Positions 1 through 64,000 of a stretch of 64,000 bases of DNA are shown here, one piece after another (the first letter of the stretch is position 1; each line of letters begins with the position of its first letter). The DNA is from a virus. The position numbers and the translations under genes are program-made. The stretch is from the IMG/VR virus record IMGVR_UViG_3300030099_007635, positions 32,001 to 96,000 of that record; one strand, 5' to 3'. A model generated the notes under the pieces. The model did not search any database and had not been told where the DNA came from. It was given only the letters and a program-made list of their open reading frames with translations.

Positions 1-1398
1 TAAAAATTTCTTATAGATATCTACTAGAAAATCTTTAGGAGAGGGATAATTTTCTTTAGGTTTGTAATTAGGATCTCCAGAGACTTTTTTGAGGTCATAA
101 TCAAAATCCACCGAAGGCATCGAATCAATAATCTCCTCTAACTGTTTTCCGATTACTTCAACCGAGAAATTATCAATTGTCCATTGTCTTGCTCTTTCTC
201 CCCATTCTTTTCTCTCTTCATCAGAAAGACTCAAAACTTTATTAAGTTGATTAACTATGCTGTCAGGATTAGTTGAAGCTTTAGTAAATTGAGTTCCAGG
301 TTCCCTATATTCACTCCAACCCAAAGGCAAACCACCTGATTCCTCAGTGCAGTTATCTTCGCCACAAGAATAGTTGGTGACTAATGTAATTAAACCTGTA
401 AGCTTTGCTTCTTGAATGGGGATCTCCTGACCTCCACTTGTAAAAGGGTGGCAGTAAACATCCATTAAATTGTAAATCTCATTTAGCTGATCTTCACTCA
501 CACCCTTATTTGTGTTTGTGGTATTGAGGGACTTTTCGGAGCCACATTTTCTACAGTTTTGCTCTTGTCCTGTAAATGGCCTAACTTCGTATTGATGGCA
601 AACGTTACACACATAAGTTGTTAGAACATCCTCCCTATTAATGTTTTTCTCTTCTAGCATACGAGGAATGTCCCAACCCTCAGACCAGTGGGTATGAAGA
701 AGTAGCTTGGCTTTTGGCTGTTTTTCTTTAAAAATTTTAAACGCATCCAATAGATTAGGAACACTTTTCCTTAACTGGTTACGAAAGACGAAACCTATTA
801 TATAGTCATTAGTAAGCCCATACTGTTCCCTTAATTGCTTCCTTTTTTCATCTGGAAGTCGATAAAAATTGGAGATATCCAAGGAACCTCTAAGTGTTTT
901 AACGTGGTTATATCCCATTTCCTTGAATGCTTTTTCAGCAAAGGAAGACCACACATAATAATTTTTAATTTTAGGAGCATATTCGATTGCTTGCGGTAGG
1001 ATAGGTAAACTATCCAACGTGGTCCATACCATTGTGTTGATCTTGTTCCACCAAGCTTTTGTGTGAAATCCATTAAATGCCCAGATATCTTCAATACCTA
1101 TATAAACATCAGGCTTAAACTCCTCAATAGCCTTGTCTAGTAACTTACCTCCATAGCCCTCTGCCCGTCTTTGATCGGGGTTTAATTTTTCCAACTCACC
1201 CGCAGGTGGAAGAGAGCCTCTGCACTTCCAAGGGACAGTTTTAGTAACTGGATCATTCCACTGAAGCCCGTTGGCCACCTCAATTAGTTCATATTTACCA
1301 GTATCAAAAAGATACCGCATAATATTTTTTTTATTTTTACCAAAACCAGTAAAGGCTCGACAGAAATTAGAATGAATTAAAACTGTTTTCTTTTTCAT
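1..1398 (-). CDS. GT-B (GT4-like) glycosyltransferase with CxxC..CxxC insertion; runs off the left edge
   Basis: Not in the ORF track. Hand translation from the ATG at 1398 (ATGA overlap with the upstream stop) gives MKKKTVLIHSNFCRAFTGFGK...FRNQLRKSVPNLL...CNVC...CRKC...LNEIYNLMDVYCHPFTSGGQEIPIQEAKLTG, open to position 1. Confidence 0.85.
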   Translation of the reverse strand, partial: MKKKTVLIHSNFCRAFTGFGKNKKNIMRYLFDTGKYELIEVANGLQWNDPVTKTVPWKCRGSLPPAGELEKLNPDQRRAEGYGGKLLDKAIEEFKPDVYIGIEDIWAFNGFHTKAWWNKINTMVWTTLDSLPILPQAIEYAPKIKNYYVWSSFAEKAFKEMGYNHVKTLRGSLDISNFYRLPDEKRKQLREQYGLTNDYIIGFVFRNQLRKSVPNLLDAFKIFKEKQPKAKLLLHTHWSEGWDIPRMLEEKNINREDVLTTYVCNVCHQYEVRPFTGQEQNCRKCGSEKSLNTTNTNKGVSEDQLNEIYNLMDVYCHPFTSGGQEIPIQEAKLTGLITLVTNYSCGEDNCTEESGGLPLGWSEYREPGTQFTKASTNPDSIVNQLNKVLSLSDEERKEWGERARQWTIDNFSVEVIGKQLEEIIDSMPSVDFDYDLKKVSGDPNYKPKENYPSPKDFLVDIYKKFL

Positions 1399-1877
1399 GA
1401 GTTTCTAAACTCTTTATTCTTGGATAGTCTGCAAATATAAAGCTCTTGTAAATAAAATTTGAGAAACTCTCTCAACCCGTAAGCCTCAGACATTTCTACT
1501 CCGATGCCAAATTTATTAGCGGAGTTTCTAGTTACTCCAAAAGAGAAGGCATCTGTGCCATCTTTTTTCTTATAGGGCTTAAATGAAATAGAGGTTTTAT
1601 TGTCCTCGTATGAATGAAATGCAGAAAATTCTTTATATTTTTCTATTGCAAAGATAAGCCCGCCCACTTCAATCTCATTCAATTTAATTGAAATGGACTT
1701 GTCTGGATCTTTGGCGTTCTCTGAAAAAGAACCAGTGCGAGTCTTGTCGTTCCAAGAGTGTTGTTTAATAGCTCTTACATAAACGCAAGGCTCTTGGTTT
1801 TTATTATTAGCTCCGATATCGAAGCTGAAGGCGCATCCTGTATTCTTAGAATTGGGCTTATAATACTGAACAATCAT
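1395..1877 (-). CDS. Putative Whirly-fold ssDNA-binding protein
   Basis: Two beta-rich plus helix halves; the motifs YYKP, SIKLNEIEVGGLI, FSAFH, FSFGV and IGVEMSEAYGL line up by eye with the plant Whirly domain. Confidence 0.55.
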   Translation of the reverse strand: MIVQYYKPNSKNTGCAFSFDIGANNKNQEPCVYVRAIKQHSWNDKTRTGSFSENAKDPDKSISIKLNEIEVGGLIFAIEKYKEFSAFHSYEDNKTSISFKPYKKKDGTDAFSFGVTRNSANKFGIGVEMSEAYGLREFLKFYLQELYICRLSKNKEFRNS

Positions 1878-1881
1878 ACTG

Positions 1882-1909
1882 ATTGTATCAAATTAACCCT
1901 TAAATTCAA
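1882..1909 (-). promoter_or_regulatory. Sigma70-type promoter (TTGAAT-16-TACAAT, extended TGn), probably leaderless
   Basis: Minus strand reads TTGAATttaagggttaatttgaTACAATcagtATG. Confidence 0.5.
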
Positions 1910-3189
1910 CCGCCGCCGCTCTTTTCTTTTACTATCTGCTTATGTTTTTTCATGAAAGCTTCATGATTTGGGCCAGCCATATAAAGGGTTCTCCCATCGT
2001 CTGTTTTGTGGGTATGGAAGCCTTCTAAGCCAAGCTTTTTAGCGTCCTTAAGAGCCTTCTCTTTGGTATCAAAATAGTGTGCATTAGGGTCATCTTTCCC
2101 CTTCGCTCTTTCCCAAGCGTCTTTTTGGGGACGATCTTTGTCACCAACTTTAGCTGGTTTATAATTTTTACCCATTCTCTCTTTCTTTTTACGAATGTTT
2201 TCCCAGAGGGAACCCATGGCATCTGCACAATATGATGAAGCCGAGGCGATGTCTTGATCTGCTTTTTTGTAGGATTCTTTAACCTTGCCACCCCTTACCA
2301 TCTTAAGGAACATGTTAACTCTTGCCATTGCCCAGCCATGACGAGACATATTTGGACGGTGAGATGTGCTGAAAGCGCCAGCGCCTCTCCTGTATACCTT
2401 CTTTAATTGGCTAAGAGTAACTTTTTTCGAGTGCTTAGAATTATGTTCTTTGACTTTTTCTTTTAGAGAGTTAGTGGTTTTTTCACTAAATGTAATCTTG
2501 CCGCCCTTTTCCCCCGCACTTCCTTTAGGATTTTTCTTTGAACCTTTTTTTCTTTCACTTGGTTCTGCGGGTGTTTGAGCGCCGCTTTTGCGACCACTAC
2601 GTTTAGCCGCCTCAGAAACTTCTGCTTCTGGTGCATTAGCTAAATCTGGATTCATGGCTAACAATTCGTCGTGATCAAAAATTGTTTCTCCATCCCATTC
2701 GTATTCTTCCTCTGTAGAACCTTCAACTTTCTTACCTGCTCTCCACTGCTTGCAAGACCAATAGCGAGCCTTCCACTTTGGACCTGGATTATCACAGTTA
2801 TGCCTCGCTCTGAAACTTTTCCTACGAGCAGGGTCATCTCTTTTGATTTCCATGTTAGGGTCGCCAAAATTAACCTTTACAACGTTACCTTTCTCATTCT
2901 TAACGTAAACAGAGAACTTTTTTGGACCTTTAGGGGTGCGGAAAGGCTTGTTTAATGGCTTGTTTTTTTCTTTAGATTCAGACCAATATAGTATTTTGTC
3001 GCTTTCACCCCAAGGATTCGTCGAGTCGAATACTAACGAAGCTTTACTTTCTGCTTTAGAAAACTGAGAAGAGCAGACTGCGGCTCTTTGCTTGTTGTCT
3101 TTAAACTCTCCCTTTGTCGTAGGGTCACTCATACAGCGATCCATAAACTTAGAACGCTTCTCTCCGTTGTTTGGTGTGGGTAGTGGCAT
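1906..3189 (-). CDS. Lys/Arg-rich mosaic protein made of about six small phage modules; possible internal head protein
   Basis: Modules include MPLPTP..FMDRCM..QRAAVC, NFGDP..RKSFRARHNC..ARYWSC, LKKVYRRGAGAF..HRP..WAMARVNMF and GFHTH..YMAGPNH; GTGTAA motif upstream. Confidence 0.6.
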   Translation of the reverse strand: MPLPTPNNGEKRSKFMDRCMSDPTTKGEFKDNKQRAAVCSSQFSKAESKASLVFDSTNPWGESDKILYWSESKEKNKPLNKPFRTPKGPKKFSVYVKNEKGNVVKVNFGDPNMEIKRDDPARRKSFRARHNCDNPGPKWKARYWSCKQWRAGKKVEGSTEEEYEWDGETIFDHDELLAMNPDLANAPEAEVSEAAKRSGRKSGAQTPAEPSERKKGSKKNPKGSAGEKGGKITFSEKTTNSLKEKVKEHNSKHSKKVTLSQLKKVYRRGAGAFSTSHRPNMSRHGWAMARVNMFLKMVRGGKVKESYKKADQDIASASSYCADAMGSLWENIRKKKERMGKNYKPAKVGDKDRPQKDAWERAKGKDDPNAHYFDTKEKALKDAKKLGLEGFHTHKTDDGRTLYMAGPNHEAFMKKHKQIVKEKSGGG

Positions 3190-3192
3190 TAC

Positions 3193-4266
3193 TTAAGCTT
3201 TTACACCAAAAATAGGCTCACAGATCGTCTTCATGAAAAAATCTCTTTTTTCTGAAAAAATTGGCAACTTGCAAAACCTTGAGTAGCAGTGAGAAAAACT
3301 ATCAGCAATTTCTAAAATTCTCTGATAACGGTAAGAATTGTAGAGATAGACCTCTCTAATGTAACAAATAAGTAGGTCTGCCAGTTTTTTCCTTACCTGC
3401 ATTTCATATATAACATGGAAAAGGTCTCTGTTTTGGGGGAAACCTCCTATTTCACAAAAGCGTTTCCATAGCCTGATATCCATTTCTGGTGGAACTCCCA
3501 AATCAAATATTAAGTCTAAAAAATCTATGTAGGGGTGACCCTTTGAAACATTATATAAATCATCAAAATAAAAACCTTGCTTTTCTCCCTCATAATAAAA
3601 AACAGAATCAATACCTAAGGCTCCATGACATTTATGGTTTAATTCTGCGCTAGCTCTATCTGAGCATACTATAATTTGAGTTCTTAGATCTAATAGGAAC
3701 TTTTCACAAAAATCATAGTCAGTATACTTCTTAACTGCCTGTAGCCCTGCCTCATCAATGCAATTTTCGGGTATTAAATCATCAGCAAATTCCTTAATAA
3801 CTGACGTATAAGACTGCCGCACTGGTCTAGTTTCAGCAAATTGCCAATAAGCATTAATAAAGTCGTCCACTTTTTCCATTAAATGAGAACGACCTATATT
3901 TCTAACACTTTCTCCCGCAGGAACTTTGGTCATGAGATAACTAATAGGTTCACCCAATTCGGTCTCACCATGTTTTACAAGGGAGGGGGAGGCATTTGAA
4001 CCTAGACTTCTGATAGAGGTCACCTCCCTTTTAAGCAATCCACGGGGATCGCTTAGTGAAAATTTTAACTTAAAACATTCCCTCTTCTCATTGCTTAAAA
4101 GGAATATATCACAGTATTCTGTGACTCCCCAAAGCATAATTTCCTTCAAGTTGAACTTTGGTTTAATTTTACTAATTAAATTAGCTGCAAACTCACAGTC
4201 ATTCTCGGGGTCTCCCGCTTGAGAAAAAGCATAAGCTTTATCTTTGAATAAAGAAGTTAATTTCAT
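3193..4266 (-). CDS. APH/choline-kinase-fold protein, probably catalytically degenerate
   Basis: FKLK and REV N-lobe motifs; CHGALGIDSVF replaces HGDxxxxN; FDDL..KGHPYIDF. Confidence 0.6.
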   Translation of the reverse strand: MKLTSLFKDKAYAFSQAGDPENDCEFAANLISKIKPKFNLKEIMLWGVTEYCDIFLLSNEKRECFKLKFSLSDPRGLLKREVTSIRSLGSNASPSLVKHGETELGEPISYLMTKVPAGESVRNIGRSHLMEKVDDFINAYWQFAETRPVRQSYTSVIKEFADDLIPENCIDEAGLQAVKKYTDYDFCEKFLLDLRTQIIVCSDRASAELNHKCHGALGIDSVFYYEGEKQGFYFDDLYNVSKGHPYIDFLDLIFDLGVPPEMDIRLWKRFCEIGGFPQNRDLFHVIYEMQVRKKLADLLICYIREVYLYNSYRYQRILEIADSFSHCYSRFCKLPIFSEKRDFFMKTICEPIFGVKA

Positions 4267-4277
4267 ACTTATATAAT

Positions 4278-4309
4278 AAAAAACTAACCCCCTTTTTCAA
4301 GGGGGTTAG
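4278..4309 (-). terminator. Rho-independent terminator
   Basis: Stem CTAACCCCCTT / AAGGGGGTTAG followed by a T-run on the minus strand. Confidence 0.8.
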
Positions 4310-4369
4310 CGGGGTTAGAGATCAGGGTGCCTAATGATCTCCCGTTTTGGTAAAATCTTTCAGTCCGAC

Positions 4370-4594
4370 CTAAAAAACTTTGCCAAAGTTTTGTTGGGCA
4401 AGTCGCACACCACAAATACTTGTTTTAGCGAGCTTGCGGTCTACGCCCGCATTGCGATCATAGACCTTTACATAGTTATCTGTTTCTCCCATTAGCTGAG
4501 CATTTACAGATTCTCCTTGAGAGGTATACAGGCCGAAAAACCTGCCCCTACTGTTTCGGATCGCTCTCATGACCCTAGTGTTAATTTGCTTCAT
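4370..4594 (-). CDS. Small hypothetical protein (74 aa, beta-rich)
   Basis: ORF track gives 4370..4630; start moved to ATG 4594 because a consensus promoter lies immediately upstream. Confidence 0.7.
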   Translation of the reverse strand: MKQINTRVMRAIRNSRGRFFGLYTSQGESVNAQLMGETDNYVKVYDRNAGVDRKLAKTSICGVRLAQQNFGKVF

Positions 4595-4601
4595 ATGCAC
4601 T

Positions 4602-4630
4602 ATACTACGCAAAAGAAAGGCTTTTGTCAA
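4602..4630 (-). promoter_or_regulatory. Sigma70-type promoter TTGACA-17-TAGTAT, 7 nt before ATG (leaderless)
   Basis: Read directly on the minus strand. Confidence 0.7.
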
Positions 4631-7037
4631 CTATTTTTATAGAAATTTTATCTGCTTTCCTATTCTGCACAATAAACTGAGAAAGGGGAATTTGAACTAT
4701 AGTTTTCACTAGATTTTTAATGTCTCTTGCGTGGGTATTTTTTTCTTTTATTTTATTAAAAATGAATTTTTTAACACTTGGAGAACAGGTTATTTCAATG
4801 TTTCTTTCTTTGAGTCTTGTTTCTATACCCTTGAGTTCTTGGTTAATTATTTTAAGAAGATGGGGATCTGAAAGTTCATTAAAGAACAAGACCTCATCAA
4901 CGCGAGCTAGAAGTTCGGGGCGTAAATATTTTTTAAGGGACTTTTTGTATATATTCTCATCCTCTTCTGGTTGTGGTAAAAAGCCCATTTCTCTTTTAGA
5001 TTTTTCTTTATGACCAATATTAGATGTCATAATCACTACAGTTCTAGAAAAATCAATAGTTCTGTTTAAGTTGTCTGTGGCATAACCCTCATCTAAAATG
5101 TGAAGTAATACATCTAAAATTTTTGGATCACACTTCTCTATTTCGTCAAAAAGAACAACCGAATTTGGATTGTTTCTAACAAATTCAGTTAGAAGTCCTC
5201 CTTCTTCATATCCTACATAGCCAGCATTAGCCCCCATTAATTTAGATATACCAGTTTTGTCTTGGTATTCACTCATATTCAGTTGAATAAATGACTTCTC
5301 GTTACCATAAAAGTATTTTGCTATCTTCTTCGCTGTAAATGTTTTGCCCACGCTTGTTGAGCCAATAAACAGAAAGTTTGAAAGTGGTTTCTGTGGATCA
5401 TTTAACCCTGCTTTAACGCAGCTTAGAGTATCATGAATAGTTTGTATATTCTCCTCTTGTCCAAAAATTTCAGAGTTCATCTGTTTTAAGAATGAAGAAA
5501 AAGAAGAAGTGTTTTTTGCTATTGTTTTTCCTGATAGACCTGTTTTTTCTGTTAAAATCGAAATAATATCCTTTTGACGAACTTTTTGTTTTCTACCTCT
5601 ACGCTCTGCGTGTTTTGCCATTACTTGCAAGTAGTTCTTCAATAATTCTGTAAACTCCTCCTCATCAACTTTCTCATCCTCGTTTGTCGCCATTAAAAAT
5701 TCACAAAAACTATTTCGAACATCCGAAACATTTGTGGGGACGGTGGCATATTTAATTTTTGTCCTTGAACCAACTTGATCAATTATATCAAAAGCCTTAT
5801 CTGGGAATCGTTTAGTGCTTAGAAATTTTTCCGAAAGGTCTAAAATCACATCTATGTCTTCCTCTTTGTATTTAACATGATGAAAGTCTTCATAAAATGG
5901 AAGGGCATTCATAATAATTTTTTTAGTTTCCTTTTTTGAGGGTTCTTCTACGAAAATTTTATCAAACCTTCTTTTCATAGCAGCATCCTTCTCGAAAAAC
6001 TTTTTATATTCCTGAGAGGTAGTCGCTCCAATGCATTTTATGTCTCCTCTAGCTAAGGCTGGTTTAAGCATATTAGATGCATCAACCGCACCCTCTGAAT
6101 TTCCAGCACCAATGATTGTGTGTATTTCATCAAAAAATAAAATTATATTAGGCTCTCTCTCCGCTTCGGCAATAAGTGATTTAAATCTCTCCTCAAACTC
6201 ACCTCTATATTTGGTGCCAGCAATCATTGCGCTAATGTCAACAGCGCAAATCTGCATTAGAGACATGTGGGGGGGAGAGTCTTGGTTAACAATTTTCTGA
6301 ACCAACCCTTCAACGATGGCTGTTTTTCCCACTCCAGCTTCACCTACTAAAATGGCATTGCTTTTATTTTTCTTGGATAGAATCTCTACCAATTCGTTAA
6401 TTTCTTGATCACGACCAGAAATTTTAGAAGATCTTTTACTTATAAATTTTTGATTTAAGTTGACACAATATTTAGCTAAATGAGGTAAGGACTGTCCTGC
6501 TTTCTCTTCACGGACTGTCGTGTTTTTCTTAGACTCTACATATAAAATATTTTTTATTTGATCTGTGGGAGGAATACTAGTTTCTAGAACGTGTGTTTCT
6601 ATGATGTCTTTTGCGTAAAGGGTGTCGATGCCGTTATTTCTCAAGTGTTCGACAAACTTACCCTCCATATCAAAAACAACATATAAAATATGTTCCACAC
6701 CAATGAAATAGCTATCGAAGTTGTCTGAAAACTCCTTGGCAAAGAACACGACTTCATTTACATCATCATGCCATCCACCTTGCCCCTTTTTTGCTTGGAA
6801 CTCCTCTGAATTATCTTTGGCGTATTCCTTAAAAAGTTTAATAAATAACTTGGCATCAATCTTGATTCCATAGTTTTTAAGCTTTAAGGCACAGCTATCA
6901 GATATATTAACTAAACAACCATAAACTAGATGAGAGGTTGTTACTAGAGAGTGACCATTCGCTTCCGCAAACTTCTGAGCATCCTTTAAGCCCTTCTTTG
7001 CTTTAGGGGTTAAATTAAAATCCGTTAGACCCATCAT
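4605..7037 (-). CDS. clpC: ClpC/ClpA-family AAA+ unfoldase
   Basis: Clp N-domain; GEAGVGKT, AGTKYRGEFEER, FFDEIH, RFPDKAFD; second module GSTSVGKT, GYVGYEEGG, LFDEIEK; MGF loop. Confidence 0.92.
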   Translation of the reverse strand: MMGLTDFNLTPKAKKGLKDAQKFAEANGHSLVTTSHLVYGCLVNISDSCALKLKNYGIKIDAKLFIKLFKEYAKDNSEEFQAKKGQGGWHDDVNEVVFFAKEFSDNFDSYFIGVEHILYVVFDMEGKFVEHLRNNGIDTLYAKDIIETHVLETSIPPTDQIKNILYVESKKNTTVREEKAGQSLPHLAKYCVNLNQKFISKRSSKISGRDQEINELVEILSKKNKSNAILVGEAGVGKTAIVEGLVQKIVNQDSPPHMSLMQICAVDISAMIAGTKYRGEFEERFKSLIAEAEREPNIILFFDEIHTIIGAGNSEGAVDASNMLKPALARGDIKCIGATTSQEYKKFFEKDAAMKRRFDKIFVEEPSKKETKKIIMNALPFYEDFHHVKYKEEDIDVILDLSEKFLSTKRFPDKAFDIIDQVGSRTKIKYATVPTNVSDVRNSFCEFLMATNEDEKVDEEEFTELLKNYLQVMAKHAERRGRKQKVRQKDIISILTEKTGLSGKTIAKNTSSFSSFLKQMNSEIFGQEENIQTIHDTLSCVKAGLNDPQKPLSNFLFIGSTSVGKTFTAKKIAKYFYGNEKSFIQLNMSEYQDKTGISKLMGANAGYVGYEEGGLLTEFVRNNPNSVVLFDEIEKCDPKILDVLLHILDEGYATDNLNRTIDFSRTVVIMTSNIGHKEKSKREMGFLPQPEEDENIYKKSLKKYLRPELLARVDEVLFFNELSDPHLLKIINQELKGIETRLKERNIEITCSPSVKKFIFNKIKEKNTHARDIKNLVKTIVQIPLSQFIVQNRKADKISIKIVDKSLSFA

Positions 7038-7048
7038 AATTATTTACA

Positions 7049-9604
7049 CTATTTAAGTTCAGATAGCTTCATGTAGATTTTATCCTTAAGAGGAAAAACT
7101 TTATCAACAAAAACTACATCATCTCCTTTAGAGCCATATATAATGACTACATCCCCTTTTTGGGGAAGTTTTTTACCAGAATCTAAGTAATCAGTTAAAC
7201 GAGCAGCACGTTGACTATCTAAAAATAATCCGTCAATAGCTCCACCCTCATCTTGGAAGTTCATTCTTGCATACTTGTTACCATTTCGACTGGTCCTGCG
7301 AATAATGTCAGTCAAAACACCCACAAATTTAACATTAGCTCTCTCTGGTAAATCTTTTACTACATCTGAAGAGTTAAAGTCTCCCTCATAACTAAAAACT
7401 TCTCTAATATTATGTGAATAACTATATCCAAGTAACTTCTCCTCAAAATACCAATTAGCGTATTTTGTGTGTTCCTTGTTCATCTCATAAATTTTCTTAT
7501 AAGGTGAAAACTTTTTCTTGAAAGTCTCAAATCTTTTAGGAGCAAAAATTTTCCTATTATCATCTCCAACCATTTCCTGCTTACGCACATCATGAATTGA
7601 ATTTATGATATCATAATCATAGTTTGGTCCAAGCTCAATCAGGTTTCTCTTCTCTCGATCAGTCAAGATGTTAAAGGTCTGAGCTTCAAGAACTAGTCGC
7701 GGTCTGTTACTAGAAACAAAAGAGTCTAGAAGACCAGCTTGAATTAATGCTGAGAGGGTTCCTATGTTAAGTCCTGCTTGCTTGGCCGAAAGAAACACTT
7801 CGTATTTATTGTCAAATGACTCCTCTCTGAATTCTAGTAGCGATTCTAATACTTTAGTAGAAACTCCCTTGATGGAATTTAAACCATATCTAATATTCTT
7901 ACCCTCAATTTTAAAATCAATGTCTGACTTATTCAGGTCTGGTGGAAGTAACTTTATATCAAAGTGAGAAAGCTCTTGTGATATTTTAGCTATCTCCTCA
8001 TGAGAATTAGGCTCATACTTTGCATATTTTAAAAGACTTAAAAAGAATTCTTTTGGATATTGAAATTTAAGATAAACAGTGATTGCTGCCAAATAAGCAT
8101 AGCTTATAGAGTGAGACTTGTTAAATGAATAGTTTGCAGAATCTTCAGCCACGCTCCAAAGTATTTCCCCAATAGATGGGTCTAATTTATTTTCCTGTAT
8201 CTTCTCTTCAATCTTAGCCTTCCACGCTGGCATTTGATCAACCTTCTTCTTGCCTACAATACGTCGAAGTTGCTCCGCTTCATCAAGGCTAAATCCAACC
8301 TTAACTGCCATTTTCATCAACTGCTCCTGATACAGAGGAATGCCTCCTGTATAGCTCAAAATGTCATCAAAAAACTCATGAACCGACTGGAACTCGCCTG
8401 TCCTTGCATACTCAGCATACCTGTCCTTAAAGTCTAAAGCTCCAGGTCTTGCAATAGCCACCACCGCAGATAATTGCTCAAGATTCTGAGGCGCTATCAA
8501 GCGGCAGACCTTAAAGTTGGTGTCTGCTTCAATTTGGAATAAGCCTTGAGGAGAGCGTAGGGATGATAGAGCCGTGTAAATTATAGGATCGTGAGGATCT
8601 ATATCTTCAGCTTTGATTCCCAACTGCTTACAAACATCATGGACCACAGAAAGAGTTCTTAATCCAAGAATATCAAACTTTACGCTTAGACTGGCTACGT
8701 CATTCATGTCGTAACCAGAAACTAATGCTCCATCATTTGTTGTTTGAAGAGGCATTATGTCATCAAGCTCATAATAAGAGATTGATACGCCAGATGGGTG
8801 AACTCCAGTATTTTTATTCAAGCCCTCTAGTTTTTTGGCTATCTTAAATACTTTTGCATATTTATCTGCATACTCTCTGAAAGTTTCACTTTCGTCATAT
8901 GCGACATCTAATTTAGCTACTATGCCAAAATGTTTTGGAATCGTATCACTGATTTGGTTTACATCTACTTCGGATAGCTCTTCAACAATCTTCCCGCACT
9001 CCTTCATGCAGAGCTTGCCGCTTAATGTATTCAGCGTCAAAATCTTAGAGGTTTTACCCTCATATTTTTTTTCAATGTATTCTATGACTTCTGCACGACG
9101 ATCATAAGAAATATCATTATCAACATCAGCTAATAAGCTACCGTCCAAGTAGACTTCGCCTTCATGCTCAATCTTTCTTGCTCTACTCTTTGACACAAAC
9201 CTCTCAAAGAAGAGGTCATACTCTATGGGGTCGATGTTCGTTACACCTATGACATACAATACTAATGAACCAGCGGCACTTCCCCTACCTGCCCCTGTTG
9301 GAATATCGTTTTCCTTGCAGAAGTTCATGATATCCCAATTAAGTAGAATATAATCCACGAACCCTAACTCATCGAAGATAGTTAACTCTTCTTTTAGTCG
9401 GTCATAGTAAAGTTGAGGATTGTCTACCTTATCTATGCCTTTTTCTTTTACCTTTTTAAAGCATAGCTTCCTGAGGAATTGATAGTTATCTTCCAGGTCA
9501 CTGCAAGAAACTTCGTCGTAATATTTTTTTTCTATTTTAATTTCTGGTAGCTTAACTCCCACGGGAAAGGGTGTATTGTAGCCTGTAAAGGTTGTAGAAC
9601 TCAT
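7049..9604 (-). CDS. dnaE: DNA polymerase III alpha catalytic portion (no PHP domain)
   Basis: GAGRGSAAGSLV, FERF, DVDND, GVHPSGV, KFDILGLRTL, YSFNKSHS, C-terminal OB fold. Confidence 0.95.
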   Translation of the reverse strand: MSSTTFTGYNTPFPVGVKLPEIKIEKKYYDEVSCSDLEDNYQFLRKLCFKKVKEKGIDKVDNPQLYYDRLKEELTIFDELGFVDYILLNWDIMNFCKENDIPTGAGRGSAAGSLVLYVIGVTNIDPIEYDLFFERFVSKSRARKIEHEGEVYLDGSLLADVDNDISYDRRAEVIEYIEKKYEGKTSKILTLNTLSGKLCMKECGKIVEELSEVDVNQISDTIPKHFGIVAKLDVAYDESETFREYADKYAKVFKIAKKLEGLNKNTGVHPSGVSISYYELDDIMPLQTTNDGALVSGYDMNDVASLSVKFDILGLRTLSVVHDVCKQLGIKAEDIDPHDPIIYTALSSLRSPQGLFQIEADTNFKVCRLIAPQNLEQLSAVVAIARPGALDFKDRYAEYARTGEFQSVHEFFDDILSYTGGIPLYQEQLMKMAVKVGFSLDEAEQLRRIVGKKKVDQMPAWKAKIEEKIQENKLDPSIGEILWSVAEDSANYSFNKSHSISYAYLAAITVYLKFQYPKEFFLSLLKYAKYEPNSHEEIAKISQELSHFDIKLLPPDLNKSDIDFKIEGKNIRYGLNSIKGVSTKVLESLLEFREESFDNKYEVFLSAKQAGLNIGTLSALIQAGLLDSFVSSNRPRLVLEAQTFNILTDREKRNLIELGPNYDYDIINSIHDVRKQEMVGDDNRKIFAPKRFETFKKKFSPYKKIYEMNKEHTKYANWYFEEKLLGYSYSHNIREVFSYEGDFNSSDVVKDLPERANVKFVGVLTDIIRRTSRNGNKYARMNFQDEGGAIDGLFLDSQRAARLTDYLDSGKKLPQKGDVVIIYGSKGDDVVFVDKVFPLKDKIYMKLSELK

Positions 9605-10233
9605 ATCTCTAAATCAAAAAGTTGTTTACGAAAGATCTTGAAATTCATTTCGATATCATACAGGGCATCATGGAGTCTTTTGGGGTCATGATCAATGTTA
9701 TATTTCTTAAGAAGAGTGGCTTGAGATGTTTTTAAGCCTCTTTCTCTGTAGTTTAAGAGTCTATATTGCCAACCTATGAAATCGTCCTTATCAACAGGGA
9801 TTTGCTTGGCTATGGCAGTAGCTAAAGACTTTGTATCTATTATGCGGGGGACAAAAGAGTAATCAGTATTTCTTCCCATTAACTTACGCCAGATATTTAC
9901 CATGTAAACATCAAAACCCAAAAGATTTTGGCCCACAATTAAATTGTTTTCGTCATATAAATCCTCTGAAAACTTTTCCCAGACTATATTTGGAGGCATA
10001 GATTTTTTATTGTATTCTTTCATGGAGAAGCCTGTCACTTTAGCCGCTCCCTCTGAAACATTCAGATTTGGCCAATGCACGAACATATCATTTCTCGCAA
10101 TGATTTCATCGCCCTCCACAACCAACCAAGCAACTTGCCAAGGTCTAGAGGTGACTAAATTCAAACCTTCGGTTTCAGTATCGAAAACAATATATCTTTG
10201 TTTCTTGTTAAATCTAAGCAGTGACTCGTTCAT
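9601..10233 (-). CDS. DEDDh 3'-5' exonuclease (epsilon-like)
   Basis: FDTETEG, GQNLLGFD, HDALYD. Confidence 0.9.
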   Translation of the reverse strand: MNESLLRFNKKQRYIVFDTETEGLNLVTSRPWQVAWLVVEGDEIIARNDMFVHWPNLNVSEGAAKVTGFSMKEYNKKSMPPNIVWEKFSEDLYDENNLIVGQNLLGFDVYMVNIWRKLMGRNTDYSFVPRIIDTKSLATAIAKQIPVDKDDFIGWQYRLLNYRERGLKTSQATLLKKYNIDHDPKRLHDALYDIEMNFKIFRKQLFDLEI

Positions 10234-10960
10234 TTTCTAAATAAGATTCAATACAAAATTCATTACTCCCAAAGTGATCTAAGTTTGGACAGCTTAACGA
10301 AGCCGCTCTACCAAAATTTCTATTGCACAAAATCTTGTATGTTTGCAAAGCTTCTACGTCTGACTTGTTTTTATATAAAATTGTTTTTACTTTTTTAACT
10401 GGTTGCATCATTCCTCTCGCAAACTTCTCAACTTTTTCCCTCAGTAGATCATCAAAAGGTAGACCGTTTTGCTCTACCCAAAAAGTTGGTAGCATTTTAT
10501 AAAAGTCAGGAACACACTTTCTTAAATAAAAATTATTATTAAATATAAAGGAATCGTAAAAAGGAATTACTAATTCTAAGTCGTCACTCCACATTGAATT
10601 TAAGAAACTGAAATCTACCTTTCCGCTATCTGTGTGGGCATAGGAGTATATTCTGTAGAGCAAGCGGCAACCGTCATCGTTGTTTGCAAAGATAACAATC
10701 TTATGATCTGAATTGTCATCCTCAAGGGTATTATTGCAACATGTAATTCTTAAGCCAAAAACAAGATCAATGCCTTTTTCTTTGCAACGATTATGAGCCG
10801 TAACAAAGCCCGTCATTGAGTCTTCTACAAGAACTAGTGACTTAATTTTATTTTCCTCACAAATAGTAAAAATACTATCAGGACCGCCCTCTTTATCGTC
10901 GTCATCGAGAGTTAAGATGCTTTTACCTATAGAATATGTAGACTTAAATACTGGAGTCAT
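10214..10960 (-). CDS. Stand-alone, degenerate PHP domain of Pol III alpha
   Basis: FKSTYSIGKSIL, LVEDSMTGF, LVFGLRI and HKIVIFANNDDGCRLL follow the DnaE N-terminal pattern; start placed at ATG 10960 after the promoter. Confidence 0.8.
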   Translation of the reverse strand: MTPVFKSTYSIGKSILTLDDDDKEGGPDSIFTICEENKIKSLVLVEDSMTGFVTAHNRCKEKGIDLVFGLRITCCNNTLEDDNSDHKIVIFANNDDGCRLLYRIYSYAHTDSGKVDFSFLNSMWSDDLELVIPFYDSFIFNNNFYLRKCVPDFYKMLPTFWVEQNGLPFDDLLREKVEKFARGMMQPVKKVKTILYKNKSDVEALQTYKILCNRNFGRAASLSCPNLDHFGSNEFCIESYLENERVTA

Positions 10961-10967
10961 CAGTAAT

Positions 10968-10995
10968 ACTTTAACACCATCCAATGAGGTGTCAA
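10968..10995 (-). promoter_or_regulatory. Sigma70-type promoter TTGACA-16-TAAAGT, 7 nt before ATG
   Basis: Read directly on the minus strand. Confidence 0.55.
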
Positions 10996-12020
10996 GAAGA
11001 ATGTGCTGGACATCCTTGATAATACTTCATTTCGTAACCTCCCCCCTCAGGAACTAATTCCTCGGTAAACTCGTCCTCAAAGTATGAACCTATTTTCTCC
11101 TTGTTATTGTTCCATACCTCGTAAAAGAAAAAATCAAACTTCATCGGACAGTGCCACTTGGGAGATCCATCAAGTTTTAACTCTCCCTTTTCTTTAGCAA
11201 ACCCACACAGTAACTTACCACTGAAGGAATTATCCTTCGGAAAACCTTGGTGAGCAGCAAAGTTTTTCTTTGCGTCTTTTTCTGAAAAGTTATCTAGATA
11301 TTTTTGAATCTCAGAAAGCTGTAACTCAAAACCTTTGAGTTCATCTTCTTCCAAAGGTTTCATTTGAACTATACCCGACTTAGGTGCGTTAAGGTCTAAG
11401 TCGAATTTAAGGAAGAGGAACTCACTCACTCTTTCTGAATATTCGGGGAAGAGATTTTTCACAGCTAAACTATACATTAAATCTTGTAGATTATCTGTAG
11501 CATCTTTTCCCTTAAATACGTCCTTGCTGGTCTTAAAGTCCCTTATCAATGCAAACTTTTGTTTCTTGTATAGGAATAGTTTGTCAATAAAACCTCTGAT
11601 TTTATATTTTATATCTCCATCTACCTTGATAATATCAAAATCTTTTTCTGAAAATTCTTCTGTAGGCTTATCTAAGTCTTTACCAAAAAAATCATACGAG
11701 AGACCATTAAAAATCATCTCCTTCATTAAGTCTACATTTTCGCTATCGTCTATTCCCTCACGAATAGCGTGTTTTAGGATTAATCTCTTAATAGATTCTA
11801 CTGCGAAGACATCCTCATTTTTAATAATTTTATTATAGTATTTTTTTCTTTTGGGAACTCCCAAGACCTCAAAAACCAAATGACAAATGGAACCTCTTCT
11901 TGCTCCATCGTTGCTTTTGTCAGGTAAATGAAGCTTATACTTACACCAATAAAGCCAAGAACAAGACTGGGCAGTCTTAATTCGGCTAGCTGAAAGGGGT
12001 GTTTGAGGATCAGGCATCAC
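10992..12020 (-). CDS. PD-(D/E)XK exonuclease, RecB/AddB/Cas4-like
   Basis: LSASRI..C, GSICH, RGFIDK, DFKTS, MYSLA; N-terminal Cys plus three C-terminal Cys. Confidence 0.85.
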   Translation of the reverse strand: MMPDPQTPLSASRIKTAQSCSWLYWCKYKLHLPDKSNDGARRGSICHLVFEVLGVPKRKKYYNKIIKNEDVFAVESIKRLILKHAIREGIDDSENVDLMKEMIFNGLSYDFFGKDLDKPTEEFSEKDFDIIKVDGDIKYKIRGFIDKLFLYKKQKFALIRDFKTSKDVFKGKDATDNLQDLMYSLAVKNLFPEYSERVSEFLFLKFDLDLNAPKSGIVQMKPLEEDELKGFELQLSEIQKYLDNFSEKDAKKNFAAHQGFPKDNSFSGKLLCGFAKEKGELKLDGSPKWHCPMKFDFFFYEVWNNNKEKIGSYFEDEFTEELVPEGGGYEMKYYQGCPAHSS

Positions 12021-13077
12021 TAAGTATTAAGGCCGTCTGTATTTCTTTCTTAGTGAAGCAGGATGGGTTGTTTTTAACAAAATCTAGAATGTAAGCGAAT
12101 TGTGCGGCCCTGTCGATGTCTCTAGTAAGCCAGTTATTTAGGTTATACCCATCCAAATGAGCATCACCAAAATCATTATAGGGTTTTGGTGGAAATTTTA
12201 CAGTCAAACTGTCTAGATCAAAATATTTCGAAAGTTTAATAAAGCTTTTTATTCCTGCAATAAATCCTCTATTTTCCCCACTACCCTTATCGTTATTTGT
12301 TGAAATATATATATGCCGAATAGAGTGAGCACTAAGATAATTAATAATGTTGTTGTTAACAGATAAGCCAAAAATGACCAAAACATTTTTGATACCTTGT
12401 TCATAAAGAGCCAGCGCATCACCTATACTTTCTACTAAAATAACTTCTTTTTTTAATTTTATTTCTTCATCTACCTCAGTCTTTTTATTTAAAGCGGGGT
12501 AAACCCAATTGTTTCTTTTTCCTATATGCTTCCATTTAGGATAATTGTTATCCTCATCCACCTTTCTTCCCGAAAAGCCAATGAGTTGGGTGTGTTCATT
12601 ATAAATAGGAAATACCATTCTTCTATACATTTTGCCTACACCCGCTAAGCCTACCTGAAACTTTTGTTGTGTTAGCTCTGATATGTCCTTTTTCTTATAA
12701 AAGTTATAATTAGGAAAGAGTTTTTCCAAAGATTCTTCTGGATAAATTTTTTCCATTTCTATTTTTTCTGTTGGGGAATAAGTTATTACGTTTTCTGTAG
12801 AAGACTTCCCTAAAATTTCTGTAACCTTAGAGGAGTCTTTAACAGTTAGTTGGACAAGGGCTTCAAACGGTTTAGATCCTTTGTTTTCCACAAAATCCAT
12901 CCAAACACCTGTATTTTTGTATATTTTTACAGCGGTTTTATTGTCTCCGTCTCGATATAAAGCCTGTGTTCTCCAGTGGTCTCCACAATCAATTAGCTGA
13001 TAGCCTATTGACTCTAGAATCCCCTGAAAGTCTTCAGAATTGATCGAAGTCTGGGATTGTCTCTTGGGTTCCTTCAC
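12010..13077 (-). CDS. dnaG: DnaG-type DNA primase
   Basis: RRMVFPI..GFSGR, PKWKH, TOPRIM LVESIGDALAL, NDFGD; adjacent to DnaB. Confidence 0.85.
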   Translation of the reverse strand: MKEPKRQSQTSINSEDFQGILESIGYQLIDCGDHWRTQALYRDGDNKTAVKIYKNTGVWMDFVENKGSKPFEALVQLTVKDSSKVTEILGKSSTENVITYSPTEKIEMEKIYPEESLEKLFPNYNFYKKKDISELTQQKFQVGLAGVGKMYRRMVFPIYNEHTQLIGFSGRKVDEDNNYPKWKHIGKRNNWVYPALNKKTEVDEEIKLKKEVILVESIGDALALYEQGIKNVLVIFGLSVNNNIINYLSAHSIRHIYISTNNDKGSGENRGFIAGIKSFIKLSKYFDLDSLTVKFPPKPYNDFGDAHLDGYNLNNWLTRDIDRAAQFAYILDFVKNNPSCFTKKEIQTALILSDA

Positions 13078-14551
13078 TATCTAAATCCTCCTCTCCATCA
13101 AGCATCCTTGCAATATCTCTTAAATCTCCCCTTTCTGTAATATTAAAATTATTAAAATCTAAATTAATAGCATTCTTGCGGAGAGCATCTCCAATTCTTA
13201 CTGGTTCAACCGCTCCAGCTATATCACTACCTAAGTGTCTCGATTTAACATTAATTAGTTTATGTGTTCCAAATCTTCCACCCTCAGTCTCAATCTCATC
13301 GTTAGTTTTGTTCCTTAAAATAAACATGTGGGAGCAGAACTGAGTAATACGGTCAGACAGTGAAACAATAGACTCATCGTCTACTATGTTCTGAGAGGTT
13401 CTATTATTGGTAATTCCATACCTATTAGACTGGACAGAAGTAATCATTGGGATAATAGGATTTCCATCATGTAGAATTTCTTTTTGAACACACTTTTTAA
13501 ATTTATCTACCATTTCTCCTACCACTTGCCATTCTGATTTGTTTGAAATGTTTTCCGAGGTGGTCTTGATATAATCAAAAGAAAAGACCATGGGATTCCC
13601 ACGCCCAACTTTGGCATAATAAAATCTCTTGAGAGTGTTAACCATGGAATCTACATCCAAGCCACCAACGTTATAATAATAGAATTTTAAGTTTTTAACC
13701 TTAGGCCAAACAGAGCGCACTTTCTCTACTACGTTTTCTCCCGCCTGTCTCCATTTACCGCTCTCTAATAGGTGCATGGAAACTCCAGAAAGAGCAGCAC
13801 ATTGACGCATAATAAGCTCCTCCTTGCTCATTTCACCGTTATCGAAGTGTAATACAGGAACATCATACTGAAGACTGACCTTTGTAGTGTAGTCCATGCA
13901 GAAATTTGTTTTTCCGACTCCAGAGCGAGCCACAATAACGGTAATATTACCAGCGCGAAGAAGAGACCCATAAATTTCATTAACCTTGGGGTGCGGCCCC
14001 ATCATTCCAAATTCTGTAACAGGATTATTGCCACGATCTTCAATGATATCCTCCATCTCCTCGTAAATATTCTCAGGAGAATCATTGCCCATCTCATAAA
14101 GATTAATACGAGAATTGTAGGTATTGTCGGCGGCTTCTATAATTGAGCGATAAGATGCCTCAGGAGGCATATTCTTCATCTTCTTGGCAATATCCTGAGA
14201 GGACTCTAAAATTTCACGCCTTATTGAATATTTTTTTAATTCTTTAGCTGTCTTGATGGCATTTCCCTTTGGGACTTTTCTCAATGCTAGAGATTTGATA
14301 TAATCAGCGGGGTTTAAATTATCCTCAAAAGACAACCCAACATCATTAACTCTTTGAGCTATGATAACCTCATCTACTTCGTCTCCAGAATCTATAGCCT
14401 GTTGAACTATGCGGAAAATAGTCGAATGAAGAGAGCTTTGCTTTGAATAAAAGTCTGAAGTTCCGATGAAGTTGGAGATTTCTGAGAGACTATCGGGTTC
14501 CTTTATGAGACCCGCTAAAAGTTGTTTTTCTAATTCAAAATTATAAATCAT
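13034..14551 (-). CDS. dnaB: Replicative DNA helicase
   Basis: N-terminal EKQLLAGLI, Walker A ARSGVGKT, GEMS, FDYI, VQSNR, KSRH. Confidence 0.92.
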   Translation of the reverse strand: MIYNFELEKQLLAGLIKEPDSLSEISNFIGTSDFYSKQSSLHSTIFRIVQQAIDSGDEVDEVIIAQRVNDVGLSFEDNLNPADYIKSLALRKVPKGNAIKTAKELKKYSIRREILESSQDIAKKMKNMPPEASYRSIIEAADNTYNSRINLYEMGNDSPENIYEEMEDIIEDRGNNPVTEFGMMGPHPKVNEIYGSLLRAGNITVIVARSGVGKTNFCMDYTTKVSLQYDVPVLHFDNGEMSKEELIMRQCAALSGVSMHLLESGKWRQAGENVVEKVRSVWPKVKNLKFYYYNVGGLDVDSMVNTLKRFYYAKVGRGNPMVFSFDYIKTTSENISNKSEWQVVGEMVDKFKKCVQKEILHDGNPIIPMITSVQSNRYGITNNRTSQNIVDDESIVSLSDRITQFCSHMFILRNKTNDEIETEGGRFGTHKLINVKSRHLGSDIAGAVEPVRIGDALRKNAINLDFNNFNITERGDLRDIARMLDGEEDLDSEGTQETIPDFDQF

Positions 14552-14787
14552 TTATCTTCCTCCATTGGCTCATTTGCACCCGAGAGATGATTCTCTAGAG
14601 CCTTAGTTAAAGCAAACTCAGTCATACCACAATCAAATTTACAATATATTAAGGGCTTACCATTTTCAGAAGATGCGGCTAAGATTACCCCTTTGTATTT
14701 ATCCGCACCTCCTGATAATTCATAAAGTTTATCAACCATCTCTGTGGGTATTGAAAATTCTGAGTTGCCATCGTCTCCTAAATTCAT
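14548..14787 (-). CDS. Hypothetical protein
   Basis: 79-aa ORF overlapping both neighbours by 4 nt. Confidence 0.7.
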   Translation of the reverse strand: MNLGDDGNSEFSIPTEMVDKLYELSGGADKYKGVILAASSENGKPLIYCKFDCGMTEFALTKALENHLSGANEPMEEDK

Positions 14788-15191
14788 AGATAAATATCCT
14801 GTTTCTTAAATAATGATGCCGCAATTTCATCTTGCGGATAAACCTCTGCTAACTTTATATCGTTAGCCTTGCAGAAGTCAAGTTTCTTCTCGTCTCTTTT
14901 TAGCTGGTCGGAATATTTGAAACGATTTTTGTGAAAAAACTTAACATATTTTGTGTGTTGTGCTCCTTGAACCTCCACAGCGATTTTTTTATTAGCATTG
15001 TAAAAATCTAAAGTTAATCGGCTCCCAACAACTCTGAACTCCTCAAAAACAATATCATTCTTCCAATAAGGATACAAAAATTTTTTAACAGAAGTTTGAA
15101 ACTTGCTGCGGCTGGGTTTTTCCCAGTCTATTAAATATTTTTTTGCGTTTTTAAGGTTTCTCTCTTTGCCATATCCATCAATAAACTTCAT
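14784..15191 (-). CDS. Vsr/DUF559-like PD-(D/E)XK endonuclease
   Basis: LDFY..KIAVEVQGAQH..RDEKKLDFC. Confidence 0.8.
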   Translation of the reverse strand: MKFIDGYGKERNLKNAKKYLIDWEKPSRSKFQTSVKKFLYPYWKNDIVFEEFRVVGSRLTLDFYNANKKIAVEVQGAQHTKYVKFFHKNRFKYSDQLKRDEKKLDFCKANDIKLAEVYPQDEIAASLFKKQDIYL

Positions 15192-16300
15192 GCGCCTATT
15201 TGTTCCTTAAAATAATCTATTAAAAATTTACATAGATCTTTATTTTCTTCAACTGTCTTGAAGAGATTGTTGTCTCCTTGTATTTTTTCAGGAAACTCCA
15301 GATTATTGGAGTCGAGAAGCTCCTTAAAGTCTTCAGTAGGCTTAATCCAAGCCCCCTTCTTTTCTACGAACTCCCAAGCATAAAGGAGATCAATAACCTC
15401 CTTCTCGATCCAGATAGATGTGCCTCCCGTGCGCCCATAACGAATTGGGTAGGATACTGTAGTGTTCGTATTTTCATGAGCAGACTTTTTGATTGTAACT
15501 TTTGCATGATGTCCAATAATTGGATTTTTCTTGGCATCCATGGTTTTAACGGCGGGATTTTTAAGAATCAAATCTCCTTTAAAGCGAGGTTCAAACTCCA
15601 TAATGTTATTCGCAAAGTGGAGTAACGCATTTCCTCCTGTCGCTGTAGTTTGACGCACGGGTGCTTTAGAGTATGGATCTAGCTTAATGTCTGCTCTTAC
15701 CTGACTGATGAATATCGCCATGTGTCCACGCTTTCCTAGTGCAGTGCTTGTCTTTTTGCAAAAGTCAGATGCAATCACTGCTCCCCCAGCAACCTTACTG
15801 CTTTCTTCAAAATTCTTTCCAAAATCGTCTTTTTTGATTAGGCCATCTACTGAATCCAATATAAAACAATATTTAATCTTATCATCATTGTTAGTAATGA
15901 GTTGGCGAATAAGTCCCATTGCTGTTTCATAAATATTGCTTTCAAAAACAAAACAGGTTCCATCAACCCATTCTTCTGGCGTGAAAACGAATTTTACCCC
16001 AGATCTTTCTTGAACCTCAGGTCCAAGCCTACCCTCTGCTTTAATATATAGACCTCTGGATTTATCAAGGTTTCCCAGAAAGTTCTTCATTACCTGTAAT
16101 GACTCTGAGGTTTTTCCTCCCTCATTAACGCCAGTAAAACGGTGAAGCCCAGGTCCAAAACCACCTGCCAAATACAAATCTAGCTGTAACGATCCACTAG
16201 AAACCTTATATTCCACTGTCTCTTCAAAATTATAATGATCATCCTTATTTGCCTTTAGGTAATTACCAAGAATGTTTTCGGGGTTTACATTTTCACTCAT
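15188..16300 (-). CDS. recA: RecA/UvsX-like recombinase
   Basis: SSGSLQLD, GVNEGGKT, ILDSVDGL, IFISQVR, TGGNALLH, KKGAW. Confidence 0.92.
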   Translation of the reverse strand: MSENVNPENILGNYLKANKDDHYNFEETVEYKVSSGSLQLDLYLAGGFGPGLHRFTGVNEGGKTSESLQVMKNFLGNLDKSRGLYIKAEGRLGPEVQERSGVKFVFTPEEWVDGTCFVFESNIYETAMGLIRQLITNNDDKIKYCFILDSVDGLIKKDDFGKNFEESSKVAGGAVIASDFCKKTSTALGKRGHMAIFISQVRADIKLDPYSKAPVRQTTATGGNALLHFANNIMEFEPRFKGDLILKNPAVKTMDAKKNPIIGHHAKVTIKKSAHENTNTTVSYPIRYGRTGGTSIWIEKEVIDLLYAWEFVEKKGAWIKPTEDFKELLDSNNLEFPEKIQGDNNLFKTVEENKDLCKFLIDYFKEQIGA

Positions 16301-16640
16301 CTAAAAAATCTTTTACTGTTTTTATTTTTGGGACGACAGTTTTGTCTTCGCCCACCTTTTCTCCGAAATGATAAGTCTCATATTTGGATAAATCAACCCT
16401 AAAGTTGAAAGCTCTGAATTTTTCATCTAGGGTAGACTTTAGCTTATCGCTTACAAGATAAGCCAGTGAGTCAAACTTCTTTGCAAAGCTGACAATATCC
16501 ATAAATTCTAGGGAATAGCGCTCACATAAATCATTGAGCATTTTCATTTCCCTAGCAAAAAAAGGTCTTCTTCCTTTATCGGGAACTTCCAATAAACGAA
16601 AAATAATCTCTCTTTTGTTTGGACCTTTAGACTTTGCCAC
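16293..16640 (-). CDS. Hypothetical protein
   Basis: 115-aa ORF overlapping both neighbours. Confidence 0.7.
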   Translation of the reverse strand: MAKSKGPNKREIIFRLLEVPDKGRRPFFAREMKMLNDLCERYSLEFMDIVSFAKKFDSLAYLVSDKLKSTLDEKFRAFNFRVDLSKYETYHFGEKVGEDKTVVPKIKTVKDFLDE

Positions 16641-17695
16641 TATGGATACATAACAGGTCCAGCATCCCTGTCAACCATTTTTTTCACAAGCTGTATAAAG
16701 TTGCAGGTAGGTTTCCATCCTAATTCTTCGCGAGCTTTTGAAGAATCTCCAAGTAATAAATCTACTTCCGCTGGCCTATAAAAATCTTTATTAATTTCTA
16801 CAAGACAATCGTTGCCGTGAAAATATTTCTCATTAATTCCTTTACCCCTCCACTCAGATACCGATCTATGAAAACCAACAAAATTAAATGCTTCTATTAC
16901 AAACTCTCTTATTGTGTGTGTTTCATTGGAAGATAAAACATAATCTTTCTCTTTTCCTCTTTCTTGATTAAGCATTAACCAAACGCCTTTAATAAAGTCT
17001 TCTGCATCGCTCCAATCTCTTCGTGCATCTATATTTCCCAATTGTAGAGGTTTGATGACTCTGCCTGTTTCAAACTCTTTAAGAATTCTTGCTACATTTT
17101 TTGTTATTTTTCTTGTTACAAACTCCTCTCCTCTTCGCACTCCCTCATGGTTAAATAACCATCCCTGAACGGCATAGATATCATAAGAATCTCTGTATAC
17201 CTTGACTAAATGCCTAGCGGCGCACTTAGATGCTCCATACGGACTTCTGGGGCGCAATGGGTGCTCTTCTGACTGTGGAGATGTAACAACATCCCCAAAT
17301 TCTTCAGAGCTTCCTGCGTTGTAATATCGACAATGTGGAGCATGACGACGAATAGCCTCTAGTTGATGCAAAACAGCCATACAGTTAGTTTGCATATGAT
17401 TGAAGGGCATGTCCCAACTGCTACCAACAAAGGAATTTGCTGCAAAATTGATAAAGTAATCGGGCTTGTGTTCCGATATGACTCTTTCTGTGTTTTGTGG
17501 GTCTGAAACATCTAAATCAATAAGAAAAAATCTATCGTTACTTTCTAAGTGTTTTATATTTTTATGATTCTCAACACTTAACCTTCTTACTCCTCCAATG
17601 ATTGTGTGTTCCGTATTTTTAAGAAGGTAATCAGCCATCAAGCTACCATCTTGACCTGTAACTCCTGTAACAATTATTGTTTTAATTTCAGACAT
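16640..17695 (-). CDS. gmd: GDP-mannose 4,6-dehydratase family
   Basis: TGVTGQDGS, PRSPYGASK, LFNHE, FVTRKIT, RDWSDAED, RPAEVDLLLGD. Confidence 0.95.
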   Translation of the reverse strand: MSEIKTIIVTGVTGQDGSLMADYLLKNTEHTIIGGVRRLSVENHKNIKHLESNDRFFLIDLDVSDPQNTERVISEHKPDYFINFAANSFVGSSWDMPFNHMQTNCMAVLHQLEAIRRHAPHCRYYNAGSSEEFGDVVTSPQSEEHPLRPRSPYGASKCAARHLVKVYRDSYDIYAVQGWLFNHEGVRRGEEFVTRKITKNVARILKEFETGRVIKPLQLGNIDARRDWSDAEDFIKGVWLMLNQERGKEKDYVLSSNETHTIREFVIEAFNFVGFHRSVSEWRGKGINEKYFHGNDCLVEINKDFYRPAEVDLLLGDSSKAREELGWKPTCNFIQLVKKMVDRDAGPVMYP

Positions 17696-18599
17696 TTTCT
17701 AAATACCAGTTATAAGTTTTTCTTAATCCTTCACACAATGTAGTTGTAGCTTTGAATCCTAAAAGCTCTTCTGCTTTGCTTGTGTCTAGACAGCGCCGTG
17801 GTTGACCGTTAGGTTTATCACTGTCATATACAATTTCCCCATCAAACCCAACTATCATTGCTATTTTTTTAACTAGGTCTTTGATTGTGATTTCAGAACC
17901 AGTTCCAATATTGATGGGTTCAGGATCGTCATGTTTATCCAAGGCTAGCTCGATAGCCTCTGCACAGTCTCCCGCATACAAAAACTCTCGCGAAGCGCTT
18001 CCATCACCCCAAACTTCTACAGAATCCAGATTGTTTACTTTTGCTTCGTGTAGTTTTCTAATCAAAGCAGGTATGACATGGGAACTGTCGAGGTCAAAAT
18101 TGTCATTTTCTCCATACATATTAACAGGAATGAGATGAATGAAGTTATCACCATACTGGTCATTGTAAGCCTTACAGCCAACTAATAAACTTTTTTTAGC
18201 AATACCATAAGGAGCGTTAGTTTCCTCTGGGTATCCATCCCAAATATTTTCCTCCTTAAAGGGAACGGGTGTGAATTTTGGGTAGGAGCAAACACTACCT
18301 AACGTAATTAATTTTTTGACTTTCACATGGTTAGCCATGGCTAAAATATTTATGCTCATCATAGAGTTCTTAGCAAAGAAATCTGCTGGAGATTTTTGAT
18401 TAGCTCCTATTCCCCCACAAACAGCAGCTAAGTGAATAATTGCCTCTGGTTTATGATTTGATAAATAATTATAAAGGTGAACTATGTCTTGCACGTTTAG
18501 CTCAGAGCTATTGGGTGTTAGTAGCTCATGCTTGTCCTTTAATCTTTCAACTAAATGATGACCCAAAAAGCCATGTGATCCTGTAATTAATATTTTCAT
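17688..18599 (-). CDS. fcl: GDP-L-fucose synthase (epimerase/reductase) family
   Basis: LAAVCGGIGAN, SVCSYP, YGIAK, SHVIPALIRK, WGDGSASREFLY. Confidence 0.95.
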   Translation of the reverse strand: MKILITGSHGFLGHHLVERLKDKHELLTPNSSELNVQDIVHLYNYLSNHKPEAIIHLAAVCGGIGANQKSPADFFAKNSMMSINILAMANHVKVKKLITLGSVCSYPKFTPVPFKEENIWDGYPEETNAPYGIAKKSLLVGCKAYNDQYGDNFIHLIPVNMYGENDNFDLDSSHVIPALIRKLHEAKVNNLDSVEVWGDGSASREFLYAGDCAEAIELALDKHDDPEPINIGTGSEITIKDLVKKIAMIVGFDGEIVYDSDKPNGQPRRCLDTSKAEELLGFKATTTLCEGLRKTYNWYLENV

Positions 18600-19423
18600 T
18601 TTAAAAAGTCTGCCAAAAGTGAGTCGATGGCCTGTTTGTAATGTGAATATGGGCGTGGTGCTATAAGTTCTGTGTAGTGTCCATTTTTTAGAGCTTCGGG
18701 GTCATAGTTGAACTTGCCACCGCGAAGGTGTAATCCTCTGTCAATTCTTCTGGGTAGCCACTGTTTTCTGAACATACCCAATTTAACAAAGACACTATCA
18801 TCTACGTTTTTAGAATAACTATCAATGCAATGTGAGGCGTAGCATTCATCTAATCCCCATAGGTTAGGCGGTAAGGTATAATTTCCTCTGTGTGAAAACA
18901 CTTTTGTTATTTCATCTTCCCATCTATCTTCTATGTTGAATATTTTTTTAAATGTAGAACCTTTTGCGGAAAGATGGGAGGTAGGGTAAAATGCATGAGG
19001 AATATTACTGTGGTATCCTAGAGTGTCAGGCGTATAGCCTTCGTAAGCATCATCAAATCCAATTACATATTTTTCTTCATCAATATCTTTTAACAAATCA
19101 AAATAAAAATCAGAAAGATCTATCTCGTCTATTCCTGAAGTAACACAAACATCATTTGGAAATTGGGAAGCTCCCCACTTTAACGCCCAAGTTACAGACC
19201 AGTCTGGTTTTGCAGAGACTGTTACCGCATCTACTCTGTCAACTCTAATGATGTCTCCATGATCCTTAGAGAGATTGCTATCACTAAGCTCTTCTGCGCT
19301 TCCTACATAAATTAGAGTAGGACGCAAATTGAATCTTTCGTTCCAAATAGGAGAAAAGATATTCCAAAAATCCGCATAAAGAGGATTACTGTTTAATGTT
19401 GTTATGATTCTATCTACTTTCAT
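18596..19423 (-). CDS. Uncharacterised protein, possible GT-A glycosyltransferase; paralog of 29224..30018
   Basis: Shares LNSNPLY, TSGIDEI, KGSTFKK and WGLDE blocks with the paralog; glycan-cluster context. Confidence 0.5.
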   Translation of the reverse strand: MKVDRIITTLNSNPLYADFWNIFSPIWNERFNLRPTLIYVGSAEELSDSNLSKDHGDIIRVDRVDAVTVSAKPDWSVTWALKWGASQFPNDVCVTSGIDEIDLSDFYFDLLKDIDEEKYVIGFDDAYEGYTPDTLGYHSNIPHAFYPTSHLSAKGSTFKKIFNIEDRWEDEITKVFSHRGNYTLPPNLWGLDECYASHCIDSYSKNVDDSVFVKLGMFRKQWLPRRIDRGLHLRGGKFNYDPEALKNGHYTELIAPRPYSHYKQAIDSLLADFLK

Positions 19424-19823
19424 GTTCTTTAATCCTTATTCTTAATAATGAAGAAGAATAGTTATGACTTCTGTTATTGTATATTATTTGGTGATTTCTT
19501 CCATCCAAATCCTTGCCTGTAAATTCCTTGCCGCGCCAATCTTGGCCCACAAACCTAAAGTCTAGGGGCAGAACAGTTAATAGCTCTAACAAATCTTTTT
19601 CTGTCTCGTAGGGGATTATCTCAGATACAAACTTGACTGCGTTAAGCTGAATGTATCTCTCCACAATTGATTGAATTGGGATGTTTTTTTCTGGCCTTTC
19701 CGTATTCGGGTTTAAGTGAAGACCAACAATAAGCTTGTCGCATTTAGTAGCACATTCTTCAAGCATTAAAATATGACCAGTGTGTAAAAGGTCAAAAGCT
19801 CCAGCCGTAAAGCCAACTTTCAT
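19410..19823 (-). CDS. HxGH-family cytidylyl/adenylyltransferase (TagD/RfaE-like)
   Basis: AGAFDLLHTGH, VGQDW, RSHNYSSS; start moved to MKVGF. Confidence 0.88.
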   Translation of the reverse strand: MKVGFTAGAFDLLHTGHILMLEECATKCDKLIVGLHLNPNTERPEKNIPIQSIVERYIQLNAVKFVSEIIPYETEKDLLELLTVLPLDFRFVGQDWRGKEFTGKDLDGRNHQIIYNNRSHNYSSSLLRIRIKEHESR

Positions 19824-20326
19824 TATATAGTTGAATGAAGAAAAATTTGATGAAGGCACTCCACTATTCCATAGTCATCGGAGTCTACCCAGTAATTAAT
19901 TGAAGCTGTGTTTTCTGCTTTTTCCCTTAAGGTGTTATTTTCATTAAAACCAGTTAAAACAACATGTTTTGTTTCTACATCTTGGCAATATTTAAGGCAA
20001 TTAATAATATTTTTTGATTCTCCAGAAGAAGAAATTAATATTACCAAACTTCTTGGGCGCTCAAGTTGTGTTAAAAACATTGCAAAAGCCTCATCTTGAC
20101 CATAATCATTAATATAACATGTTAATCTTGACGGGTCTGAAAAAGAGATAGCTTTTTTACCCAGCACCTTGGTATAATCTTGTGCAATATGTGAAGCGAT
20201 TGAATTGCTACCCCCATTGCCTAAGATAATTATCTCTCTGTGATCGTCCACTAGAGATTTTAAGTTTTCACATAGTGTTGTTTCTTCTAATTGAGCGAGA
20301 AGATGTCGTAATTTTTCTATATTCAT
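19823..20326 (-). CDS. gmhA: SIS-domain phosphoheptose isomerase-like protein
   Basis: GNGGSNSIASHIAQD, NDYG, ISSSGESKN, LTGF, VECLH. Confidence 0.85.
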   Translation of the reverse strand: MNIEKLRHLLAQLEETTLCENLKSLVDDHREIIILGNGGSNSIASHIAQDYTKVLGKKAISFSDPSRLTCYINDYGQDEAFAMFLTQLERPRSLVILISSSGESKNIINCLKYCQDVETKHVVLTGFNENNTLREKAENTASINYWVDSDDYGIVECLHQIFLHSTI

Positions 20327-21243
20327 ATCTTAAATGATTTAGCGCCTCCATTGGCTATTTCAATTTCAATAGAGTCTTCTAGGTTAATCTGGTTAGATGT
20401 GACACAGAAGAAATATCCTCCTCCACCTGCTCCACATAAGCGATGAGAGAGGATTGCGGGATTATCCTCTAGCAATAAATCTAAATCTCTTAGGGATTTG
20501 TTGGAGACAACGTGAGGAGTTTGTCTTTTTTTTATGCGCCAACCATCATTAATTGTCTTAAGGGCTTTGTCAATGAGATCTTTCTCGATATAGTCTTTTA
20601 AATTTGAAGCGCACTCAAAAAAAGGAAAGAGGTTAGACTCTACTGTTGTCTCTAAACACTTTGTGGATTGCCTCGTTATATTAGTGGGCATCAACCACAT
20701 TTTAAAATCTTTAAAAATCTTAGAGTCTAGGTGTGTAATTTTGGGGCTTTGCGAATACTCTGAAAACTCCATATGCTTTAAGCCGCTCATTCCGCAACCG
20801 TAAGGGTCTTGTCTTCCTGTTAATGGGTTAAATGTTCTCTCTATTTCTAACGCTATTTTACAGATTTCAAAATTAGATTTCTTTAAATCATAAAAATCGT
20901 TGAATGCTTTTAAAATTGCAATGCAAAAGGATGAAGAAGAAGCTAACCCACTTCCCGTGGAATAAATGTCACTATTAAATGTTATAGTGACAGGACCATT
21001 ATCATAGCGCCTAAAGACTTCTCTGGCTAAATTATTCTTAATATTTTTCCAGTGTTTAACTTTCTCTGGGCGAGAATAGTTAATAATATACTCGTCACGG
21101 TGATTATTGTGTATCGAAACCGAGGTGTATAAATTGCAAGGAAAGCTAACAACATGACCTGAGCCGTGTGTCGTTATAAATTTTTCTAAATCTGTTCCTC
21201 CACCCGCAAGAGAAACTCTTAAGGGACATTTAGCTACAACCAT
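20323..21243 (-). CDS. hddA: GHMP sugar kinase, heptose-7-phosphate kinase-like
   Basis: PLRVSLAGGGTD, GSGLASSS, GRQD, LCGAGGGG. Confidence 0.85.
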   Translation of the reverse strand: MVVAKCPLRVSLAGGGTDLEKFITTHGSGHVVSFPCNLYTSVSIHNNHRDEYIINYSRPEKVKHWKNIKNNLAREVFRRYDNGPVTITFNSDIYSTGSGLASSSSFCIAILKAFNDFYDLKKSNFEICKIALEIERTFNPLTGRQDPYGCGMSGLKHMEFSEYSQSPKITHLDSKIFKDFKMWLMPTNITRQSTKCLETTVESNLFPFFECASNLKDYIEKDLIDKALKTINDGWRIKKRQTPHVVSNKSLRDLDLLLEDNPAILSHRLCGAGGGGYFFCVTSNQINLEDSIEIEIANGGAKSFKI

Positions 21244-21976
21244 TTTTGCACATAAAGTAGTAAGAGTTATCGTGATTTCTTAATTTTGTTTTGAAGTCGT
21301 AATCTTTGACAGTAAAATATTTACTCAATATTTCATCCCAAGGCTCTTTGGAATCAAAGACGGTTTTATGAAGTAAAAATTGTTTAGAATCAGCATTGTA
21401 TTCTGGGCAATCTTGATGAAATCCATTTTCATCTCTGACATCAGGGAAAAGAGCGATGCTACCAAAAAATAAGCCATCTTCACTCAAGTGTTCAGATACG
21501 TTTTTAAAGAAAATATCTAAATCTTTTTCATTAAAATGTTCTATAACCTCCCAACAGGTAATAACATCAAATTTAATTTTATTGTTTGTCTCGTCTAGTA
21601 TTGAAAAATTTTCTACTAAGTTCGCGTGGCGTAAAACCTGTCTGTTTTCCTCTATTAGCCAGTTTTGGTGTTTATATACGCCACAGCTACCGTCTAAACC
21701 AATGCAAACATTTGTCTCTGAACGTTTATGAAAATCTAAGATAAGCTGTCCTGCTGCACACCCCAAATCTAAGCAATTTATTTTTTCTTTTGTAAATCGT
21801 GATAAGGATTCTTCAATAAGATCTCTATCTGTATGGTTGTCTTCGCCAGCAGAACAGTTCATCTTTAATGGCTTTAGTCTTATCTCGGACGGATCTTTCT
21901 CTGAGACTTCTCCATGAAGAGTAAAATCTGGCTCATTTATGCAGAAGGGGTGGTTTGTTTTGACTACGGTGTTCAT
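21230..21976 (-). CDS. Class I SAM-dependent methyltransferase
   Basis: LDLGCAAG, FDVITCWEVIEH. Confidence 0.88.
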   Translation of the reverse strand: MNTVVKTNHPFCINEPDFTLHGEVSEKDPSEIRLKPLKMNCSAGEDNHTDRDLIEESLSRFTKEKINCLDLGCAAGQLILDFHKRSETNVCIGLDGSCGVYKHQNWLIEENRQVLRHANLVENFSILDETNNKIKFDVITCWEVIEHFNEKDLDIFFKNVSEHLSEDGLFFGSIALFPDVRDENGFHQDCPEYNADSKQFLLHKTVFDSKEPWDEILSKYFTVKDYDFKTKLRNHDNSYYFMCKNGCS

Positions 21977-21977
21977 A

Positions 21978-22961
21978 TTATTGTAAGAAAATTTTATTAA
22001 ATGTGTTCATTATCACTTCTGGCTTAAATTGATCATAGCAATTCCAGTTTTTTTCGGGTTCTGGAGTGAAATTAATTAGTTTCTCATACATTTCTTCTGC
22101 ATTATTATAATAGATACCTTTTTCACCTAAGGTCTCAATGTGGTGCTTATCTTTCGATAAACTCCATGTGATAATTGGTTTGTTAAGGCTAGAGAATTCG
22201 CCACAGGCGCAACCAAAGCTTTCTCCTTCGGCCCTCGCGTGAATCATAGCATCACAAGTGTTTATAAATTGAGATTTAATCTTAAGATCTGCGGAAGGTT
22301 CTAACTTTAGAGCACGGGGGTGAGAAAATGAAAGGTTCGTATTTTGAAACAAGAAATATATATTTTCATCTGAGTGTAGAACATGCTCCACTACGTTATC
22401 TGCCCAAGGTAAATTCCAACCATACTCTCCACCAGTCCTTCCAAAAACTCTAGCTGACAATGGAATTCCTAGCTCTTTGCGTAAATTGCCCTCGTCCTTT
22501 GAGAGAGGTGTAATCATGCTGGGGACAGCAGGGTAGCGACCACCAGAGGCGACCTTGCTTAGCCACTCTGAAACATAAGCATATACATCTCCATGTGGGT
22601 CACAAACTGGAGCGGCACATAATACCAGTGTTTTACATATCCGAGAAACAACGCCGTCATTGTTTCCAAATTTTTGCATATAAAGAGCATCACAATTTTG
22701 TGAAGCAATTACCTCGTCTAACAGGGGAACTGTTATCCTGCTGTTCCATGTCCAGTTTTCTTCTGGACTGTTTAAGGTAAAAATATCAGAGAACCTAGTT
22801 TGGAATTTCTGAATGACAGACGGATGATTTGCGTTATTCCCCTTATTATAAATGATAACAGATTCGTTACCAAGTAACTTTTCATTGTAATCAGCGAAAT
22901 CATAAAGAGTTATTTCAGTTCCACCAAGAGAAAGGTGAGGGGAATAAAAAGCAATTTTCAT
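21978..22961 (-). CDS. GT-B glycosyltransferase
   Basis: GGTE near the N-terminus; CDAMIHARAEGESFGCACGEF. Confidence 0.85.
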   Translation of the reverse strand: MKIAFYSPHLSLGGTEITLYDFADYNEKLLGNESVIIYNKGNNANHPSVIQKFQTRFSDIFTLNSPEENWTWNSRITVPLLDEVIASQNCDALYMQKFGNNDGVVSRICKTLVLCAAPVCDPHGDVYAYVSEWLSKVASGGRYPAVPSMITPLSKDEGNLRKELGIPLSARVFGRTGGEYGWNLPWADNVVEHVLHSDENIYFLFQNTNLSFSHPRALKLEPSADLKIKSQFINTCDAMIHARAEGESFGCACGEFSSLNKPIITWSLSKDKHHIETLGEKGIYYNNAEEMYEKLINFTPEPEKNWNCYDQFKPEVIMNTFNKIFLQ

Positions 22962-22964
22962 TTC

Positions 22965-23924
22965 TCATGAATTGTATACGGAGTTATATTTTGTAATAAT
23001 TCCTTTTAAATATGATTGGTGGATTTTGGGCGTTACAAAAGGCTTAGCAAATTTTGTCTGTTTTTTGCTTAATTTTTCCGCAACAGAAGGGTTTTTATTT
23101 AGCCAATTTACGGTGGCTTCCCAATCTATTTCATCAACATGCAGGAAGGCTCCAAAAGTTTTAAAGTAGTGATAATACCAGGACATATCATGACGCTTGG
23201 GGGTAAGGTAAATACAAAGAGAGTTTGAATACATCGCCCATAAAAGTCTGTCCCAACAATTTGTTTCTCCGTTGATGTTAAAAATGTATTTATACTTCAT
23301 TTGATCAGATGGAGCGACAAAGCCACCCTCAATCTTTTTCCAGTCGTATTTTTCTAGATACTCCGCATGCCCATTCGGAGTTACGTTCATGAAGAAGTTT
23401 GTTATTTTAAAGTCTGCTATCTCTGAGTCTTGGTTTTCCCAACAGAACGTAAATCTTTGATTTTCTTTGGGGTTGGCTCCTCCGCAATAACTTCCTGCAA
23501 ATACGGCTCGATCATTTTTGCTAGAAAAATCTATATCCCACTCTCCAAAATAATTAACTAACTGTGCAACGTTAAAGATGTGAGGGTCGGGAATTAAAAT
23601 ATTGCGATCATTTTTGCGACGAGTAAAACATAAGCGAGGAGCACCATCATCATAAAAAGTTAAATCATCGCCAAAGTAAATAATTGTTTCAAAATCTATA
23701 TCGGAAAAATCTAACCCACAACCAGATAAAAGATTCATAAAGGTTCTAATTCTGGAATGGTCTTGGGTGTCGTGTTCCCTGAAAATGTGAACTCCCCCCT
23801 TGTTAATTCGTGCGTGAATTTCTTGCGGTCTTAATTCTGAGCTTTCTAGGTTTTTAAAGTCCCCCTTTGTCAAGTGAGAGATTTCTTTGTTAACACAAAA
23901 ATCTACAATTTGTTTTTCGGTCAT
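22965..23924 (-). CDS. GT90/CAP10-like glycosyltransferase
   Basis: ILIPDPH, W..K.DRAVFAG, QMKYKYIFNING..WDRL, WYY; start moved to ATG 23924 (ATGA overlap). Confidence 0.75.
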   Translation of the reverse strand: MTEKQIVDFCVNKEISHLTKGDFKNLESSELRPQEIHARINKGGVHIFREHDTQDHSRIRTFMNLLSGCGLDFSDIDFETIIYFGDDLTFYDDGAPRLCFTRRKNDRNILIPDPHIFNVAQLVNYFGEWDIDFSSKNDRAVFAGSYCGGANPKENQRFTFCWENQDSEIADFKITNFFMNVTPNGHAEYLEKYDWKKIEGGFVAPSDQMKYKYIFNINGETNCWDRLLWAMYSNSLCIYLTPKRHDMSWYYHYFKTFGAFLHVDEIDWEATVNWLNKNPSVAEKLSKKQTKFAKPFVTPKIHQSYLKGIITKYNSVYNS

Positions 23925-24832
23925 GACTGCTGTGTGTTTATCCAGTCTAAAAGGTTGGTTTCTGGCTTCCACCCCAAAATATATTCAGCCTTAGAATTAC
24001 CCGCTAAGCTTTCTTTAATTTCACCCAGACGAGGCTTAATGAAAACATAATCTCCTTTAATGTGTTCTGCTATTTCTAGAATGCTGTAATTTCTACCCGT
24101 TCCAATATTAAAGGTTTCTCCTGAAACTTTATCATTGTCTAGATTGGCGGCTAAAACATTAGCCCTAACAACATCCCCAACATAGGTGAAGTCTCTTCTT
24201 TGAGTCCCGTCACCAATGACGGTCATAGGTTCTCCATCTCCTTTTTGTCTTAAAAAGATTCCAATGACGGGCGCATATTGGCCTTTTAATGGTTGCCTCT
24301 CACCGTAGACATTGAAATATCGCAGGATTGAGGTTTGTAAACCAAAGAGGTTTGTATACATTTTGCAAAACTCTTCTCCTGCCACTTTGCTCACTGAATA
24401 TGGATTAAGGCAGTCGTTTGTCATTACCTCCACATTCGGAATGGTGTTTTTGATTCCATAAGAGGCAGAAGTCGAGCTATATACTACTCTTTTTACCCCA
24501 GATTCTTTTGAGCACTGTAGAATAGTGCAAGTGCCAACCGTATTAACTTGAGCCGCCAGAATTGGATTCTTTAGAGTGGGCTGAATACGAGACTCGGCGG
24601 CAAGATGAAATACTATATCCACCCCATCAAACAATGGCCTGATATTTTCATAGTCACAAATATCCAATTTGTGATTTTCTGCTTGATCATTCCAATAAAA
24701 TGAATCGTGTGATTCACTTGATTCATTATCTATGACTTTTACTTTCCATCCTAGACTTATAAGATAATCTGTTAGATTAGATCCAATAAACCCCGCACCA
24801 CCAGTAATAATCGCTGTTTTTTTATTTTGCAT
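23921..24832 (-). CDS. NAD-dependent nucleotide-sugar epimerase/dehydratase
   Basis: TGGAGFIGS, YSVSK, RYFNVYG, GDGTQRRDFTYV. Confidence 0.93.
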   Translation of the reverse strand: MQNKKTAIITGGAGFIGSNLTDYLISLGWKVKVIDNESSESHDSFYWNDQAENHKLDICDYENIRPLFDGVDIVFHLAAESRIQPTLKNPILAAQVNTVGTCTILQCSKESGVKRVVYSSTSASYGIKNTIPNVEVMTNDCLNPYSVSKVAGEEFCKMYTNLFGLQTSILRYFNVYGERQPLKGQYAPVIGIFLRQKGDGEPMTVIGDGTQRRDFTYVGDVVRANVLAANLDNDKVSGETFNIGTGRNYSILEIAEHIKGDYVFIKPRLGEIKESLAGNSKAEYILGWKPETNLLDWINTQQS

Positions 24833-25670
24833 TATGCTTAAGGCTGTTTATTAGGGATTTAACCCTTTTCGTATAGGAATGCGTGGAAGAAAGAAATTCT
24901 CCCTGCTTGGATATTTTATCAAGTTTGTCCTTATTGTCTAAATAATACTTTAATTTTTCCGTTAATGAGTCAAGGTCGCGATAAAAAATCACATTTTCCC
25001 CATCTCTGAAACCAAGATAGTCATACATGTGATTATGATCTGTTATTAGCGCCGTTCCGCATCCAATCGTTTCAAAATTGCGATAATTTAAATCGTTAAA
25101 CATATTTTTATTAAAGTGCAGTTTTGTTTTGTTTATTGTCTCAACCATTTTGTCACCAATAACGAAAATGTGCTGCTGCAAATTAAAAGTTTGAGTTAAA
25201 AAATCTAAAAGACCCTTTCTATTAACGTGGTTGCCCACAAAAGACAGATCAATTGATTTGTCTAGTTTAAGGTTTTTTATTTTTTTATCGCAGAAGGCAT
25301 TGGCAAACCAAAGGTGGTGTGGCTCTCTCACATAATCTAAGGTAGAGTGTAATAGTAGTTGATATTTTCCTTTTTTGAAGATTTCCTCATAGGGTTCCTC
25401 ACCTCGACAATGTGCGTCGATACTCCATAACATCTTAAATGGCTTGTTACATTTTGATAAATCGGGAAGCCACTCGTCTCCGTAATTTTCTAAATTTAAA
25501 ATAAAATCAAAACTATTGAAATTGGGAGGAGTTTCGAAATTTTCATGTCCTTTACCGTAGACGGTAGGCTCCCAACCCTCTTCTTTAAAGGCGCGATAAA
25601 GACATAAACACTCCCTAAAGTCTGAGTTTTCAACATGGCGACTCGCCTCTTGTATAATTAATATTTTCAT
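24822..25670 (-). CDS. Glycosyltransferase, CgeB-like GT-B
   Basis: LSFVGN, NYRNFETIGCG, C-terminal HSYTKRV. Confidence 0.8.
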   Translation of the reverse strand: MKILIIQEASRHVENSDFRECLCLYRAFKEEGWEPTVYGKGHENFETPPNFNSFDFILNLENYGDEWLPDLSKCNKPFKMLWSIDAHCRGEEPYEEIFKKGKYQLLLHSTLDYVREPHHLWFANAFCDKKIKNLKLDKSIDLSFVGNHVNRKGLLDFLTQTFNLQQHIFVIGDKMVETINKTKLHFNKNMFNDLNYRNFETIGCGTALITDHNHMYDYLGFRDGENVIFYRDLDSLTEKLKYYLDNKDKLDKISKQGEFLSSTHSYTKRVKSLINSLKHNAK

Positions 25671-26368
25671 GGGCGAAAAAAGTTTTTCTTATACCCTTTA
25701 AATTTGACTAATAGGTCTGACTCAATCTCGGGAGGCATTGATTTGTTGTATTTTCCTTGTCCCAATGACTTTAGCTCTGATAACTTTTTCTCTTGTAGAA
25801 TTTTTAATGAATCCAGCATGAGTTTTTGCTCTAAATTTTGAATTCGTAATTGAATATCTAACAAGCTATCGTCGGGATATACTTTAATATCTTTTCTTTT
25901 TAAAAGCTTTCCCTTGTCTATTTCGGCGTTTATAAGGTGAGCGGTTGCGCCTTGAGGTAAATTGTCCTCTATTGCCCACTTTATTGTATCTAAACCTCTG
26001 TTTTCTGGCAAAATCCCAGGATGCATGTTTATAACCCCAATCTTAAAATCTTCAAAAGCAACAGGCTTAAGTATTCTGGCTCCTAGTATAATTCCCACAT
26101 CAAGTTCGTTGATATTTATTAGATTTTTAACCTTTTGGGAGTTATGTTTAACCACATGATATTCTATTCCATAAAAATCACACAGTTTTTTAGGGTGAGT
26201 CAAAAATAAGTCTTTGGGTCCAGTTCTTATTTTAGATTGATAAAATTTTAATTCCACTGGGTCTGCCGCGAAAACAATTTCAGGTTTATATCCCTCAATA
26301 CACAAATTATGCAAACCCATTTGTGTCTTTAGATGAGGGAAGTTATATGCAAAAACTCCTATTTTCAT
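25667..26368 (-). CDS. N-formyltransferase (sugar formyltransferase-like)
   Basis: INMHPGILPENRG, TAHLINAEIDKG. Confidence 0.85.
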   Translation of the reverse strand: MKIGVFAYNFPHLKTQMGLHNLCIEGYKPEIVFAADPVELKFYQSKIRTGPKDLFLTHPKKLCDFYGIEYHVVKHNSQKVKNLININELDVGIILGARILKPVAFEDFKIGVINMHPGILPENRGLDTIKWAIEDNLPQGATAHLINAEIDKGKLLKRKDIKVYPDDSLLDIQLRIQNLEQKLMLDSLKILQEKKLSELKSLGQGKYNKSMPPEIESDLLVKFKGYKKNFFRP

Positions 26369-27165
26369 ATTAATTTAGACAATAGCATATGAGACTTGCG
26401 GCAGTCGAGCTTTTTATTGCTGAAAAAAAACTTTTGCTCGTTTTCGATTGAAGATGCCTTTTCTACAAAAAGCGATTCAGAAACATGATGTCCATTTAAT
26501 TGCCAATGTTTTATTACTGACTGCTCTTGTAGATCTGCTATATAAGTGCAATTGGATTGGCGAACTATTATTTTTCTTTCTTTAAAGAAAGTATCTTTGC
26601 TCCAGATCATTCTGCATAAAGGAGAAGACGAGGAAAATACTGTTGTTTTATTAAGCTTCATAACTTTATAATCTGTTACCTCGTCTAAATCTAAAAGGTG
26701 AAAAAGTAAATCTATGTCGTGTATCCCAATGTCTTCAAAAATAGAAACGTCTGAGGACTCTTCAGAAACACAACATCTACTAAAGTCTATGTTTATAAGC
26801 TTGTCTTTTTCTATGCTTTTTTTTAAGGTTTGGATTGTAGGATTAAATCTTTCAACCATTCCTACCATAAGGTTTTCATCTGCCAACATGATATCAACGT
26901 GACCTTTTTTCAGAGCCACAGGCTTTTCCACAAAAATCTTACCCTTATATCCGCTATTTCTCACATACACATAATTGTCGTAGTGATATTTTTCGGGAGA
27001 TGTAATAAATATTCTATCAAAACAATTTAAATTATTTAAATCACACCTTTTGGACAAAGGTCCAACTGGATCGGGATCATACCAATACCAGTCTATATTG
27101 TTTTTGGTTAAATATTTAGCGTGAACCTTGCCTATGTTTCCATAGCCTATTATTAAACACTTCAT
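26365..27165 (-). CDS. Gfo/Idh/MocA oxidoreductase
   Basis: IGYGNIG, FVEKP, ERFNP, DIGIHDIDL. Confidence 0.9.
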   Translation of the reverse strand: MKCLIIGYGNIGKVHAKYLTKNNIDWYWYDPDPVGPLSKRCDLNNLNCFDRIFITSPEKYHYDNYVYVRNSGYKGKIFVEKPVALKKGHVDIMLADENLMVGMVERFNPTIQTLKKSIEKDKLINIDFSRCCVSEESSDVSIFEDIGIHDIDLLFHLLDLDEVTDYKVMKLNKTTVFSSSSPLCRMIWSKDTFFKERKIIVRQSNCTYIADLQEQSVIKHWQLNGHHVSESLFVEKASSIENEQKFFFSNKKLDCRKSHMLLSKLI

Positions 27166-27509
27166 AGTTCTTCAATTCTTTTGGCCTTGTCATCAATTAC
27201 TAAATCAAAAGCTGGTTTAGGTTTTGGGCTTGTCCCTGTAATCAATTCGTGATATTTACAACCCCATTGTTGAAGTTGTTGTGTTGTGTATTCATAATAA
27301 TCTACGCCTGAAGTCGCCCCTCTCGCAGTCCAATAAATAATCCTCCAGCCTTTCTCATAAAGGCCGTTTATCTTTTCTATATTTTTTTTGCTTGGAATTG
27401 CTAAATCATATCGTCGAGAACCTTTTTTATAATAACAGATGGTTTCGTCTATATCTACTAATGCCACCTTCCCTGTAATTGTTTTTTTGCTAGCTTCTTG
27501 AAAGTTCAT
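27162..27509 (-). CDS. Minimal HAD-superfamily phosphatase
   Basis: VDIDETIC, WTARG, KP..DLVIDDK. Confidence 0.85.
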   Translation of the reverse strand: MNFQEASKKTITGKVALVDIDETICYYKKGSRRYDLAIPSKKNIEKINGLYEKGWRIIYWTARGATSGVDYYEYTTQQLQQWGCKYHELITGTSPKPKPAFDLVIDDKAKRIEEL

Positions 27510-27510
27510 T

Positions 27511-28158
27511 TTAATAGTTTTCTGTAGGAGAATTTTTATACCACCAAAGAGGGTGAGTGCTGACTAATAGCTTCTTCCATTTGTTTAAGTGCAGAGAAAA
27601 ACAGCCCTCTCGCCACCTACAGCTACTATCTGATAAATATTTAAAATCCCTAAAGGTAGAAGAATTGGGACATCTATTTTTTTCAGGAATAAGGTCTTTT
27701 ACATCTATTCCCGTTCTAACTGGTTCGTGGATATTGAAGCATTTTATTTCTTTTCCTAGAATGTTAGAGAGTATTTTTAACTCGCTATTAACATGTTCTT
27801 CGTGTGAAGCGTTTTGGGGGCAAAAACTAGGCTCATAATGCAGTCCTATTTGCTGTCCAGCATTTAGTATTTTTTTGGCTATTTCAATAGAAGCTGGTGA
27901 TAGCATATTGTATTGTCTTGCATGTAATCTTAAGAAATAAGTCGAAATAACACCAAGCTCTTTTTCTGTGTCCAAAAAATTAGAACAAAGAGATATGTCG
28001 TGATCAACATCATGAACTAACACAATTATTTTGCAACTGTCTGCCAAGGGCAATCCTGCCCCTCCATCCCATGGGGTGATTGCATCACGAAATACATATC
28101 CCTCATCTTTGTATTTTTGTAACGTGTTTTTGTAATGTCTTATGGTAAAGTCGCTCAT
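27511..28158 (-). CDS. Polysaccharide-deacetylase-like protein
   Basis: HDVD, STYF, IGLHY, HEP, YLSDS, THPLWW. Confidence 0.75.
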   Translation of the reverse strand: MSDFTIRHYKNTLQKYKDEGYVFRDAITPWDGGAGLPLADSCKIIVLVHDVDHDISLCSNFLDTEKELGVISTYFLRLHARQYNMLSPASIEIAKKILNAGQQIGLHYEPSFCPQNASHEEHVNSELKILSNILGKEIKCFNIHEPVRTGIDVKDLIPEKNRCPNSSTFRDFKYLSDSSCRWREGCFSLHLNKWKKLLVSTHPLWWYKNSPTENY

Positions 28159-28159
28159 T

Positions 28160-29224
28160 TTATTTATCTATAACCCTCCCGTTATATTCAAAAATTTCTT
28201 TCCAAACTCTGGTTAATTTGGTTCCCCATTTTATTTTGTAATCATTTGTATTTTCTATTGATAATACTTCACAGATAGCTGCTTCAAGCAGATCAACACC
28301 CGCACCTCTACAGTGCTCCATGGTGCCTGAAACTCTGGGGTTTATTTCTAGAAGTTTGGGTTGTCCTTGTGAATTATATTTAAACTGTAGGTTTATATTA
28401 TATTTTAAATCTAGAGCATTATATAAAGTCTTTGAAAGGCTTATTAAATCTTGTTTTTCTTTAGTCTCTCCCCCAGTGCATATTCCCTCTTTTATCTGAT
28501 CTCTGCTTCTAGGTATACAGAAAAAATTTTTCTTTGTTCTTAAACAGTCTACGCTATACTCCTCCCCTTCTAGATATTCCATTATCATTAAATCTTGAAA
28601 AGATTTGCCGCCGTCTGATAGAATTTTGTATAAGTCGGAGAACGAAATATTGCTTTGAGTATTTTTTTGAGAGAAGAAGTCTTTTTTGCTTATGTTTTCT
28701 TTAATTATTCTAAACCCTCTGCTGCCGTGCGCTGAAACAGGCTTGACACAAGTAGTTATTCCTTTCTTGTCAAAGAACTGATAAAGTTCAGATAAATCGT
28801 CTACATTATTACAGATATTATAACTGGGAATAATCTGCCCAAGCCCCACTTTTTTACAAAACTTAAATAAGCTGTCCTTGTTTAATATTTTTTTCAAGGA
28901 AGAGCTTCCTGATGCAAGTATTTTACAAGATATGCTTGAAAAATCTGAAGCAGCAGTCGCTAAAGGTATTAACTCTTCATCTGCACAAGGTATAATGAGT
29001 TTTATGTTGTTTTTTTTACAATAGCTGAATAGTGTGGGAATATATTCTGGAGACGCTCCTTTGGGGGATTTAAATGAGTGTTCAGCAAACTTAAGACCAA
29101 GAGAGTCTGGGTTCATATCGCAGCCATGAATCGAAACATCCCTTAAAAGAGAAGAAGATTTAATAGAATTTCTAATATTAAGAAACCCAGGACAACCAGC
29201 GGCTGTTACTAAAATGTTTGTCAT
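28160..29224 (-). CDS. ATP-grasp ligase
   Basis: VKPV..HGSRG, MEYLEGEEYSVD, LLEINPRVSG. Confidence 0.88.
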   Translation of the reverse strand: MTNILVTAAGCPGFLNIRNSIKSSSLLRDVSIHGCDMNPDSLGLKFAEHSFKSPKGASPEYIPTLFSYCKKNNIKLIIPCADEELIPLATAASDFSSISCKILASGSSSLKKILNKDSLFKFCKKVGLGQIIPSYNICNNVDDLSELYQFFDKKGITTCVKPVSAHGSRGFRIIKENISKKDFFSQKNTQSNISFSDLYKILSDGGKSFQDLMIMEYLEGEEYSVDCLRTKKNFFCIPRSRDQIKEGICTGGETKEKQDLISLSKTLYNALDLKYNINLQFKYNSQGQPKLLEINPRVSGTMEHCRGAGVDLLEAAICEVLSIENTNDYKIKWGTKLTRVWKEIFEYNGRVIDK

Positions 29225-30018
29225 TATCTAATTCTTATATCTTTTAATAGTTTGTCAATTAGAGCTTGATTGTTTGGATCGCTAAGCGGTCTAACCATGT
29301 GTGCGGTCCAATAAAAACCATTGTTAATTAGCTCGGCATTGTAGCCAAAACCGTCCCTAGACCTACATATTTTCTTTGATTGAAGATTTTCTGAAACCCA
29401 AGCCTCTTCTAAAAAATATACGTCAGGGCTATCAAAAACAAATGTTGAAATATAATCTTCATCTAATCCCCACCAATTGTTTCCTCTTCCTATCGAAGAA
29501 GCCCTTGGTAGCTGTGTTTTAATAGACCATACTTTATTTAATTCATCATGAAGGTCATTATCTATATTAAATACTTTTTTAAATGTAGATCCTTTTCCAG
29601 AATTTTGACCACTTCCTATGAGCTTCTCTGGGCCATATGGGTGTGGACCTAATCCAACCACAAACTTAGAATCATCTATCGGCTCTATCCTGTCCCATAA
29701 GGCGCTGGAAAGTGGAATTTCATCTATTCCAGATGTAAGACAAAAATCATTTGGGAAAAGATTTGCGATACCCCAATAAAGAGACCAAGTTACAGTCCAG
29801 TCTAGACTGGGGTTGCTTATAAATTCTTCATGCTTAGGCAATAGGTAAACCTCTCCAAAATTAAAATTAACCTCCTTTTCAAGTTCCTCTTGAGTCCCTG
29901 CAAAAAGTAGGGTGGGAATAAGTGGCGTTTTTTTTGAATAAACTTCCGAAACAATGTTCCACATCCCCGAGTAAAGCGGATTGGAATTTAAAGCAAAAAC
30001 TACTCTATCTAATTTCAT
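29224..30018 (-). CDS. Uncharacterised protein, possible GT-A glycosyltransferase; paralog of 18596..19423
   Basis: Shared motif blocks with the paralog. Confidence 0.5.
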   Translation of the reverse strand: MKLDRVVFALNSNPLYSGMWNIVSEVYSKKTPLIPTLLFAGTQEELEKEVNFNFGEVYLLPKHEEFISNPSLDWTVTWSLYWGIANLFPNDFCLTSGIDEIPLSSALWDRIEPIDDSKFVVGLGPHPYGPEKLIGSGQNSGKGSTFKKVFNIDNDLHDELNKVWSIKTQLPRASSIGRGNNWWGLDEDYISTFVFDSPDVYFLEEAWVSENLQSKKICRSRDGFGYNAELINNGFYWTAHMVRPLSDPNNQALIDKLLKDIRIR

Positions 30019-30662
30019 CTTAACATCTCTCCGTGTTCAGGGTGCAGGGGTTGGTTTTCGGCGTTGAATGCTTGCCCAACAAAGTTTGTTCCAACACGGG
30101 CAGAGGGAAACGGGTTAATTTCAAAAAATTCATCATGAATGCAGCAATCGTTGTTAATAATTGGATATATACGTTCTCTTAAAAAGTTTTGGTCTACCTG
30201 CCAAAAGTCACCCTTGTGGTATTTTTCAATGAGATTATCCATGTCTTTTAGAAGATCTCCTCTAACCCCCCACATGCCCCCAAGTATTTCTGTTTTGTGA
30301 AAGGGATGGTCTCTCATAATGTGAAAACTTTTTCCGCTAGAAAGCCACTGATCTACTGCTAATTTCTCCCTTTTGTCGAGCCTACAGTCAGTATCGCGTG
30401 ATATCATTACATCTACAGTGGGGTCGCTTGCTGGAGAAAATCTCCAAAACATGCCGTTCCAACTTCCCTCTTCGTTCATTTCAATCACTTTAGTGTTAGG
30501 TTGTTCTTTTAATTGTTCTTTAATTTCAAGAGGACAAGATTTGCCCACATAAAACCAACACTCCCATTCAGGGTAAATTTCTTGGGCAATCTTAGCATTA
30601 TTAACTGCACCTACTGTATAAACAGGGTCTGTCCCCCATAAACTAAAGCTTATAACTTTCAT
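30015..30662 (-). CDS. Putative GT-A fold glycosyltransferase
   Basis: VISFSLWG, WRF, ISRDTD (DxD), MRDHP, GGMWG, DQNFL. Confidence 0.6.
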   Translation of the reverse strand: MKVISFSLWGTDPVYTVGAVNNAKIAQEIYPEWECWFYVGKSCPLEIKEQLKEQPNTKVIEMNEEGSWNGMFWRFSPASDPTVDVMISRDTDCRLDKREKLAVDQWLSSGKSFHIMRDHPFHKTEILGGMWGVRGDLLKDMDNLIEKYHKGDFWQVDQNFLRERIYPIINNDCCIHDEFFEINPFPSARVGTNFVGQAFNAENQPLHPEHGEMLR

Positions 30663-31408
30663 TGGTATAAATTTTGAATTTCTCTATCTTCCTTTTGTGC
30701 TAACTGTAAATTTTCTACAGAAACAGAATCATCCCTGTGGTAGAAACAACCTATGATGTCTGGTATTTTTTTAAATTTAAATTTATTGGCAGAGAGATTT
30801 AGCCACATCTCATAATCTCCCGAAGAGGTGTATTTTTCTTTGAAGAATCCACATTTTTCTATAGCTTCTTTCCTTACCAGTGGAAATGGGCCACCAATAC
30901 AAAGTTTAAGTAGAGTTTCGTGTGAATAGTCGGGCCAATTTCTCATGCCTACGATATTATCAAAGCTTTGTGAGTTAATAACACAGCATGGACTATAAAA
31001 CAAATCTACTTTTGGATTTCTTAATATATATTCTGTATATGTTTGAAGAGCGGATGGATACAATAAGTCATCAGTATTCCAATTCATAACATAGTGACCA
31101 TTAGCTTCTCTTATCCCCATATTCCAAGCTGTATAGATACTAATTCTTTCTAGATTTTCTATAATGCTTACTTTTATTCCATCTCTAAAATCAAATTTTT
31201 GTATTATCTCTAGAGAGTTGTCGGTGGAATTAGCATCAATAAAAATAACTTCAAAGCTGTCCTCAAATTGATTATTGAGGGCATTTAAATATCCTTCTAA
31301 CCACTTAGAAGCATTATAAACAGAGCAAATAACAGAAATTTTAGGCCATTGTTGCCTCTTCCCAAAATTTCCGCGCTGCTCCTTCACAACCGTTTTTAAA
31401 GTTTTCAT
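30659..31408 (-). CDS. GT2 glycosyltransferase (start uncertain)
   Basis: KISVICSVYN, IDANSTD, AWNMGI, NTDD, GDYEMWL. Confidence 0.88.
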   Translation of the reverse strand: MKTLKTVVKEQRGNFGKRQQWPKISVICSVYNASKWLEGYLNALNNQFEDSFEVIFIDANSTDNSLEIIQKFDFRDGIKVSIIENLERISIYTAWNMGIREANGHYVMNWNTDDLLYPSALQTYTEYILRNPKVDLFYSPCCVINSQSFDNIVGMRNWPDYSHETLLKLCIGGPFPLVRKEAIEKCGFFKEKYTSSGDYEMWLNLSANKFKFKKIPDIIGCFYHRDDSVSVENLQLAQKEDREIQNLYQ

Positions 31409-32192
31409 ATCCTACTTTTTCAAATTCTAAATAAGAGCCTATTTTGGAACGGTCTCCAATTATTTCCTCTACTCCACATAAAAGAGCCTCTGCTATCATT
31501 CGGCAGAAAGGTTCATTTACAATTGGTGCGTGAAATACCGCTCGCGCTTGTTGAAATATCGAAGCTGTTTCGTGATGTTCACAAGACCCGTTAAATATAA
31601 TATTTTTTTCACCCTCAAAAAGACTGTGGGGGTTTCTATCTGACCAACCAAAAACATCCACCTTTCTGTCTGGGTTATTTCTTGCAAAGTTCAAAAGGTT
31701 ATTTAGTCCCTTAAGTGGGTGTAAATAGCCACAATAAACAACATCATATTTTTTTTTCTTCTCTTCTTTTTTGAAAATTTTTGTGTTGATAGGGTCGTAA
31801 ACTATCACGGCATTTTTGAAATAATCGCCATAAAGATCTTTAAAGAAAGAATAATGATAATCACTTAAAAAGAAATTCTTTTTTGAATTATTAAACAAGA
31901 TGCGCCTCTCCCCATTGGATAAATAAGAGCATGAATCGTGCTCAAGCCTAACAGAATTAGGAAGTCTCTCAATCATGTTGAGCTTAGCAGGGGAAGTTTT
32001 GCTGATTGCCTCTAGATTTGAGTTTACTACCAAATCATAAGACGTTAAAAAATCAACAATAGAAGAATTGTGATGATGCTCATCAATCTGATAACCTAGA
32101 CTTCTACCCTCTTCAATAATTAGAGAATTACTGACTTGTGCTCCACCTTGTCTTTGTTGAAGAGTAAAATCAGATATAAATAAAATTTTCAT
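31341..32192 (-). CDS. GT-B (GT4-like) glycosyltransferase
   Basis: GGAQ, G.LHPLKG, EPFCRMIAEALLCG. Confidence 0.88.
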   Translation of the reverse strand: MKILFISDFTLQQRQGGAQVSNSLIIEEGRSLGYQIDEHHHNSSIVDFLTSYDLVVNSNLEAISKTSPAKLNMIERLPNSVRLEHDSCSYLSNGERRILFNNSKKNFFLSDYHYSFFKDLYGDYFKNAVIVYDPINTKIFKKEEKKKKYDVVYCGYLHPLKGLNNLLNFARNNPDRKVDVFGWSDRNPHSLFEGEKNIIFNGSCEHHETASIFQQARAVFHAPIVNEPFCRMIAEALLCGVEEIIGDRSKIGSYLEFEKVGYENFKNGCEGAARKFWEEATMA

Positions 32193-32223
32193 ACCTTGCT
32201 AACGGTATGATTATATCCAGAAA

Positions 32224-32640
32224 TTACTCTTCTTCCAGTGCTGGAGGGTGAAAGGTTTGTTCTCCTTCTTTGTCTGCAATATTAGCTAGAAGTAAATCTG
32301 TGCGAGCAGAGGTAAAATCCAAATCACTAAAATCCCAAAATGGATCTGCTTCCTCTTGCTCATATGTTCTATCGGTCCCCTTAACAATGTCTATATCGTG
32401 AAATAAATAGTTTTTTTTGACCTCTCTGTCGGCAGATAATCTCAAAAACATATTTACCCTAGCCATGGCGCATTGGGCCTTGGTTTTTAGTGGTTGCCAA
32501 TTAAAATCAGTAGCCTTTTCTCCTCTCTTATAAACGCGGATTAATTGATCTAGGGTGACTGATGATTCGTGCCTTTGATTAAAAATCAGAACCTTGCTTA
32601 TAAGGCACTTATAGATTTTTTCCGAAAAAGTAAGGTTCAT
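32224..32640 (-). CDS. Hypothetical protein; divergent copy of one module of 1906..3189
   Basis: VTLDQLIRVYKRG..CAMARVNMFL versus VTLSQLKKVYRRG..WAMARVNMFL. Confidence 0.7.
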   Translation of the reverse strand: MNLTFSEKIYKCLISKVLIFNQRHESSVTLDQLIRVYKRGEKATDFNWQPLKTKAQCAMARVNMFLRLSADREVKKNYLFHDIDIVKGTDRTYEQEEADPFWDFSDLDFTSARTDLLLANIADKEGEQTFHPPALEEE

Positions 32641-32678
32641 TATAAAAAAATTACACTTTTAATTATTAAAAATGAATC

Positions 32679-34325
32679 TTAACCCTCGCATGAAGAACAG
32701 TTAAGAATTGATCTGGCTAACTCCTGACTTGGATTAGCACTTCTCTGATAATAAAAGCTTTTAATTCCTTGTTCCCATCCGAAAATCAAAAGTTCACTGA
32801 CTTGTTTGGGCGGGCATTTCGGAGCTACCATGATATTTAGGCTTTGGCCTTGGTCAATATACTTCTGGCGCTGCGAGGCTTGAATTACAATTTCTTTTTG
32901 GGAGATTTCTCCAAAGGTCTTAAATACGTCTTTTTCTTCTTGAGTAAGAAAATCTAGATGCTGCACTGATCCTCCTTTTTGTAAAATTGATTTCCAAGTT
33001 GTCTGTGTATTCTTTTTCTTCTGCTCTAGAAGGCTTTCTAAATGTGGATTTTTATAAGTAAATTTACCTTTAGCTAAATCCTTGGTAAAGTAGTTGCTGT
33101 TTAGAGGCTCAATAGAGGGGGAAATCTGACCTAAAATAAAGGAACTAGAAGTCGTAGGAGCAATTGCCATAGTGGTCATATTGCGGCGACCATAACCCTG
33201 AAGATGTTCGGGTTCCCCCAACAGAACAGCAAGCTCCTTGGTGGCTTCTTCACAGTTTTGTTTAATTTTTTTATGAATTTCACTGTTCAAAAATTTAGCC
33301 TCCATGCTTTCAAAGGCTATCATTTGCTGTTGCAAAAATGAATGCCACCCCAAAACCCCAACCCCCAAGGCTCTTTGTTTTTTGGCAAAGTTGTGGGACG
33401 CTTGCATGAATGGAATCTCTTTTGTCTTCTTGATGTATTCCTCCATTACAGCATCTAAAAAATAAACCAGAGTCTGAACGGCATCCGTTTCCTTAATTTC
33501 GTTCCATTTAGCTAAGTTTAGAGAAGAAAGGCAGCAAACAAATGATTCATCTTGAGAGGAGTGTAAGAATATTTCGCTACATAAATTAGAAGCACTAATT
33601 TTTAATTTATTGTCCTTATATGCTTTTGGGGCTTTTTTGTTCGCTGTATCTGTAAAGAAAAGATAGGGATATCCTGTTTCAAATCTTTTTCTTATAATCG
33701 AGGCCCAAGTTAATCTTTTCTTTCGATCTCCTTCTATGAGGGAGCGCATCCATTCGTCACTAATACAAACACCAAATGACATCTCTTGAATTGGATTTCC
33801 CTCGCTTCTTATTCTTAAAAACTCGTTTATGTCGGGATGTTCTACGGGGAGATATGCGGCAAAAGAACCCCTTCTTACGTTGCTTTGAGAAACAACAGAA
33901 GAAACTTTATCAAAAAGTTCCATGAAATGGACTGGACCGCTGGATGTTCCTCCTGCTGAAATTTCAGCGCCTCTACTTCTAAGGTCACCAAAATAGGCAG
34001 AGGTTCCCGCTCCATGTTTGGTTTGCATTCCCACTTCAGCTTGTTTTTCCAAAATCGCATCCATGCGATCCTCTATAAAGACTCCATTGCATGAAATTGG
34101 CAAGCCTCTTTCTCTTCCGAAGTTGGCCCATATTGGGCTGGCTAAAGAATAAAACCCTTGAGCCAAGTAGCTCTCAAATTTCTCAGCGAATCCCTTTACT
34201 TTTAAATATTTTTCTGCCGCTACAGCAATATCATGACCTCTTTGTTCGGCAGATTCTCCTGTTTGTAAATAACCACGCTTTAGAAAATCGCGAGAGTCCT
34301 TGTTTAGCCATTTATATTTTTTCAT
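32679..34325 (-). CDS. nrdA: Class I ribonucleotide reductase alpha subunit, no ATP cone
   Basis: PISC, SNLCSEI, CCLSSLN, APTTSSS, DQGQSLN, YYQR, C-terminal CSSC. Confidence 0.95.
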   Translation of the reverse strand: MKKYKWLNKDSRDFLKRGYLQTGESAEQRGHDIAVAAEKYLKVKGFAEKFESYLAQGFYSLASPIWANFGRERGLPISCNGVFIEDRMDAILEKQAEVGMQTKHGAGTSAYFGDLRSRGAEISAGGTSSGPVHFMELFDKVSSVVSQSNVRRGSFAAYLPVEHPDINEFLRIRSEGNPIQEMSFGVCISDEWMRSLIEGDRKKRLTWASIIRKRFETGYPYLFFTDTANKKAPKAYKDNKLKISASNLCSEIFLHSSQDESFVCCLSSLNLAKWNEIKETDAVQTLVYFLDAVMEEYIKKTKEIPFMQASHNFAKKQRALGVGVLGWHSFLQQQMIAFESMEAKFLNSEIHKKIKQNCEEATKELAVLLGEPEHLQGYGRRNMTTMAIAPTTSSSFILGQISPSIEPLNSNYFTKDLAKGKFTYKNPHLESLLEQKKKNTQTTWKSILQKGGSVQHLDFLTQEEKDVFKTFGEISQKEIVIQASQRQKYIDQGQSLNIMVAPKCPPKQVSELLIFGWEQGIKSFYYQRSANPSQELARSILNCSSCEG

Positions 34326-35296
34326 TAAAAGAGGTCGTCAGCGTCAAATGTTTGAGAATTTTTGGAATATTCCACAGGGCGAGAATGGAAGAAGTCGGTA
34401 GCATTATTTCCAAGCAACTCCTCCTCAAACCACATTGTATCTTCCAACAAAGAAGTGTCAACATCAAACGCTGAAGCAAAGCCAATTTTTTCCAGAGAAT
34501 CATTAATTCTATTTTTAATAAACTCTTTTAAGATGTTGGCGTTGAGACCTTTTTCATTAAATCCGTTTACCATCCAGTCTACGAGGTGACTTTCCGCTAC
34601 AAAAGCAGCTTTAGCTTCGCTAGCAATTCTTTCCTCTAGCTCATCATCAAAAAGCTCTGGATGTTCGCTTCGGATGGTGTTGATAATTTTGATTCCCGCA
34701 AGAGCGTGAATGTTTTCTTCGTTTCTGGTATATTTGACCTGCTGACCAGTATCCTTAAGAACATTGCGATAACGATTAAACCAATTAATCACATAGAACT
34801 GACTAAACAAAGAAACATTTTCCACAAACAAAGTAAAAAGAGTGAGTGCATACACATACTGCTTCTTAGAATCCTTGTAAAACTTGTGATTATACTTGCG
34901 AAGATATTTAACCCTGCCTTCGATGAAATCGAGCTTTAGATTTTCCTCAAAAACATCTTCTAGTCCCAGGACTTTTAGGAGTCTCTCATAAGCATTATTG
35001 TGAATAACCTCAACGTTTGCCATTACATACCCGAGATCAGTTAAGCTTGGGTGGGGAAGATTATCTCCCAGTTTGCTCCAAAACTTTTTAACAGCTACCT
35101 CAATCTGGCCAATAGCCGAAAGAGTGCGTATAATCATCTCTTTCTCATCTTCGTTTAAATGGACATTAAAGTCCTGAATATCACTACTGAAGCTAAATTC
35201 TTTGTCGGTCCAAAAACCGTTATGCATTGCCTCTATAAACTCCTGCGCCCATGGATAATGATCGGGCTTCCTAGATACTTGTTCTTCAAAAATCAT
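34325..35296 (-). CDS. nrdB: Class I ribonucleotide reductase beta subunit
   Basis: FWTDKE, EVIHNNAY, ENVSLFSQF, EENIH, DFF..RPVEY. Confidence 0.95.
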   Translation of the reverse strand: MIFEEQVSRKPDHYPWAQEFIEAMHNGFWTDKEFSFSSDIQDFNVHLNEDEKEMIIRTLSAIGQIEVAVKKFWSKLGDNLPHPSLTDLGYVMANVEVIHNNAYERLLKVLGLEDVFEENLKLDFIEGRVKYLRKYNHKFYKDSKKQYVYALTLFTLFVENVSLFSQFYVINWFNRYRNVLKDTGQQVKYTRNEENIHALAGIKIINTIRSEHPELFDDELEERIASEAKAAFVAESHLVDWMVNGFNEKGLNANILKEFIKNRINDSLEKIGFASAFDVDTSLLEDTMWFEEELLGNNATDFFHSRPVEYSKNSQTFDADDLF

Positions 35297-35308
35297 GACT
35301 AATCAATT

Positions 35309-35393
35309 TTACACTTATGTCATACAGAGGGCAATGTCAATCGGAAAATTTCCGAAAAATTTAATTTGACAGAATTACTTTGAGTCGTATAAT
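35309..35393. promoter_or_regulatory. Divergent promoter region with a central palindrome
   Basis: Plus strand TTGACA(35366)-16-TATAAT(35388); minus strand TTGACA at 35340-35335 and GTGTAA at 35314-35309; near-palindrome TCGGAAAATTTCCGA at 35341-35355. Confidence 0.75.
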
Positions 35394-35551
35394 AACCGTG
35401 AAACGGGACAACGCTTCTTCTTACTTTAACGTAATAGAATAAGTAAACGTTTTCTGTAACGTTAAACGTTATATAAATATATTATAAATATCAAAAATTG
35501 GAAATTTCAGTTTTTGTGGAAAAAGGAAATACATCAAATAGAATTAGGGAA

Positions 35552-36124
35552 GTGCAAAGCGACTTAACCCTAATCTCCAAAATACAGGACGGCAATGATC
35601 AAGAAAGCCTTTTAGAGCTTATTGACAGGCATTCGGGTATATTTCATTCTATGGTGAACCATTTTATGTCTCACCCTCAAAACACATTAGACAAAAGCTA
35701 CATAGTTAGTGAGAAAGATTCCACCATTTATCACTCAGCGCTAAATTACGATCCCGATAGAAATACAAAATTTTCTACTCATTTAGCAAATCAGACAAAG
35801 TGGAAGTGTCTAAATGTTCTCAATAAAAAGAAAAAAAATAAAGAAGTTTTTATTGATGATGACTGCACTTATATAGAGCCTTCTTGCGACAGCTTTATCT
35901 ACGACATAAACAAAGAAGAGGCTCTTTCTGTGTTTGAAAAATGCCTTCAAAAAGAAAAAGACCAAAGGGTTAAAAAAATAGTTGACATGCGTTACGGGAC
36001 GGATAATAATAAGCTCACACCTTGGAGGTTTATAGCGAAAGAACTCAATATGAGTATTCAAGGATGTATCAACATTCACAATCGTTTTATTAATAAAGTA
36101 AAAAAAGAAGGAAATTATGTATAA
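35552..36124 (+). CDS. Phage sigma70-family sigma factor
   Basis: SALNYDPDRNTKFSTHL (region 2) and MRYG..TPWRFIAKELNMS (region 4 HTH); GTG 35552 preferred over TTG 35498. Confidence 0.85.
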   Translation: MQSDLTLISKIQDGNDQESLLELIDRHSGIFHSMVNHFMSHPQNTLDKSYIVSEKDSTIYHSALNYDPDRNTKFSTHLANQTKWKCLNVLNKKKKNKEVFIDDDCTYIEPSCDSFIYDINKEEALSVFEKCLQKEKDQRVKKIVDMRYGTDNNKLTPWRFIAKELNMSIQGCINIHNRFINKVKKEGNYV

Positions 36125-36479
36125 CTCAATCACAGCAGCCGCATATTTAGTAAAAGACCCTGAGGTTCGCACGACAACCACTGGTAAAAAAGTAGCCACT
36201 CTTCGTGCGGGAATTTCAACAGCCAACGCAAAAACAAAATGTTTTATTGACGTTGAATACTGGGACAAGACTGCTGAAATTGCAGAAAAATATCTCACCA
36301 AAGGCAGGGAGTTTGTTGTTCAAGGAGAACTTTGCATGTCTAGCTGGGAGAAAGATGGAAAAAACTTCAGCAAATATCACATCCGTGGAAAGGATCTTCA
36401 ATTCCTTAGCTCCAACAAAAAGCAGGACTCATCAGATGATTCTGGAGAAGGTTCTGGTGGAGATGACGTTCCCTTTTAA
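36117..36479 (+). CDS. ssb: Single-stranded DNA-binding protein
   Basis: LVKDPEVR, WDKTAE..YLTKG, VQGEL, acidic tail DDVPF. Confidence 0.95.
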   Translation: MYNSITAAAYLVKDPEVRTTTTGKKVATLRAGISTANAKTKCFIDVEYWDKTAEIAEKYLTKGREFVVQGELCMSSWEKDGKNFSKYHIRGKDLQFLSSNKKQDSSDDSGEGSGGDDVPF

Positions 36480-37558
36480 TGAAACTTTTAGTAGAAGCAC
36501 CCCTAAATAGGCTAAGCCTCGGGAATGTCTCTTATAACTTTATAAGAGAGTTGTTTAAACGAGAGGTAGAAATAGGTATTTTCCCCACGGGAGATACAGA
36601 TCTGAGTGCCTATAAGCATTCACCTGAATTCCAGTCTTATCTTGAAACTGCGATAAATAACAGGTTAGACTTTCTTAAGGCCGATATTCCTAGCTTAAAA
36701 GTTTGGCATATCAATGGTAGTGAAAACCGTAAAAACAAAGATCAATATCTTTATTCATTTTACGAATGCAATCAACCTACAGTTGAAGAGATTAAAATTT
36801 GTGGTGCTCAAGATAAAGTGTTTTTTAGCTCCAGCTATGCAACCAAACACTTTAAATCCTCAGGGTTGACTAATGTAGAGCATATTCCTCTGGGATTAGA
36901 TGAGGACTTCAAGGTTACAGGAAAGTCTTACTTAAAAGATGTAATTCACTTTGGTTTAATGGGTAAATGGGAAAAAAGAAAGCACACCCAAAAAATTATC
37001 CAGACATGGCTTAAAAAATATGGCAATAACCCAAAATATCTTTTAACGTGTTGTGTTACTAATCCCTTTTTTAAGCCCGAAGAAATGCAATCCATGGTCA
37101 ATGCAACACTTGGAGGGCAAAATTACAGCAATATTAATTTCCTTCCTCCATTAGCGACAAACGCAGAGGTCAACGAGTTGCTCAACTCAATTGATATTGA
37201 TTTAACGGGCTTGTCGGGTGGAGAAGGATGGAATCTACCATCATTTAATTCAACTTGTTTAGGTAAGTGGAGCGTAGTTCTAAACGTAACCTCTCACAAA
37301 GACTGGGCAACAAAAGACAACTCTATTTTAGTTGAATCTTCGGGACAAATTGATGCTGCTGATGGAGTTTTCTTCCAAAAAAATAAACCATTCAATCAGG
37401 GAACATTTTATACTTGGGAGGAAGAAGCTGCTATTGAGGCCATGGAAAAAGCAGAAGCTAAAGCTGGACAAATAAACACAGAGGGACAAAAGTTATCGGA
37501 CAAGTTTACCTATTCGAATACTGTTGATTCCATTTTAAACTGTATTTATAGGAGTTGA
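36479..37558 (+). CDS. GT-B (GT4-like) glycosyltransferase
   Basis: GKWEKRK, SGGEGWNLP. Confidence 0.82.
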   Translation: MKLLVEAPLNRLSLGNVSYNFIRELFKREVEIGIFPTGDTDLSAYKHSPEFQSYLETAINNRLDFLKADIPSLKVWHINGSENRKNKDQYLYSFYECNQPTVEEIKICGAQDKVFFSSSYATKHFKSSGLTNVEHIPLGLDEDFKVTGKSYLKDVIHFGLMGKWEKRKHTQKIIQTWLKKYGNNPKYLLTCCVTNPFFKPEEMQSMVNATLGGQNYSNINFLPPLATNAEVNELLNSIDIDLTGLSGGEGWNLPSFNSTCLGKWSVVLNVTSHKDWATKDNSILVESSGQIDAADGVFFQKNKPFNQGTFYTWEEEAAIEAMEKAEAKAGQINTEGQKLSDKFTYSNTVDSILNCIYRS

Positions 37559-37583
37559 AGAATGGCTTGTTTGTTGCTATAAT
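37555..37583 (+). promoter_or_regulatory. Overlapping sigma54-like (-24/-12) and sigma70-like promoters for hsp20
   Basis: TGGCTT-N5-TTGCT at 37563-37578; TTGAAG-17-TATAAT at 37555-37583. Confidence 0.55.
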
Positions 37584-37591
37584 ATAGGTAT

Positions 37592-37927
37592 ATGAATACT
37601 TTACTTAATTCTCTTTTTAATAATTTAAATGATCTCTCACCAAGAGATCTTATGATCAAACAAAAATCCTGTGTTTCTGACACTGGAGATGTCTATATGG
37701 CTGAAGTAGAATTAGCTGGCTTTGCAAAAAAAGATATCTCGATTCAGGTAACTGATGGAGTTGTTGAGCTTAGCGCAAAAAATAAGGATCGCTCTCAGAA
37801 ATTTAAATTACATTTAAATGATTTGGTGGCAGAAGATCACATCTCAGCGGAAATTAAAAATGGCTTACTTAAATTGACATTGCCTAAGAAAAGCGTTTCG
37901 GAGGCAAGGCAAATTGAAATCAAGTAA
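37592..37927 (+). CDS. Small heat-shock protein (Hsp20)
   Basis: ELAGFAKKDISI, ISAEIKNGLLKLTLPK, C-terminal IEI. Confidence 0.92.
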   Translation: MNTLLNSLFNNLNDLSPRDLMIKQKSCVSDTGDVYMAEVELAGFAKKDISIQVTDGVVELSAKNKDRSQKFKLHLNDLVAEDHISAEIKNGLLKLTLPKKSVSEARQIEIK

Positions 37928-38313
37928 TGCCTATATATGTTTATAAACATCCCGAACAAGAAGAATACCGTGAGGTGTTTCAGGGGATGAATGATGAACA
38001 TGTTTATTCTGAAGGGGGCGTTGAGTGGCAGAGAGTTTTTTTGTCGCCCAACGCCTCCGTTAGCACATCAATTGACCCTTTTAATAGGCAACAGTATATA
38101 GATGCCACCTACCAGAAAAAGGGGACGGTGGGAGACATGATGGATCTATCGGCAGAGCTTAGTGCAAAAAGAGCCGAAAAGACTGGGGGCAAAGATCCAA
38201 TAAAGGAAAAATTCTACGACAACTATGCCAAAGAAAGAGGTGGCGCGGAACATCCTCAAAGGATCAGAGAGCAGGGCTACGAAAGCAAAAATGTCAAAGT
38301 AGACTACGATTAA
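37927..38313 (+). CDS. FmdB-like protein lacking the zinc cysteines
   Basis: MPIYVY..E..EVFQGM..WQRVF..P. Confidence 0.55.
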   Translation: MPIYVYKHPEQEEYREVFQGMNDEHVYSEGGVEWQRVFLSPNASVSTSIDPFNRQQYIDATYQKKGTVGDMMDLSAELSAKRAEKTGGKDPIKEKFYDNYAKERGGAEHPQRIREQGYESKNVKVDYD

Positions 38314-40268
38314 AAAGGAGGATATCTCTTCAGATTAAGGTGGTTTAAACTCTTTTCTGTTAAGGTATATCCTGTGCTGATTCCCTGCGCCGAATCAACT
38401 GATGCAATAAGCCCATTAATGGTAGAAATATATGAATGGTATGCTGGAGATGAAGAGACTGTGAACCAAGAAGTAATTAAAACGGGTTCTCCATCTATAA
38501 TGATAAAGAGGGGGTTTCCTGAATCTCCCGATTCTAAATCCTCTGCTATCTCATCATATGGAGCGGGGACTAGAGATCCATCAAAATAAGTAATGACCTT
38601 TGAGTCTCCTGCTCCCGCTTTGGTCACTTGGAAAAATAAGCCCTTTTTTTCATGATCGAAGCCCACACATATTGGTCTAGCGTTCTCATCTATATTGCCA
38701 ACCGCATCTCTATCAAAATAACTTTCAAAATCAGAAGGAACAACCTTAACGGGTTTTATGGTCGAAGGTAACGGTGTGTCCAGTAGAGCAACTGCAATAT
38801 CCGTAGATCCATCAGAAGCCACTCGCGACACATTCCTATGAATCCAAGTTCCATCTGGTTCTACAAACGATATTCCGTCAGCAGTGCTTAATGGAAAGTG
38901 CTTGGCCATCACTATGTGTCTTGGCGTAACAGCGGTTGCTCCAATCATTCTAAAATCCCCTCCAAATCCTCTGTTGTTCCAAACGGAGACTGCTGTAAAA
39001 TCAATATCCTTGCCCCAAAAAGCGACATTGCGACTGGCATTCCAGCCGCCCGCCTCTAAGTTTCCATTGGGATCAGTGAAGCCCTCTAACATTGAGCCAT
39101 TTGTGGCCATACTCATTGAATCATCAAAATGTTGGTTAATTTGACCTTTTGTATATCCAGCTAGAGACTCCTGTGTGTTTCCTGATATCTGCAAACCTCC
39201 TGGGTTGGGAGACACTTGAAACGCAAATGAAGCATTCATGAGCATTCGATCATTTACATCCATGCTATAGTCGTAAGACTGAAGTTTTGCGTCTTCAATT
39301 TTGTAGGTAAGAAACTTGCCGCTTGCTTCTAGGGTTAAGTCTAAACTATAACCAGACTCAGAATTAACGATTCCGCTTAAAAACCCTGATTCGAAACCTG
39401 AAACCAAAGAGGAAACGCTGAGAGAGCCGACAGCAGGAAGTAGCATTTTTCTTTCGTAAACATAATCGCTTCCTAAGCCATAGGCTGCGTTGCGGCTTAC
39501 CCCTATATCTAGCTGAACGGACTGCAAAAGATGCCCCTCGCCCAAGGGTTGCCCTCCCACCTGTAAATTTTGAAGGGTTACGGCGCTGCCAGTTTCAGCA
39601 GGATTCGTAATTACTGGAGCGGAAGCAAATTCCTGAATACCAGATAGAGTCAGTTCACCCACCTGATTTGCGTTGCCGCTTGCAAGATTAATAGCTGGCG
39701 AACCAACCTTTGTTCCTGTTATGTTCTCATACTGCATATTGGAACCAACAAATTGAGCCTCTACGACAGGAAGCGCTCCAACAGCATATGAAAGAGAGTA
39801 GTTTGTTAAAAAACAATTGCCAACTGAAGCGCATTCATAACCACTAAAGTTAAGGCTATCTCCAGCCGAAAAGCCAGATAAGGCATTGTAGCCCTCCTCT
39901 GGTCTGGTAAAAATATAAAAATTCCTAGAAGCGTTCTCAAGACCCGAAAACGCTGCTTGGGAAACAATAGTGTCCGTGGGGCCACTATTTAAATCCGCTA
40001 GATTTACCAAGCCCTCATTGAAGAATGGGTAACTCGGAATATAACTAAGAGACAAACCTACATCGGGTTGTCTGTTTAGAGAATCTACAGAATAATGACT
40101 AGACCCCAATTGTTTGGCCGTATTACGATCAAGAGAGACATTAAATGATGAACCTTGAATAACAGACATTATTGATCCTGTCGTCACGCCAATATAAAAA
40201 GCATCCGTGGACGCAAGTTGTTCACAGGCGATAAAACAATTGTTACTTCTAAAAGCGTTGATGGCCAT
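38310..40268 (-). CDS. Tail-tube-like protein fused to a trypsin-like serine protease domain
   Basis: N-terminal ~360 aa aligns with 53299..54453; C-terminal TPRHIVMAKH, TDIAVALL, GDSGNP. Confidence 0.8.
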   Translation of the reverse strand: MAINAFRSNNCFIACEQLASTDAFYIGVTTGSIMSVIQGSSFNVSLDRNTAKQLGSSHYSVDSLNRQPDVGLSLSYIPSYPFFNEGLVNLADLNSGPTDTIVSQAAFSGLENASRNFYIFTRPEEGYNALSGFSAGDSLNFSGYECASVGNCFLTNYSLSYAVGALPVVEAQFVGSNMQYENITGTKVGSPAINLASGNANQVGELTLSGIQEFASAPVITNPAETGSAVTLQNLQVGGQPLGEGHLLQSVQLDIGVSRNAAYGLGSDYVYERKMLLPAVGSLSVSSLVSGFESGFLSGIVNSESGYSLDLTLEASGKFLTYKIEDAKLQSYDYSMDVNDRMLMNASFAFQVSPNPGGLQISGNTQESLAGYTKGQINQHFDDSMSMATNGSMLEGFTDPNGNLEAGGWNASRNVAFWGKDIDFTAVSVWNNRGFGGDFRMIGATAVTPRHIVMAKHFPLSTADGISFVEPDGTWIHRNVSRVASDGSTDIAVALLDTPLPSTIKPVKVVPSDFESYFDRDAVGNIDENARPICVGFDHEKKGLFFQVTKAGAGDSKVITYFDGSLVPAPYDEIAEDLESGDSGNPLFIIIDGEPVLITSWFTVSSSPAYHSYISTINGLIASVDSAQGISTGYTLTEKSLNHLNLKRYPPF

Positions 40269-40269
40269 T

Positions 40270-41241
40270 TTATGTTCCTGTTGGGATTACGCCAAGAGGA
40301 TCTTCTATAAGAGTTGCTCTGAGCGTGTGAGAATTGTAAGAATTCCACTCATGTGTCCATTCTGGGCAATAATAAACCTTGGGGCGGTTGTATACTGAGG
40401 GAATTTGATGCTCAAACCTACGATATGCGGCTTTATTCTCTAAAAAGAAAAGCATAGATTTAAGCTGTTGGTCTGTAATGTTTGTAAAAGTATAATCTAT
40501 GTTGAATGTTGATATGTTGTCGTTGGATTTTATTCTTTGAACAAAAGAATTTGTGAATTCTAATTTATCTACTTTGATTTTAACATCATTCTGAGTTCCA
40601 ATATCTGGCTCAAAAAAGAACTCCTTAGTCCATAGAGGATTGTTTCCAGTAGGGCTATTGTCTTCTGATGAAGTGTGATCTCCGCTACAATAGTAAAAGT
40701 TATCCAGCTTATTTCCATTGGTTGTCCCATTGGGGTTTCTTCCTGTATATATTACATCATACTTTTGATAAGTTGTAGAAGGAGTCCAGCCCCTAAATGG
40801 AACATTGGCAAAATTACCACCAGACCAATTCAACAAGGTGGGAGCGTGATCTACACTAATTTTAGCAGCTACTTCAAAGTGTTGATTATTAATAAAATTA
40901 ATTGCATAATTATCGCAAAAACCAGAAACAGTTTTGTAAATACCAGAATTGTCGGGGGTAAATTCTAAAGGATTTTGTCCAGATTTACTTTCAAAAAATG
41001 TAGCCAGTCTTCTGGCTCCACTTTCGTTAGTATCATATCTAACCGAAAACTCACAAGTTAAACTATTAAGCGATAAAGGTATTATATTATTATAAAAATC
41101 ATCGGTAGGATATTGATGATTAGCCCCCTTAAAATCCACCTTAGATCCATAAACAGGAGTAAAGTCCATTCCCGACAATTCAGGGGTAACGGATATACCT
41201 GAGATGTTTGAATCTCTATTATAGAATAAACTTTCGCTCAT
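40270..41241 (-). CDS. Minor/distal tail protein (lambda gpM-like, duplicated)
   Basis: Two repeats: FFESKSG..LEFTP..C and FLENKAA..FEHQIP..C..W; downstream of the tape measure. Confidence 0.6.
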   Translation of the reverse strand: MSESLFYNRDSNISGISVTPELSGMDFTPVYGSKVDFKGANHQYPTDDFYNNIIPLSLNSLTCEFSVRYDTNESGARRLATFFESKSGQNPLEFTPDNSGIYKTVSGFCDNYAINFINNQHFEVAAKISVDHAPTLLNWSGGNFANVPFRGWTPSTTYQKYDVIYTGRNPNGTTNGNKLDNFYYCSGDHTSSEDNSPTGNNPLWTKEFFFEPDIGTQNDVKIKVDKLEFTNSFVQRIKSNDNISTFNIDYTFTNITDQQLKSMLFFLENKAAYRRFEHQIPSVYNRPKVYYCPEWTHEWNSYNSHTLRATLIEDPLGVIPTGT

Positions 41242-42050
41242 TGATGACCTATATAGCTAAGAGTTAAACGTAATGTCCCATCAGCAGAAGAGGTTAAATT
41301 TTCTCCCACCAGAGATGCGTTAGGAATAGTAAGGGATTGAATCTCGGTTCCATCTCTACCATTAATACCAAATGTAACAGTTCGATCATCTTTCCCATTT
41401 TCAAAAAAACTATATCCGCTTTCCATAAAAACGTCATCCACCTCCAACTGAACGCTGGCGGTATATTGAATTGGAGAAATATGTTTTACTTCTACTGGAT
41501 CTTGAGATCCTATTGTGTAATAAGGAATCTTGTTGGATGTTAGTGAATAATCAAAACCTATAACTCTATTGCTGGTAGTTTTATCACAGGTAGCGGTTAT
41601 TGAGCCTTGACTTGGTATGAAAATGTCTGTGGTCTGCTCTCCACTTGCATTAATTCCGCTTCTCATTTCATCATAGACAGAGAAACTAGCATTAACAGTA
41701 GGTATTGTTCCTACTGCACAATTAACTGAGTAAGAAGTAAGGTATCCACTAAAAAATCCGTATGATGTATTATTATCATAATTAAAACTCCCCTTCATTA
41801 CGTTGTCTCCCGTAAAATCCAATATCGGATCGTCGTAAATTAGATCACGCGAAAAAGAAACACCTTGCTGGCTTGGGCCGCCTACTGTGGTTAGTCCGTT
41901 TTTATATCCAAGAGGATTTGTTACATTGGCGCTATTTTGATAAGATATTTCTAAAGACTTAACCCCAGACAACTCTCTAGCTGATGGGCTTCCTCCCTCA
42001 AATCCAGAAATAAAAAAATGAGATTCGTAATTTAGCTTTGATCCATACAT
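41238..42050 (-). CDS. Tail-tube-like paralog (tube initiator or distal tail)
   Basis: YLTSYSVNCAVGTIPTV matches YISDYSIDLSVGSLPTA in 53299..54453. Confidence 0.6.
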   Translation of the reverse strand: MYGSKLNYESHFFISGFEGGSPSARELSGVKSLEISYQNSANVTNPLGYKNGLTTVGGPSQQGVSFSRDLIYDDPILDFTGDNVMKGSFNYDNNTSYGFFSGYLTSYSVNCAVGTIPTVNASFSVYDEMRSGINASGEQTTDIFIPSQGSITATCDKTTSNRVIGFDYSLTSNKIPYYTIGSQDPVEVKHISPIQYTASVQLEVDDVFMESGYSFFENGKDDRTVTFGINGRDGTEIQSLTIPNASLVGENLTSSADGTLRLTLSYIGHQ

Positions 42051-45000
42051 TACGCCCTAGCCTGTCTTAATGATCCACCTAATCTTTTTTCTTCGTCAAT
42101 AACCTGTCTAACAACGTCTCTGATCCTTACCGCCAAGGCTTGTTGATCTTCATCTACATTGCCATCTTGGTTTGTTGAGCCATCAGAATTAACAGTAATA
42201 TTAATAACGCTTTCACCGCCGTTTTCAGAAACATCAATAAGCTCGTCCAACCTTTCGACAACATCGCGATTATTCCCCCCTGCCCCAGAGTTTAAAGCTG
42301 CAAGGTTTCCTCTACCCACTCGCTCAGTAGCTGCGGCATTCATGACAAATTCACCACCAGACAACATAGTCGGCACAGTGTCTACTCCAGCCGCATAAGG
42401 AACCTCACCACCTGTAGCCCTTTTATCAATTCCTGGGATACTTAACCTCTGCCCAAAACGCTGGCCCGCATCATAAGACCTCGACCAAAAATTAAAAAGC
42501 CTGTTGTTGCTCTCACCCATTCTAGTGAAAATGTTGCCCAAGCCTCCACTCGACGCGCCACCTGCTCCACTAAGCTCGCTCGGATCTACAGGAATAGCTT
42601 TAAGAACTCCTGTTTGATTTGGATTTGGTTTTGGTGTTCCCAAGCCCTTTGTTGCGAAGCCAATTCCTGCTGTGACCACGGCTGCTACAATAGCTCTCCG
42701 CAAAGCTTTCTTTTGTTCTTCTGCTCTTCTTTCTAGCTCTCTTTCATATTCATCTTGTCTCTTCCATAAACCAAAAGCATCTTCTTTTGATTTTTGTTCT
42801 TCTCGGGAAGCTACAGTGTTTGCTATTCCGTATTGGGTAAGTCTAACACTTTGAGGTTCTAGATTTACAGAGGCAAAGTTGGCTCCGCTTCGAATTACAT
42901 CCTGCGCTCCTGTTGTTCTGCTTTGAGTTGCAAAGCGCATTAAGTTATCCTTACCCACAATTGACTCTTGCCCGTATGTTCCTGGGGTGAATAATCCACC
43001 TACAGCCATTGTTTGGATAGCTCCCCTGTTAAGCGCTGACATGAAATCGACACCATATTTTGATACAGCGTCCCTACGCATCACAAACTCGCCCCCTGTG
43101 AGCATAGTCGGAATATCATCTCTTACTCCCGAACCACCAGTTATCATCCCTCCACTATTAGCCGCCCCAAACAGCGATCCAATCCCAGAGGTTAAATTGC
43201 TCATCGCGGCTCTCATATTTGCTCGCGCCATATCTAAAAAGAAATCTGCCGCAGCCATTCTAAGAGTTTCTCCTAAATTTTTTCCTTTAGCAATCGCATC
43301 GACTAGTCCATCTGAAATTTTATTAGTGAAAGACTTAGCCGCCGTAACTAGTTCTGTGGTTAAGTTGTTTTGAATTTCTTGTTTACTAAAAACAAAAGCA
43401 TCTTCCATCTTCGCAGCAATAGTTTCGTTGACATCGGCTCGCTCTTTTTCTATCTCAAGAAGCCTTCTCTCTGCCGCTTCTAACTGCTCTACATTAAGAG
43501 TTCCATTTCTTTGAGCCTCCGCTATCTCTTGTCTTATTCTCTCCTCTTCTATTAACATGGGAAGAGTTCTTTCAATTTGCCTACTTTCGGATCTTGTTCT
43601 AGCCAAAAACATTTGATCCTTCGCTTCTTTAAGTCGAGTGTCTCCTGTAATTTTAGCCAAAGCCAAAGCTCCTTCTGGAGTGCCTTCTAAGCGTCTACTC
43701 TTATCAGTATCTAACTGTGTAATTATCTCCCCTCTAAGGTCTCTAGTTGTTAATAAATTTACTTTTAATTGCTCTGCCTGTGAGCTTAAGCTCTTTGTAA
43801 ACTCACCAAGAAGTTGCAGGTATGATTTAAATTTTCCAACATTGTCTTTTCTCCTCTTTAAAAGCAATTTTTCCTGATCTGCTTCTACCTGCGCCAAACC
43901 AGCCCTTCCAACTCCCTGTTCTCCCACCACAATAGCTTTTTCTACTAAATCTCTATCTTTTTCATCAAGCTTATTTTCGCCTACAACACCTTTAACCCTC
44001 CTGACTCCTATTTGTTTATTTGTTTTTTCATCAAAAATTTTCTCCAAGGTGGGGATCTCACCAAAGTCTACTTCCTCGCCACTCAACAGTCTTCTCAATT
44101 TAGCTATTCCCTTTCCTAGTGCCTCTATTCCACCCTCATCAACTAATTTGTTTATCTCCTTAATGCTTTCCGCAGTAAGCGTTCCGCTTTCTTCTAGTTC
44201 GTCTACTTCATCCCTAAACTTTCTTATTGCTGTAGCCTCGGCCTCCTCTACGCCTAAGTCTGCAAGGGCTTTTTCAAATCCTAATTTTTGAGCAGCCTTG
44301 GATTCTTCGCTAGCACCAAATTGTGTATCTACGGCATTAAGGGCAAACTGTAAAGCTTGCCTTCTTGCCTCAAAACCAAGATCCTCAATTCCCTCATCCC
44401 TAGAGCGTTCAGTTGCCCTATCTCTTTTGCGGTTTTCTAGTTCTTGGTTTATTTCAAACTCTATTTTCTTTTGTTGTTGACTTATAGTTAAAACTTTTTT
44501 CTTTGCATCAAATTCTTTAGTTATTAATTGACCCCTCTTAGTCATTCTTTCCAACGAAGCATTAATAATATCCGCATCATCTGAATCTATAGAAGCTATA
44601 CTCCTTGCAATGCTTAATCGGTTTTGTTCTGAGGTTATTTGTTCTAAAGTTAGACCATTGATGTTGTCTTCTATAATTTGAAGTGACTGTTTATTTGTTA
44701 CTAAATTTTTTATTTTATCTACTTGTGCATCTATAAGCTTTGACTGTTCGCCCTGCTCCTGTTTCCTTAGGGCATCTCGCTGTAATCTTTGTTCATCTAA
44801 GAAAAGCTGTTCCTCACTCGTTTGCTTATTAGCCTTCCTTGCTGCTATTTGCAATTCTACATCGCTAGCAATTTGTGATTCTATTCTGGAGATTTCTAGT
44901 GCGGTTTTAAGTCTATCTTTAGCAATACTAGATCTGATTTGATCTATTTTTTGGTCTTTTTGAACCCTATCTTGGCCGAATCCACTTCTAAATCTTTGTT

Positions 45001-48000
45001 CTGCTCCAGCGATTACAACGTCAGGATTAACATTCTCTTCTAGAGCACGTTCTCTGAGTTGCTTTTCTAATCCAAAACGAAGACTTGTCGCTCTCGACCC
45101 AGGAGCAACTCCTGCGGATTTTGCCTTATCTTCAAGAGCTATCAGTTCTATAAATTTGTCCTGATCTTCTGCGGAGAGTCCAGTCGTAACTCTGTTTATG
45201 GTTTCTTGTGCATTAACTTGCTCCCTGAGAGCCTTCATTTCTGCCATGAAGGGATCAATATCCTCTTTAGGATCTAGTTTGTCTTTTCCTCCTCCCCTCG
45301 CAGCCAGTCTGTCTATAGCCGCTTGCATCGCCTCTTCCGAAACACCTTGTTGTGCCGTCATTTCGATGGAAGAGGTAATGTCTTTCCATATTTGAGAATC
45401 CCTACCTCCTTTAATTGCTCCACCAATTCCTTTCCACCACGCCGATCTCGCGTCTTTCTGTGTCGCCACAAACTCTTTTGCTCTTTCAGACGCGCCTTCT
45501 TTTATATCTTCTTTTAACTCGGGGGGAATTTTTAAAGAATTAAGCTCTCTAGCTGTATTTTTAGTGGCTAATGCTAAGTCTTCAGCATTTTTTGCTACTG
45601 TGGCATTGGCTCCACTGCTTTCATCTGTATATTTCTTAAAAGCAATCAGTGCAGTAGCGGCAAGACCAACTGGACCCAGAAAACGGAGCATTACTCCCGC
45701 TCCCTTTGTTAAAGCTCCACCTAACACCTTCATTCCCCCCATGAGTGGTCGCGCTGATGTTCCAGCCATTTTAAAACCTGGGCCAGTTAACGAAGACGCT
45801 GGAACCATCCTCCCAGGAGTTGACTTAAACATAGACATTCCGCTTCCCATCAGTCTTGATCCGAACCCTGCGACTTTGCCCGCCGTTCCCTTAGCTGCTC
45901 CAAATGATAGAACTTTTCCTAATCCCCCCAGAACACCTCCTAAACCCCCAGGCATCATCATGGCAACACTAGCTGCAATAACTGCCCCATTTAATATTTT
46001 CATTGAAGCCGCAACCTTCTCATTCTCCCCAGTTAAACCTCCCAACATTCCACTAGCCATTTGTATGACAGTAGTAAACAATAGAAGTTTTCCAACCGCA
46101 TCACTCATGCCCCCTTTGAAACCTTCCATGTCGCCACCTGCTCCTGTTGGAGCTTTAGCAAAATTAGGAACCGCACCCGTAGGCTCATCTCTAGTATTGG
46201 TAACTGCAAGACCTAATGGGTTTCTTGCATTTCTAAGGCCAGCATCTTGGTTAATTCTTATCTGATTAATTGGAAGCCCCGCACCTCTTTCTCTTTCGAT
46301 AGCCATATCGAGAGGGCTTATTGCAAAGTTAGGAATATATCCTGAAGCTGCGGTTTTACCACCGCGCTGTTTTCTTAGCTGTGAGAGTGTAGGAAATCCT
46401 GCTTTAGTAGCTTGTGTCGAAATATACTGTTTATCACCCCTCAAGGCTTTAGAGATAATTGTTTGCACAGCTTCATTTGTAGCTGTTCTCTTTGCGTCAG
46501 CCCTAAACATTCTTCCTTTTGATCCAACAAATTGCCATGTATCCATGAACTGCTTACTTGCGGGACCAGTCTCCTCAAAATCAAACGGAGTTTGTTCTGT
46601 GGTATGGTTTTTAAATTCGTCAATAGCTTTAGCGCCTTTTGTTACAACCCTTATAGCTGCTTCAAAAATACCACCTTCAACTGCACTCGGAAAGAGGTTA
46701 ACTCCCCCACTCGACTTGGATACCTTAGTAACCGCATTTGAAAGTTTTGTTGCCTCATCATTACTAAATGTGGAACCTATCAGCTTGTGGCCATATTGAG
46801 CTAAAGGATTAGCAAAAAGTTGAGCTATTAAATTTCTGTTCTTTCTGGGACTATGAGGACTTTTCTTTCTTAGTCCTGTTTTAAAATCATTTTCTAAATC
46901 ACGAACTTGAATGCCCTGAAATCTGATCCCAGTTACTCCCCTCTTTTTTAAAACCTTTGCCAAGGGAGCGGTAAGAGTATCTATGTTTGCAAAGGAAGTG
47001 TCTGTTTTTTTACTAGAAAACATAGCGGCAACGCCATATTTACTAGCGTCAACAACCAACTCTCCTCTTTTTTGTGGGTTGGCATTTCCAGAAGCTAAAG
47101 CTTTTTTAACTTGAGATCCATATACTACTTTATCTCCGATCCTATAACTGTCAGTGGTCCCAACTCTTGCACCCTGCAAGGTTCCCGCAGCTTGCATATT
47201 GCGAATCGTCTGATTGAGGCTAACAGCAGCAAAATTAGGTATATATCCCTGCGCCCCTCTTATTGCCCTGCCCCCACTTGGCATTCCCATGGAGGCAATC
47301 ATGTCTTGATTGAAGATAGCTGAACCTCCACCAGCATAATTAGGGACAAGAACCTCGCTTGTGTTGGCTATCATCGTTCCCTTTTGACCACCCCCAAAAT
47401 TGAAATTGGGAATAGCTACGGGTCGCGCTGATGAGGGCGCTCCACCAACACCCTTAGCAATATCCATTTTTTCCTGACTATAACCTCTTACGGCATTAAA
47501 ATTGGGAATTTCTGGACCATAACCCCTCACAGCATTAAAGTTAGGAATTTCTGGACCATAACCTCTTACTGCATTAAAGTTAGGAATATATCCCCCTGCC
47601 CCTCTTCCTCCACGAATTCTAGAAGTTCCACTTAAAACCCCAGGAGCCACTCTTGCTGCAATCGCTTGCATACGAGTCATTACCGCCAACTGTTCATTTA
47701 AAGCGGTTGTAAAAAATTTAGTTTGGGCGGCTCTTTTTTGCTCAACACTTAGAGTGCTGTTTTCAATTCTTAAAATTTGATCTTGAATTGTTTTATTACC
47801 CAATAAGGTCGAAGCTATTTGTCCTTGAATGGCGGCTTGATCTTTAGCTGTTTTGTTTAACCCAAAGAAAGTCTGCAATGAGATTGTTCCAAACTTTACT
47901 AAGTCAATGGTCAACTTGGCAATAATAGCCCCGAAGATAGCCAACCCAGGTCCACTTAAAACATTACTAATTCCTTTAACTATACCTCTAGCAAAATCGC

Positions 48001-49231
48001 TTCCTACACCCTCTCCTTCAAGAAGATCTTTAATGTTAACCACTAAATTATTAAAAAAGCCTAATATGTTTTTCAGGCTGTCAGTAACCCCTATTTCTCC
48101 TAACGTGTTGGCAAGTTCTTTTAGGTTTACTGTAGCTTCATTAATTGCAGCAGCTAAAGTTTTATTCAAAGCCACATTACGATTATATGCTTCATTAGTG
48201 GCATTGGCCGCAGTCTCTGTAATTCTAAGAGCAATAGAAGTCTTAGAAGTATAATCGTCAAGAATCGCCAAGAATGGCGCAATCTGGAATTTTCCTACTA
48301 AGTTTTCTGCAATTTGAAGCTTCCTTGCTTCTGGCAAATTTTCAATGCTTTTCGCTAGGTTTTGAATTAACTCTGTTCCACTTAAGATTTCTCCAGATAC
48401 ATCAGTTATCTGCACTCCCAAGTTTTGCATCGTCTCAAGTTTGTCGATGCTTTGAAGACGAGTAAAAATAGTTTTAAATGAGTTACCAATAACCGCACCT
48501 CCTCGGGCGGTTTTCTGCTGGACTGCGGTAATAACACCTACAAGCTCATCCAAACTAACTCCAGCTTGGTTCGCAACTGATGCTGAACGCTTAAGTCCTT
48601 CAATGAGGTCTCTTTCGGAAACAGCGGCTTTAACAGAAGCTGCTGAAAGTTTGTTAAGTATCTCTGCACTAGTAACACCAGACTTGCTAAAAGAGTTAAG
48701 TGCCGCAGTCATTCCAGAAACCGCTTCTGTAGCACCTAACCCAGACAAACGACTCAATATCATTGCGTCATTTAATCTGCTAACAACTTGCTCTGTTTTT
48801 AAACCTTGACGGCTTAGTTCTAGAGCAGCATCAGCAACAGTATCAAACGATTGTTCAGTCTCCCTAGCTACTTCGAAAATAGTTTTCTTAAATTTATCCA
48901 ACTGGCCTCCTGAAGCACCAAGAATAGTGTTGATTTGAGCTAAAGATTTTTCCACCTGAATAGTGGTGGTAACTAAGTCTTTAAATCCTTGGGTTACGGC
49001 AGACAAAACCCCCACAGATGCTCCAAATGCCAACACCCTAGCGTTAGCAGCCTCCATGGACTTAGTAAACTGATCAGCCTTACCAGTAATCCTGCCCAGT
49101 GGTTGAGATAAGCCCTCAATACTTCTGGCGCTTGTCCCTAAATTTATCTTAAGATCTCTACCTGCTTTTTTGGCCGCTGCCTGAATGCTGGCTTCTAATC
49201 CTGTTTGAACTGTTGGAACTCTTAATGGCAT
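42050..49231 (-). CDS. Tail tape measure protein (2393 aa)
   Basis: TP901-type N-terminal region (ELSRQG, G..IGNSFKTIFTRL), hydrophobic segments, coiled coil, two PTML.GGEFVM modules. Confidence 0.93.
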   Translation of the reverse strand: MPLRVPTVQTGLEASIQAAAKKAGRDLKINLGTSARSIEGLSQPLGRITGKADQFTKSMEAANARVLAFGASVGVLSAVTQGFKDLVTTTIQVEKSLAQINTILGASGGQLDKFKKTIFEVARETEQSFDTVADAALELSRQGLKTEQVVSRLNDAMILSRLSGLGATEAVSGMTAALNSFSKSGVTSAEILNKLSAASVKAAVSERDLIEGLKRSASVANQAGVSLDELVGVITAVQQKTARGGAVIGNSFKTIFTRLQSIDKLETMQNLGVQITDVSGEILSGTELIQNLAKSIENLPEARKLQIAENLVGKFQIAPFLAILDDYTSKTSIALRITETAANATNEAYNRNVALNKTLAAAINEATVNLKELANTLGEIGVTDSLKNILGFFNNLVVNIKDLLEGEGVGSDFARGIVKGISNVLSGPGLAIFGAIIAKLTIDLVKFGTISLQTFFGLNKTAKDQAAIQGQIASTLLGNKTIQDQILRIENSTLSVEQKRAAQTKFFTTALNEQLAVMTRMQAIAARVAPGVLSGTSRIRGGRGAGGYIPNFNAVRGYGPEIPNFNAVRGYGPEIPNFNAVRGYSQEKMDIAKGVGGAPSSARPVAIPNFNFGGGQKGTMIANTSEVLVPNYAGGGSAIFNQDMIASMGMPSGGRAIRGAQGYIPNFAAVSLNQTIRNMQAAGTLQGARVGTTDSYRIGDKVVYGSQVKKALASGNANPQKRGELVVDASKYGVAAMFSSKKTDTSFANIDTLTAPLAKVLKKRGVTGIRFQGIQVRDLENDFKTGLRKKSPHSPRKNRNLIAQLFANPLAQYGHKLIGSTFSNDEATKLSNAVTKVSKSSGGVNLFPSAVEGGIFEAAIRVVTKGAKAIDEFKNHTTEQTPFDFEETGPASKQFMDTWQFVGSKGRMFRADAKRTATNEAVQTIISKALRGDKQYISTQATKAGFPTLSQLRKQRGGKTAASGYIPNFAISPLDMAIERERGAGLPINQIRINQDAGLRNARNPLGLAVTNTRDEPTGAVPNFAKAPTGAGGDMEGFKGGMSDAVGKLLLFTTVIQMASGMLGGLTGENEKVAASMKILNGAVIAASVAMMMPGGLGGVLGGLGKVLSFGAAKGTAGKVAGFGSRLMGSGMSMFKSTPGRMVPASSLTGPGFKMAGTSARPLMGGMKVLGGALTKGAGVMLRFLGPVGLAATALIAFKKYTDESSGANATVAKNAEDLALATKNTARELNSLKIPPELKEDIKEGASERAKEFVATQKDARSAWWKGIGGAIKGGRDSQIWKDITSSIEMTAQQGVSEEAMQAAIDRLAARGGGKDKLDPKEDIDPFMAEMKALREQVNAQETINRVTTGLSAEDQDKFIELIALEDKAKSAGVAPGSRATSLRFGLEKQLRERALEENVNPDVVIAGAEQRFRSGFGQDRVQKDQKIDQIRSSIAKDRLKTALEISRIESQIASDVELQIAARKANKQTSEEQLFLDEQRLQRDALRKQEQGEQSKLIDAQVDKIKNLVTNKQSLQIIEDNINGLTLEQITSEQNRLSIARSIASIDSDDADIINASLERMTKRGQLITKEFDAKKKVLTISQQQKKIEFEINQELENRKRDRATERSRDEGIEDLGFEARRQALQFALNAVDTQFGASEESKAAQKLGFEKALADLGVEEAEATAIRKFRDEVDELEESGTLTAESIKEINKLVDEGGIEALGKGIAKLRRLLSGEEVDFGEIPTLEKIFDEKTNKQIGVRRVKGVVGENKLDEKDRDLVEKAIVVGEQGVGRAGLAQVEADQEKLLLKRRKDNVGKFKSYLQLLGEFTKSLSSQAEQLKVNLLTTRDLRGEIITQLDTDKSRRLEGTPEGALALAKITGDTRLKEAKDQMFLARTRSESRQIERTLPMLIEEERIRQEIAEAQRNGTLNVEQLEAAERRLLEIEKERADVNETIAAKMEDAFVFSKQEIQNNLTTELVTAAKSFTNKISDGLVDAIAKGKNLGETLRMAAADFFLDMARANMRAAMSNLTSGIGSLFGAANSGGMITGGSGVRDDIPTMLTGGEFVMRRDAVSKYGVDFMSALNRGAIQTMAVGGLFTPGTYGQESIVGKDNLMRFATQSRTTGAQDVIRSGANFASVNLEPQSVRLTQYGIANTVASREEQKSKEDAFGLWKRQDEYERELERRAEEQKKALRRAIVAAVVTAGIGFATKGLGTPKPNPNQTGVLKAIPVDPSELSGAGGASSGGLGNIFTRMGESNNRLFNFWSRSYDAGQRFGQRLSIPGIDKRATGGEVPYAAGVDTVPTMLSGGEFVMNAAATERVGRGNLAALNSGAGGNNRDVVERLDELIDVSENGGESVINITVNSDGSTNQDGNVDEDQQALAVRIRDVVRQVIDEEKRLGGSLRQARA
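47481..47587 (-). repeat. 39-bp in-frame tandem repeat, about 2.8 copies (IPNFNAVRGYGPE)
   Basis: Units at 47481-47519, 47520-47558 and 47559-47587 differ at synonymous positions. Confidence 0.95.
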
Positions 49232-49264
49232 AACCGTAAACCTTTGCTTTATTTACACAAAGAT

Positions 49265-50260
49265 TTACACATCATGCCCCGCTAATCGCATCATTTGTTT
49301 CATATCTAATTTACCTCCATGCTTTTTAGCTTCTTTAGATAGAGAACTAGAGTCCTTATCCCCCCCCAGATATTCAACATCTTCCTTAGTGGCACCAAAC
49401 ACTATTGAAGCATCAGCATCCTCCCTAATACCACTTCTCTTCATCTTTTCATCCTTATTGTGCTGGCTTTCATGATATGCCAGAAGCCGTTCTGGATCTT
49501 GTCTTATATCATCGGGAATATTATCAGTGAACTGAAAAATATTACTAAACATTCTCCCAAAGAGGCCAACTCTTAATTGGTAAATTGTAAGTTCTGTTAT
49601 TGGTTTTCTATAAAAACCAGCAATATCCTCGCATAAAGACAAGTATAAGCTGAAAAACGGCCTCAAAACAGCTTCTTGAATTCTGGCATCAGTCAGCCTC
49701 TCTGAAATATTTGCGTGTAGCGCTGTAAGCCTTGATACCTCCCAAACCTCTAGCCTTCCAAACTCCTCCTCGGTATAAAGATGTTCTGTTAATTCTTTAT
49801 TTTTAAACAATAAAAACCTTAAGATCTCATCTGCACTTCTGTGTGAAGCATAGTCCTCTGCGGTCTTTCCAATAACATCACTTCTTTTGTTTTTAAGTTC
49901 TGAGAGTTCTTTTGATTTTTCTGAAATGCTATTCTTTACCTTTTTTTCTTGAGACGGCAAAAATATATTTCTAAGTGTTTTTTTTAAATTTGATATTTCA
50001 AATTCCAAACCATGTATTCTTGCATCATCATTTTCATCCCAAATCCCCTCACTTAAAACATACTTAATTCTGTCTTCTTCGGTGTCTAAGCCTCTATCTA
50101 GCGCTATCTTCTTGTATTTCTCATAATACTTATGAAGATATCTTTGGTCGCGAATATTTACATGTTTAATGTAAACAGTTTCGCCTTGCCACTCCACTTC
50201 GGTATAGCCATCAAAAGCTTCACCAACTAAGGAGATGTAAAACTCTTCCTTCTGTTTCAA
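49265..50260 (-). CDS. Hypothetical protein, tail assembly chaperone candidate
   Basis: Immediately upstream of the tape measure; TTG start overlaps the previous stop. Confidence 0.55.
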   Translation of the reverse strand: MKQKEEFYISLVGEAFDGYTEVEWQGETVYIKHVNIRDQRYLHKYYEKYKKIALDRGLDTEEDRIKYVLSEGIWDENDDARIHGLEFEISNLKKTLRNIFLPSQEKKVKNSISEKSKELSELKNKRSDVIGKTAEDYASHRSADEILRFLLFKNKELTEHLYTEEEFGRLEVWEVSRLTALHANISERLTDARIQEAVLRPFFSLYLSLCEDIAGFYRKPITELTIYQLRVGLFGRMFSNIFQFTDNIPDDIRQDPERLLAYHESQHNKDEKMKRSGIREDADASIVFGATKEDVEYLGGDKDSSSLSKEAKKHGGKLDMKQMMRLAGHDV

Positions 50261-51012
50261 AGCTCACCTTTTTCCATCTGCTCGATAAGTGAGTTAAACT
50301 CATCAGGAGAGGAGGCTTGGTTGAAGAACCAGAAAGCCAAAATATGGGTGACCTTTTTAATTACATCTCCGTAAAAATCAGAAGCCTCATCTTCCTTGAG
50401 ATAATAGTCTTCAATTTTTTCTTCAAAATCTTCTCCTTTGAAATAAGGAATTGGTTTTTCGTCGTCTTCACCCTGAATATAAGTCAACATTAAAGAATAC
50501 CATAGTAGCAGACGATTTTGAGCTTTAATATCAGCAGTGTGGTCAAAAAGAGACTGCATAGTGCTTTCAGCCTCAACAATATCCCTCTTAGTCTTTGCAA
50601 GTTTGTCTTTAAGTTCATCTAGACGCTTCTTTTGTTTTTCTGTTTTCTTATCAACAACCTCAAGTCTAGCATATTCATTTTGAATATCAAAAATCTCTCT
50701 GTATAGCTTTCCATAGTCTTTTGCATCTTCTTCACTCCAGACCCCACCCGTATCGCTATACTTTTTGTAAAGCATGGCCTTTGTTAAAATACCTTTTTTG
50801 ACACAACGACTCATTTCAACAGAGTATTCAAGTTCTGCATCCTCTAATTCACGACGAGACGGCCTCTTAAGCCTAATCTGAACTGGAACTTTCTCCTTTA
50901 CCTTTTTGGTAACGGTTGTCTCCTCACCTGTCTTTTTGTTTTTTCGAGTATGAGTCTTCTCGATCTCCTTCTCTTCGTCAACAGTAAATGTGTATAATTC
51001 TTTAAAATCCAT
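50257..51012 (-). CDS. Hypothetical coiled-coil protein, tail assembly chaperone candidate
   Basis: Position; shares a G.W...D / coiled coil / TA(D/E)..A pattern with 49265..50260. Confidence 0.55.
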   Translation of the reverse strand: MDFKELYTFTVDEEKEIEKTHTRKNKKTGEETTVTKKVKEKVPVQIRLKRPSRRELEDAELEYSVEMSRCVKKGILTKAMLYKKYSDTGGVWSEEDAKDYGKLYREIFDIQNEYARLEVVDKKTEKQKKRLDELKDKLAKTKRDIVEAESTMQSLFDHTADIKAQNRLLLWYSLMLTYIQGEDDEKPIPYFKGEDFEEKIEDYYLKEDEASDFYGDVIKKVTHILAFWFFNQASSPDEFNSLIEQMEKGEL

Positions 51013-51023
51013 AACCTTATTCC

Positions 51024-51311
51024 TTATTTAAATACAAAGCTTACTCTGTAATTATCAATGCTTGAGTGAAAATTTCTAATTGATTCGTTTCCAACGTCTA
51101 AAATTCTTTTCCTGATCCAATTTACCTTGTCGGGGGTAAAGTGATTGGCGGTGTCAATTATGCCATGATATTCATTTGGAATGTGTTTGTAGAGCTTCTC
51201 ATAGTGAAAATCATGATCTTTTTTCATGTCTTCTACCATCATCAGCATCATTTTAAACAGGCTAGAAATGCACTGGTCTGAATCCTCATTTAATTTTTTT
51301 TTAGCGTCCAT
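51024..51311 (-). CDS. Hypothetical protein
   Basis: 95-aa ORF; TTGATT-16-TATAAT upstream. Confidence 0.7.
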   Translation of the reverse strand: MDAKKKLNEDSDQCISSLFKMMLMMVEDMKKDHDFHYEKLYKHIPNEYHGIIDTANHFTPDKVNWIRKRILDVGNESIRNFHSSIDNYRVSFVFK

Positions 51312-51356
51312 GCCTTAATCCTATCTTATTATATAATTAAAAGTGTAAAAATCAAT

Positions 51357-51827
51357 ATGGCTGGGTTTTTATCACAAGATCAAATTAATAAAGTCAGAAA
51401 CCTTATGGGTAATCTGCACACCACATTTGCTAGAACAATTACAGTTTACAAAAATGCAAAGAAAACTCTAATAGCATCTAATAATTCGTGGAATTCATTA
51501 TATCGCAGGACAAACACAGGCTCCAATGACTCAGTAGAGTATACTACAGTTTCTTCCACTTTTGAGGCTAGAATATATTATGATAACATGGACACCTCAT
51601 ATTTTACGGACGATGGACCCACTGAACAAGCTGGCACACAAAATAAAGTGGTTGTTCCAGACGGAACCGTGCGAATTGTAGTCGAAGAGGCTGGTTATGA
51701 CTACTTAAGTGAAGCTAGAAGGGTCGAGTTTGATGGCACTAAATTTATTATTGAAAGCGATGGAAAACCTCGGGGCTTTACCGCCAAACAGTTTTATACT
51801 TTTGTTCTTACTCCTGTAGATTCATAA
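51357..51827 (+). CDS. Putative head-closure/neck protein
   Basis: Beta-rich; first gene of the plus-strand virion operon; GTGTAA upstream. Confidence 0.5.
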   Translation: MAGFLSQDQINKVRNLMGNLHTTFARTITVYKNAKKTLIASNNSWNSLYRRTNTGSNDSVEYTTVSSTFEARIYYDNMDTSYFTDDGPTEQAGTQNKVVVPDGTVRIVVEEAGYDYLSEARRVEFDGTKFIIESDGKPRGFTAKQFYTFVLTPVDS

Positions 51828-52405
51828 TGGCTATTCCTTTAGACGTAAAGCTCGACCTCCAACAGCAAGTTCCCCGACAAATGAGAAGGGATTTGCAGAG
51901 GGTTGCTACAGAAAACTTCAAAAAAGTAAAGAGGGAAATGATTGAGGAGTTTCTTGCTAATCCGATTACTCAAGAAATTTTAGCAGGACCAGAAGGATCT
52001 AATATAAGCGGAACCTTGGGAAGTGTTGGTAATCTTTTTGCATTTATTGGTTTTGAAAGGGGGGAACAGCCCATTAGCCCTATTTTAACACTTCTTGAGG
52101 GAGTAACGCTTGAATACAGAAAACCCACAAAAAATCTAGGAATGGGCATTATTTTTGAAGTGACACTTCCAACCGCCGAAGATATTTTTGCAGTTACGCC
52201 CTTGCCTTGGGCTAGTGGAAGAAGTTGGGCAGAAGGAATTGAAAGAGGTTTGTCTGGTTTAGGTTATTTACTAAGAAAAAACAAGGGTAGATCGGGCGCT
52301 GCAATCCAAAGTCGTGTAAAGGTTAGGGGAGGCCGATTCCATAACACTCCGTATATTTCTGCGTTTATACGCAAATATAAAAAAAGATTTGAAGATTTAC
52401 AATGA
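51827..52405 (+). CDS. Putative neck/tail-completion protein
   Basis: Position; SWAEGIERG; basic C-terminus. Confidence 0.45.
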   Translation: MAIPLDVKLDLQQQVPRQMRRDLQRVATENFKKVKREMIEEFLANPITQEILAGPEGSNISGTLGSVGNLFAFIGFERGEQPISPILTLLEGVTLEYRKPTKNLGMGIIFEVTLPTAEDIFAVTPLPWASGRSWAEGIERGLSGLGYLLRKNKGRSGAAIQSRVKVRGGRFHNTPYISAFIRKYKKRFEDLQ

Positions 52406-53250
52406 TTGAACAATTCCAGCACAAACTAACCACTTCATTTTTTCTGTGGTTTGATAATTTCCTACTGGAAAAAGGGGAGGCTTATACAAACACAACTGGG
52501 GAATTCTTCTATTACGAAGACCCCCGCCTTGATTCAACCTATAAAGCCTATGGAAGCCCTTATAAGCAGTGGGTAACCGATTCTGCTATCACGGGCGCGA
52601 CCATACCTAACGGTGTTTTTATTAATAATGGTTTTTCAGGAAGAAGTGATGGGGTTGTGCTAGATTTTGATAACGGCAGAGCTTTGATTTCAGGATCAGC
52701 TACAGATTCAACGGTAACTGGGGAATTTGCTGTTAAAGACTTTAGTGTATATCTCACAAACGACACAGAAGACGATCTAATCGTAGAAAACAAATATGTT
52801 GTTAATTCCAGAGTCCCCTCTGGCCCACTTACATATATTGCTCCTTACGACGATGTTGTTCCTGCTATTTTCCTCTCTATATCTGATACAGAAAACAAGC
52901 CCCTTGCTTTTGGCGGCTTGGAGGACACCGTTGTTCACGCTAAAGCAGTTGTAATGGCAGAAGATACTTATCAACTAGATGGGGTTTTGTCTATTTTCAT
53001 GGACTCTGTAAACGAAGTAATGACTGCCATACCTATGAGCGGATACCCAATCACTGAGCTTGGAGACCTTAAAAATGACACATATTCATACACTGGAACT
53101 AAAGAGGGCTACGAGAGCGATACTAAATTTTTTATAGACAAAGTAAAAACTTCAAAATTAAGCGATAGAACCAAAAGTGTCTTAGCTAATGAATTATATA
53201 TAGGATTTATTGATTTTGACATACAGCAGCACAGATATCGCTTCTCTTAA
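52402..53250 (+). CDS. Putative tail terminator/neck protein
   Basis: Directly before the tube gene; VPAIFLS..PLAFGG. Confidence 0.45.
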   Translation: MIEQFQHKLTTSFFLWFDNFLLEKGEAYTNTTGEFFYYEDPRLDSTYKAYGSPYKQWVTDSAITGATIPNGVFINNGFSGRSDGVVLDFDNGRALISGSATDSTVTGEFAVKDFSVYLTNDTEDDLIVENKYVVNSRVPSGPLTYIAPYDDVVPAIFLSISDTENKPLAFGGLEDTVVHAKAVVMAEDTYQLDGVLSIFMDSVNEVMTAIPMSGYPITELGDLKNDTYSYTGTKEGYESDTKFFIDKVKTSKLSDRTKSVLANELYIGFIDFDIQQHRYRFS

Positions 53251-53298
53251 TTTCATATTTTCTAATTAAAAATGTAAACAACAGAAAGAATCTTTATC

Positions 53299-54453
53299 AT
53301 GGCCAATAGAAACAGAGTAATTTACCAATCAGAAGGACTATACGTTAGCAAAGATGCGTCTTTAACCGCACTTGCTGACAACGAACAACTCGGAAGGGTT
53401 CAAAGTGCTAACTATAGTTATACCATTAACAGACAGGATGTTAACCAGTATGGAGAGCTTGCAAGGCTTGACTCTATTGTATTAGATCCTCCCACTGTTA
53501 ATGTTGATTTTAGCTATCTCATTACGGATGGTTTTAACGAAAGGGCATTAGGTTTTTTCGTTCAAAACTCTGGAACGAGTCAGAGAGGGGCAACCGCAGG
53601 AGCAAATACTCTAGGTAACTTCGCTTCGGGCCACATGGTTGCTACCTCGGGTGCTAACATTTACATTGTAACTTCTGAGGATGGAACTGACCTTAATGGA
53701 AGCACCTTGGGGACTGACGATACTGTTATCGGCATTGGTAACTGCTACATTTCCGATTATTCAATTGACCTTTCTGTAGGATCACTTCCCACAGCTTCGG
53801 TAACCATGGAGGGAGCGAATATGCGCTCAGACACTAGCGGTGCAAACTTTAGAACGCCCGCAATTAACCAAGAGAACGGAGACGCAGATCCTTCAAATAG
53901 CGCTCCCAAGATGGTTGTTCTTCCTGCTCCATCACAAAGCCCAGGAGGAACATCTTCAGATCCAGACCGCACTCCCATTGCCTTACGCCCAGGAGACATC
54001 ACACTCCACTTTGCTAATGTTGATGGAGAAACGATTGCTGAGCTTTCAGGAGATGGACCAGCACACGTTCAAAGTGTTTCTATCTCTCTTCCGCTTTCAA
54101 GAACGCCACTTCAGCGCTTGGGTAGTAAATTCCCATTTTCTCGTTCTGTTGATTTCCCTGTAAACGTTAGCCTTTCCGCTAGCGCCATCATGAACCAAAC
54201 ACAGGCAAGTAGTCTTGCAAGTGTCTTAGATTCTGGTAATCAAACGGTTGGCGTTAGCATTAAAGATCCAGACGGATATAATGCTGTGAGATACGAGCTT
54301 AAAGAAGCTAAGCTTGACAGCGAATCCTTCTCTTCAAGTATCGGAGCAAACAAGACTGTTGACCTTACATTCTCTGCACAAGTTGGCGGTCCTAGTGACA
54401 ACACTGCTGGATTATTCATGAGCGGATCTAATGCACAAACAATCTTTGCTTAA
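53299..54453 (+). CDS. Putative major tail tube protein (internally duplicated)
   Basis: S/T/G-rich beta protein; repeat VQSANYSYTINR..YG versus VQSVSISLPLSR..LG. Confidence 0.7.
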   Translation: MANRNRVIYQSEGLYVSKDASLTALADNEQLGRVQSANYSYTINRQDVNQYGELARLDSIVLDPPTVNVDFSYLITDGFNERALGFFVQNSGTSQRGATAGANTLGNFASGHMVATSGANIYIVTSEDGTDLNGSTLGTDDTVIGIGNCYISDYSIDLSVGSLPTASVTMEGANMRSDTSGANFRTPAINQENGDADPSNSAPKMVVLPAPSQSPGGTSSDPDRTPIALRPGDITLHFANVDGETIAELSGDGPAHVQSVSISLPLSRTPLQRLGSKFPFSRSVDFPVNVSLSASAIMNQTQASSLASVLDSGNQTVGVSIKDPDGYNAVRYELKEAKLDSESFSSSIGANKTVDLTFSAQVGGPSDNTAGLFMSGSNAQTIFA

Positions 54454-54471
54454 GATTAACCTTTTATAAAT

Positions 54472-54609
54472 ATGGCTTCAGATAAACCAACTGATAAGAA
54501 GTGGACCCCTCCTAAAAAGGAGACTCCCAAACAGGAAACTAAAGTTCCTAAGGGAGAGTCGATTGATGCTAAACGCGCCCGCGAAAGAGGATACAAAGAT
54601 ACAAAATAA
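54472..54609 (+). CDS. Small basic protein (45 aa)
   Basis: Below the ORF-track cutoff: MASDKPTDKKWTPPKKETPKQETKVPKGESIDAKRARERGYKDTK; fills the gap between the tube gene and 54612. Confidence 0.65.
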   Translation: MASDKPTDKKWTPPKKETPKQETKVPKGESIDAKRARERGYKDTK

Positions 54610-54611
54610 TC

Positions 54612-54863
54612 ATGAGTGAACCTAAGAAGAAGGTAGCTAAGAAAAAGGCTGCTCCACAAAAGAAGGAAGTCTCCCCAAAGGAAGTCGCTAAGAAAGAGGT
54701 TCCCAAGAAAGAGGTTCCCAAGAAAGAGGAAGAGGTTCACACAAGCTTCGCTTCATTAAAGAAATCTTACTTTAAGAAGCTAAGGGCTAACCCCTCTGAT
54801 GCGATGTCTTTAAAGGCTCAATACATCAAGGATCGTAACGATCTTAGAGGTAAGCTTAAGTAA
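54612..54863 (+). CDS. Lys-rich histone-H1-like small protein with KKEV(P/A) repeats
   Basis: KKKVAKKKAAPQKKEVSPKEVAKKEVPKKEVPKKE; 15-bp repeat unit. Confidence 0.7.
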   Translation: MSEPKKKVAKKKAAPQKKEVSPKEVAKKEVPKKEVPKKEEEVHTSFASLKKSYFKKLRANPSDAMSLKAQYIKDRNDLRGKLK

Positions 54864-54865
54864 CC

Positions 54866-55351
54866 TTAGCGGTAAACTAATCCCAATCCACTACCGTCTA
54901 TACCTCCCAGTTGTCTGGGCTGAGCTTGATAGATATTATACTGGGCGGCTAATCGAGTCACTTTCTCCATACAGTCGCTTGCAAGTCCTCTATAGACTTT
55001 CGATACCTCATTGCGATTAATGAACGTTACAGAGCTTTCTCCGTCCCTTAGCGACAAAACGTTATCTCCACTCACATTTGAACTTACGATGCCTCTAAGG
55101 GCGTTTCTAGCCTCTTTATTGTAGTAATTACAGAGGTATAGTTCTTTTAGCACACTCTGTGCCTCGACATCCATTTCTCCATAAAGTCCAGTAGCATCTT
55201 CTCCATTAAAATCAGTATATAAATAAGTGTTAACTTGGCCAAGATTCTCATACAACCAACCACTTACACTAGATACGGTGGCTATTCCTGTGTCACCATC
55301 GAATTCGGTAACTACAATCCCTGAGGCAAGGTCTTCTAATACGTTGGGCAT
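54866..55351 (-). CDS. Putative head-tail connector
   Basis: Helical protein with a SLRDGESSVTF hairpin; GTGTAA upstream; in the virion region. Confidence 0.5.
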   Translation of the reverse strand: MPNVLEDLASGIVVTEFDGDTGIATVSSVSGWLYENLGQVNTYLYTDFNGEDATGLYGEMDVEAQSVLKELYLCNYYNKEARNALRGIVSSNVSGDNVLSLRDGESSVTFINRNEVSKVYRGLASDCMEKVTRLAAQYNIYQAQPRQLGGIDGSGLGLVYR

Positions 55352-55381
55352 GTAATATATTACACTTTGTTTATAATTTAA

Positions 55382-56044
55382 TCATAAAGATTTCACCTCA
55401 ATAACTAGCGCACTTTTGGGGGCGTTACTGGTGGAAAGAGTAAACCAATGATAACTGTCTACCTTAGGGTTTTCATCAAGCAGTCTTTCTATTAGAATCT
55501 TGCTATAACAATTATGATGAACCTCTCCGCTGGTATTGGGATTGTCTAAAGAAATCTTATGCTGATCACTTAAGTTTTGTGTGGGGCTAATAAAGAAGCT
55601 TAAGACTACCTTTCCCTTCGATACCCTAATCATCTCCTTCAACGGTAATTCGATATTGCTCATGTGCTCCACAACATGACGGCTATGCACTAAATCAAAA
55701 GAGTTATCGTCAAAGGGTATCTCGTTCAGAGACCCCTGAACACAGTTGATATCCCTAGACTTATTAAACTCTACAATTTTGGGAGTTATGTCCATCCCAG
55801 TATATTTTAAACCCTTTTTATCTTGTAGTCCATAATACTCTGGACAACCTCCACACCCAGCATCTAAAATGCTCTCAAAGTCTCCAAAAAAATTTCTTAC
55901 CTCTACCCTATCTCTTTCCATAGGATCACCCATCCAATCCTTAAAACTCTCTAGAGTTGGGGCTTCATGTGTTACCCCTGCGTGAGTATAATTACCGCCC
56001 CCAAGGTTGGTCTCCCACCACTTCTCGTAACTTTTAAGATCCAT
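55382..56044 (-). CDS. Class I SAM-dependent methyltransferase
   Basis: ILDAGCG, YTGMD, IPFDDNSFDLV, HVVEH, LKEMIRV. Confidence 0.9.
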   Translation of the reverse strand: MDLKSYEKWWETNLGGGNYTHAGVTHEAPTLESFKDWMGDPMERDRVEVRNFFGDFESILDAGCGGCPEYYGLQDKKGLKYTGMDITPKIVEFNKSRDINCVQGSLNEIPFDDNSFDLVHSRHVVEHMSNIELPLKEMIRVSKGKVVLSFFISPTQNLSDQHKISLDNPNTSGEVHHNCYSKILIERLLDENPKVDSYHWFTLSTSNAPKSALVIEVKSL

Positions 56045-56486
56045 TTAACCAGTCTCTTAGTTCTTTTTGTTTTGGGTCATTTGGGTCTAGTTCTAATGCT
56101 GGCTCAGGAAGAGGCGCAGTAAAAATATTTCCCCTACTTTGCAATCTACGAAATTCTTTAATAATATTTGCTGTGACAATCTCCTTATTATAAAAGGGAT
56201 TAATACCTACCTTTTTAGCAAATTGCTGTAAATCAGCCTTACCCATTTTTGCAAGGCGTTCTTTTAAAATGGTAATATCATTAGTTCCAAAAGAATTAGT
56301 TTCTCCCGTTCCAAAAAGAACCTCAACCTCCTCCAAGACTTTCCTGTAGTGGGCAGTGCTTGTTTCGCCCTTGTCCTGTAGCTCTCTTAACTCCTCAAGT
56401 AAGCCTTTTTTTGCAGGTTGCTCTTGCCCCGTGGTCACCTCATTAAAAGGCTGTTTCTTTTTTGGTGTTTTCTTTTTAGCGGCCAT
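56034..56486 (-). CDS. Hypothetical protein with a Rho-N/HeH-like motif
   Basis: LAKMGKADLQQFAKKVGI; GTGTAT upstream. Confidence 0.6.
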   Translation of the reverse strand: MAAKKKTPKKKQPFNEVTTGQEQPAKKGLLEELRELQDKGETSTAHYRKVLEEVEVLFGTGETNSFGTNDITILKERLAKMGKADLQQFAKKVGINPFYNKEIVTANIIKEFRRLQSRGNIFTAPLPEPALELDPNDPKQKELRDWLNGS

Positions 56487-56518
56487 ACAATATTATATAC
56501 ACTTGACTAATAAATTAC

Positions 56519-56554
56519 AAAAAAAAAGCCGCCCCCCGCAGGAGACGGCTTTTT
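56519..56554 (-). terminator. Rho-independent terminator after the major capsid gene
   Basis: AAAAGCCG..CGGCTTTT stem with a T9 tail on the minus strand. Confidence 0.88.
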
Positions 56555-56572
56555 AAGTTGAGAGCTTAACTA

Positions 56573-57724
56573 TTATCGCTCAATAGCAGTTCCAACCAGA
56601 ACGCGGTTATCGAGAACCACGCGACCCTCTTCGACAGAGCCGAAGTAGCCGATCTTATTCTGGCGAATGCTATACTGATCGTCAGCGATCAGCGTGAATT
56701 CGCTTCCGCTTTCGGAGTCAGTTGCGACCACGCGCATAAGGGAATCGCGACTGCGATCCACACCTACGACGATCTCGTCATCAGAAGTAAAGGCGAAGCT
56801 GGAGGTTGTGCTCAGCGAGGTGTATGTTGCACCGCCAGCAGCAGTGTTAAACAGATCGTTGAACTTCTGACCAGCACCCATCTCGTTGTATTCCAAGATG
56901 TTAAGGCCCATGAAGCTTGTGATGCCACCGTTATTGTAGAGTTCATTACGAACCTGCTCAGGAGCAGCAATCGGCATTTCACCAGCACCAAGGCCGCTTC
57001 CGTCAACATCTTTAGTGTTTACGGGGTTGTAAGCTTGTGCGCGAATATCACCCACAACCTCAGGAGAACAGATCAAATCGGTGATCCCACGGGTGCGAGT
57101 AGTTGGAGTTCCTGCAATCCAAGAGCTATTAATACGCTTAGAGAGAGTGAACAGATCGTTAATATCCGCAAGCATAAACTTGTCCTTAATGGCATTAGCG
57201 ATAATGTGAGAGTCGTTTGTAGCAGTGGAAGACTTCGTGGATGCGTTGGCAAGAGAAGTCATAAGCAAGCTAGCGGAAGTGCGCTCCTGCTTAAGAAGAA
57301 TCTCTTGGGCTACGCGAGTAAAAGTCTTACCCACAACGTCCATGCGGCTTTTGGCAGCATAGCGACGATCAAAATCAACCGCACTATCAAGGCTGTATGT
57401 AGCCAGCTTCAGTTCAGAAGCGGTTGGTAGCACTTGGTTGCTTGGAAGACCACCTGCATGAGTCTGACTCCACACCCTAACGTAATCTTCGTCAGCGATG
57501 TCGTAGTAGAGATCAAGAGGGATGCTTGGGTTATCATCAGCATCAAATTGAAGTGACTGGAACAGATTGCTCACTGTAGGAGCGTTGTTGAGAACCTCGG
57601 CCAAAACTGGTCCGATGAAATCAGCAAGTGCAACCTGAGCCTCGTATGCAACACTGCGGTTGCGCGAAGCCATAGCTTTTACAAGCTCGACTTGTTCTGG
57701 GGTTCTTTTTAAAGTAATTTTCAT
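56573..57724 (-). CDS. Major capsid protein
   Basis: 383 aa; gene order portal, protease, decoration, this gene, then a strong terminator. Confidence 0.8.
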   Translation of the reverse strand: MKITLKRTPEQVELVKAMASRNRSVAYEAQVALADFIGPVLAEVLNNAPTVSNLFQSLQFDADDNPSIPLDLYYDIADEDYVRVWSQTHAGGLPSNQVLPTASELKLATYSLDSAVDFDRRYAAKSRMDVVGKTFTRVAQEILLKQERTSASLLMTSLANASTKSSTATNDSHIIANAIKDKFMLADINDLFTLSKRINSSWIAGTPTTRTRGITDLICSPEVVGDIRAQAYNPVNTKDVDGSGLGAGEMPIAAPEQVRNELYNNGGITSFMGLNILEYNEMGAGQKFNDLFNTAAGGATYTSLSTTSSFAFTSDDEIVVGVDRSRDSLMRVVATDSESGSEFTLIADDQYSIRQNKIGYFGSVEEGRVVLDNRVLVGTAIER

Positions 57725-57745
57725 GTTATAAAATCCTTTCTGAAA

Positions 57746-58414
57746 TTAGTTACAATCAAACGAGATAACGATATAATCACCAGAGAACTGATCTGTAGTG
57801 ATTCCGACATTTGCGCGATGACCAGTTCCAAGAACGTGACCGAAGACTTTATCTTCGTCTACTAAGTCCCCAGTAGTGATGTCATCAACTCCGACAGTGG
57901 CAAAACCAGTGATTTTACCAGCGTTAGTCGGAGAGAGTTTGATCCTATTTCCTGGTGTGTAGCGATCAACTGCACCTTCAAATGCTTTGCTACTTAAAGT
58001 AACAATTCCCTTAGTGAGAACTGGAACAGCTTGCCCTGGAAGGATAGCTTGGAGTTCCTCTGCTTTTTGAGGGTTGTAGAGCAGCTTTTCGCCGTTCTCG
58101 TCGTTCTTAGCGGTTTGATAAAGAGTCATGCCAAGGCAGTGATCTTCATCTTTTGCTCCCGTAATTTTAAGATTAACTTTCGGATACATCTCTGAAGTCC
58201 CAAGAAACGGATAACTGGTATCACCCAGATAACCGTCCGTGGTGTAGCTTACAGGATCTGCATCAAAGTTACCGTCTGATACTTTTACGAAAACGCCAGC
58301 ATCGCCAGCGCCTTCTCCAGTAGTGCTATCGAGAACATCGCTGTCAATGACAGAAAACATGTTCACGACATCGTGATCAGAGTATTGTCTGAATGGTAGA
58401 ATGCGTAAAGCCAT
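57746..58414 (-). CDS. Capsid decoration/cement protein
   Basis: Lies between scaffold and capsid; LGMTL..PGQAVPVLTKGIVTL. Confidence 0.6.
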   Translation of the reverse strand: MALRILPFRQYSDHDVVNMFSVIDSDVLDSTTGEGAGDAGVFVKVSDGNFDADPVSYTTDGYLGDTSYPFLGTSEMYPKVNLKITGAKDEDHCLGMTLYQTAKNDENGEKLLYNPQKAEELQAILPGQAVPVLTKGIVTLSSKAFEGAVDRYTPGNRIKLSPTNAGKITGFATVGVDDITTGDLVDEDKVFGHVLGTGHRANVGITTDQFSGDYIVISFDCN

Positions 58415-58434
58415 AATTTTTAGTTGTTAGTGAA

Positions 58435-59925
58435 TTAAGAAATTTCAATGTTGTCTCGACTGAATGCCGACTTGAACTTGTCCCTTAAGGTTTCGGTCTC
58501 AGAAGCAACAGCTTCGTTGGTATTGGAAACTGGAGCATCGGTAACTTCGGCAGCATCAAGAGCGTCTTCAACTTCAACTTCTTCAGTAGAAGCAGTAGAA
58601 ACCCTTTTAGCAACCTCTTCATCAATTCGGGCCTGAATCTGAGCATCAAACTCGGCCTGAACCTCTTTGTTCTTATGTTTCCAAAGAACTTCTAACTTGG
58701 AAGCGAATGCTTCGTAAGCCTCTTGGTTTTCAAGACTCTTAAGCTCTGAAGCGAGAAATTCGCGATCTTGATCGTCAAGTTCAAATTTCTGATCAACTTC
58801 TTCCATGCGCTGATTAAAAGCTGCTACGGCTTCCTCTGCTCGCTTCTCATTTTCAAAATGAGAAATGCGCTCATTGGCAGCACCAAGCTTTTCTTCAAGT
58901 TCAGCTACAGAAGATTTGAGATCTTCGTATTCCTTTATTTTACCTTCTTTAGCTAATCGCTCAGCCTCAATATCTTTGCGATATTGCTCATCGCGTTGGC
59001 GAATAGCATCTGCAAAAGTATCGGTCATTGAAGCGACTGCTTCTTTTGAGAATTTCTTCTCATTAAGAAGATCCTTTAGTTCGTTAAGAGTCTGTTCAAG
59101 TTCCATATCAATGATGTTCTTTTGGTTGTTTACATTTAAATTATTATTTTGTGAAATTTTATCACGGTTATCATTTATAAAAACTTTAGTCTTTTCAGGG
59201 GTTTCTCCATACAAACCCTTAACTTCTGCTGCTGGGTTTAAAGTGTAAGCTATTCCCAATGGATAGATATTACCTTGAATTAAGCGATAAATGTTCTGCC
59301 CATCTTCTGTTTTTCCAGATCCTCCATAGCTTCTAAGGTATCCTTGTAGCTCCATTATTTGATCGGGATCACTGATAATTTTAGCTTCACTTAGAACATC
59401 ACTACCCACAGCTAAAACAAAATCATTGAATCCCACCTCCCAGCTAGCAGATACTTTTTGAAACGCTGTATCATCAGGATCAAGAGACTTCTCCACCAAT
59501 TGAGTAAAGTTTGGATTAACTGTCTTGTATAAAACAGCGCCTAATGCAATATTAAATGGTTTTTTAATAGCCTGAACTATATCTTTGTCTAAAAGTTTAT
59601 TAGTTCCAAACTCGCTATAACCAGCAGAAACAATGTGTCCCACAACCTTTTGCTTGTCGTGTTCAATGTTTGTGGGTTTATGAACAAAATTATCTGTATA
59701 CTTTAGAGCGGTAGAAGTATCCATACCGTCTCCATTTTTATTAAATTTATTTACTACAGCGGCATTAAACGCTACACCCAAGAGATCAACGTTCCCCTCA
59801 TAATCAATATCCTTGGGGACAAGGGGAGCTAAGCTTTCTAGGGATGCCTTTGAAATCAAAGACGACTCGCTAATTTCGCAAGCTAGCAATGGACAGTCGA
59901 AAGTAGTGGTATATTTGTAATCCAT
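58435..59925 (-). CDS. Prohead protease with C-terminal scaffold coiled coil
   Basis: NKNGD, KPTNIEH..VVGHI, SASWEV, NPAA; acidic coiled-coil C-terminal half. Confidence 0.8.
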   Translation of the reverse strand: MDYKYTTTFDCPLLACEISESSLISKASLESLAPLVPKDIDYEGNVDLLGVAFNAAVVNKFNKNGDGMDTSTALKYTDNFVHKPTNIEHDKQKVVGHIVSAGYSEFGTNKLLDKDIVQAIKKPFNIALGAVLYKTVNPNFTQLVEKSLDPDDTAFQKVSASWEVGFNDFVLAVGSDVLSEAKIISDPDQIMELQGYLRSYGGSGKTEDGQNIYRLIQGNIYPLGIAYTLNPAAEVKGLYGETPEKTKVFINDNRDKISQNNNLNVNNQKNIIDMELEQTLNELKDLLNEKKFSKEAVASMTDTFADAIRQRDEQYRKDIEAERLAKEGKIKEYEDLKSSVAELEEKLGAANERISHFENEKRAEEAVAAFNQRMEEVDQKFELDDQDREFLASELKSLENQEAYEAFASKLEVLWKHKNKEVQAEFDAQIQARIDEEVAKRVSTASTEEVEVEDALDAAEVTDAPVSNTNEAVASETETLRDKFKSAFSRDNIEIS

Positions 59926-60133
59926 TATTTTTTATCCATCCAGCTTTTAGGTAGAGCACTTTCTGCTCCTATTTTTTTAGCCCTTCTAATAAGTTTGCTT
60001 TTAAACTCTTCAAAACTCATTGAACCTTCGTAGCGCCCCCAACTGCTTACAGCATTTTTTACATCTCTAGCCGAAAGCACTGGAAAAGACCTTCTTTTGG
60101 GATCAAGAAAGTCGCTGTCTTTTAGTTCACTTC
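59925..60133 (-). CDS. Unannotated coding segment: -1 frame continuation of 60122..60670
   Basis: Reads RSELKDSDFLDPKRRSFPVLSARDVKNAVSSWGRYEGSMSFEEFKSKLIRRAKKIGAESALPKSWMDKK-stop; the stop overlaps the next ATG (TAATG); no start codon ahead of the conserved-looking block. Confidence 0.8.
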
Positions 60134-60670
60134 TTTTTTTTTACCAAATCTTTCTGCGGCAATATCCGTGAGCATCTGGGCATAACTCTTTTTAGGGGTA
60201 ATTTTCTTTTTCATATCTCCCCCTCCATATCCTCCATCAGCCTTCTTTTTGCCTTTTTTACGAAGCAACTCAAAGTCTTCCTTACTAATCTTGCCATCCT
60301 TATTCTTATCTAAACCAGATTTTTGTTTGCTGGACATGTCGGCTTTGGCTGGCTTACCTTTATATTCACCTTTTTTAGCCATTTGAGCTTTCATTTTTTC
60401 TTCAGAGTCCTTGTCAAACTTCATATCTTTCTTTAAAGCTTTTTTCTCTGCGTCCTTCTTCTCGGATGGCTTGCCCTTTTCAAGCTTTTTCATTTTGCCC
60501 TTATCGTCTTTGATAGCGTCCTTCTCATGTTCGACTTTTTCCTTTTTGGTGTCTTTCTTGAGTTCTTTTTTATCAATTTTATCATATTGCTGCTTTGTCA
60601 TTGCAGCCTCGATCTCTTCCGCAGAGATAGATACTTCGATTTCGTTAGATTCAAAATTACTGTTTTTCAT
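60122..60670 (-). CDS. Lys-rich head-operon protein with an EF-hand-like loop
   Basis: DKNKDGKISKED; ends just after the A9 run. Confidence 0.75.
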   Translation of the reverse strand: MKNSNFESNEIEVSISAEEIEAAMTKQQYDKIDKKELKKDTKKEKVEHEKDAIKDDKGKMKKLEKGKPSEKKDAEKKALKKDMKFDKDSEEKMKAQMAKKGEYKGKPAKADMSSKQKSGLDKNKDGKISKEDFELLRKKGKKKADGGYGGGDMKKKITPKKSYAQMLTDIAAERFGKKKEVN

Positions 60671-62627
60671 GGCTGTGATATAAAATGGCGGCTGGGTATG
60701 CTTCTAAGCTGTGTGTGGCAGAGATATCTAAAACCTCCTTTAAGGTTTCTAAATTCTCTATTTCATTAAAATTGTTTACACACGATTCTAGCGTTTCTGC
60801 CCAATATTCTTTTGGTTGAGCGCAAACAATAGATTCACACAGGCTGCTAGCCATCTCTTCTTGTTCATCGCTAAGCTCTTTTACTTTTAGGTTTTTAAGC
60901 AATTGAGCCTTTGCTTCATGAATTAATTCGTCTATGTCGTAGATGGTTTGTTGAATGTTTGCTCTAGAATACTGTGCGTTTGTGATCGGGATATCTGTAG
61001 TTCCCTCGGGCCTACCTGCTTCCTTTCGAGGTCCATTTTTTGCGCCACCAGCAGGAGCAATGACAGGAACGCCACCAACTATGGGATTATAATAACCCTG
61101 CTCTCGCTCTTCCAAGAAGTCTTTTTGAGCATCATTAAGCTCATCAGGTTCAGGGAATTTACCGTTATGGAACATTTCCATGCCTTGTTTTGGGGTGATG
61201 ATCCCAAGCTCCATGAGCCTAGTCGAAGCCCTCATAAGTTGAACTTCATCCCTCATGTCAATATCTTTCATTTTTGCTTCGGGCCATGATCTGAAACCAA
61301 GATCCTTAGCAACCCTTTTAATTTCTCTGTTTAAGAAATCATTTAAGAAGCCATATCTAGACTCCTGCAAACGATCAATAAATATTTGTGCTTTTACCTG
61401 AGTCGAATTAAACTTTTCTTCTCCTACTACAATATTTTGTAAACCTTGTTTAATGTCCTCGTTTAGTATCTGATACTTTTCTGGTCCCAGAACCAGATTT
61501 AACTCGGGAATAATGAACTCTGCCTTAGTGGTGTAGTCTGAAACTAATACCCTTCCAACGCTTTCATTCTTAAACAAGCTTTGCATTGCAGCCATGTTAT
61601 TAGGGTTAATACCTCCCTTGTCAGGGTCAGCCCCCATCGTTATTAAAAGTATAACGTTTTCCACGGTGCGAGTAATCGCCTGATCCATTTTCTTAAGTTC
61701 CATCTTGGCGTTTATATCATCCAGAACTGGAAAACCAAAAGGAACAGCAAATGGTTCATAATCTTGTTTTTTGTAAAAGGAAAAAGACAGCCTATTGGGG
61801 TCCAAATCTAAGTATATACCTTTTCTGCCATAAGATCCGTCTCTTATGGATTTTTGAATCGCTGGCTCCAGTCCTTCAAAAATAGCAAGATCCTCATCTG
61901 TTTGTGGATTAGCCAAGCGAGCAATCTCATACTCAGACAAAAGTTTTTGATATGCTCCTGCATAATTAAACGTTGATACCCTTTTGGCGGTTATGTCATA
62001 AGGATTCAATAAGACGTAGCGTAGCGGAATCTTGTTGGTAGAGGAATTTATTGATCCCACCTGATTAACAAGCTTTGCATAGTCTTCTGCTTTAAATTTT
62101 CCGTCTATACGGTATAAGAAAACATTACCACTTCTATAGTATTCTCTAAAATACTGGTCTTTTAAATTAATAATATTTACCCTTTTAAACCAATCGTAGA
62201 AAAACTCCCTGCTCTTTTTAGTTCCACCTTCTAGATAAATATCGGTATTTGTGAACTCCGACATAATATCCACCGCATTTCTAAAAACCGCTACATTTGC
62301 ATAAGCTTTTTGGCACAACTCGATTGCATCCCTACAGGTAACGCCATCCGATGCATACTCATACGGAAGCATTCCGATTCTAATACTGGAAAACCTATCT
62401 ATTGGATTGCGAAAAGCTACTCGATTGGTGCGAGAACCATTGAATCCTTGGTTGGTTAATCCCTCTCTCCTTGCTTTAGATACCTCACCATACGAAGCTG
62501 AAGAGGTATAAAAAGGCTCCCCTAAAAGCTCAGGAGTTACTTCTTCAGATGACGGTTTAGATGGGTGATCGTTGGGATTAAACTGGTTCCAATATTCTGA
62601 ACGTTTGGTATATTTTCTTTTAGCCAT
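60657..62627 (-). CDS. Portal protein
   Basis: 656 aa directly after the terminase; VFRNAVDIMSEF, EYYRSGNVF, GRPEG. Confidence 0.8.
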   Translation of the reverse strand: MAKRKYTKRSEYWNQFNPNDHPSKPSSEEVTPELLGEPFYTSSASYGEVSKARREGLTNQGFNGSRTNRVAFRNPIDRFSSIRIGMLPYEYASDGVTCRDAIELCQKAYANVAVFRNAVDIMSEFTNTDIYLEGGTKKSREFFYDWFKRVNIINLKDQYFREYYRSGNVFLYRIDGKFKAEDYAKLVNQVGSINSSTNKIPLRYVLLNPYDITAKRVSTFNYAGAYQKLLSEYEIARLANPQTDEDLAIFEGLEPAIQKSIRDGSYGRKGIYLDLDPNRLSFSFYKKQDYEPFAVPFGFPVLDDINAKMELKKMDQAITRTVENVILLITMGADPDKGGINPNNMAAMQSLFKNESVGRVLVSDYTTKAEFIIPELNLVLGPEKYQILNEDIKQGLQNIVVGEEKFNSTQVKAQIFIDRLQESRYGFLNDFLNREIKRVAKDLGFRSWPEAKMKDIDMRDEVQLMRASTRLMELGIITPKQGMEMFHNGKFPEPDELNDAQKDFLEEREQGYYNPIVGGVPVIAPAGGAKNGPRKEAGRPEGTTDIPITNAQYSRANIQQTIYDIDELIHEAKAQLLKNLKVKELSDEQEEMASSLCESIVCAQPKEYWAETLESCVNNFNEIENLETLKEVLDISATHSLEAYPAAILYHSHEKQ

Positions 62628-62675
62628 GGATATAATCCATATTACACCCCAAAGTTAACTTTCAACTTTTTAAAG

Positions 62676-64000
62676 TTAAGAAATGAACATTGGAGTAAAA
62701 GTGGTTTGCACAGTGTCTATATTATCCGAATTCATATCGTAGAAAACATTCATCGCCCAATTGCCTAAAACTAAAGCAGAATAAGAGTCTTTACGGGCTT
62801 TGTCAGCGCCACTCTGCTTTCTTAGGTTAGCGGGTAAATCAAAACTTTGAGTTCCTTGAAGAGAAGTCGTAATTTGTATCAGCGCACATTGAACCTTGAT
62901 TAGATCCATCATATCTTTTTGGTGCTCTACAAAGTCAATCATTCTCGCCCCCGCTGGCCCTCTTTCATTTGGGTCATTTCTAATGAATTTTAACTCTTTA
63001 ATTGGAACATTGGATTTGCGTTGAATATTATAATCATCATTCATTGCTGCTCCTGCAAAGAATATCCTCTTGTGATCAAATGCCGCTTGAAGTTGCTCAT
63101 TTGCATTTCGTATCCACTGGGAAGTTGGCTTTCTAAGAAAAACTATGTTTTTAGTGGTTAAATTGTATTGGTTTTTGACCTTTCTCAAATTCTTTTCATA
63201 GTCTGGAACTTTATCTAAGTCTGCCTCAATTACGCCAAGTTTTAAATTTTTCTTTTTAAATATATCGCTTTCGTTGCAAGAGTTAAGAAACTGAACCCCT
63301 CCATTGTAGTCTCCAACCACAGCAACAATATTAAAATGCGTAAGAAGGTAGGCTGCATATTTAATATGTGTTTTTAAATTAGCTCCTGATAATCCGTAAC
63401 TGTGAACCACTGTTCCTTTTCTAGTATCACGATTCAGTTTTATCACAAGCATTGCAAAATCATCAGAGCTTTCACTTTCAGACCAAGAAGGGTCAAATGC
63501 TAAAATATACTCATCCTTTGGATTACCCACTACCTCTACAGACTGCCCCTCTCCATCTGGAATAGTGCAAGCGGCCATCTTGCTTACTTTGAAGTATCCT
63601 GAACTGTCATCTGTAAAAATGGCCCCAAATTCTCTTTCAAACTGAGAATCGCTCATGGTTGCCCTTGATTGACTTATAAGGTTTTGATCATATAGTTGCT
63701 CGGGAGCGCAATCATAACTAAAGTGCATAATTGTCCTATGTGCTCCATCTTGCTTGTTCTCATTGAGAATTAAGCTTTCGTATTGCTGATATATCTTATA
63801 AAGGTATTCGAATTTGTAAGAGGCAGAAGACAAACCAATAATTTTGTTGTTTGGCCAAACTCTTCTATCCTCTTCTTTCATTTTTCCCTTCTCTATCATT
63901 TGAGTTTCCAAATCATAGATCTCCTGTCTCTCTGTAGGATTTTCCACCACGGAAAGGAAAGGAATAATAACCTCATTATAAATTTTCTCAGGCATGAGAA
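62676..64000 (-). CDS. Terminase large subunit (5' partial)
   Basis: LSSA coupling motif, FEREFGAIF, LAFDPS..DDF RNase H-like domain, RKDSYSAL. Confidence 0.88.
   Translation of the reverse strand, partial: LMPEKIYNEVIIPFLSVVENPTERQEIYDLETQMIEKGKMKEEDRRVWPNNKIIGLSSASYKFEYLYKIYQQYESLILNENKQDGAHRTIMHFSYDCAPEQLYDQNLISQSRATMSDSQFEREFGAIFTDDSSGYFKVSKMAACTIPDGEGQSVEVVGNPKDEYILAFDPSWSESESSDDFAMLVIKLNRDTRKGTVVHSYGLSGANLKTHIKYAAYLLTHFNIVAVVGDYNGGVQFLNSCNESDIFKKKNLKLGVIEADLDKVPDYEKNLRKVKNQYNLTTKNIVFLRKPTSQWIRNANEQLQAAFDHKRIFFAGAAMNDDYNIQRKSNVPIKELKFIRNDPNERGPAGARMIDFVEHQKDMMDLIKVQCALIQITTSLQGTQSFDLPANLRKQSGADKARKDSYSALVLGNWAMNVFYDMNSDNIDTVQTTFTPMFIS

Follow-up and report, generated by a model that had tools for sequence, protein, structure and literature searches.

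A stretch of 64 kb from an uncultured marine phage (hereafter, the window) carries, at positions 16640-32192 of the minus strand, a swappable glycan-synthesis cassette that has no predicted membrane-spanning segments, evolves under purifying selection and occupies a fixed slot in its phage lineage, a description in which we place high confidence. The source encodes a DnaE polymerase, DnaB, a primase, UvsX, RNR and a tape-measure protein of 2393 aa, which identifies it as a phage, and its lineage is abundant and marine, with genomes of ~105-117 kb; no near match to the phage or the locus was found among 50,697 phage records. Related phages keep the slot and fill it with other sugar genes, a pattern already known from marine cyanophages. 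New here are the hypervariable slot, the cassette exchange seen in the related genome G005, a GT-A family that appears nearly confined to viruses and a marginal profile match to the chlorovirus enzyme A64R.

The ORF listing gives 20 ORFs, all on the minus strand and running from 32192 down to 16640 (Table 1), and adjacent genes either overlap or are separated by no more than 3 nt, which bears out the tight same-strand coupling described in an earlier sequence-only reading of this DNA. Seven sugar-nucleotide enzymes, eight glycosyltransferases and five tailoring enzymes are encoded; that reading's enzyme assignments are supported by domain, profile and fold evidence in all 20 cases, two of them weakly, and its overall interpretation is partly supported. 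At three long ORF overlaps the true start probably lies further into the ORF, or else the genes genuinely overlap: the nucleotidyltransferase probably begins at M13 (19823) and the GT90-like protein at M17 (23924), while the GT2 gene, unlike the other long-overlap genes, has no internal Met before its domain.

Table 1. Genes of the cluster and of its two borders in window coordinates, with the basis of each assignment
Feature	Position	Strand	Basis
Conserved 115-aa gene between Gmd and UvsX	16293..16640	-	present in 74/80 related loci
Gmd (GDP-mannose 4,6-dehydratase), 351 aa	16640..17695	-	PF16363 E 2.8e-101; TIGR01472 E 3e-94
Fcl (GDP-L-fucose synthase-like), 303 aa	17688..18599	-	NF047922 E 2.8e-94, 316 bits vs cut-off 500; PF01370
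Family X paralogue 1, GT-A fold, 275 aa	18596..19423	-	AF2 pLDDT 95.4 + Foldseek
HxGH nucleotidyltransferase (RfaE domain II/TagD-like)	19410..19859	-	PF01467 E 3.8e-11; TIGR02199 E 2e-14
GmhA-like SIS sugar-phosphate isomerase, 167 aa	19823..20326	-	PF01380/PF13580; TIGR00441 GmhA E 1e-17, under cut-off
HddA-like GHMP sugar kinase, 306 aa	20323..21243	-	PF00288; NF049969 HddA E 5e-26, under equivalog cut-off
Class I SAM methyltransferase, 248 aa	21230..21976	-	PF13489 E 4.6e-13
GT-B-like glycosyltransferase, virus-dominated family, 327 aa	21978..22961	-	ESM Atlas; weak PF00534, E 0.15
GT90-like glycosyltransferase	22965..23972	-	PF05686 24.0 bits, exactly at cut-off 24
SDR nucleotide-sugar epimerase/dehydratase, 303 aa	23921..24832	-	PF01370 E 4e-58; GalE/LegB-like
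GT-B glycosyltransferase (Glyco_trans_1_2), 282 aa	24822..25670	-	PF13524 E 1.2e-19
Formyltransferase (PurN/sugar N-formyltransferase-like), 233 aa	25667..26368	-	PF00551 E 5e-16; NCBIfam
Gfo/Idh/MocA sugar dehydrogenase, 266 aa	26365..27165	-	PF01408; UDP-GlcNAc 3-dehydrogenase-like E 2.6e-14
Minimal HAD phosphatase, 115 aa, candidate GmhB equivalent	27162..27509	-	phrog_1238 E 5e-23; phrog_415 PNK-phosphatase; DIDET motif
CE4/NodB-type deacetylase-like protein, 215 aa	27511..28158	-	profile of 42 homologues vs PDB
ATP-grasp ligase, 354 aa	28160..29224	-	PF15632 E 1.6e-31; PylC-like_N; PDB 2pn1 E 1e-6
Family X paralogue 2, GT-A fold, 264 aa	29224..30018	-	fold taken from paralogue's model
Single-domain GT-A glycosyltransferase, 215 aa, weakly A64R-like	30015..30662	-	AF2 pLDDT 92 + Foldseek
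GT2 (GT-A) glycosyltransferase, 249 aa	30659..31408	-	PF00535 E 3.3e-19; NCBIfam GT matches
GT-B glycosyltransferase (GT1/GT4-like), 283 aa	31341..32192	-	PF00534 E 1.2e-9
Conserved 138-aa gene, upstream island border	32224..32640	-	homologues flank island in G001, L071, L072, L075, L076

The donor-pathway, assembly and tailoring steps proposed here are read from protein families. Gmd, a near-core gene of the lineage, would convert host GDP-mannose to GDP-4-keto-6-deoxymannose, from which Fcl would complete GDP-L-fucose; the SIS isomerase, GHMP kinase, mini-HAD phosphatase and HxGH nucleotidyltransferase would follow a four-step NDP-heptose logic starting at sedoheptulose-7-phosphate, and the SDR epimerase and Gfo/Idh/MocA dehydrogenase may remodel host UDP-sugars. 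The heptose module resembles the GDP-D-glycero-alpha-D-manno-heptose pathway (GmhA, HddA, GmhB, HddC) in holding an isomerase, a GHMP anomeric kinase, a HAD phosphatase and a nucleotidyltransferase, the first three matching GmhA, HddA and a HAD PHROG family labelled 'phosphoheptose isomerase' by PHROGs, and in one related locus (L062) a minimal HAD phosphatase gene is placed between the GmhA and nucleotidyltransferase genes. It differs from that pathway in that all scores lie far under the equivalog cut-offs, the nucleotidyltransferase is of the HxGH/RfaE-domain-II type and not of the HddC fold, and the phosphatase is a minimal HAD, so that the heptose-type product may differ in nucleotide and anomer. 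The cluster holds neither a GDP-mannose pyrophosphorylase nor an aminotransferase to partner the formyltransferase, and host GDP-mannose and UDP-sugars are therefore required. With these two enzymes missing, the earlier description of the system as self-contained was too strong. At least one further glycosyltransferase is encoded outside the cluster (2-1398, PF00534), and a second is a candidate by PHROG annotation (36479-37558, phrog_2170).

Up to eight soluble glycosyltransferases would join the donor sugars into an oligosaccharide. For the three GT-A proteins, AlphaFold pLDDT values of 92-95 are backed by Foldseek. The 215-aa GT-A protein belongs to a very large marine metagenomic family (>5000 homologues) and is matched by Foldseek to glycogenin and to PBCV-1 A64R (E 7e-7 to 8e-7, A64R at 8e-7); the sole match of its profile in the PDB is 2p6w (A64R; E 0.007, 16-17% identity). 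This link to A64R is marginal, and by VIA-align, with Z 13-14 against many GT-A enzymes, the modelled fold is generic GT-A. The two paralogues of what we call family X share 36% identity (E 7e-50); the first matches B3GalT5, WbbM, GT8 and GT6 structures in the PDB (Foldseek E 2e-6, TM ~0.47), and the top viral structural match of the family is an S-SCSM1 glycosyltransferase. Family X comprises 25 clusters among 5.8e9 proteins and 25 IMG/VR loci, whereas 185,579 species genomes gave a single match, whose contig is syntenic with viral contigs and probably viral itself; family X genes adjoin Gmd-like genes in other phage lineages. Judged by a peptide-pattern scan and sparsely labelled metagenomic data, the family appears to occur almost only on viral contigs. 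The closest ESM Atlas clusters of the 327-aa GT-B-like protein are 94-100% viral, giant viruses among them, and some neighbouring clusters carry PF00534 (87% of members at a feature score of 0.97; 67% in the structure row, TM 0.83); both this protein and family X look virus-specific.

Cluster enzymes would also decorate the oligosaccharide: the methyltransferase by O-methylation, possibly the CE4-like enzyme by de-N-acetylation, followed by re-acylation through the formyltransferase or through amide ligation by the ATP-grasp protein, a probable amide-bond-forming enzyme. The deacetylase-like profile matches chitin, xylan and peptidoglycan deacetylases in the PDB (best E 1.7e-4), residues H49, D50, D52, H107 and H144 are invariant, and the ESM Atlas points weakly to PF01522.

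The synteny check in related phage contigs that the sequence-only reading had proposed finds conserved flanks with a hypervariable slot between them. The flanks kept across the lineage are RNR and the 138-aa gene, whose start is preceded at 9 nt by a GTGTAAT motif, and, on the other side, Gmd, the 115-aa gene and UvsX, with Gmd serving as the conserved anchor and downstream border (of 80 related loci, 63 have it beside the 115-aa gene and UvsX); the island lies in the replication-gene block, away from the structural genes. In 33 related loci, 295 island proteins fall into 161 families at 30% identity, all of which look like sugar chemistry and which include SDRs, DegT, NeuB, carbamoyltransferase, FkbM, radical SAM, GT2, GT1 and GT11 members. 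G001 is collinear with the window at 75-92% amino acid identity, and its slot is filled by an unrelated 11.6-kb sugar cluster. G005 is more distant in its core, where dS is saturated, yet it shares the window's island except for the formyltransferase gene, with dS of 0.02-0.4 in 11 genes; synonymous divergence so far under that of the core genes indicates a recent cassette exchange. Purifying selection is seen in dN/dS values of 0.05-0.32 across the 16 island genes that allowed computation.

Export machinery is absent wherever it was sought. None of the 20 cluster proteins reaches a Kyte-Doolittle value of 1.6 in a hydrophobic 19-mer, so that the transmembrane check proposed earlier finds no membrane-spanning protein; no ORF in the window other than the tape-measure gene is polytopic even at 1.3, each of the 295 island proteins from the 33 loci has at most one hydrophobic segment, no transmembrane protein was found in G001 (94% complete) or G005, and Bac_transf, the initiating transferase, is absent from the island proteins of relatives. 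The earlier statement that flippase, polymerase, initiating transferase and multi-TM proteins are missing therefore holds for the cluster, the window, G001 and the related islands. If bacterial O-antigen loci had been captured whole, wzx, wzy or wzm should have come along at least occasionally. However, O-antigen glycosyltransferases are soluble too and act on host undecaprenyl-PP intermediates, so the missing membrane genes are compatible with use of host machinery, and their absence alone is insufficient to establish a cytoplasmic acceptor. What survives of the earlier claim of a glycan on such an acceptor is that the locus encodes a complete set of soluble enzymes for building a glycan and no export components; the acceptor does not follow from it.

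The acceptor, the weakest step of the scheme, would be a cytoplasmically made phage protein, most likely at the virion surface, and a virion protein is the acceptor that we tentatively favour, at somewhat less than even confidence. The lack of membrane proteins in the cluster, window, G001, G005 and related islands suggests it, as do the hypervariable slot, cassette exchange, selection and virus-specific-looking glycosyltransferases; the profile match of the 215-aa protein to A64R, which glycosylates the chlorovirus capsid, may be a marginal pointer in the same direction. The GT90-like gene, cited earlier in favour of protein O-glycosylation, has PF05686 in 11 of 24 homologues, but its own match falls exactly on the Pfam threshold. 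Virus-encoded cytoplasmic virion glycosylation has precedents in mycobacteriophages, as relayed in later papers (Freeman 2023; PMC10527164, via PMC12619734, PMC12801897), and in PBCV-1 (PDB entry titles of 2p6w, 2p72, 2p73). Against a virion acceptor stands the position of the island between RNR and UvsX, whereas mycobacteriophage glycosyltransferases adjoin structural genes, and structural proteins show no obvious Ser/Thr-rich tail. If the virion is glycosylated, particles would bear a strain-specific glycan coat, comparable to those of chloroviruses, mimiviruses and some mycobacteriophages.

Remodelling of the host envelope is possible, if rather doubtful: phage enzymes would build the oligosaccharide on a host undecaprenyl-PP or lipid A-core primer, a host flippase or ABC exporter and ligase would display it, and the altered surface of the infected cell would block superinfection, grazing or recognition. 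The gene content parallels that of O-antigen and capsule loci, with chemistry for 6-deoxyhexose, heptose, NulO, aminosugar, methyl, formyl and carbamoyl groups; GT11 fucosyltransferases occur in relatives, and the island is hypervariable in much the way that bacterial glycan islands are. However, no polytopic protein is found among the 295 island proteins or the ORFs of the 94%-complete relative, the initiating transferase is missing, and several glycosyltransferase families appear virus-restricted and not borrowed from bacteria. Membrane proteins are part of the known phage seroconversion systems (Gtr, Oac), a foreign many-sugar unit would have to be accepted by the host's Wzx, Wzy and WaaL, and in a lytic infection receptors already on the cell remain there. 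Host-surface remodelling is how similar cyanophage and pelagiphage clusters are interpreted (PMC1079782, PMC7029224, PMC9602691), being the standard interpretation of their 'LPS' genes and published for pelagimyophage islands and for those of P-SSM2, S-SCSM1 and S-SCSM2R (PMC1079782, PMC9602691, PMC12801897, PMC7029224).

A product attached to no virus or envelope macromolecule (a soluble glycoside, glycosylated small molecule or cytoplasmic glycan acting, for example, as a metabolic sink, signalling molecule or inhibitor of host defence), or a host protein as target, seems improbable. Every cluster enzyme is soluble, ATP-grasp, formyltransferase and methyltransferase enzymes are also typical in natural-product tailoring, and genes for radical SAM/SPASM proteins and a carbamoyltransferase occur in relatives, but the island holds no aglycone-forming enzyme (PKS, NRPS, cyclase), eight glycosyltransferases imply an oligosaccharide and not a decorated small molecule, and the lineage-wide Gmd anchor suits a structural glycan. 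Least probable is DNA hypermodification, raised as a possibility in the earlier reading, in which a glycan on a modified base would defeat restriction, as in T-even phages, the arabinosyl-5hoC of RB69/DLP3 and MT/TET/GT clusters. To our knowledge, all known routes to DNA glycosylation need a hydroxylated base, from a ThyA homologue or from a C5-methyltransferase plus TET. Neither a ThyA-family hydroxylase/hydroxymethylase (PF00303) nor a C5-methyltransferase (PF00145) is found in four relatives (G001-G004) or, by family, among the scanned window ORFs; TET has no match in the scanned window ORFs, and a TET search whose controls were silent carries no weight. DNA is an unlikely acceptor because neither ThyA-family nor C5-methyltransferase precursor-base enzymes turned up in the relatives, and eight glycosyltransferases with methyl, formyl and amide tailoring go far beyond known DNA glycans. 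The island does lie between RNR and recombination/replication genes, the gene for the candidate glycosyltransferase (phrog_2170) shows translational coupling with that for SSB, restriction arms races could drive such diversity, and the glycans known from phage DNA are varied (bioRxiv 10.1101/2023.12.21.572611; PMC13326640).

Among known systems, bacterial Wzx/Wzy- or ABC-transporter-dependent O-antigen and capsule loci share the enzyme families, the donor-transferase-tailoring logic and a comparable hypervariability, but the window has no initiating phosphoglycosyl transferase, flippase, polymerase/ABC permease or chain-length regulator. The capsid glycosylation system of chlorovirus PBCV-1 (A64R and partners) likewise combines virus-encoded soluble glycosyltransferases with its own GDP-fucose branch, PBCV-1 encoding Gmd/GMER; its host is an alga, whereas here it is a bacterium. 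Mycobacteriophage-encoded cytoplasmic glycosyltransferases decorate capsid and tail-tube proteins; in the account relayed by PMC12619734 (PMC10527164), they are one or two enzymes beside structural genes, with no donor synthesis, whereas the 20 genes of the cluster encode donor pathways as well and sit at a distance from the structural genes. Novelty was overstated earlier: comparable clusters, of putative function, are already published for cyanomyoviruses and pelagimyophages. The hypervariable host-recognition island of pelagimyophages and cyanomyophages, interpreted as modifying the O-chain, is also non-syntenic, set between conserved modules and rich in glycosyltransferase and deoxy-sugar genes (PMC7029224), but it lies in the structural module with tail fibres, while the window's is fibre-free, in the replication block and anchored by a conserved Gmd. 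The cyanophages P-SSM2 (24 such genes in two clusters), S-SCSM1 (Gmd, Fcl and fucosyltransferases) and S-SCSM2R (22 such genes, 13 of them glycosyltransferases) are lytic marine phages with tens of sugar-nucleotide and glycosyltransferase genes of putative function (PMC1079782, PMC9602691, PMC12801897, cited jointly). By comparison, the window phage belongs to a separate uncultured lineage, distinguished by its DnaE, tape measure and genome size, and its 20 genes lie together as one uninterrupted block in a fixed slot, a block that adds a heptose module, an ATP-grasp protein, a CE4-like enzyme and an apparently nearly virus-only GT-A family.

The glycan-synthesis island lies in a segment of a tailed-phage genome that encodes a DnaE-type polymerase with a separate exonuclease, a DnaB helicase, a primase, a UvsX-like recombinase and SSB, together with a ClpC-like ATPase, class I RNR subunits, head genes and a 2393-aa tape-measure protein; no tRNAs were found in the window. 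The structural genes occupy 38-64 kb of the window, with the predicted tube and tail genes at 38-51 kb, and the island sits between RNR and UvsX. Megablast of the island against 50,697 phage records gave no DNA-level match, the terminase-sized protein of the window matched nothing in the phage database and UvsX had only 26% matches there; the phage is therefore without a cultured relative, and its DnaE-type polymerase reaches at most 28-30% identity to that of any cultured phage. The 20 ORFs run on the minus strand from 32192 to 16640, every junction in the ORF listing being an overlap or a gap of no more than 3 nt, and their G+C content equals that of the flanks. Scanning 15-34.9 kb for promoters and terminators returned counts equal to the shuffled expectation, leaving no internal signal that could be claimed. 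Given such tight spacing, and no excess of promoter- or terminator-like sites over shuffled sequence, one long transcript starting upstream would be the simplest reading.

The motif GTGTAAW, at 3200, 7043, 32650, 35308, 49252, 55359 and 62641 on the minus strand and at 51343 on the plus strand, stands 5-20 nt before the start codons of eight genes; one of these copies is 9 nt ahead of the 138-aa gene with which the island begins. Its total in the window, 21 against 15.6 +/- 4.3 expected, is not above chance and, since it precedes replication and structural operons alike, it provides no argument about the timing of the island. Similarity to DUF5824 was detected in a 427-aa protein and, very weakly, in the 138-aa gene (see table).

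The inventory drawn up by the sequence-only reading proved correct for all 20 genes: seven donor enzymes, eight transferases and five tailoring enzymes, as judged by Pfam, NCBIfam, models and profiles. Pfam and NCBIfam confirm Gmd (PF16363, 339.8 bits), Fcl, an SDR epimerase, a GmhA-like SIS isomerase, an HddA-like GHMP kinase and a nucleotidyltransferase of the HxGH type, nearest to RfaE domain II and TagD. They also confirm the GT2, GT1 and Glyco_trans_1_2 GT-B enzymes, and a tailoring set of SAM methyltransferase, formyltransferase, Gfo/Idh/MocA dehydrogenase and ATP-grasp ligase. The GT90-like call falls exactly at the Pfam threshold, and PF05686 is also found in 11 of 24 homologues. Six cluster ORFs without a Pfam match were assigned by PHROGs, models and profile searches; Pfam and PHROGs at permissive E-values gave nothing for six proteins, and single-sequence PDB searches yielded either no match or chance-level matches only for the ORFs at 18596, 22965, 27511, 30015, 36479 and 2-1398.

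Features assigned in and around the island, with window coordinates, strand and the evidence for each
Feature	Coordinates	Strand	Evidence
Minimal HAD phosphatase	27162-27509	-	phrog_1238, E 5e-23; DIDET motif
Family X GT-A paralogue X1	18596-19423	-	36% identity to X2
Family X GT-A paralogue X2	29224-30018	-	36% identity to X1
GT-A glycosyltransferase, 215 aa	30015-30662	-	model pLDDT 92
CE4 deacetylase-like protein	27511-28158	-	profile match to CE4 polysaccharide deacetylases, E 1.7e-4
GT-B-like protein, 327 aa	21978-22961	-	sits among virus-dominated clusters, some annotated GT1
Glycosyltransferase outside the island, 465 aa	2-1398	-	GT1 C-terminal domain, PF00534, E 2.8e-11
Candidate glycosyltransferase outside the island, 359 aa	36479-37558	+	phrog_2170 'glycosyltransferase'
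Class I SAM methyltransferase	55382-56044	-	PF08241, E 9.5e-16; in head-gene block
427-aa protein	1906-3189	-	DUF5824 similarity, E 1e-9
138-aa gene bordering the island	32224-32640	-	DUF5824 similarity, very weak, E 0.036

The AlphaFold model of family X, the paralogous pair in the table, was built with 26 homologues (pLDDT 95.4) and has a GT-A fold, its nearest structures being B3GalT5, WbbM, glycogenin, LgtC and the blood-group transferases. The family profile of the 215-aa GT-A enzyme matched a single PDB chain, the PBCV-1 glycosyltransferase A64R, an enzyme acting on the chlorovirus capsid, with an E-value of 0.007 over the C-terminal half; Foldseek gave E 8e-7 and a TM of 0.54-0.58 for the same pair, and A64R is not outstanding by VIA-align. 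Five residues of the CE4-like protein (H, D, D, H and H) are invariant, a set that we take to fit a CE4-type metal site.

Both enzymes of the GDP-L-fucose pathway, Gmd and the epimerase/reductase, are present as clear family members scoring below the equivalog cut-offs (315.9 bits against 415 for TIGR01472 and 316 against 500 for NF047922), so that a 6-deoxyheptose or another GDP-sugar is possible as substrate. By family chemistry, the pair would convert host GDP-mannose to GDP-fucose. The NTP_transferase and phosphomannomutase families, which would indicate ManB/ManC supply, were absent from the approximately 48 window ORFs scanned. Since no ManC was found, host GDP-mannose would be drawn on, and the term 'self-contained', used in the sequence-only reading, is too strong. 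All four enzyme classes of an NDP-heptose route are also present, with best matches to GmhA, HddA, HAD and RfaE-II, and in the related locus L062 the GmhA, HAD and nucleotidyltransferase genes are contiguous and adjoin Gmd. Isomerase, GHMP kinase, HAD phosphatase and nucleotidyltransferase would, again by family chemistry, lead in four steps from sedoheptulose-7-phosphate to an NDP-heptose. The module scores far under the equivalog cut-offs (64 against 209, 92 against 600 and 54 against 181 bits) and the nucleotidyltransferase is of the RfaE-II and not the HddC type, so that more than one NDP-heptose is possible as the product. Possibly, Gmd and Fcl work on NDP-heptose in a single 6-deoxyheptose pathway like that of Campylobacter DmhA/DmhB; however, Gmd is found in 63 of 80 relatives and the heptose genes in very few, and the nucleotidyltransferase of the island does not have the GDP-type HddC fold. 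Up to eight glycosyltransferases, judging by their families, would assemble the oligosaccharide. More speculatively, the CE4-like enzyme might bare an amine on an N-acetyl sugar for formylation or ATP-grasp amide ligation; no aminotransferase lies beside the formyltransferase.

The sequence-only reading saw no flippase, polymerase or initiating transferase, an absence borne out by Kyte-Doolittle scanning of the cluster, the window, 295 island proteins and the relatives G001 and G005. With 19-residue windows and a threshold of 1.6, none of the 20 cluster proteins contains a transmembrane window. The tape measure excepted, no ORF in the 64-kb window is polytopic even at 1.3, and none of at least 250 aa carries three or more hydrophobic segments; none of the 295 proteins from the islands of 33 related loci (0/295) carries two or more. 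The wider absence of export and DNA-modification genes was tested on the relatives G001-G005, standing in for the remaining ~50 kb of the phage's own genome; among these relatives, G001 is a 104-kb contig, 94% complete by CheckV, whose gene order follows that of the window with 75-92% identity between the proteins. No polytopic ORF was found in G001 or G005, and the initiating transferase family Bac_transf (PF02397) is absent from G001-G004, with controls positive in 10 of 14 cases.

Synteny in related contigs, a check proposed from the sequence alone, revealed a single fixed slot in which Gmd is the conserved anchor and the fill varies. A UvsX search retrieved 80 related IMG/VR loci (68-100% identity), among which the 115-aa gene next to Gmd occurs in 74, Gmd in 63 and Fcl in 39, and most other cluster genes in 0-7. 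Clustered at 30% identity, the 295 island ORFs of 33 loci make up 161 families. A Pfam census of 149 representatives recovered SDR dehydratases/epimerases, DegT aminotransferases, NeuB, a carbamoyltransferase, FkbM methyltransferases, transketolase, radical SAM/SPASM proteins and GT2, GT1, GT11 and RXYLT1-like domains. The slot shrinks to only ~4 kb in locus L076; in G001, 11.6 kb between the 138-aa gene and Gmd hold genes entirely unlike those of the window. This island of the closest near-complete relative (L082-L083, 37639-49195) suggests, from N-termini examined by eye (SDR dehydratase, cytidylyltransferase-like), a nonulosonic-acid-type pathway; NeuB and DegT both occur in the census, but a DegT gene was not found in G001.

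Relative G005 carries the island of the window on a core that is farther from the window than that of G001 (UvsX 67%, DnaE 76% and ClpC 61% identical), with synonymous sites saturated in all three core genes. Its island proteins are 60-99.6% identical to those of the window. Values of dS are 0.02-0.04 for two genes, those of the methyltransferase and the 327-aa GT, and ~0.2-0.4 for Fcl, both family X paralogues and the GmhA-like, HddA-like, CE4-like, ATP-grasp and 215-aa GT-A genes; dN/dS is 0.05-0.32 wherever computable. A distant, saturated core combined with low island dS and low dN/dS indicates that island segments have recently moved between divergent phages and are held under purifying selection. 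Single genes also come and go within the otherwise common cassette. The G005 island (L118) has an extra 428-aa gene (14354-15640) between the nucleotidyltransferase and GT-A X1, and is devoid of the formyltransferase equivalent to window 25667-26368. Near-identical copies of the island are found in seawater metagenomes from 11 studies, 2014 to 2025.

Family X looks restricted to viruses: 5.8 billion proteins yielded 25 clusters, 25 viral contigs were found to carry it, and among 185,579 species genomes it was matched once, on a contig that is itself syntenic with viral ones. Elsewhere, the family adjoins Gmd-like genes and phage replication genes. The sole 'cellular' match, L116 (RFNS01000277.1), is a 10.9-kb contig from an Alphaproteobacteria MAG; it shares its gene order with the viral contigs L095 and L110, and so probably represents either a prophage or phage sequence that was binned with the MAG. 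Outside the island, the lineage conserves the GT1-type protein, which is 71-75% identical in G001 and G005, and the candidate 359-aa enzyme, whose start overlaps the SSB stop and which has no Pfam or PDB sequence match; this second one is 68% identical in G001. Each might be a conserved enzyme that primes the variable glycan. The SAM methyltransferase of the head-gene block, directly downstream of a capsid-sized gene (56573-57724), could be a virion-protein or DNA methylase.

The sequence-only reading had placed the glycan on a cytoplasmic acceptor, most likely virion proteins or possibly DNA, and is partly supported: the soluble glycan kit without export parts stands, no acceptor was found, and DNA now appears very improbable. 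A virion protein is ranked somewhat above the host surface because membrane parts are missing from all 295 island proteins, family X looks virus-restricted, the 327-aa GT-B enzyme belongs to a virus-dominated family and a weak link to A64R exists. Against a virion acceptor, the arguments in its favour are indirect and the island sits in the replication block. A scan of the window proteins for Ser/Thr-rich acceptor tails gave nothing convincing. The glycan could instead reach the host surface via the host's lipid-linked primers and exporters, a route open to such a kit since O-antigen glycosyltransferases are soluble. This is the published default for the islands of P-SSM2 (24 such genes), S-SCSM1 (Gmd, Fcl and fucosyltransferases), S-SCSM2R (22 genes, 13 of them GTs) and the pelagimyophages (PMC1079782, PMC9602691, PMC12801897, PMC7029224).

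In every documented phage DNA glycan, the underlying base comes from a ThyA homologue or from the combined action of a C5-methyltransferase and TET (PMC13326640; bioRxiv 10.1101/2023.12.21.572611). The ThyA family was not found among the scanned window ORFs, and PF00303 (ThyA-family dCMP/dUMP hydroxymethylase, 5hoC synthase) is absent from the 94% complete G001 and from G002-G004, with controls positive in 10 of 14 cases; PF00145 (C5-cytosine methyltransferase) is absent from G001-G004, and its controls were positive. In the search for PF12851 (TET/JBP dioxygenase), the relatives and its own controls were equally silent. Phage DNA glycosylation systems also have a DNA-acting GT, T4 alpha/beta-GT-like or JGT/TarP-like; the candidate next to SSB (36479-37558) had no PDB sequence match.

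Lytic marine phages with large 'LPS-like' gene clusters have been on record since 2005; to our knowledge, what these clusters glycosylate has never been shown, and the literature assumes the host surface. The present locus is another case, in a new phage lineage, of the kind described in marine cyanophages and pelagiphages, and it adds a fixed-slot cassette structure, phage-to-phage exchange, the absence of membrane parts throughout the lineage and a GT-A family not described before. With its fixed slot, Gmd anchor, 161 families over 33 loci that include no membrane component, near-virus-only GT families and direct signs of recent cassette exchange under purifying selection, the lineage provides an unusually clean data set for the acceptor question. 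Were the glycan attached to the virion, particles of marine phages would bear diverse glycan coats, with consequences for adsorption, decay, grazing and stickiness in the ocean; were it attached to the host surface, a lytic phage would be rewriting the glycotype of its host with soluble parts only. In both cases, the cassette offers sugar-tailoring enzymes in compact form, and with them a previously undescribed GT-A family that is nearly confined to viral contigs. We tentatively propose, with less than even confidence, that the slot is a phage 'serotype locus', by which each phage of this abundant ocean lineage would coat its particle in a fucose/heptose-based glycan that differs by strain and is synthesised wholly in the host cytoplasm, the cassettes being traded between distant phages. 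Such a locus would parallel, on the viral side, the O-antigen diversity of bacteria; its presumed driver would be any agent that recognises or degrades particles in seawater.

Bacterial O-antigen and capsule loci, whether Wzx/Wzy- or ABC-dependent, share with the island an operon combining nucleotide-sugar synthesis with several glycosyltransferases, but they have a WbaP/Bac_transf or WecA-type polytopic initiator and a flippase plus polymerase, or an ABC-2 permease, of 6-12 TM helices, all of which the island lacks. The mycobacteriophage type, in which GT genes stand beside the capsid and tail genes whose C-termini are modified, differs in location, the island lying at the RNR-UvsX site; no Ser/Thr-rich tails were seen here. 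Virion glycosylation of the chlorovirus/mimivirus type, like the island, relies on soluble viral glycosyltransferases and the virus's own donor enzymes, with no ER, Golgi or periplasmic step.
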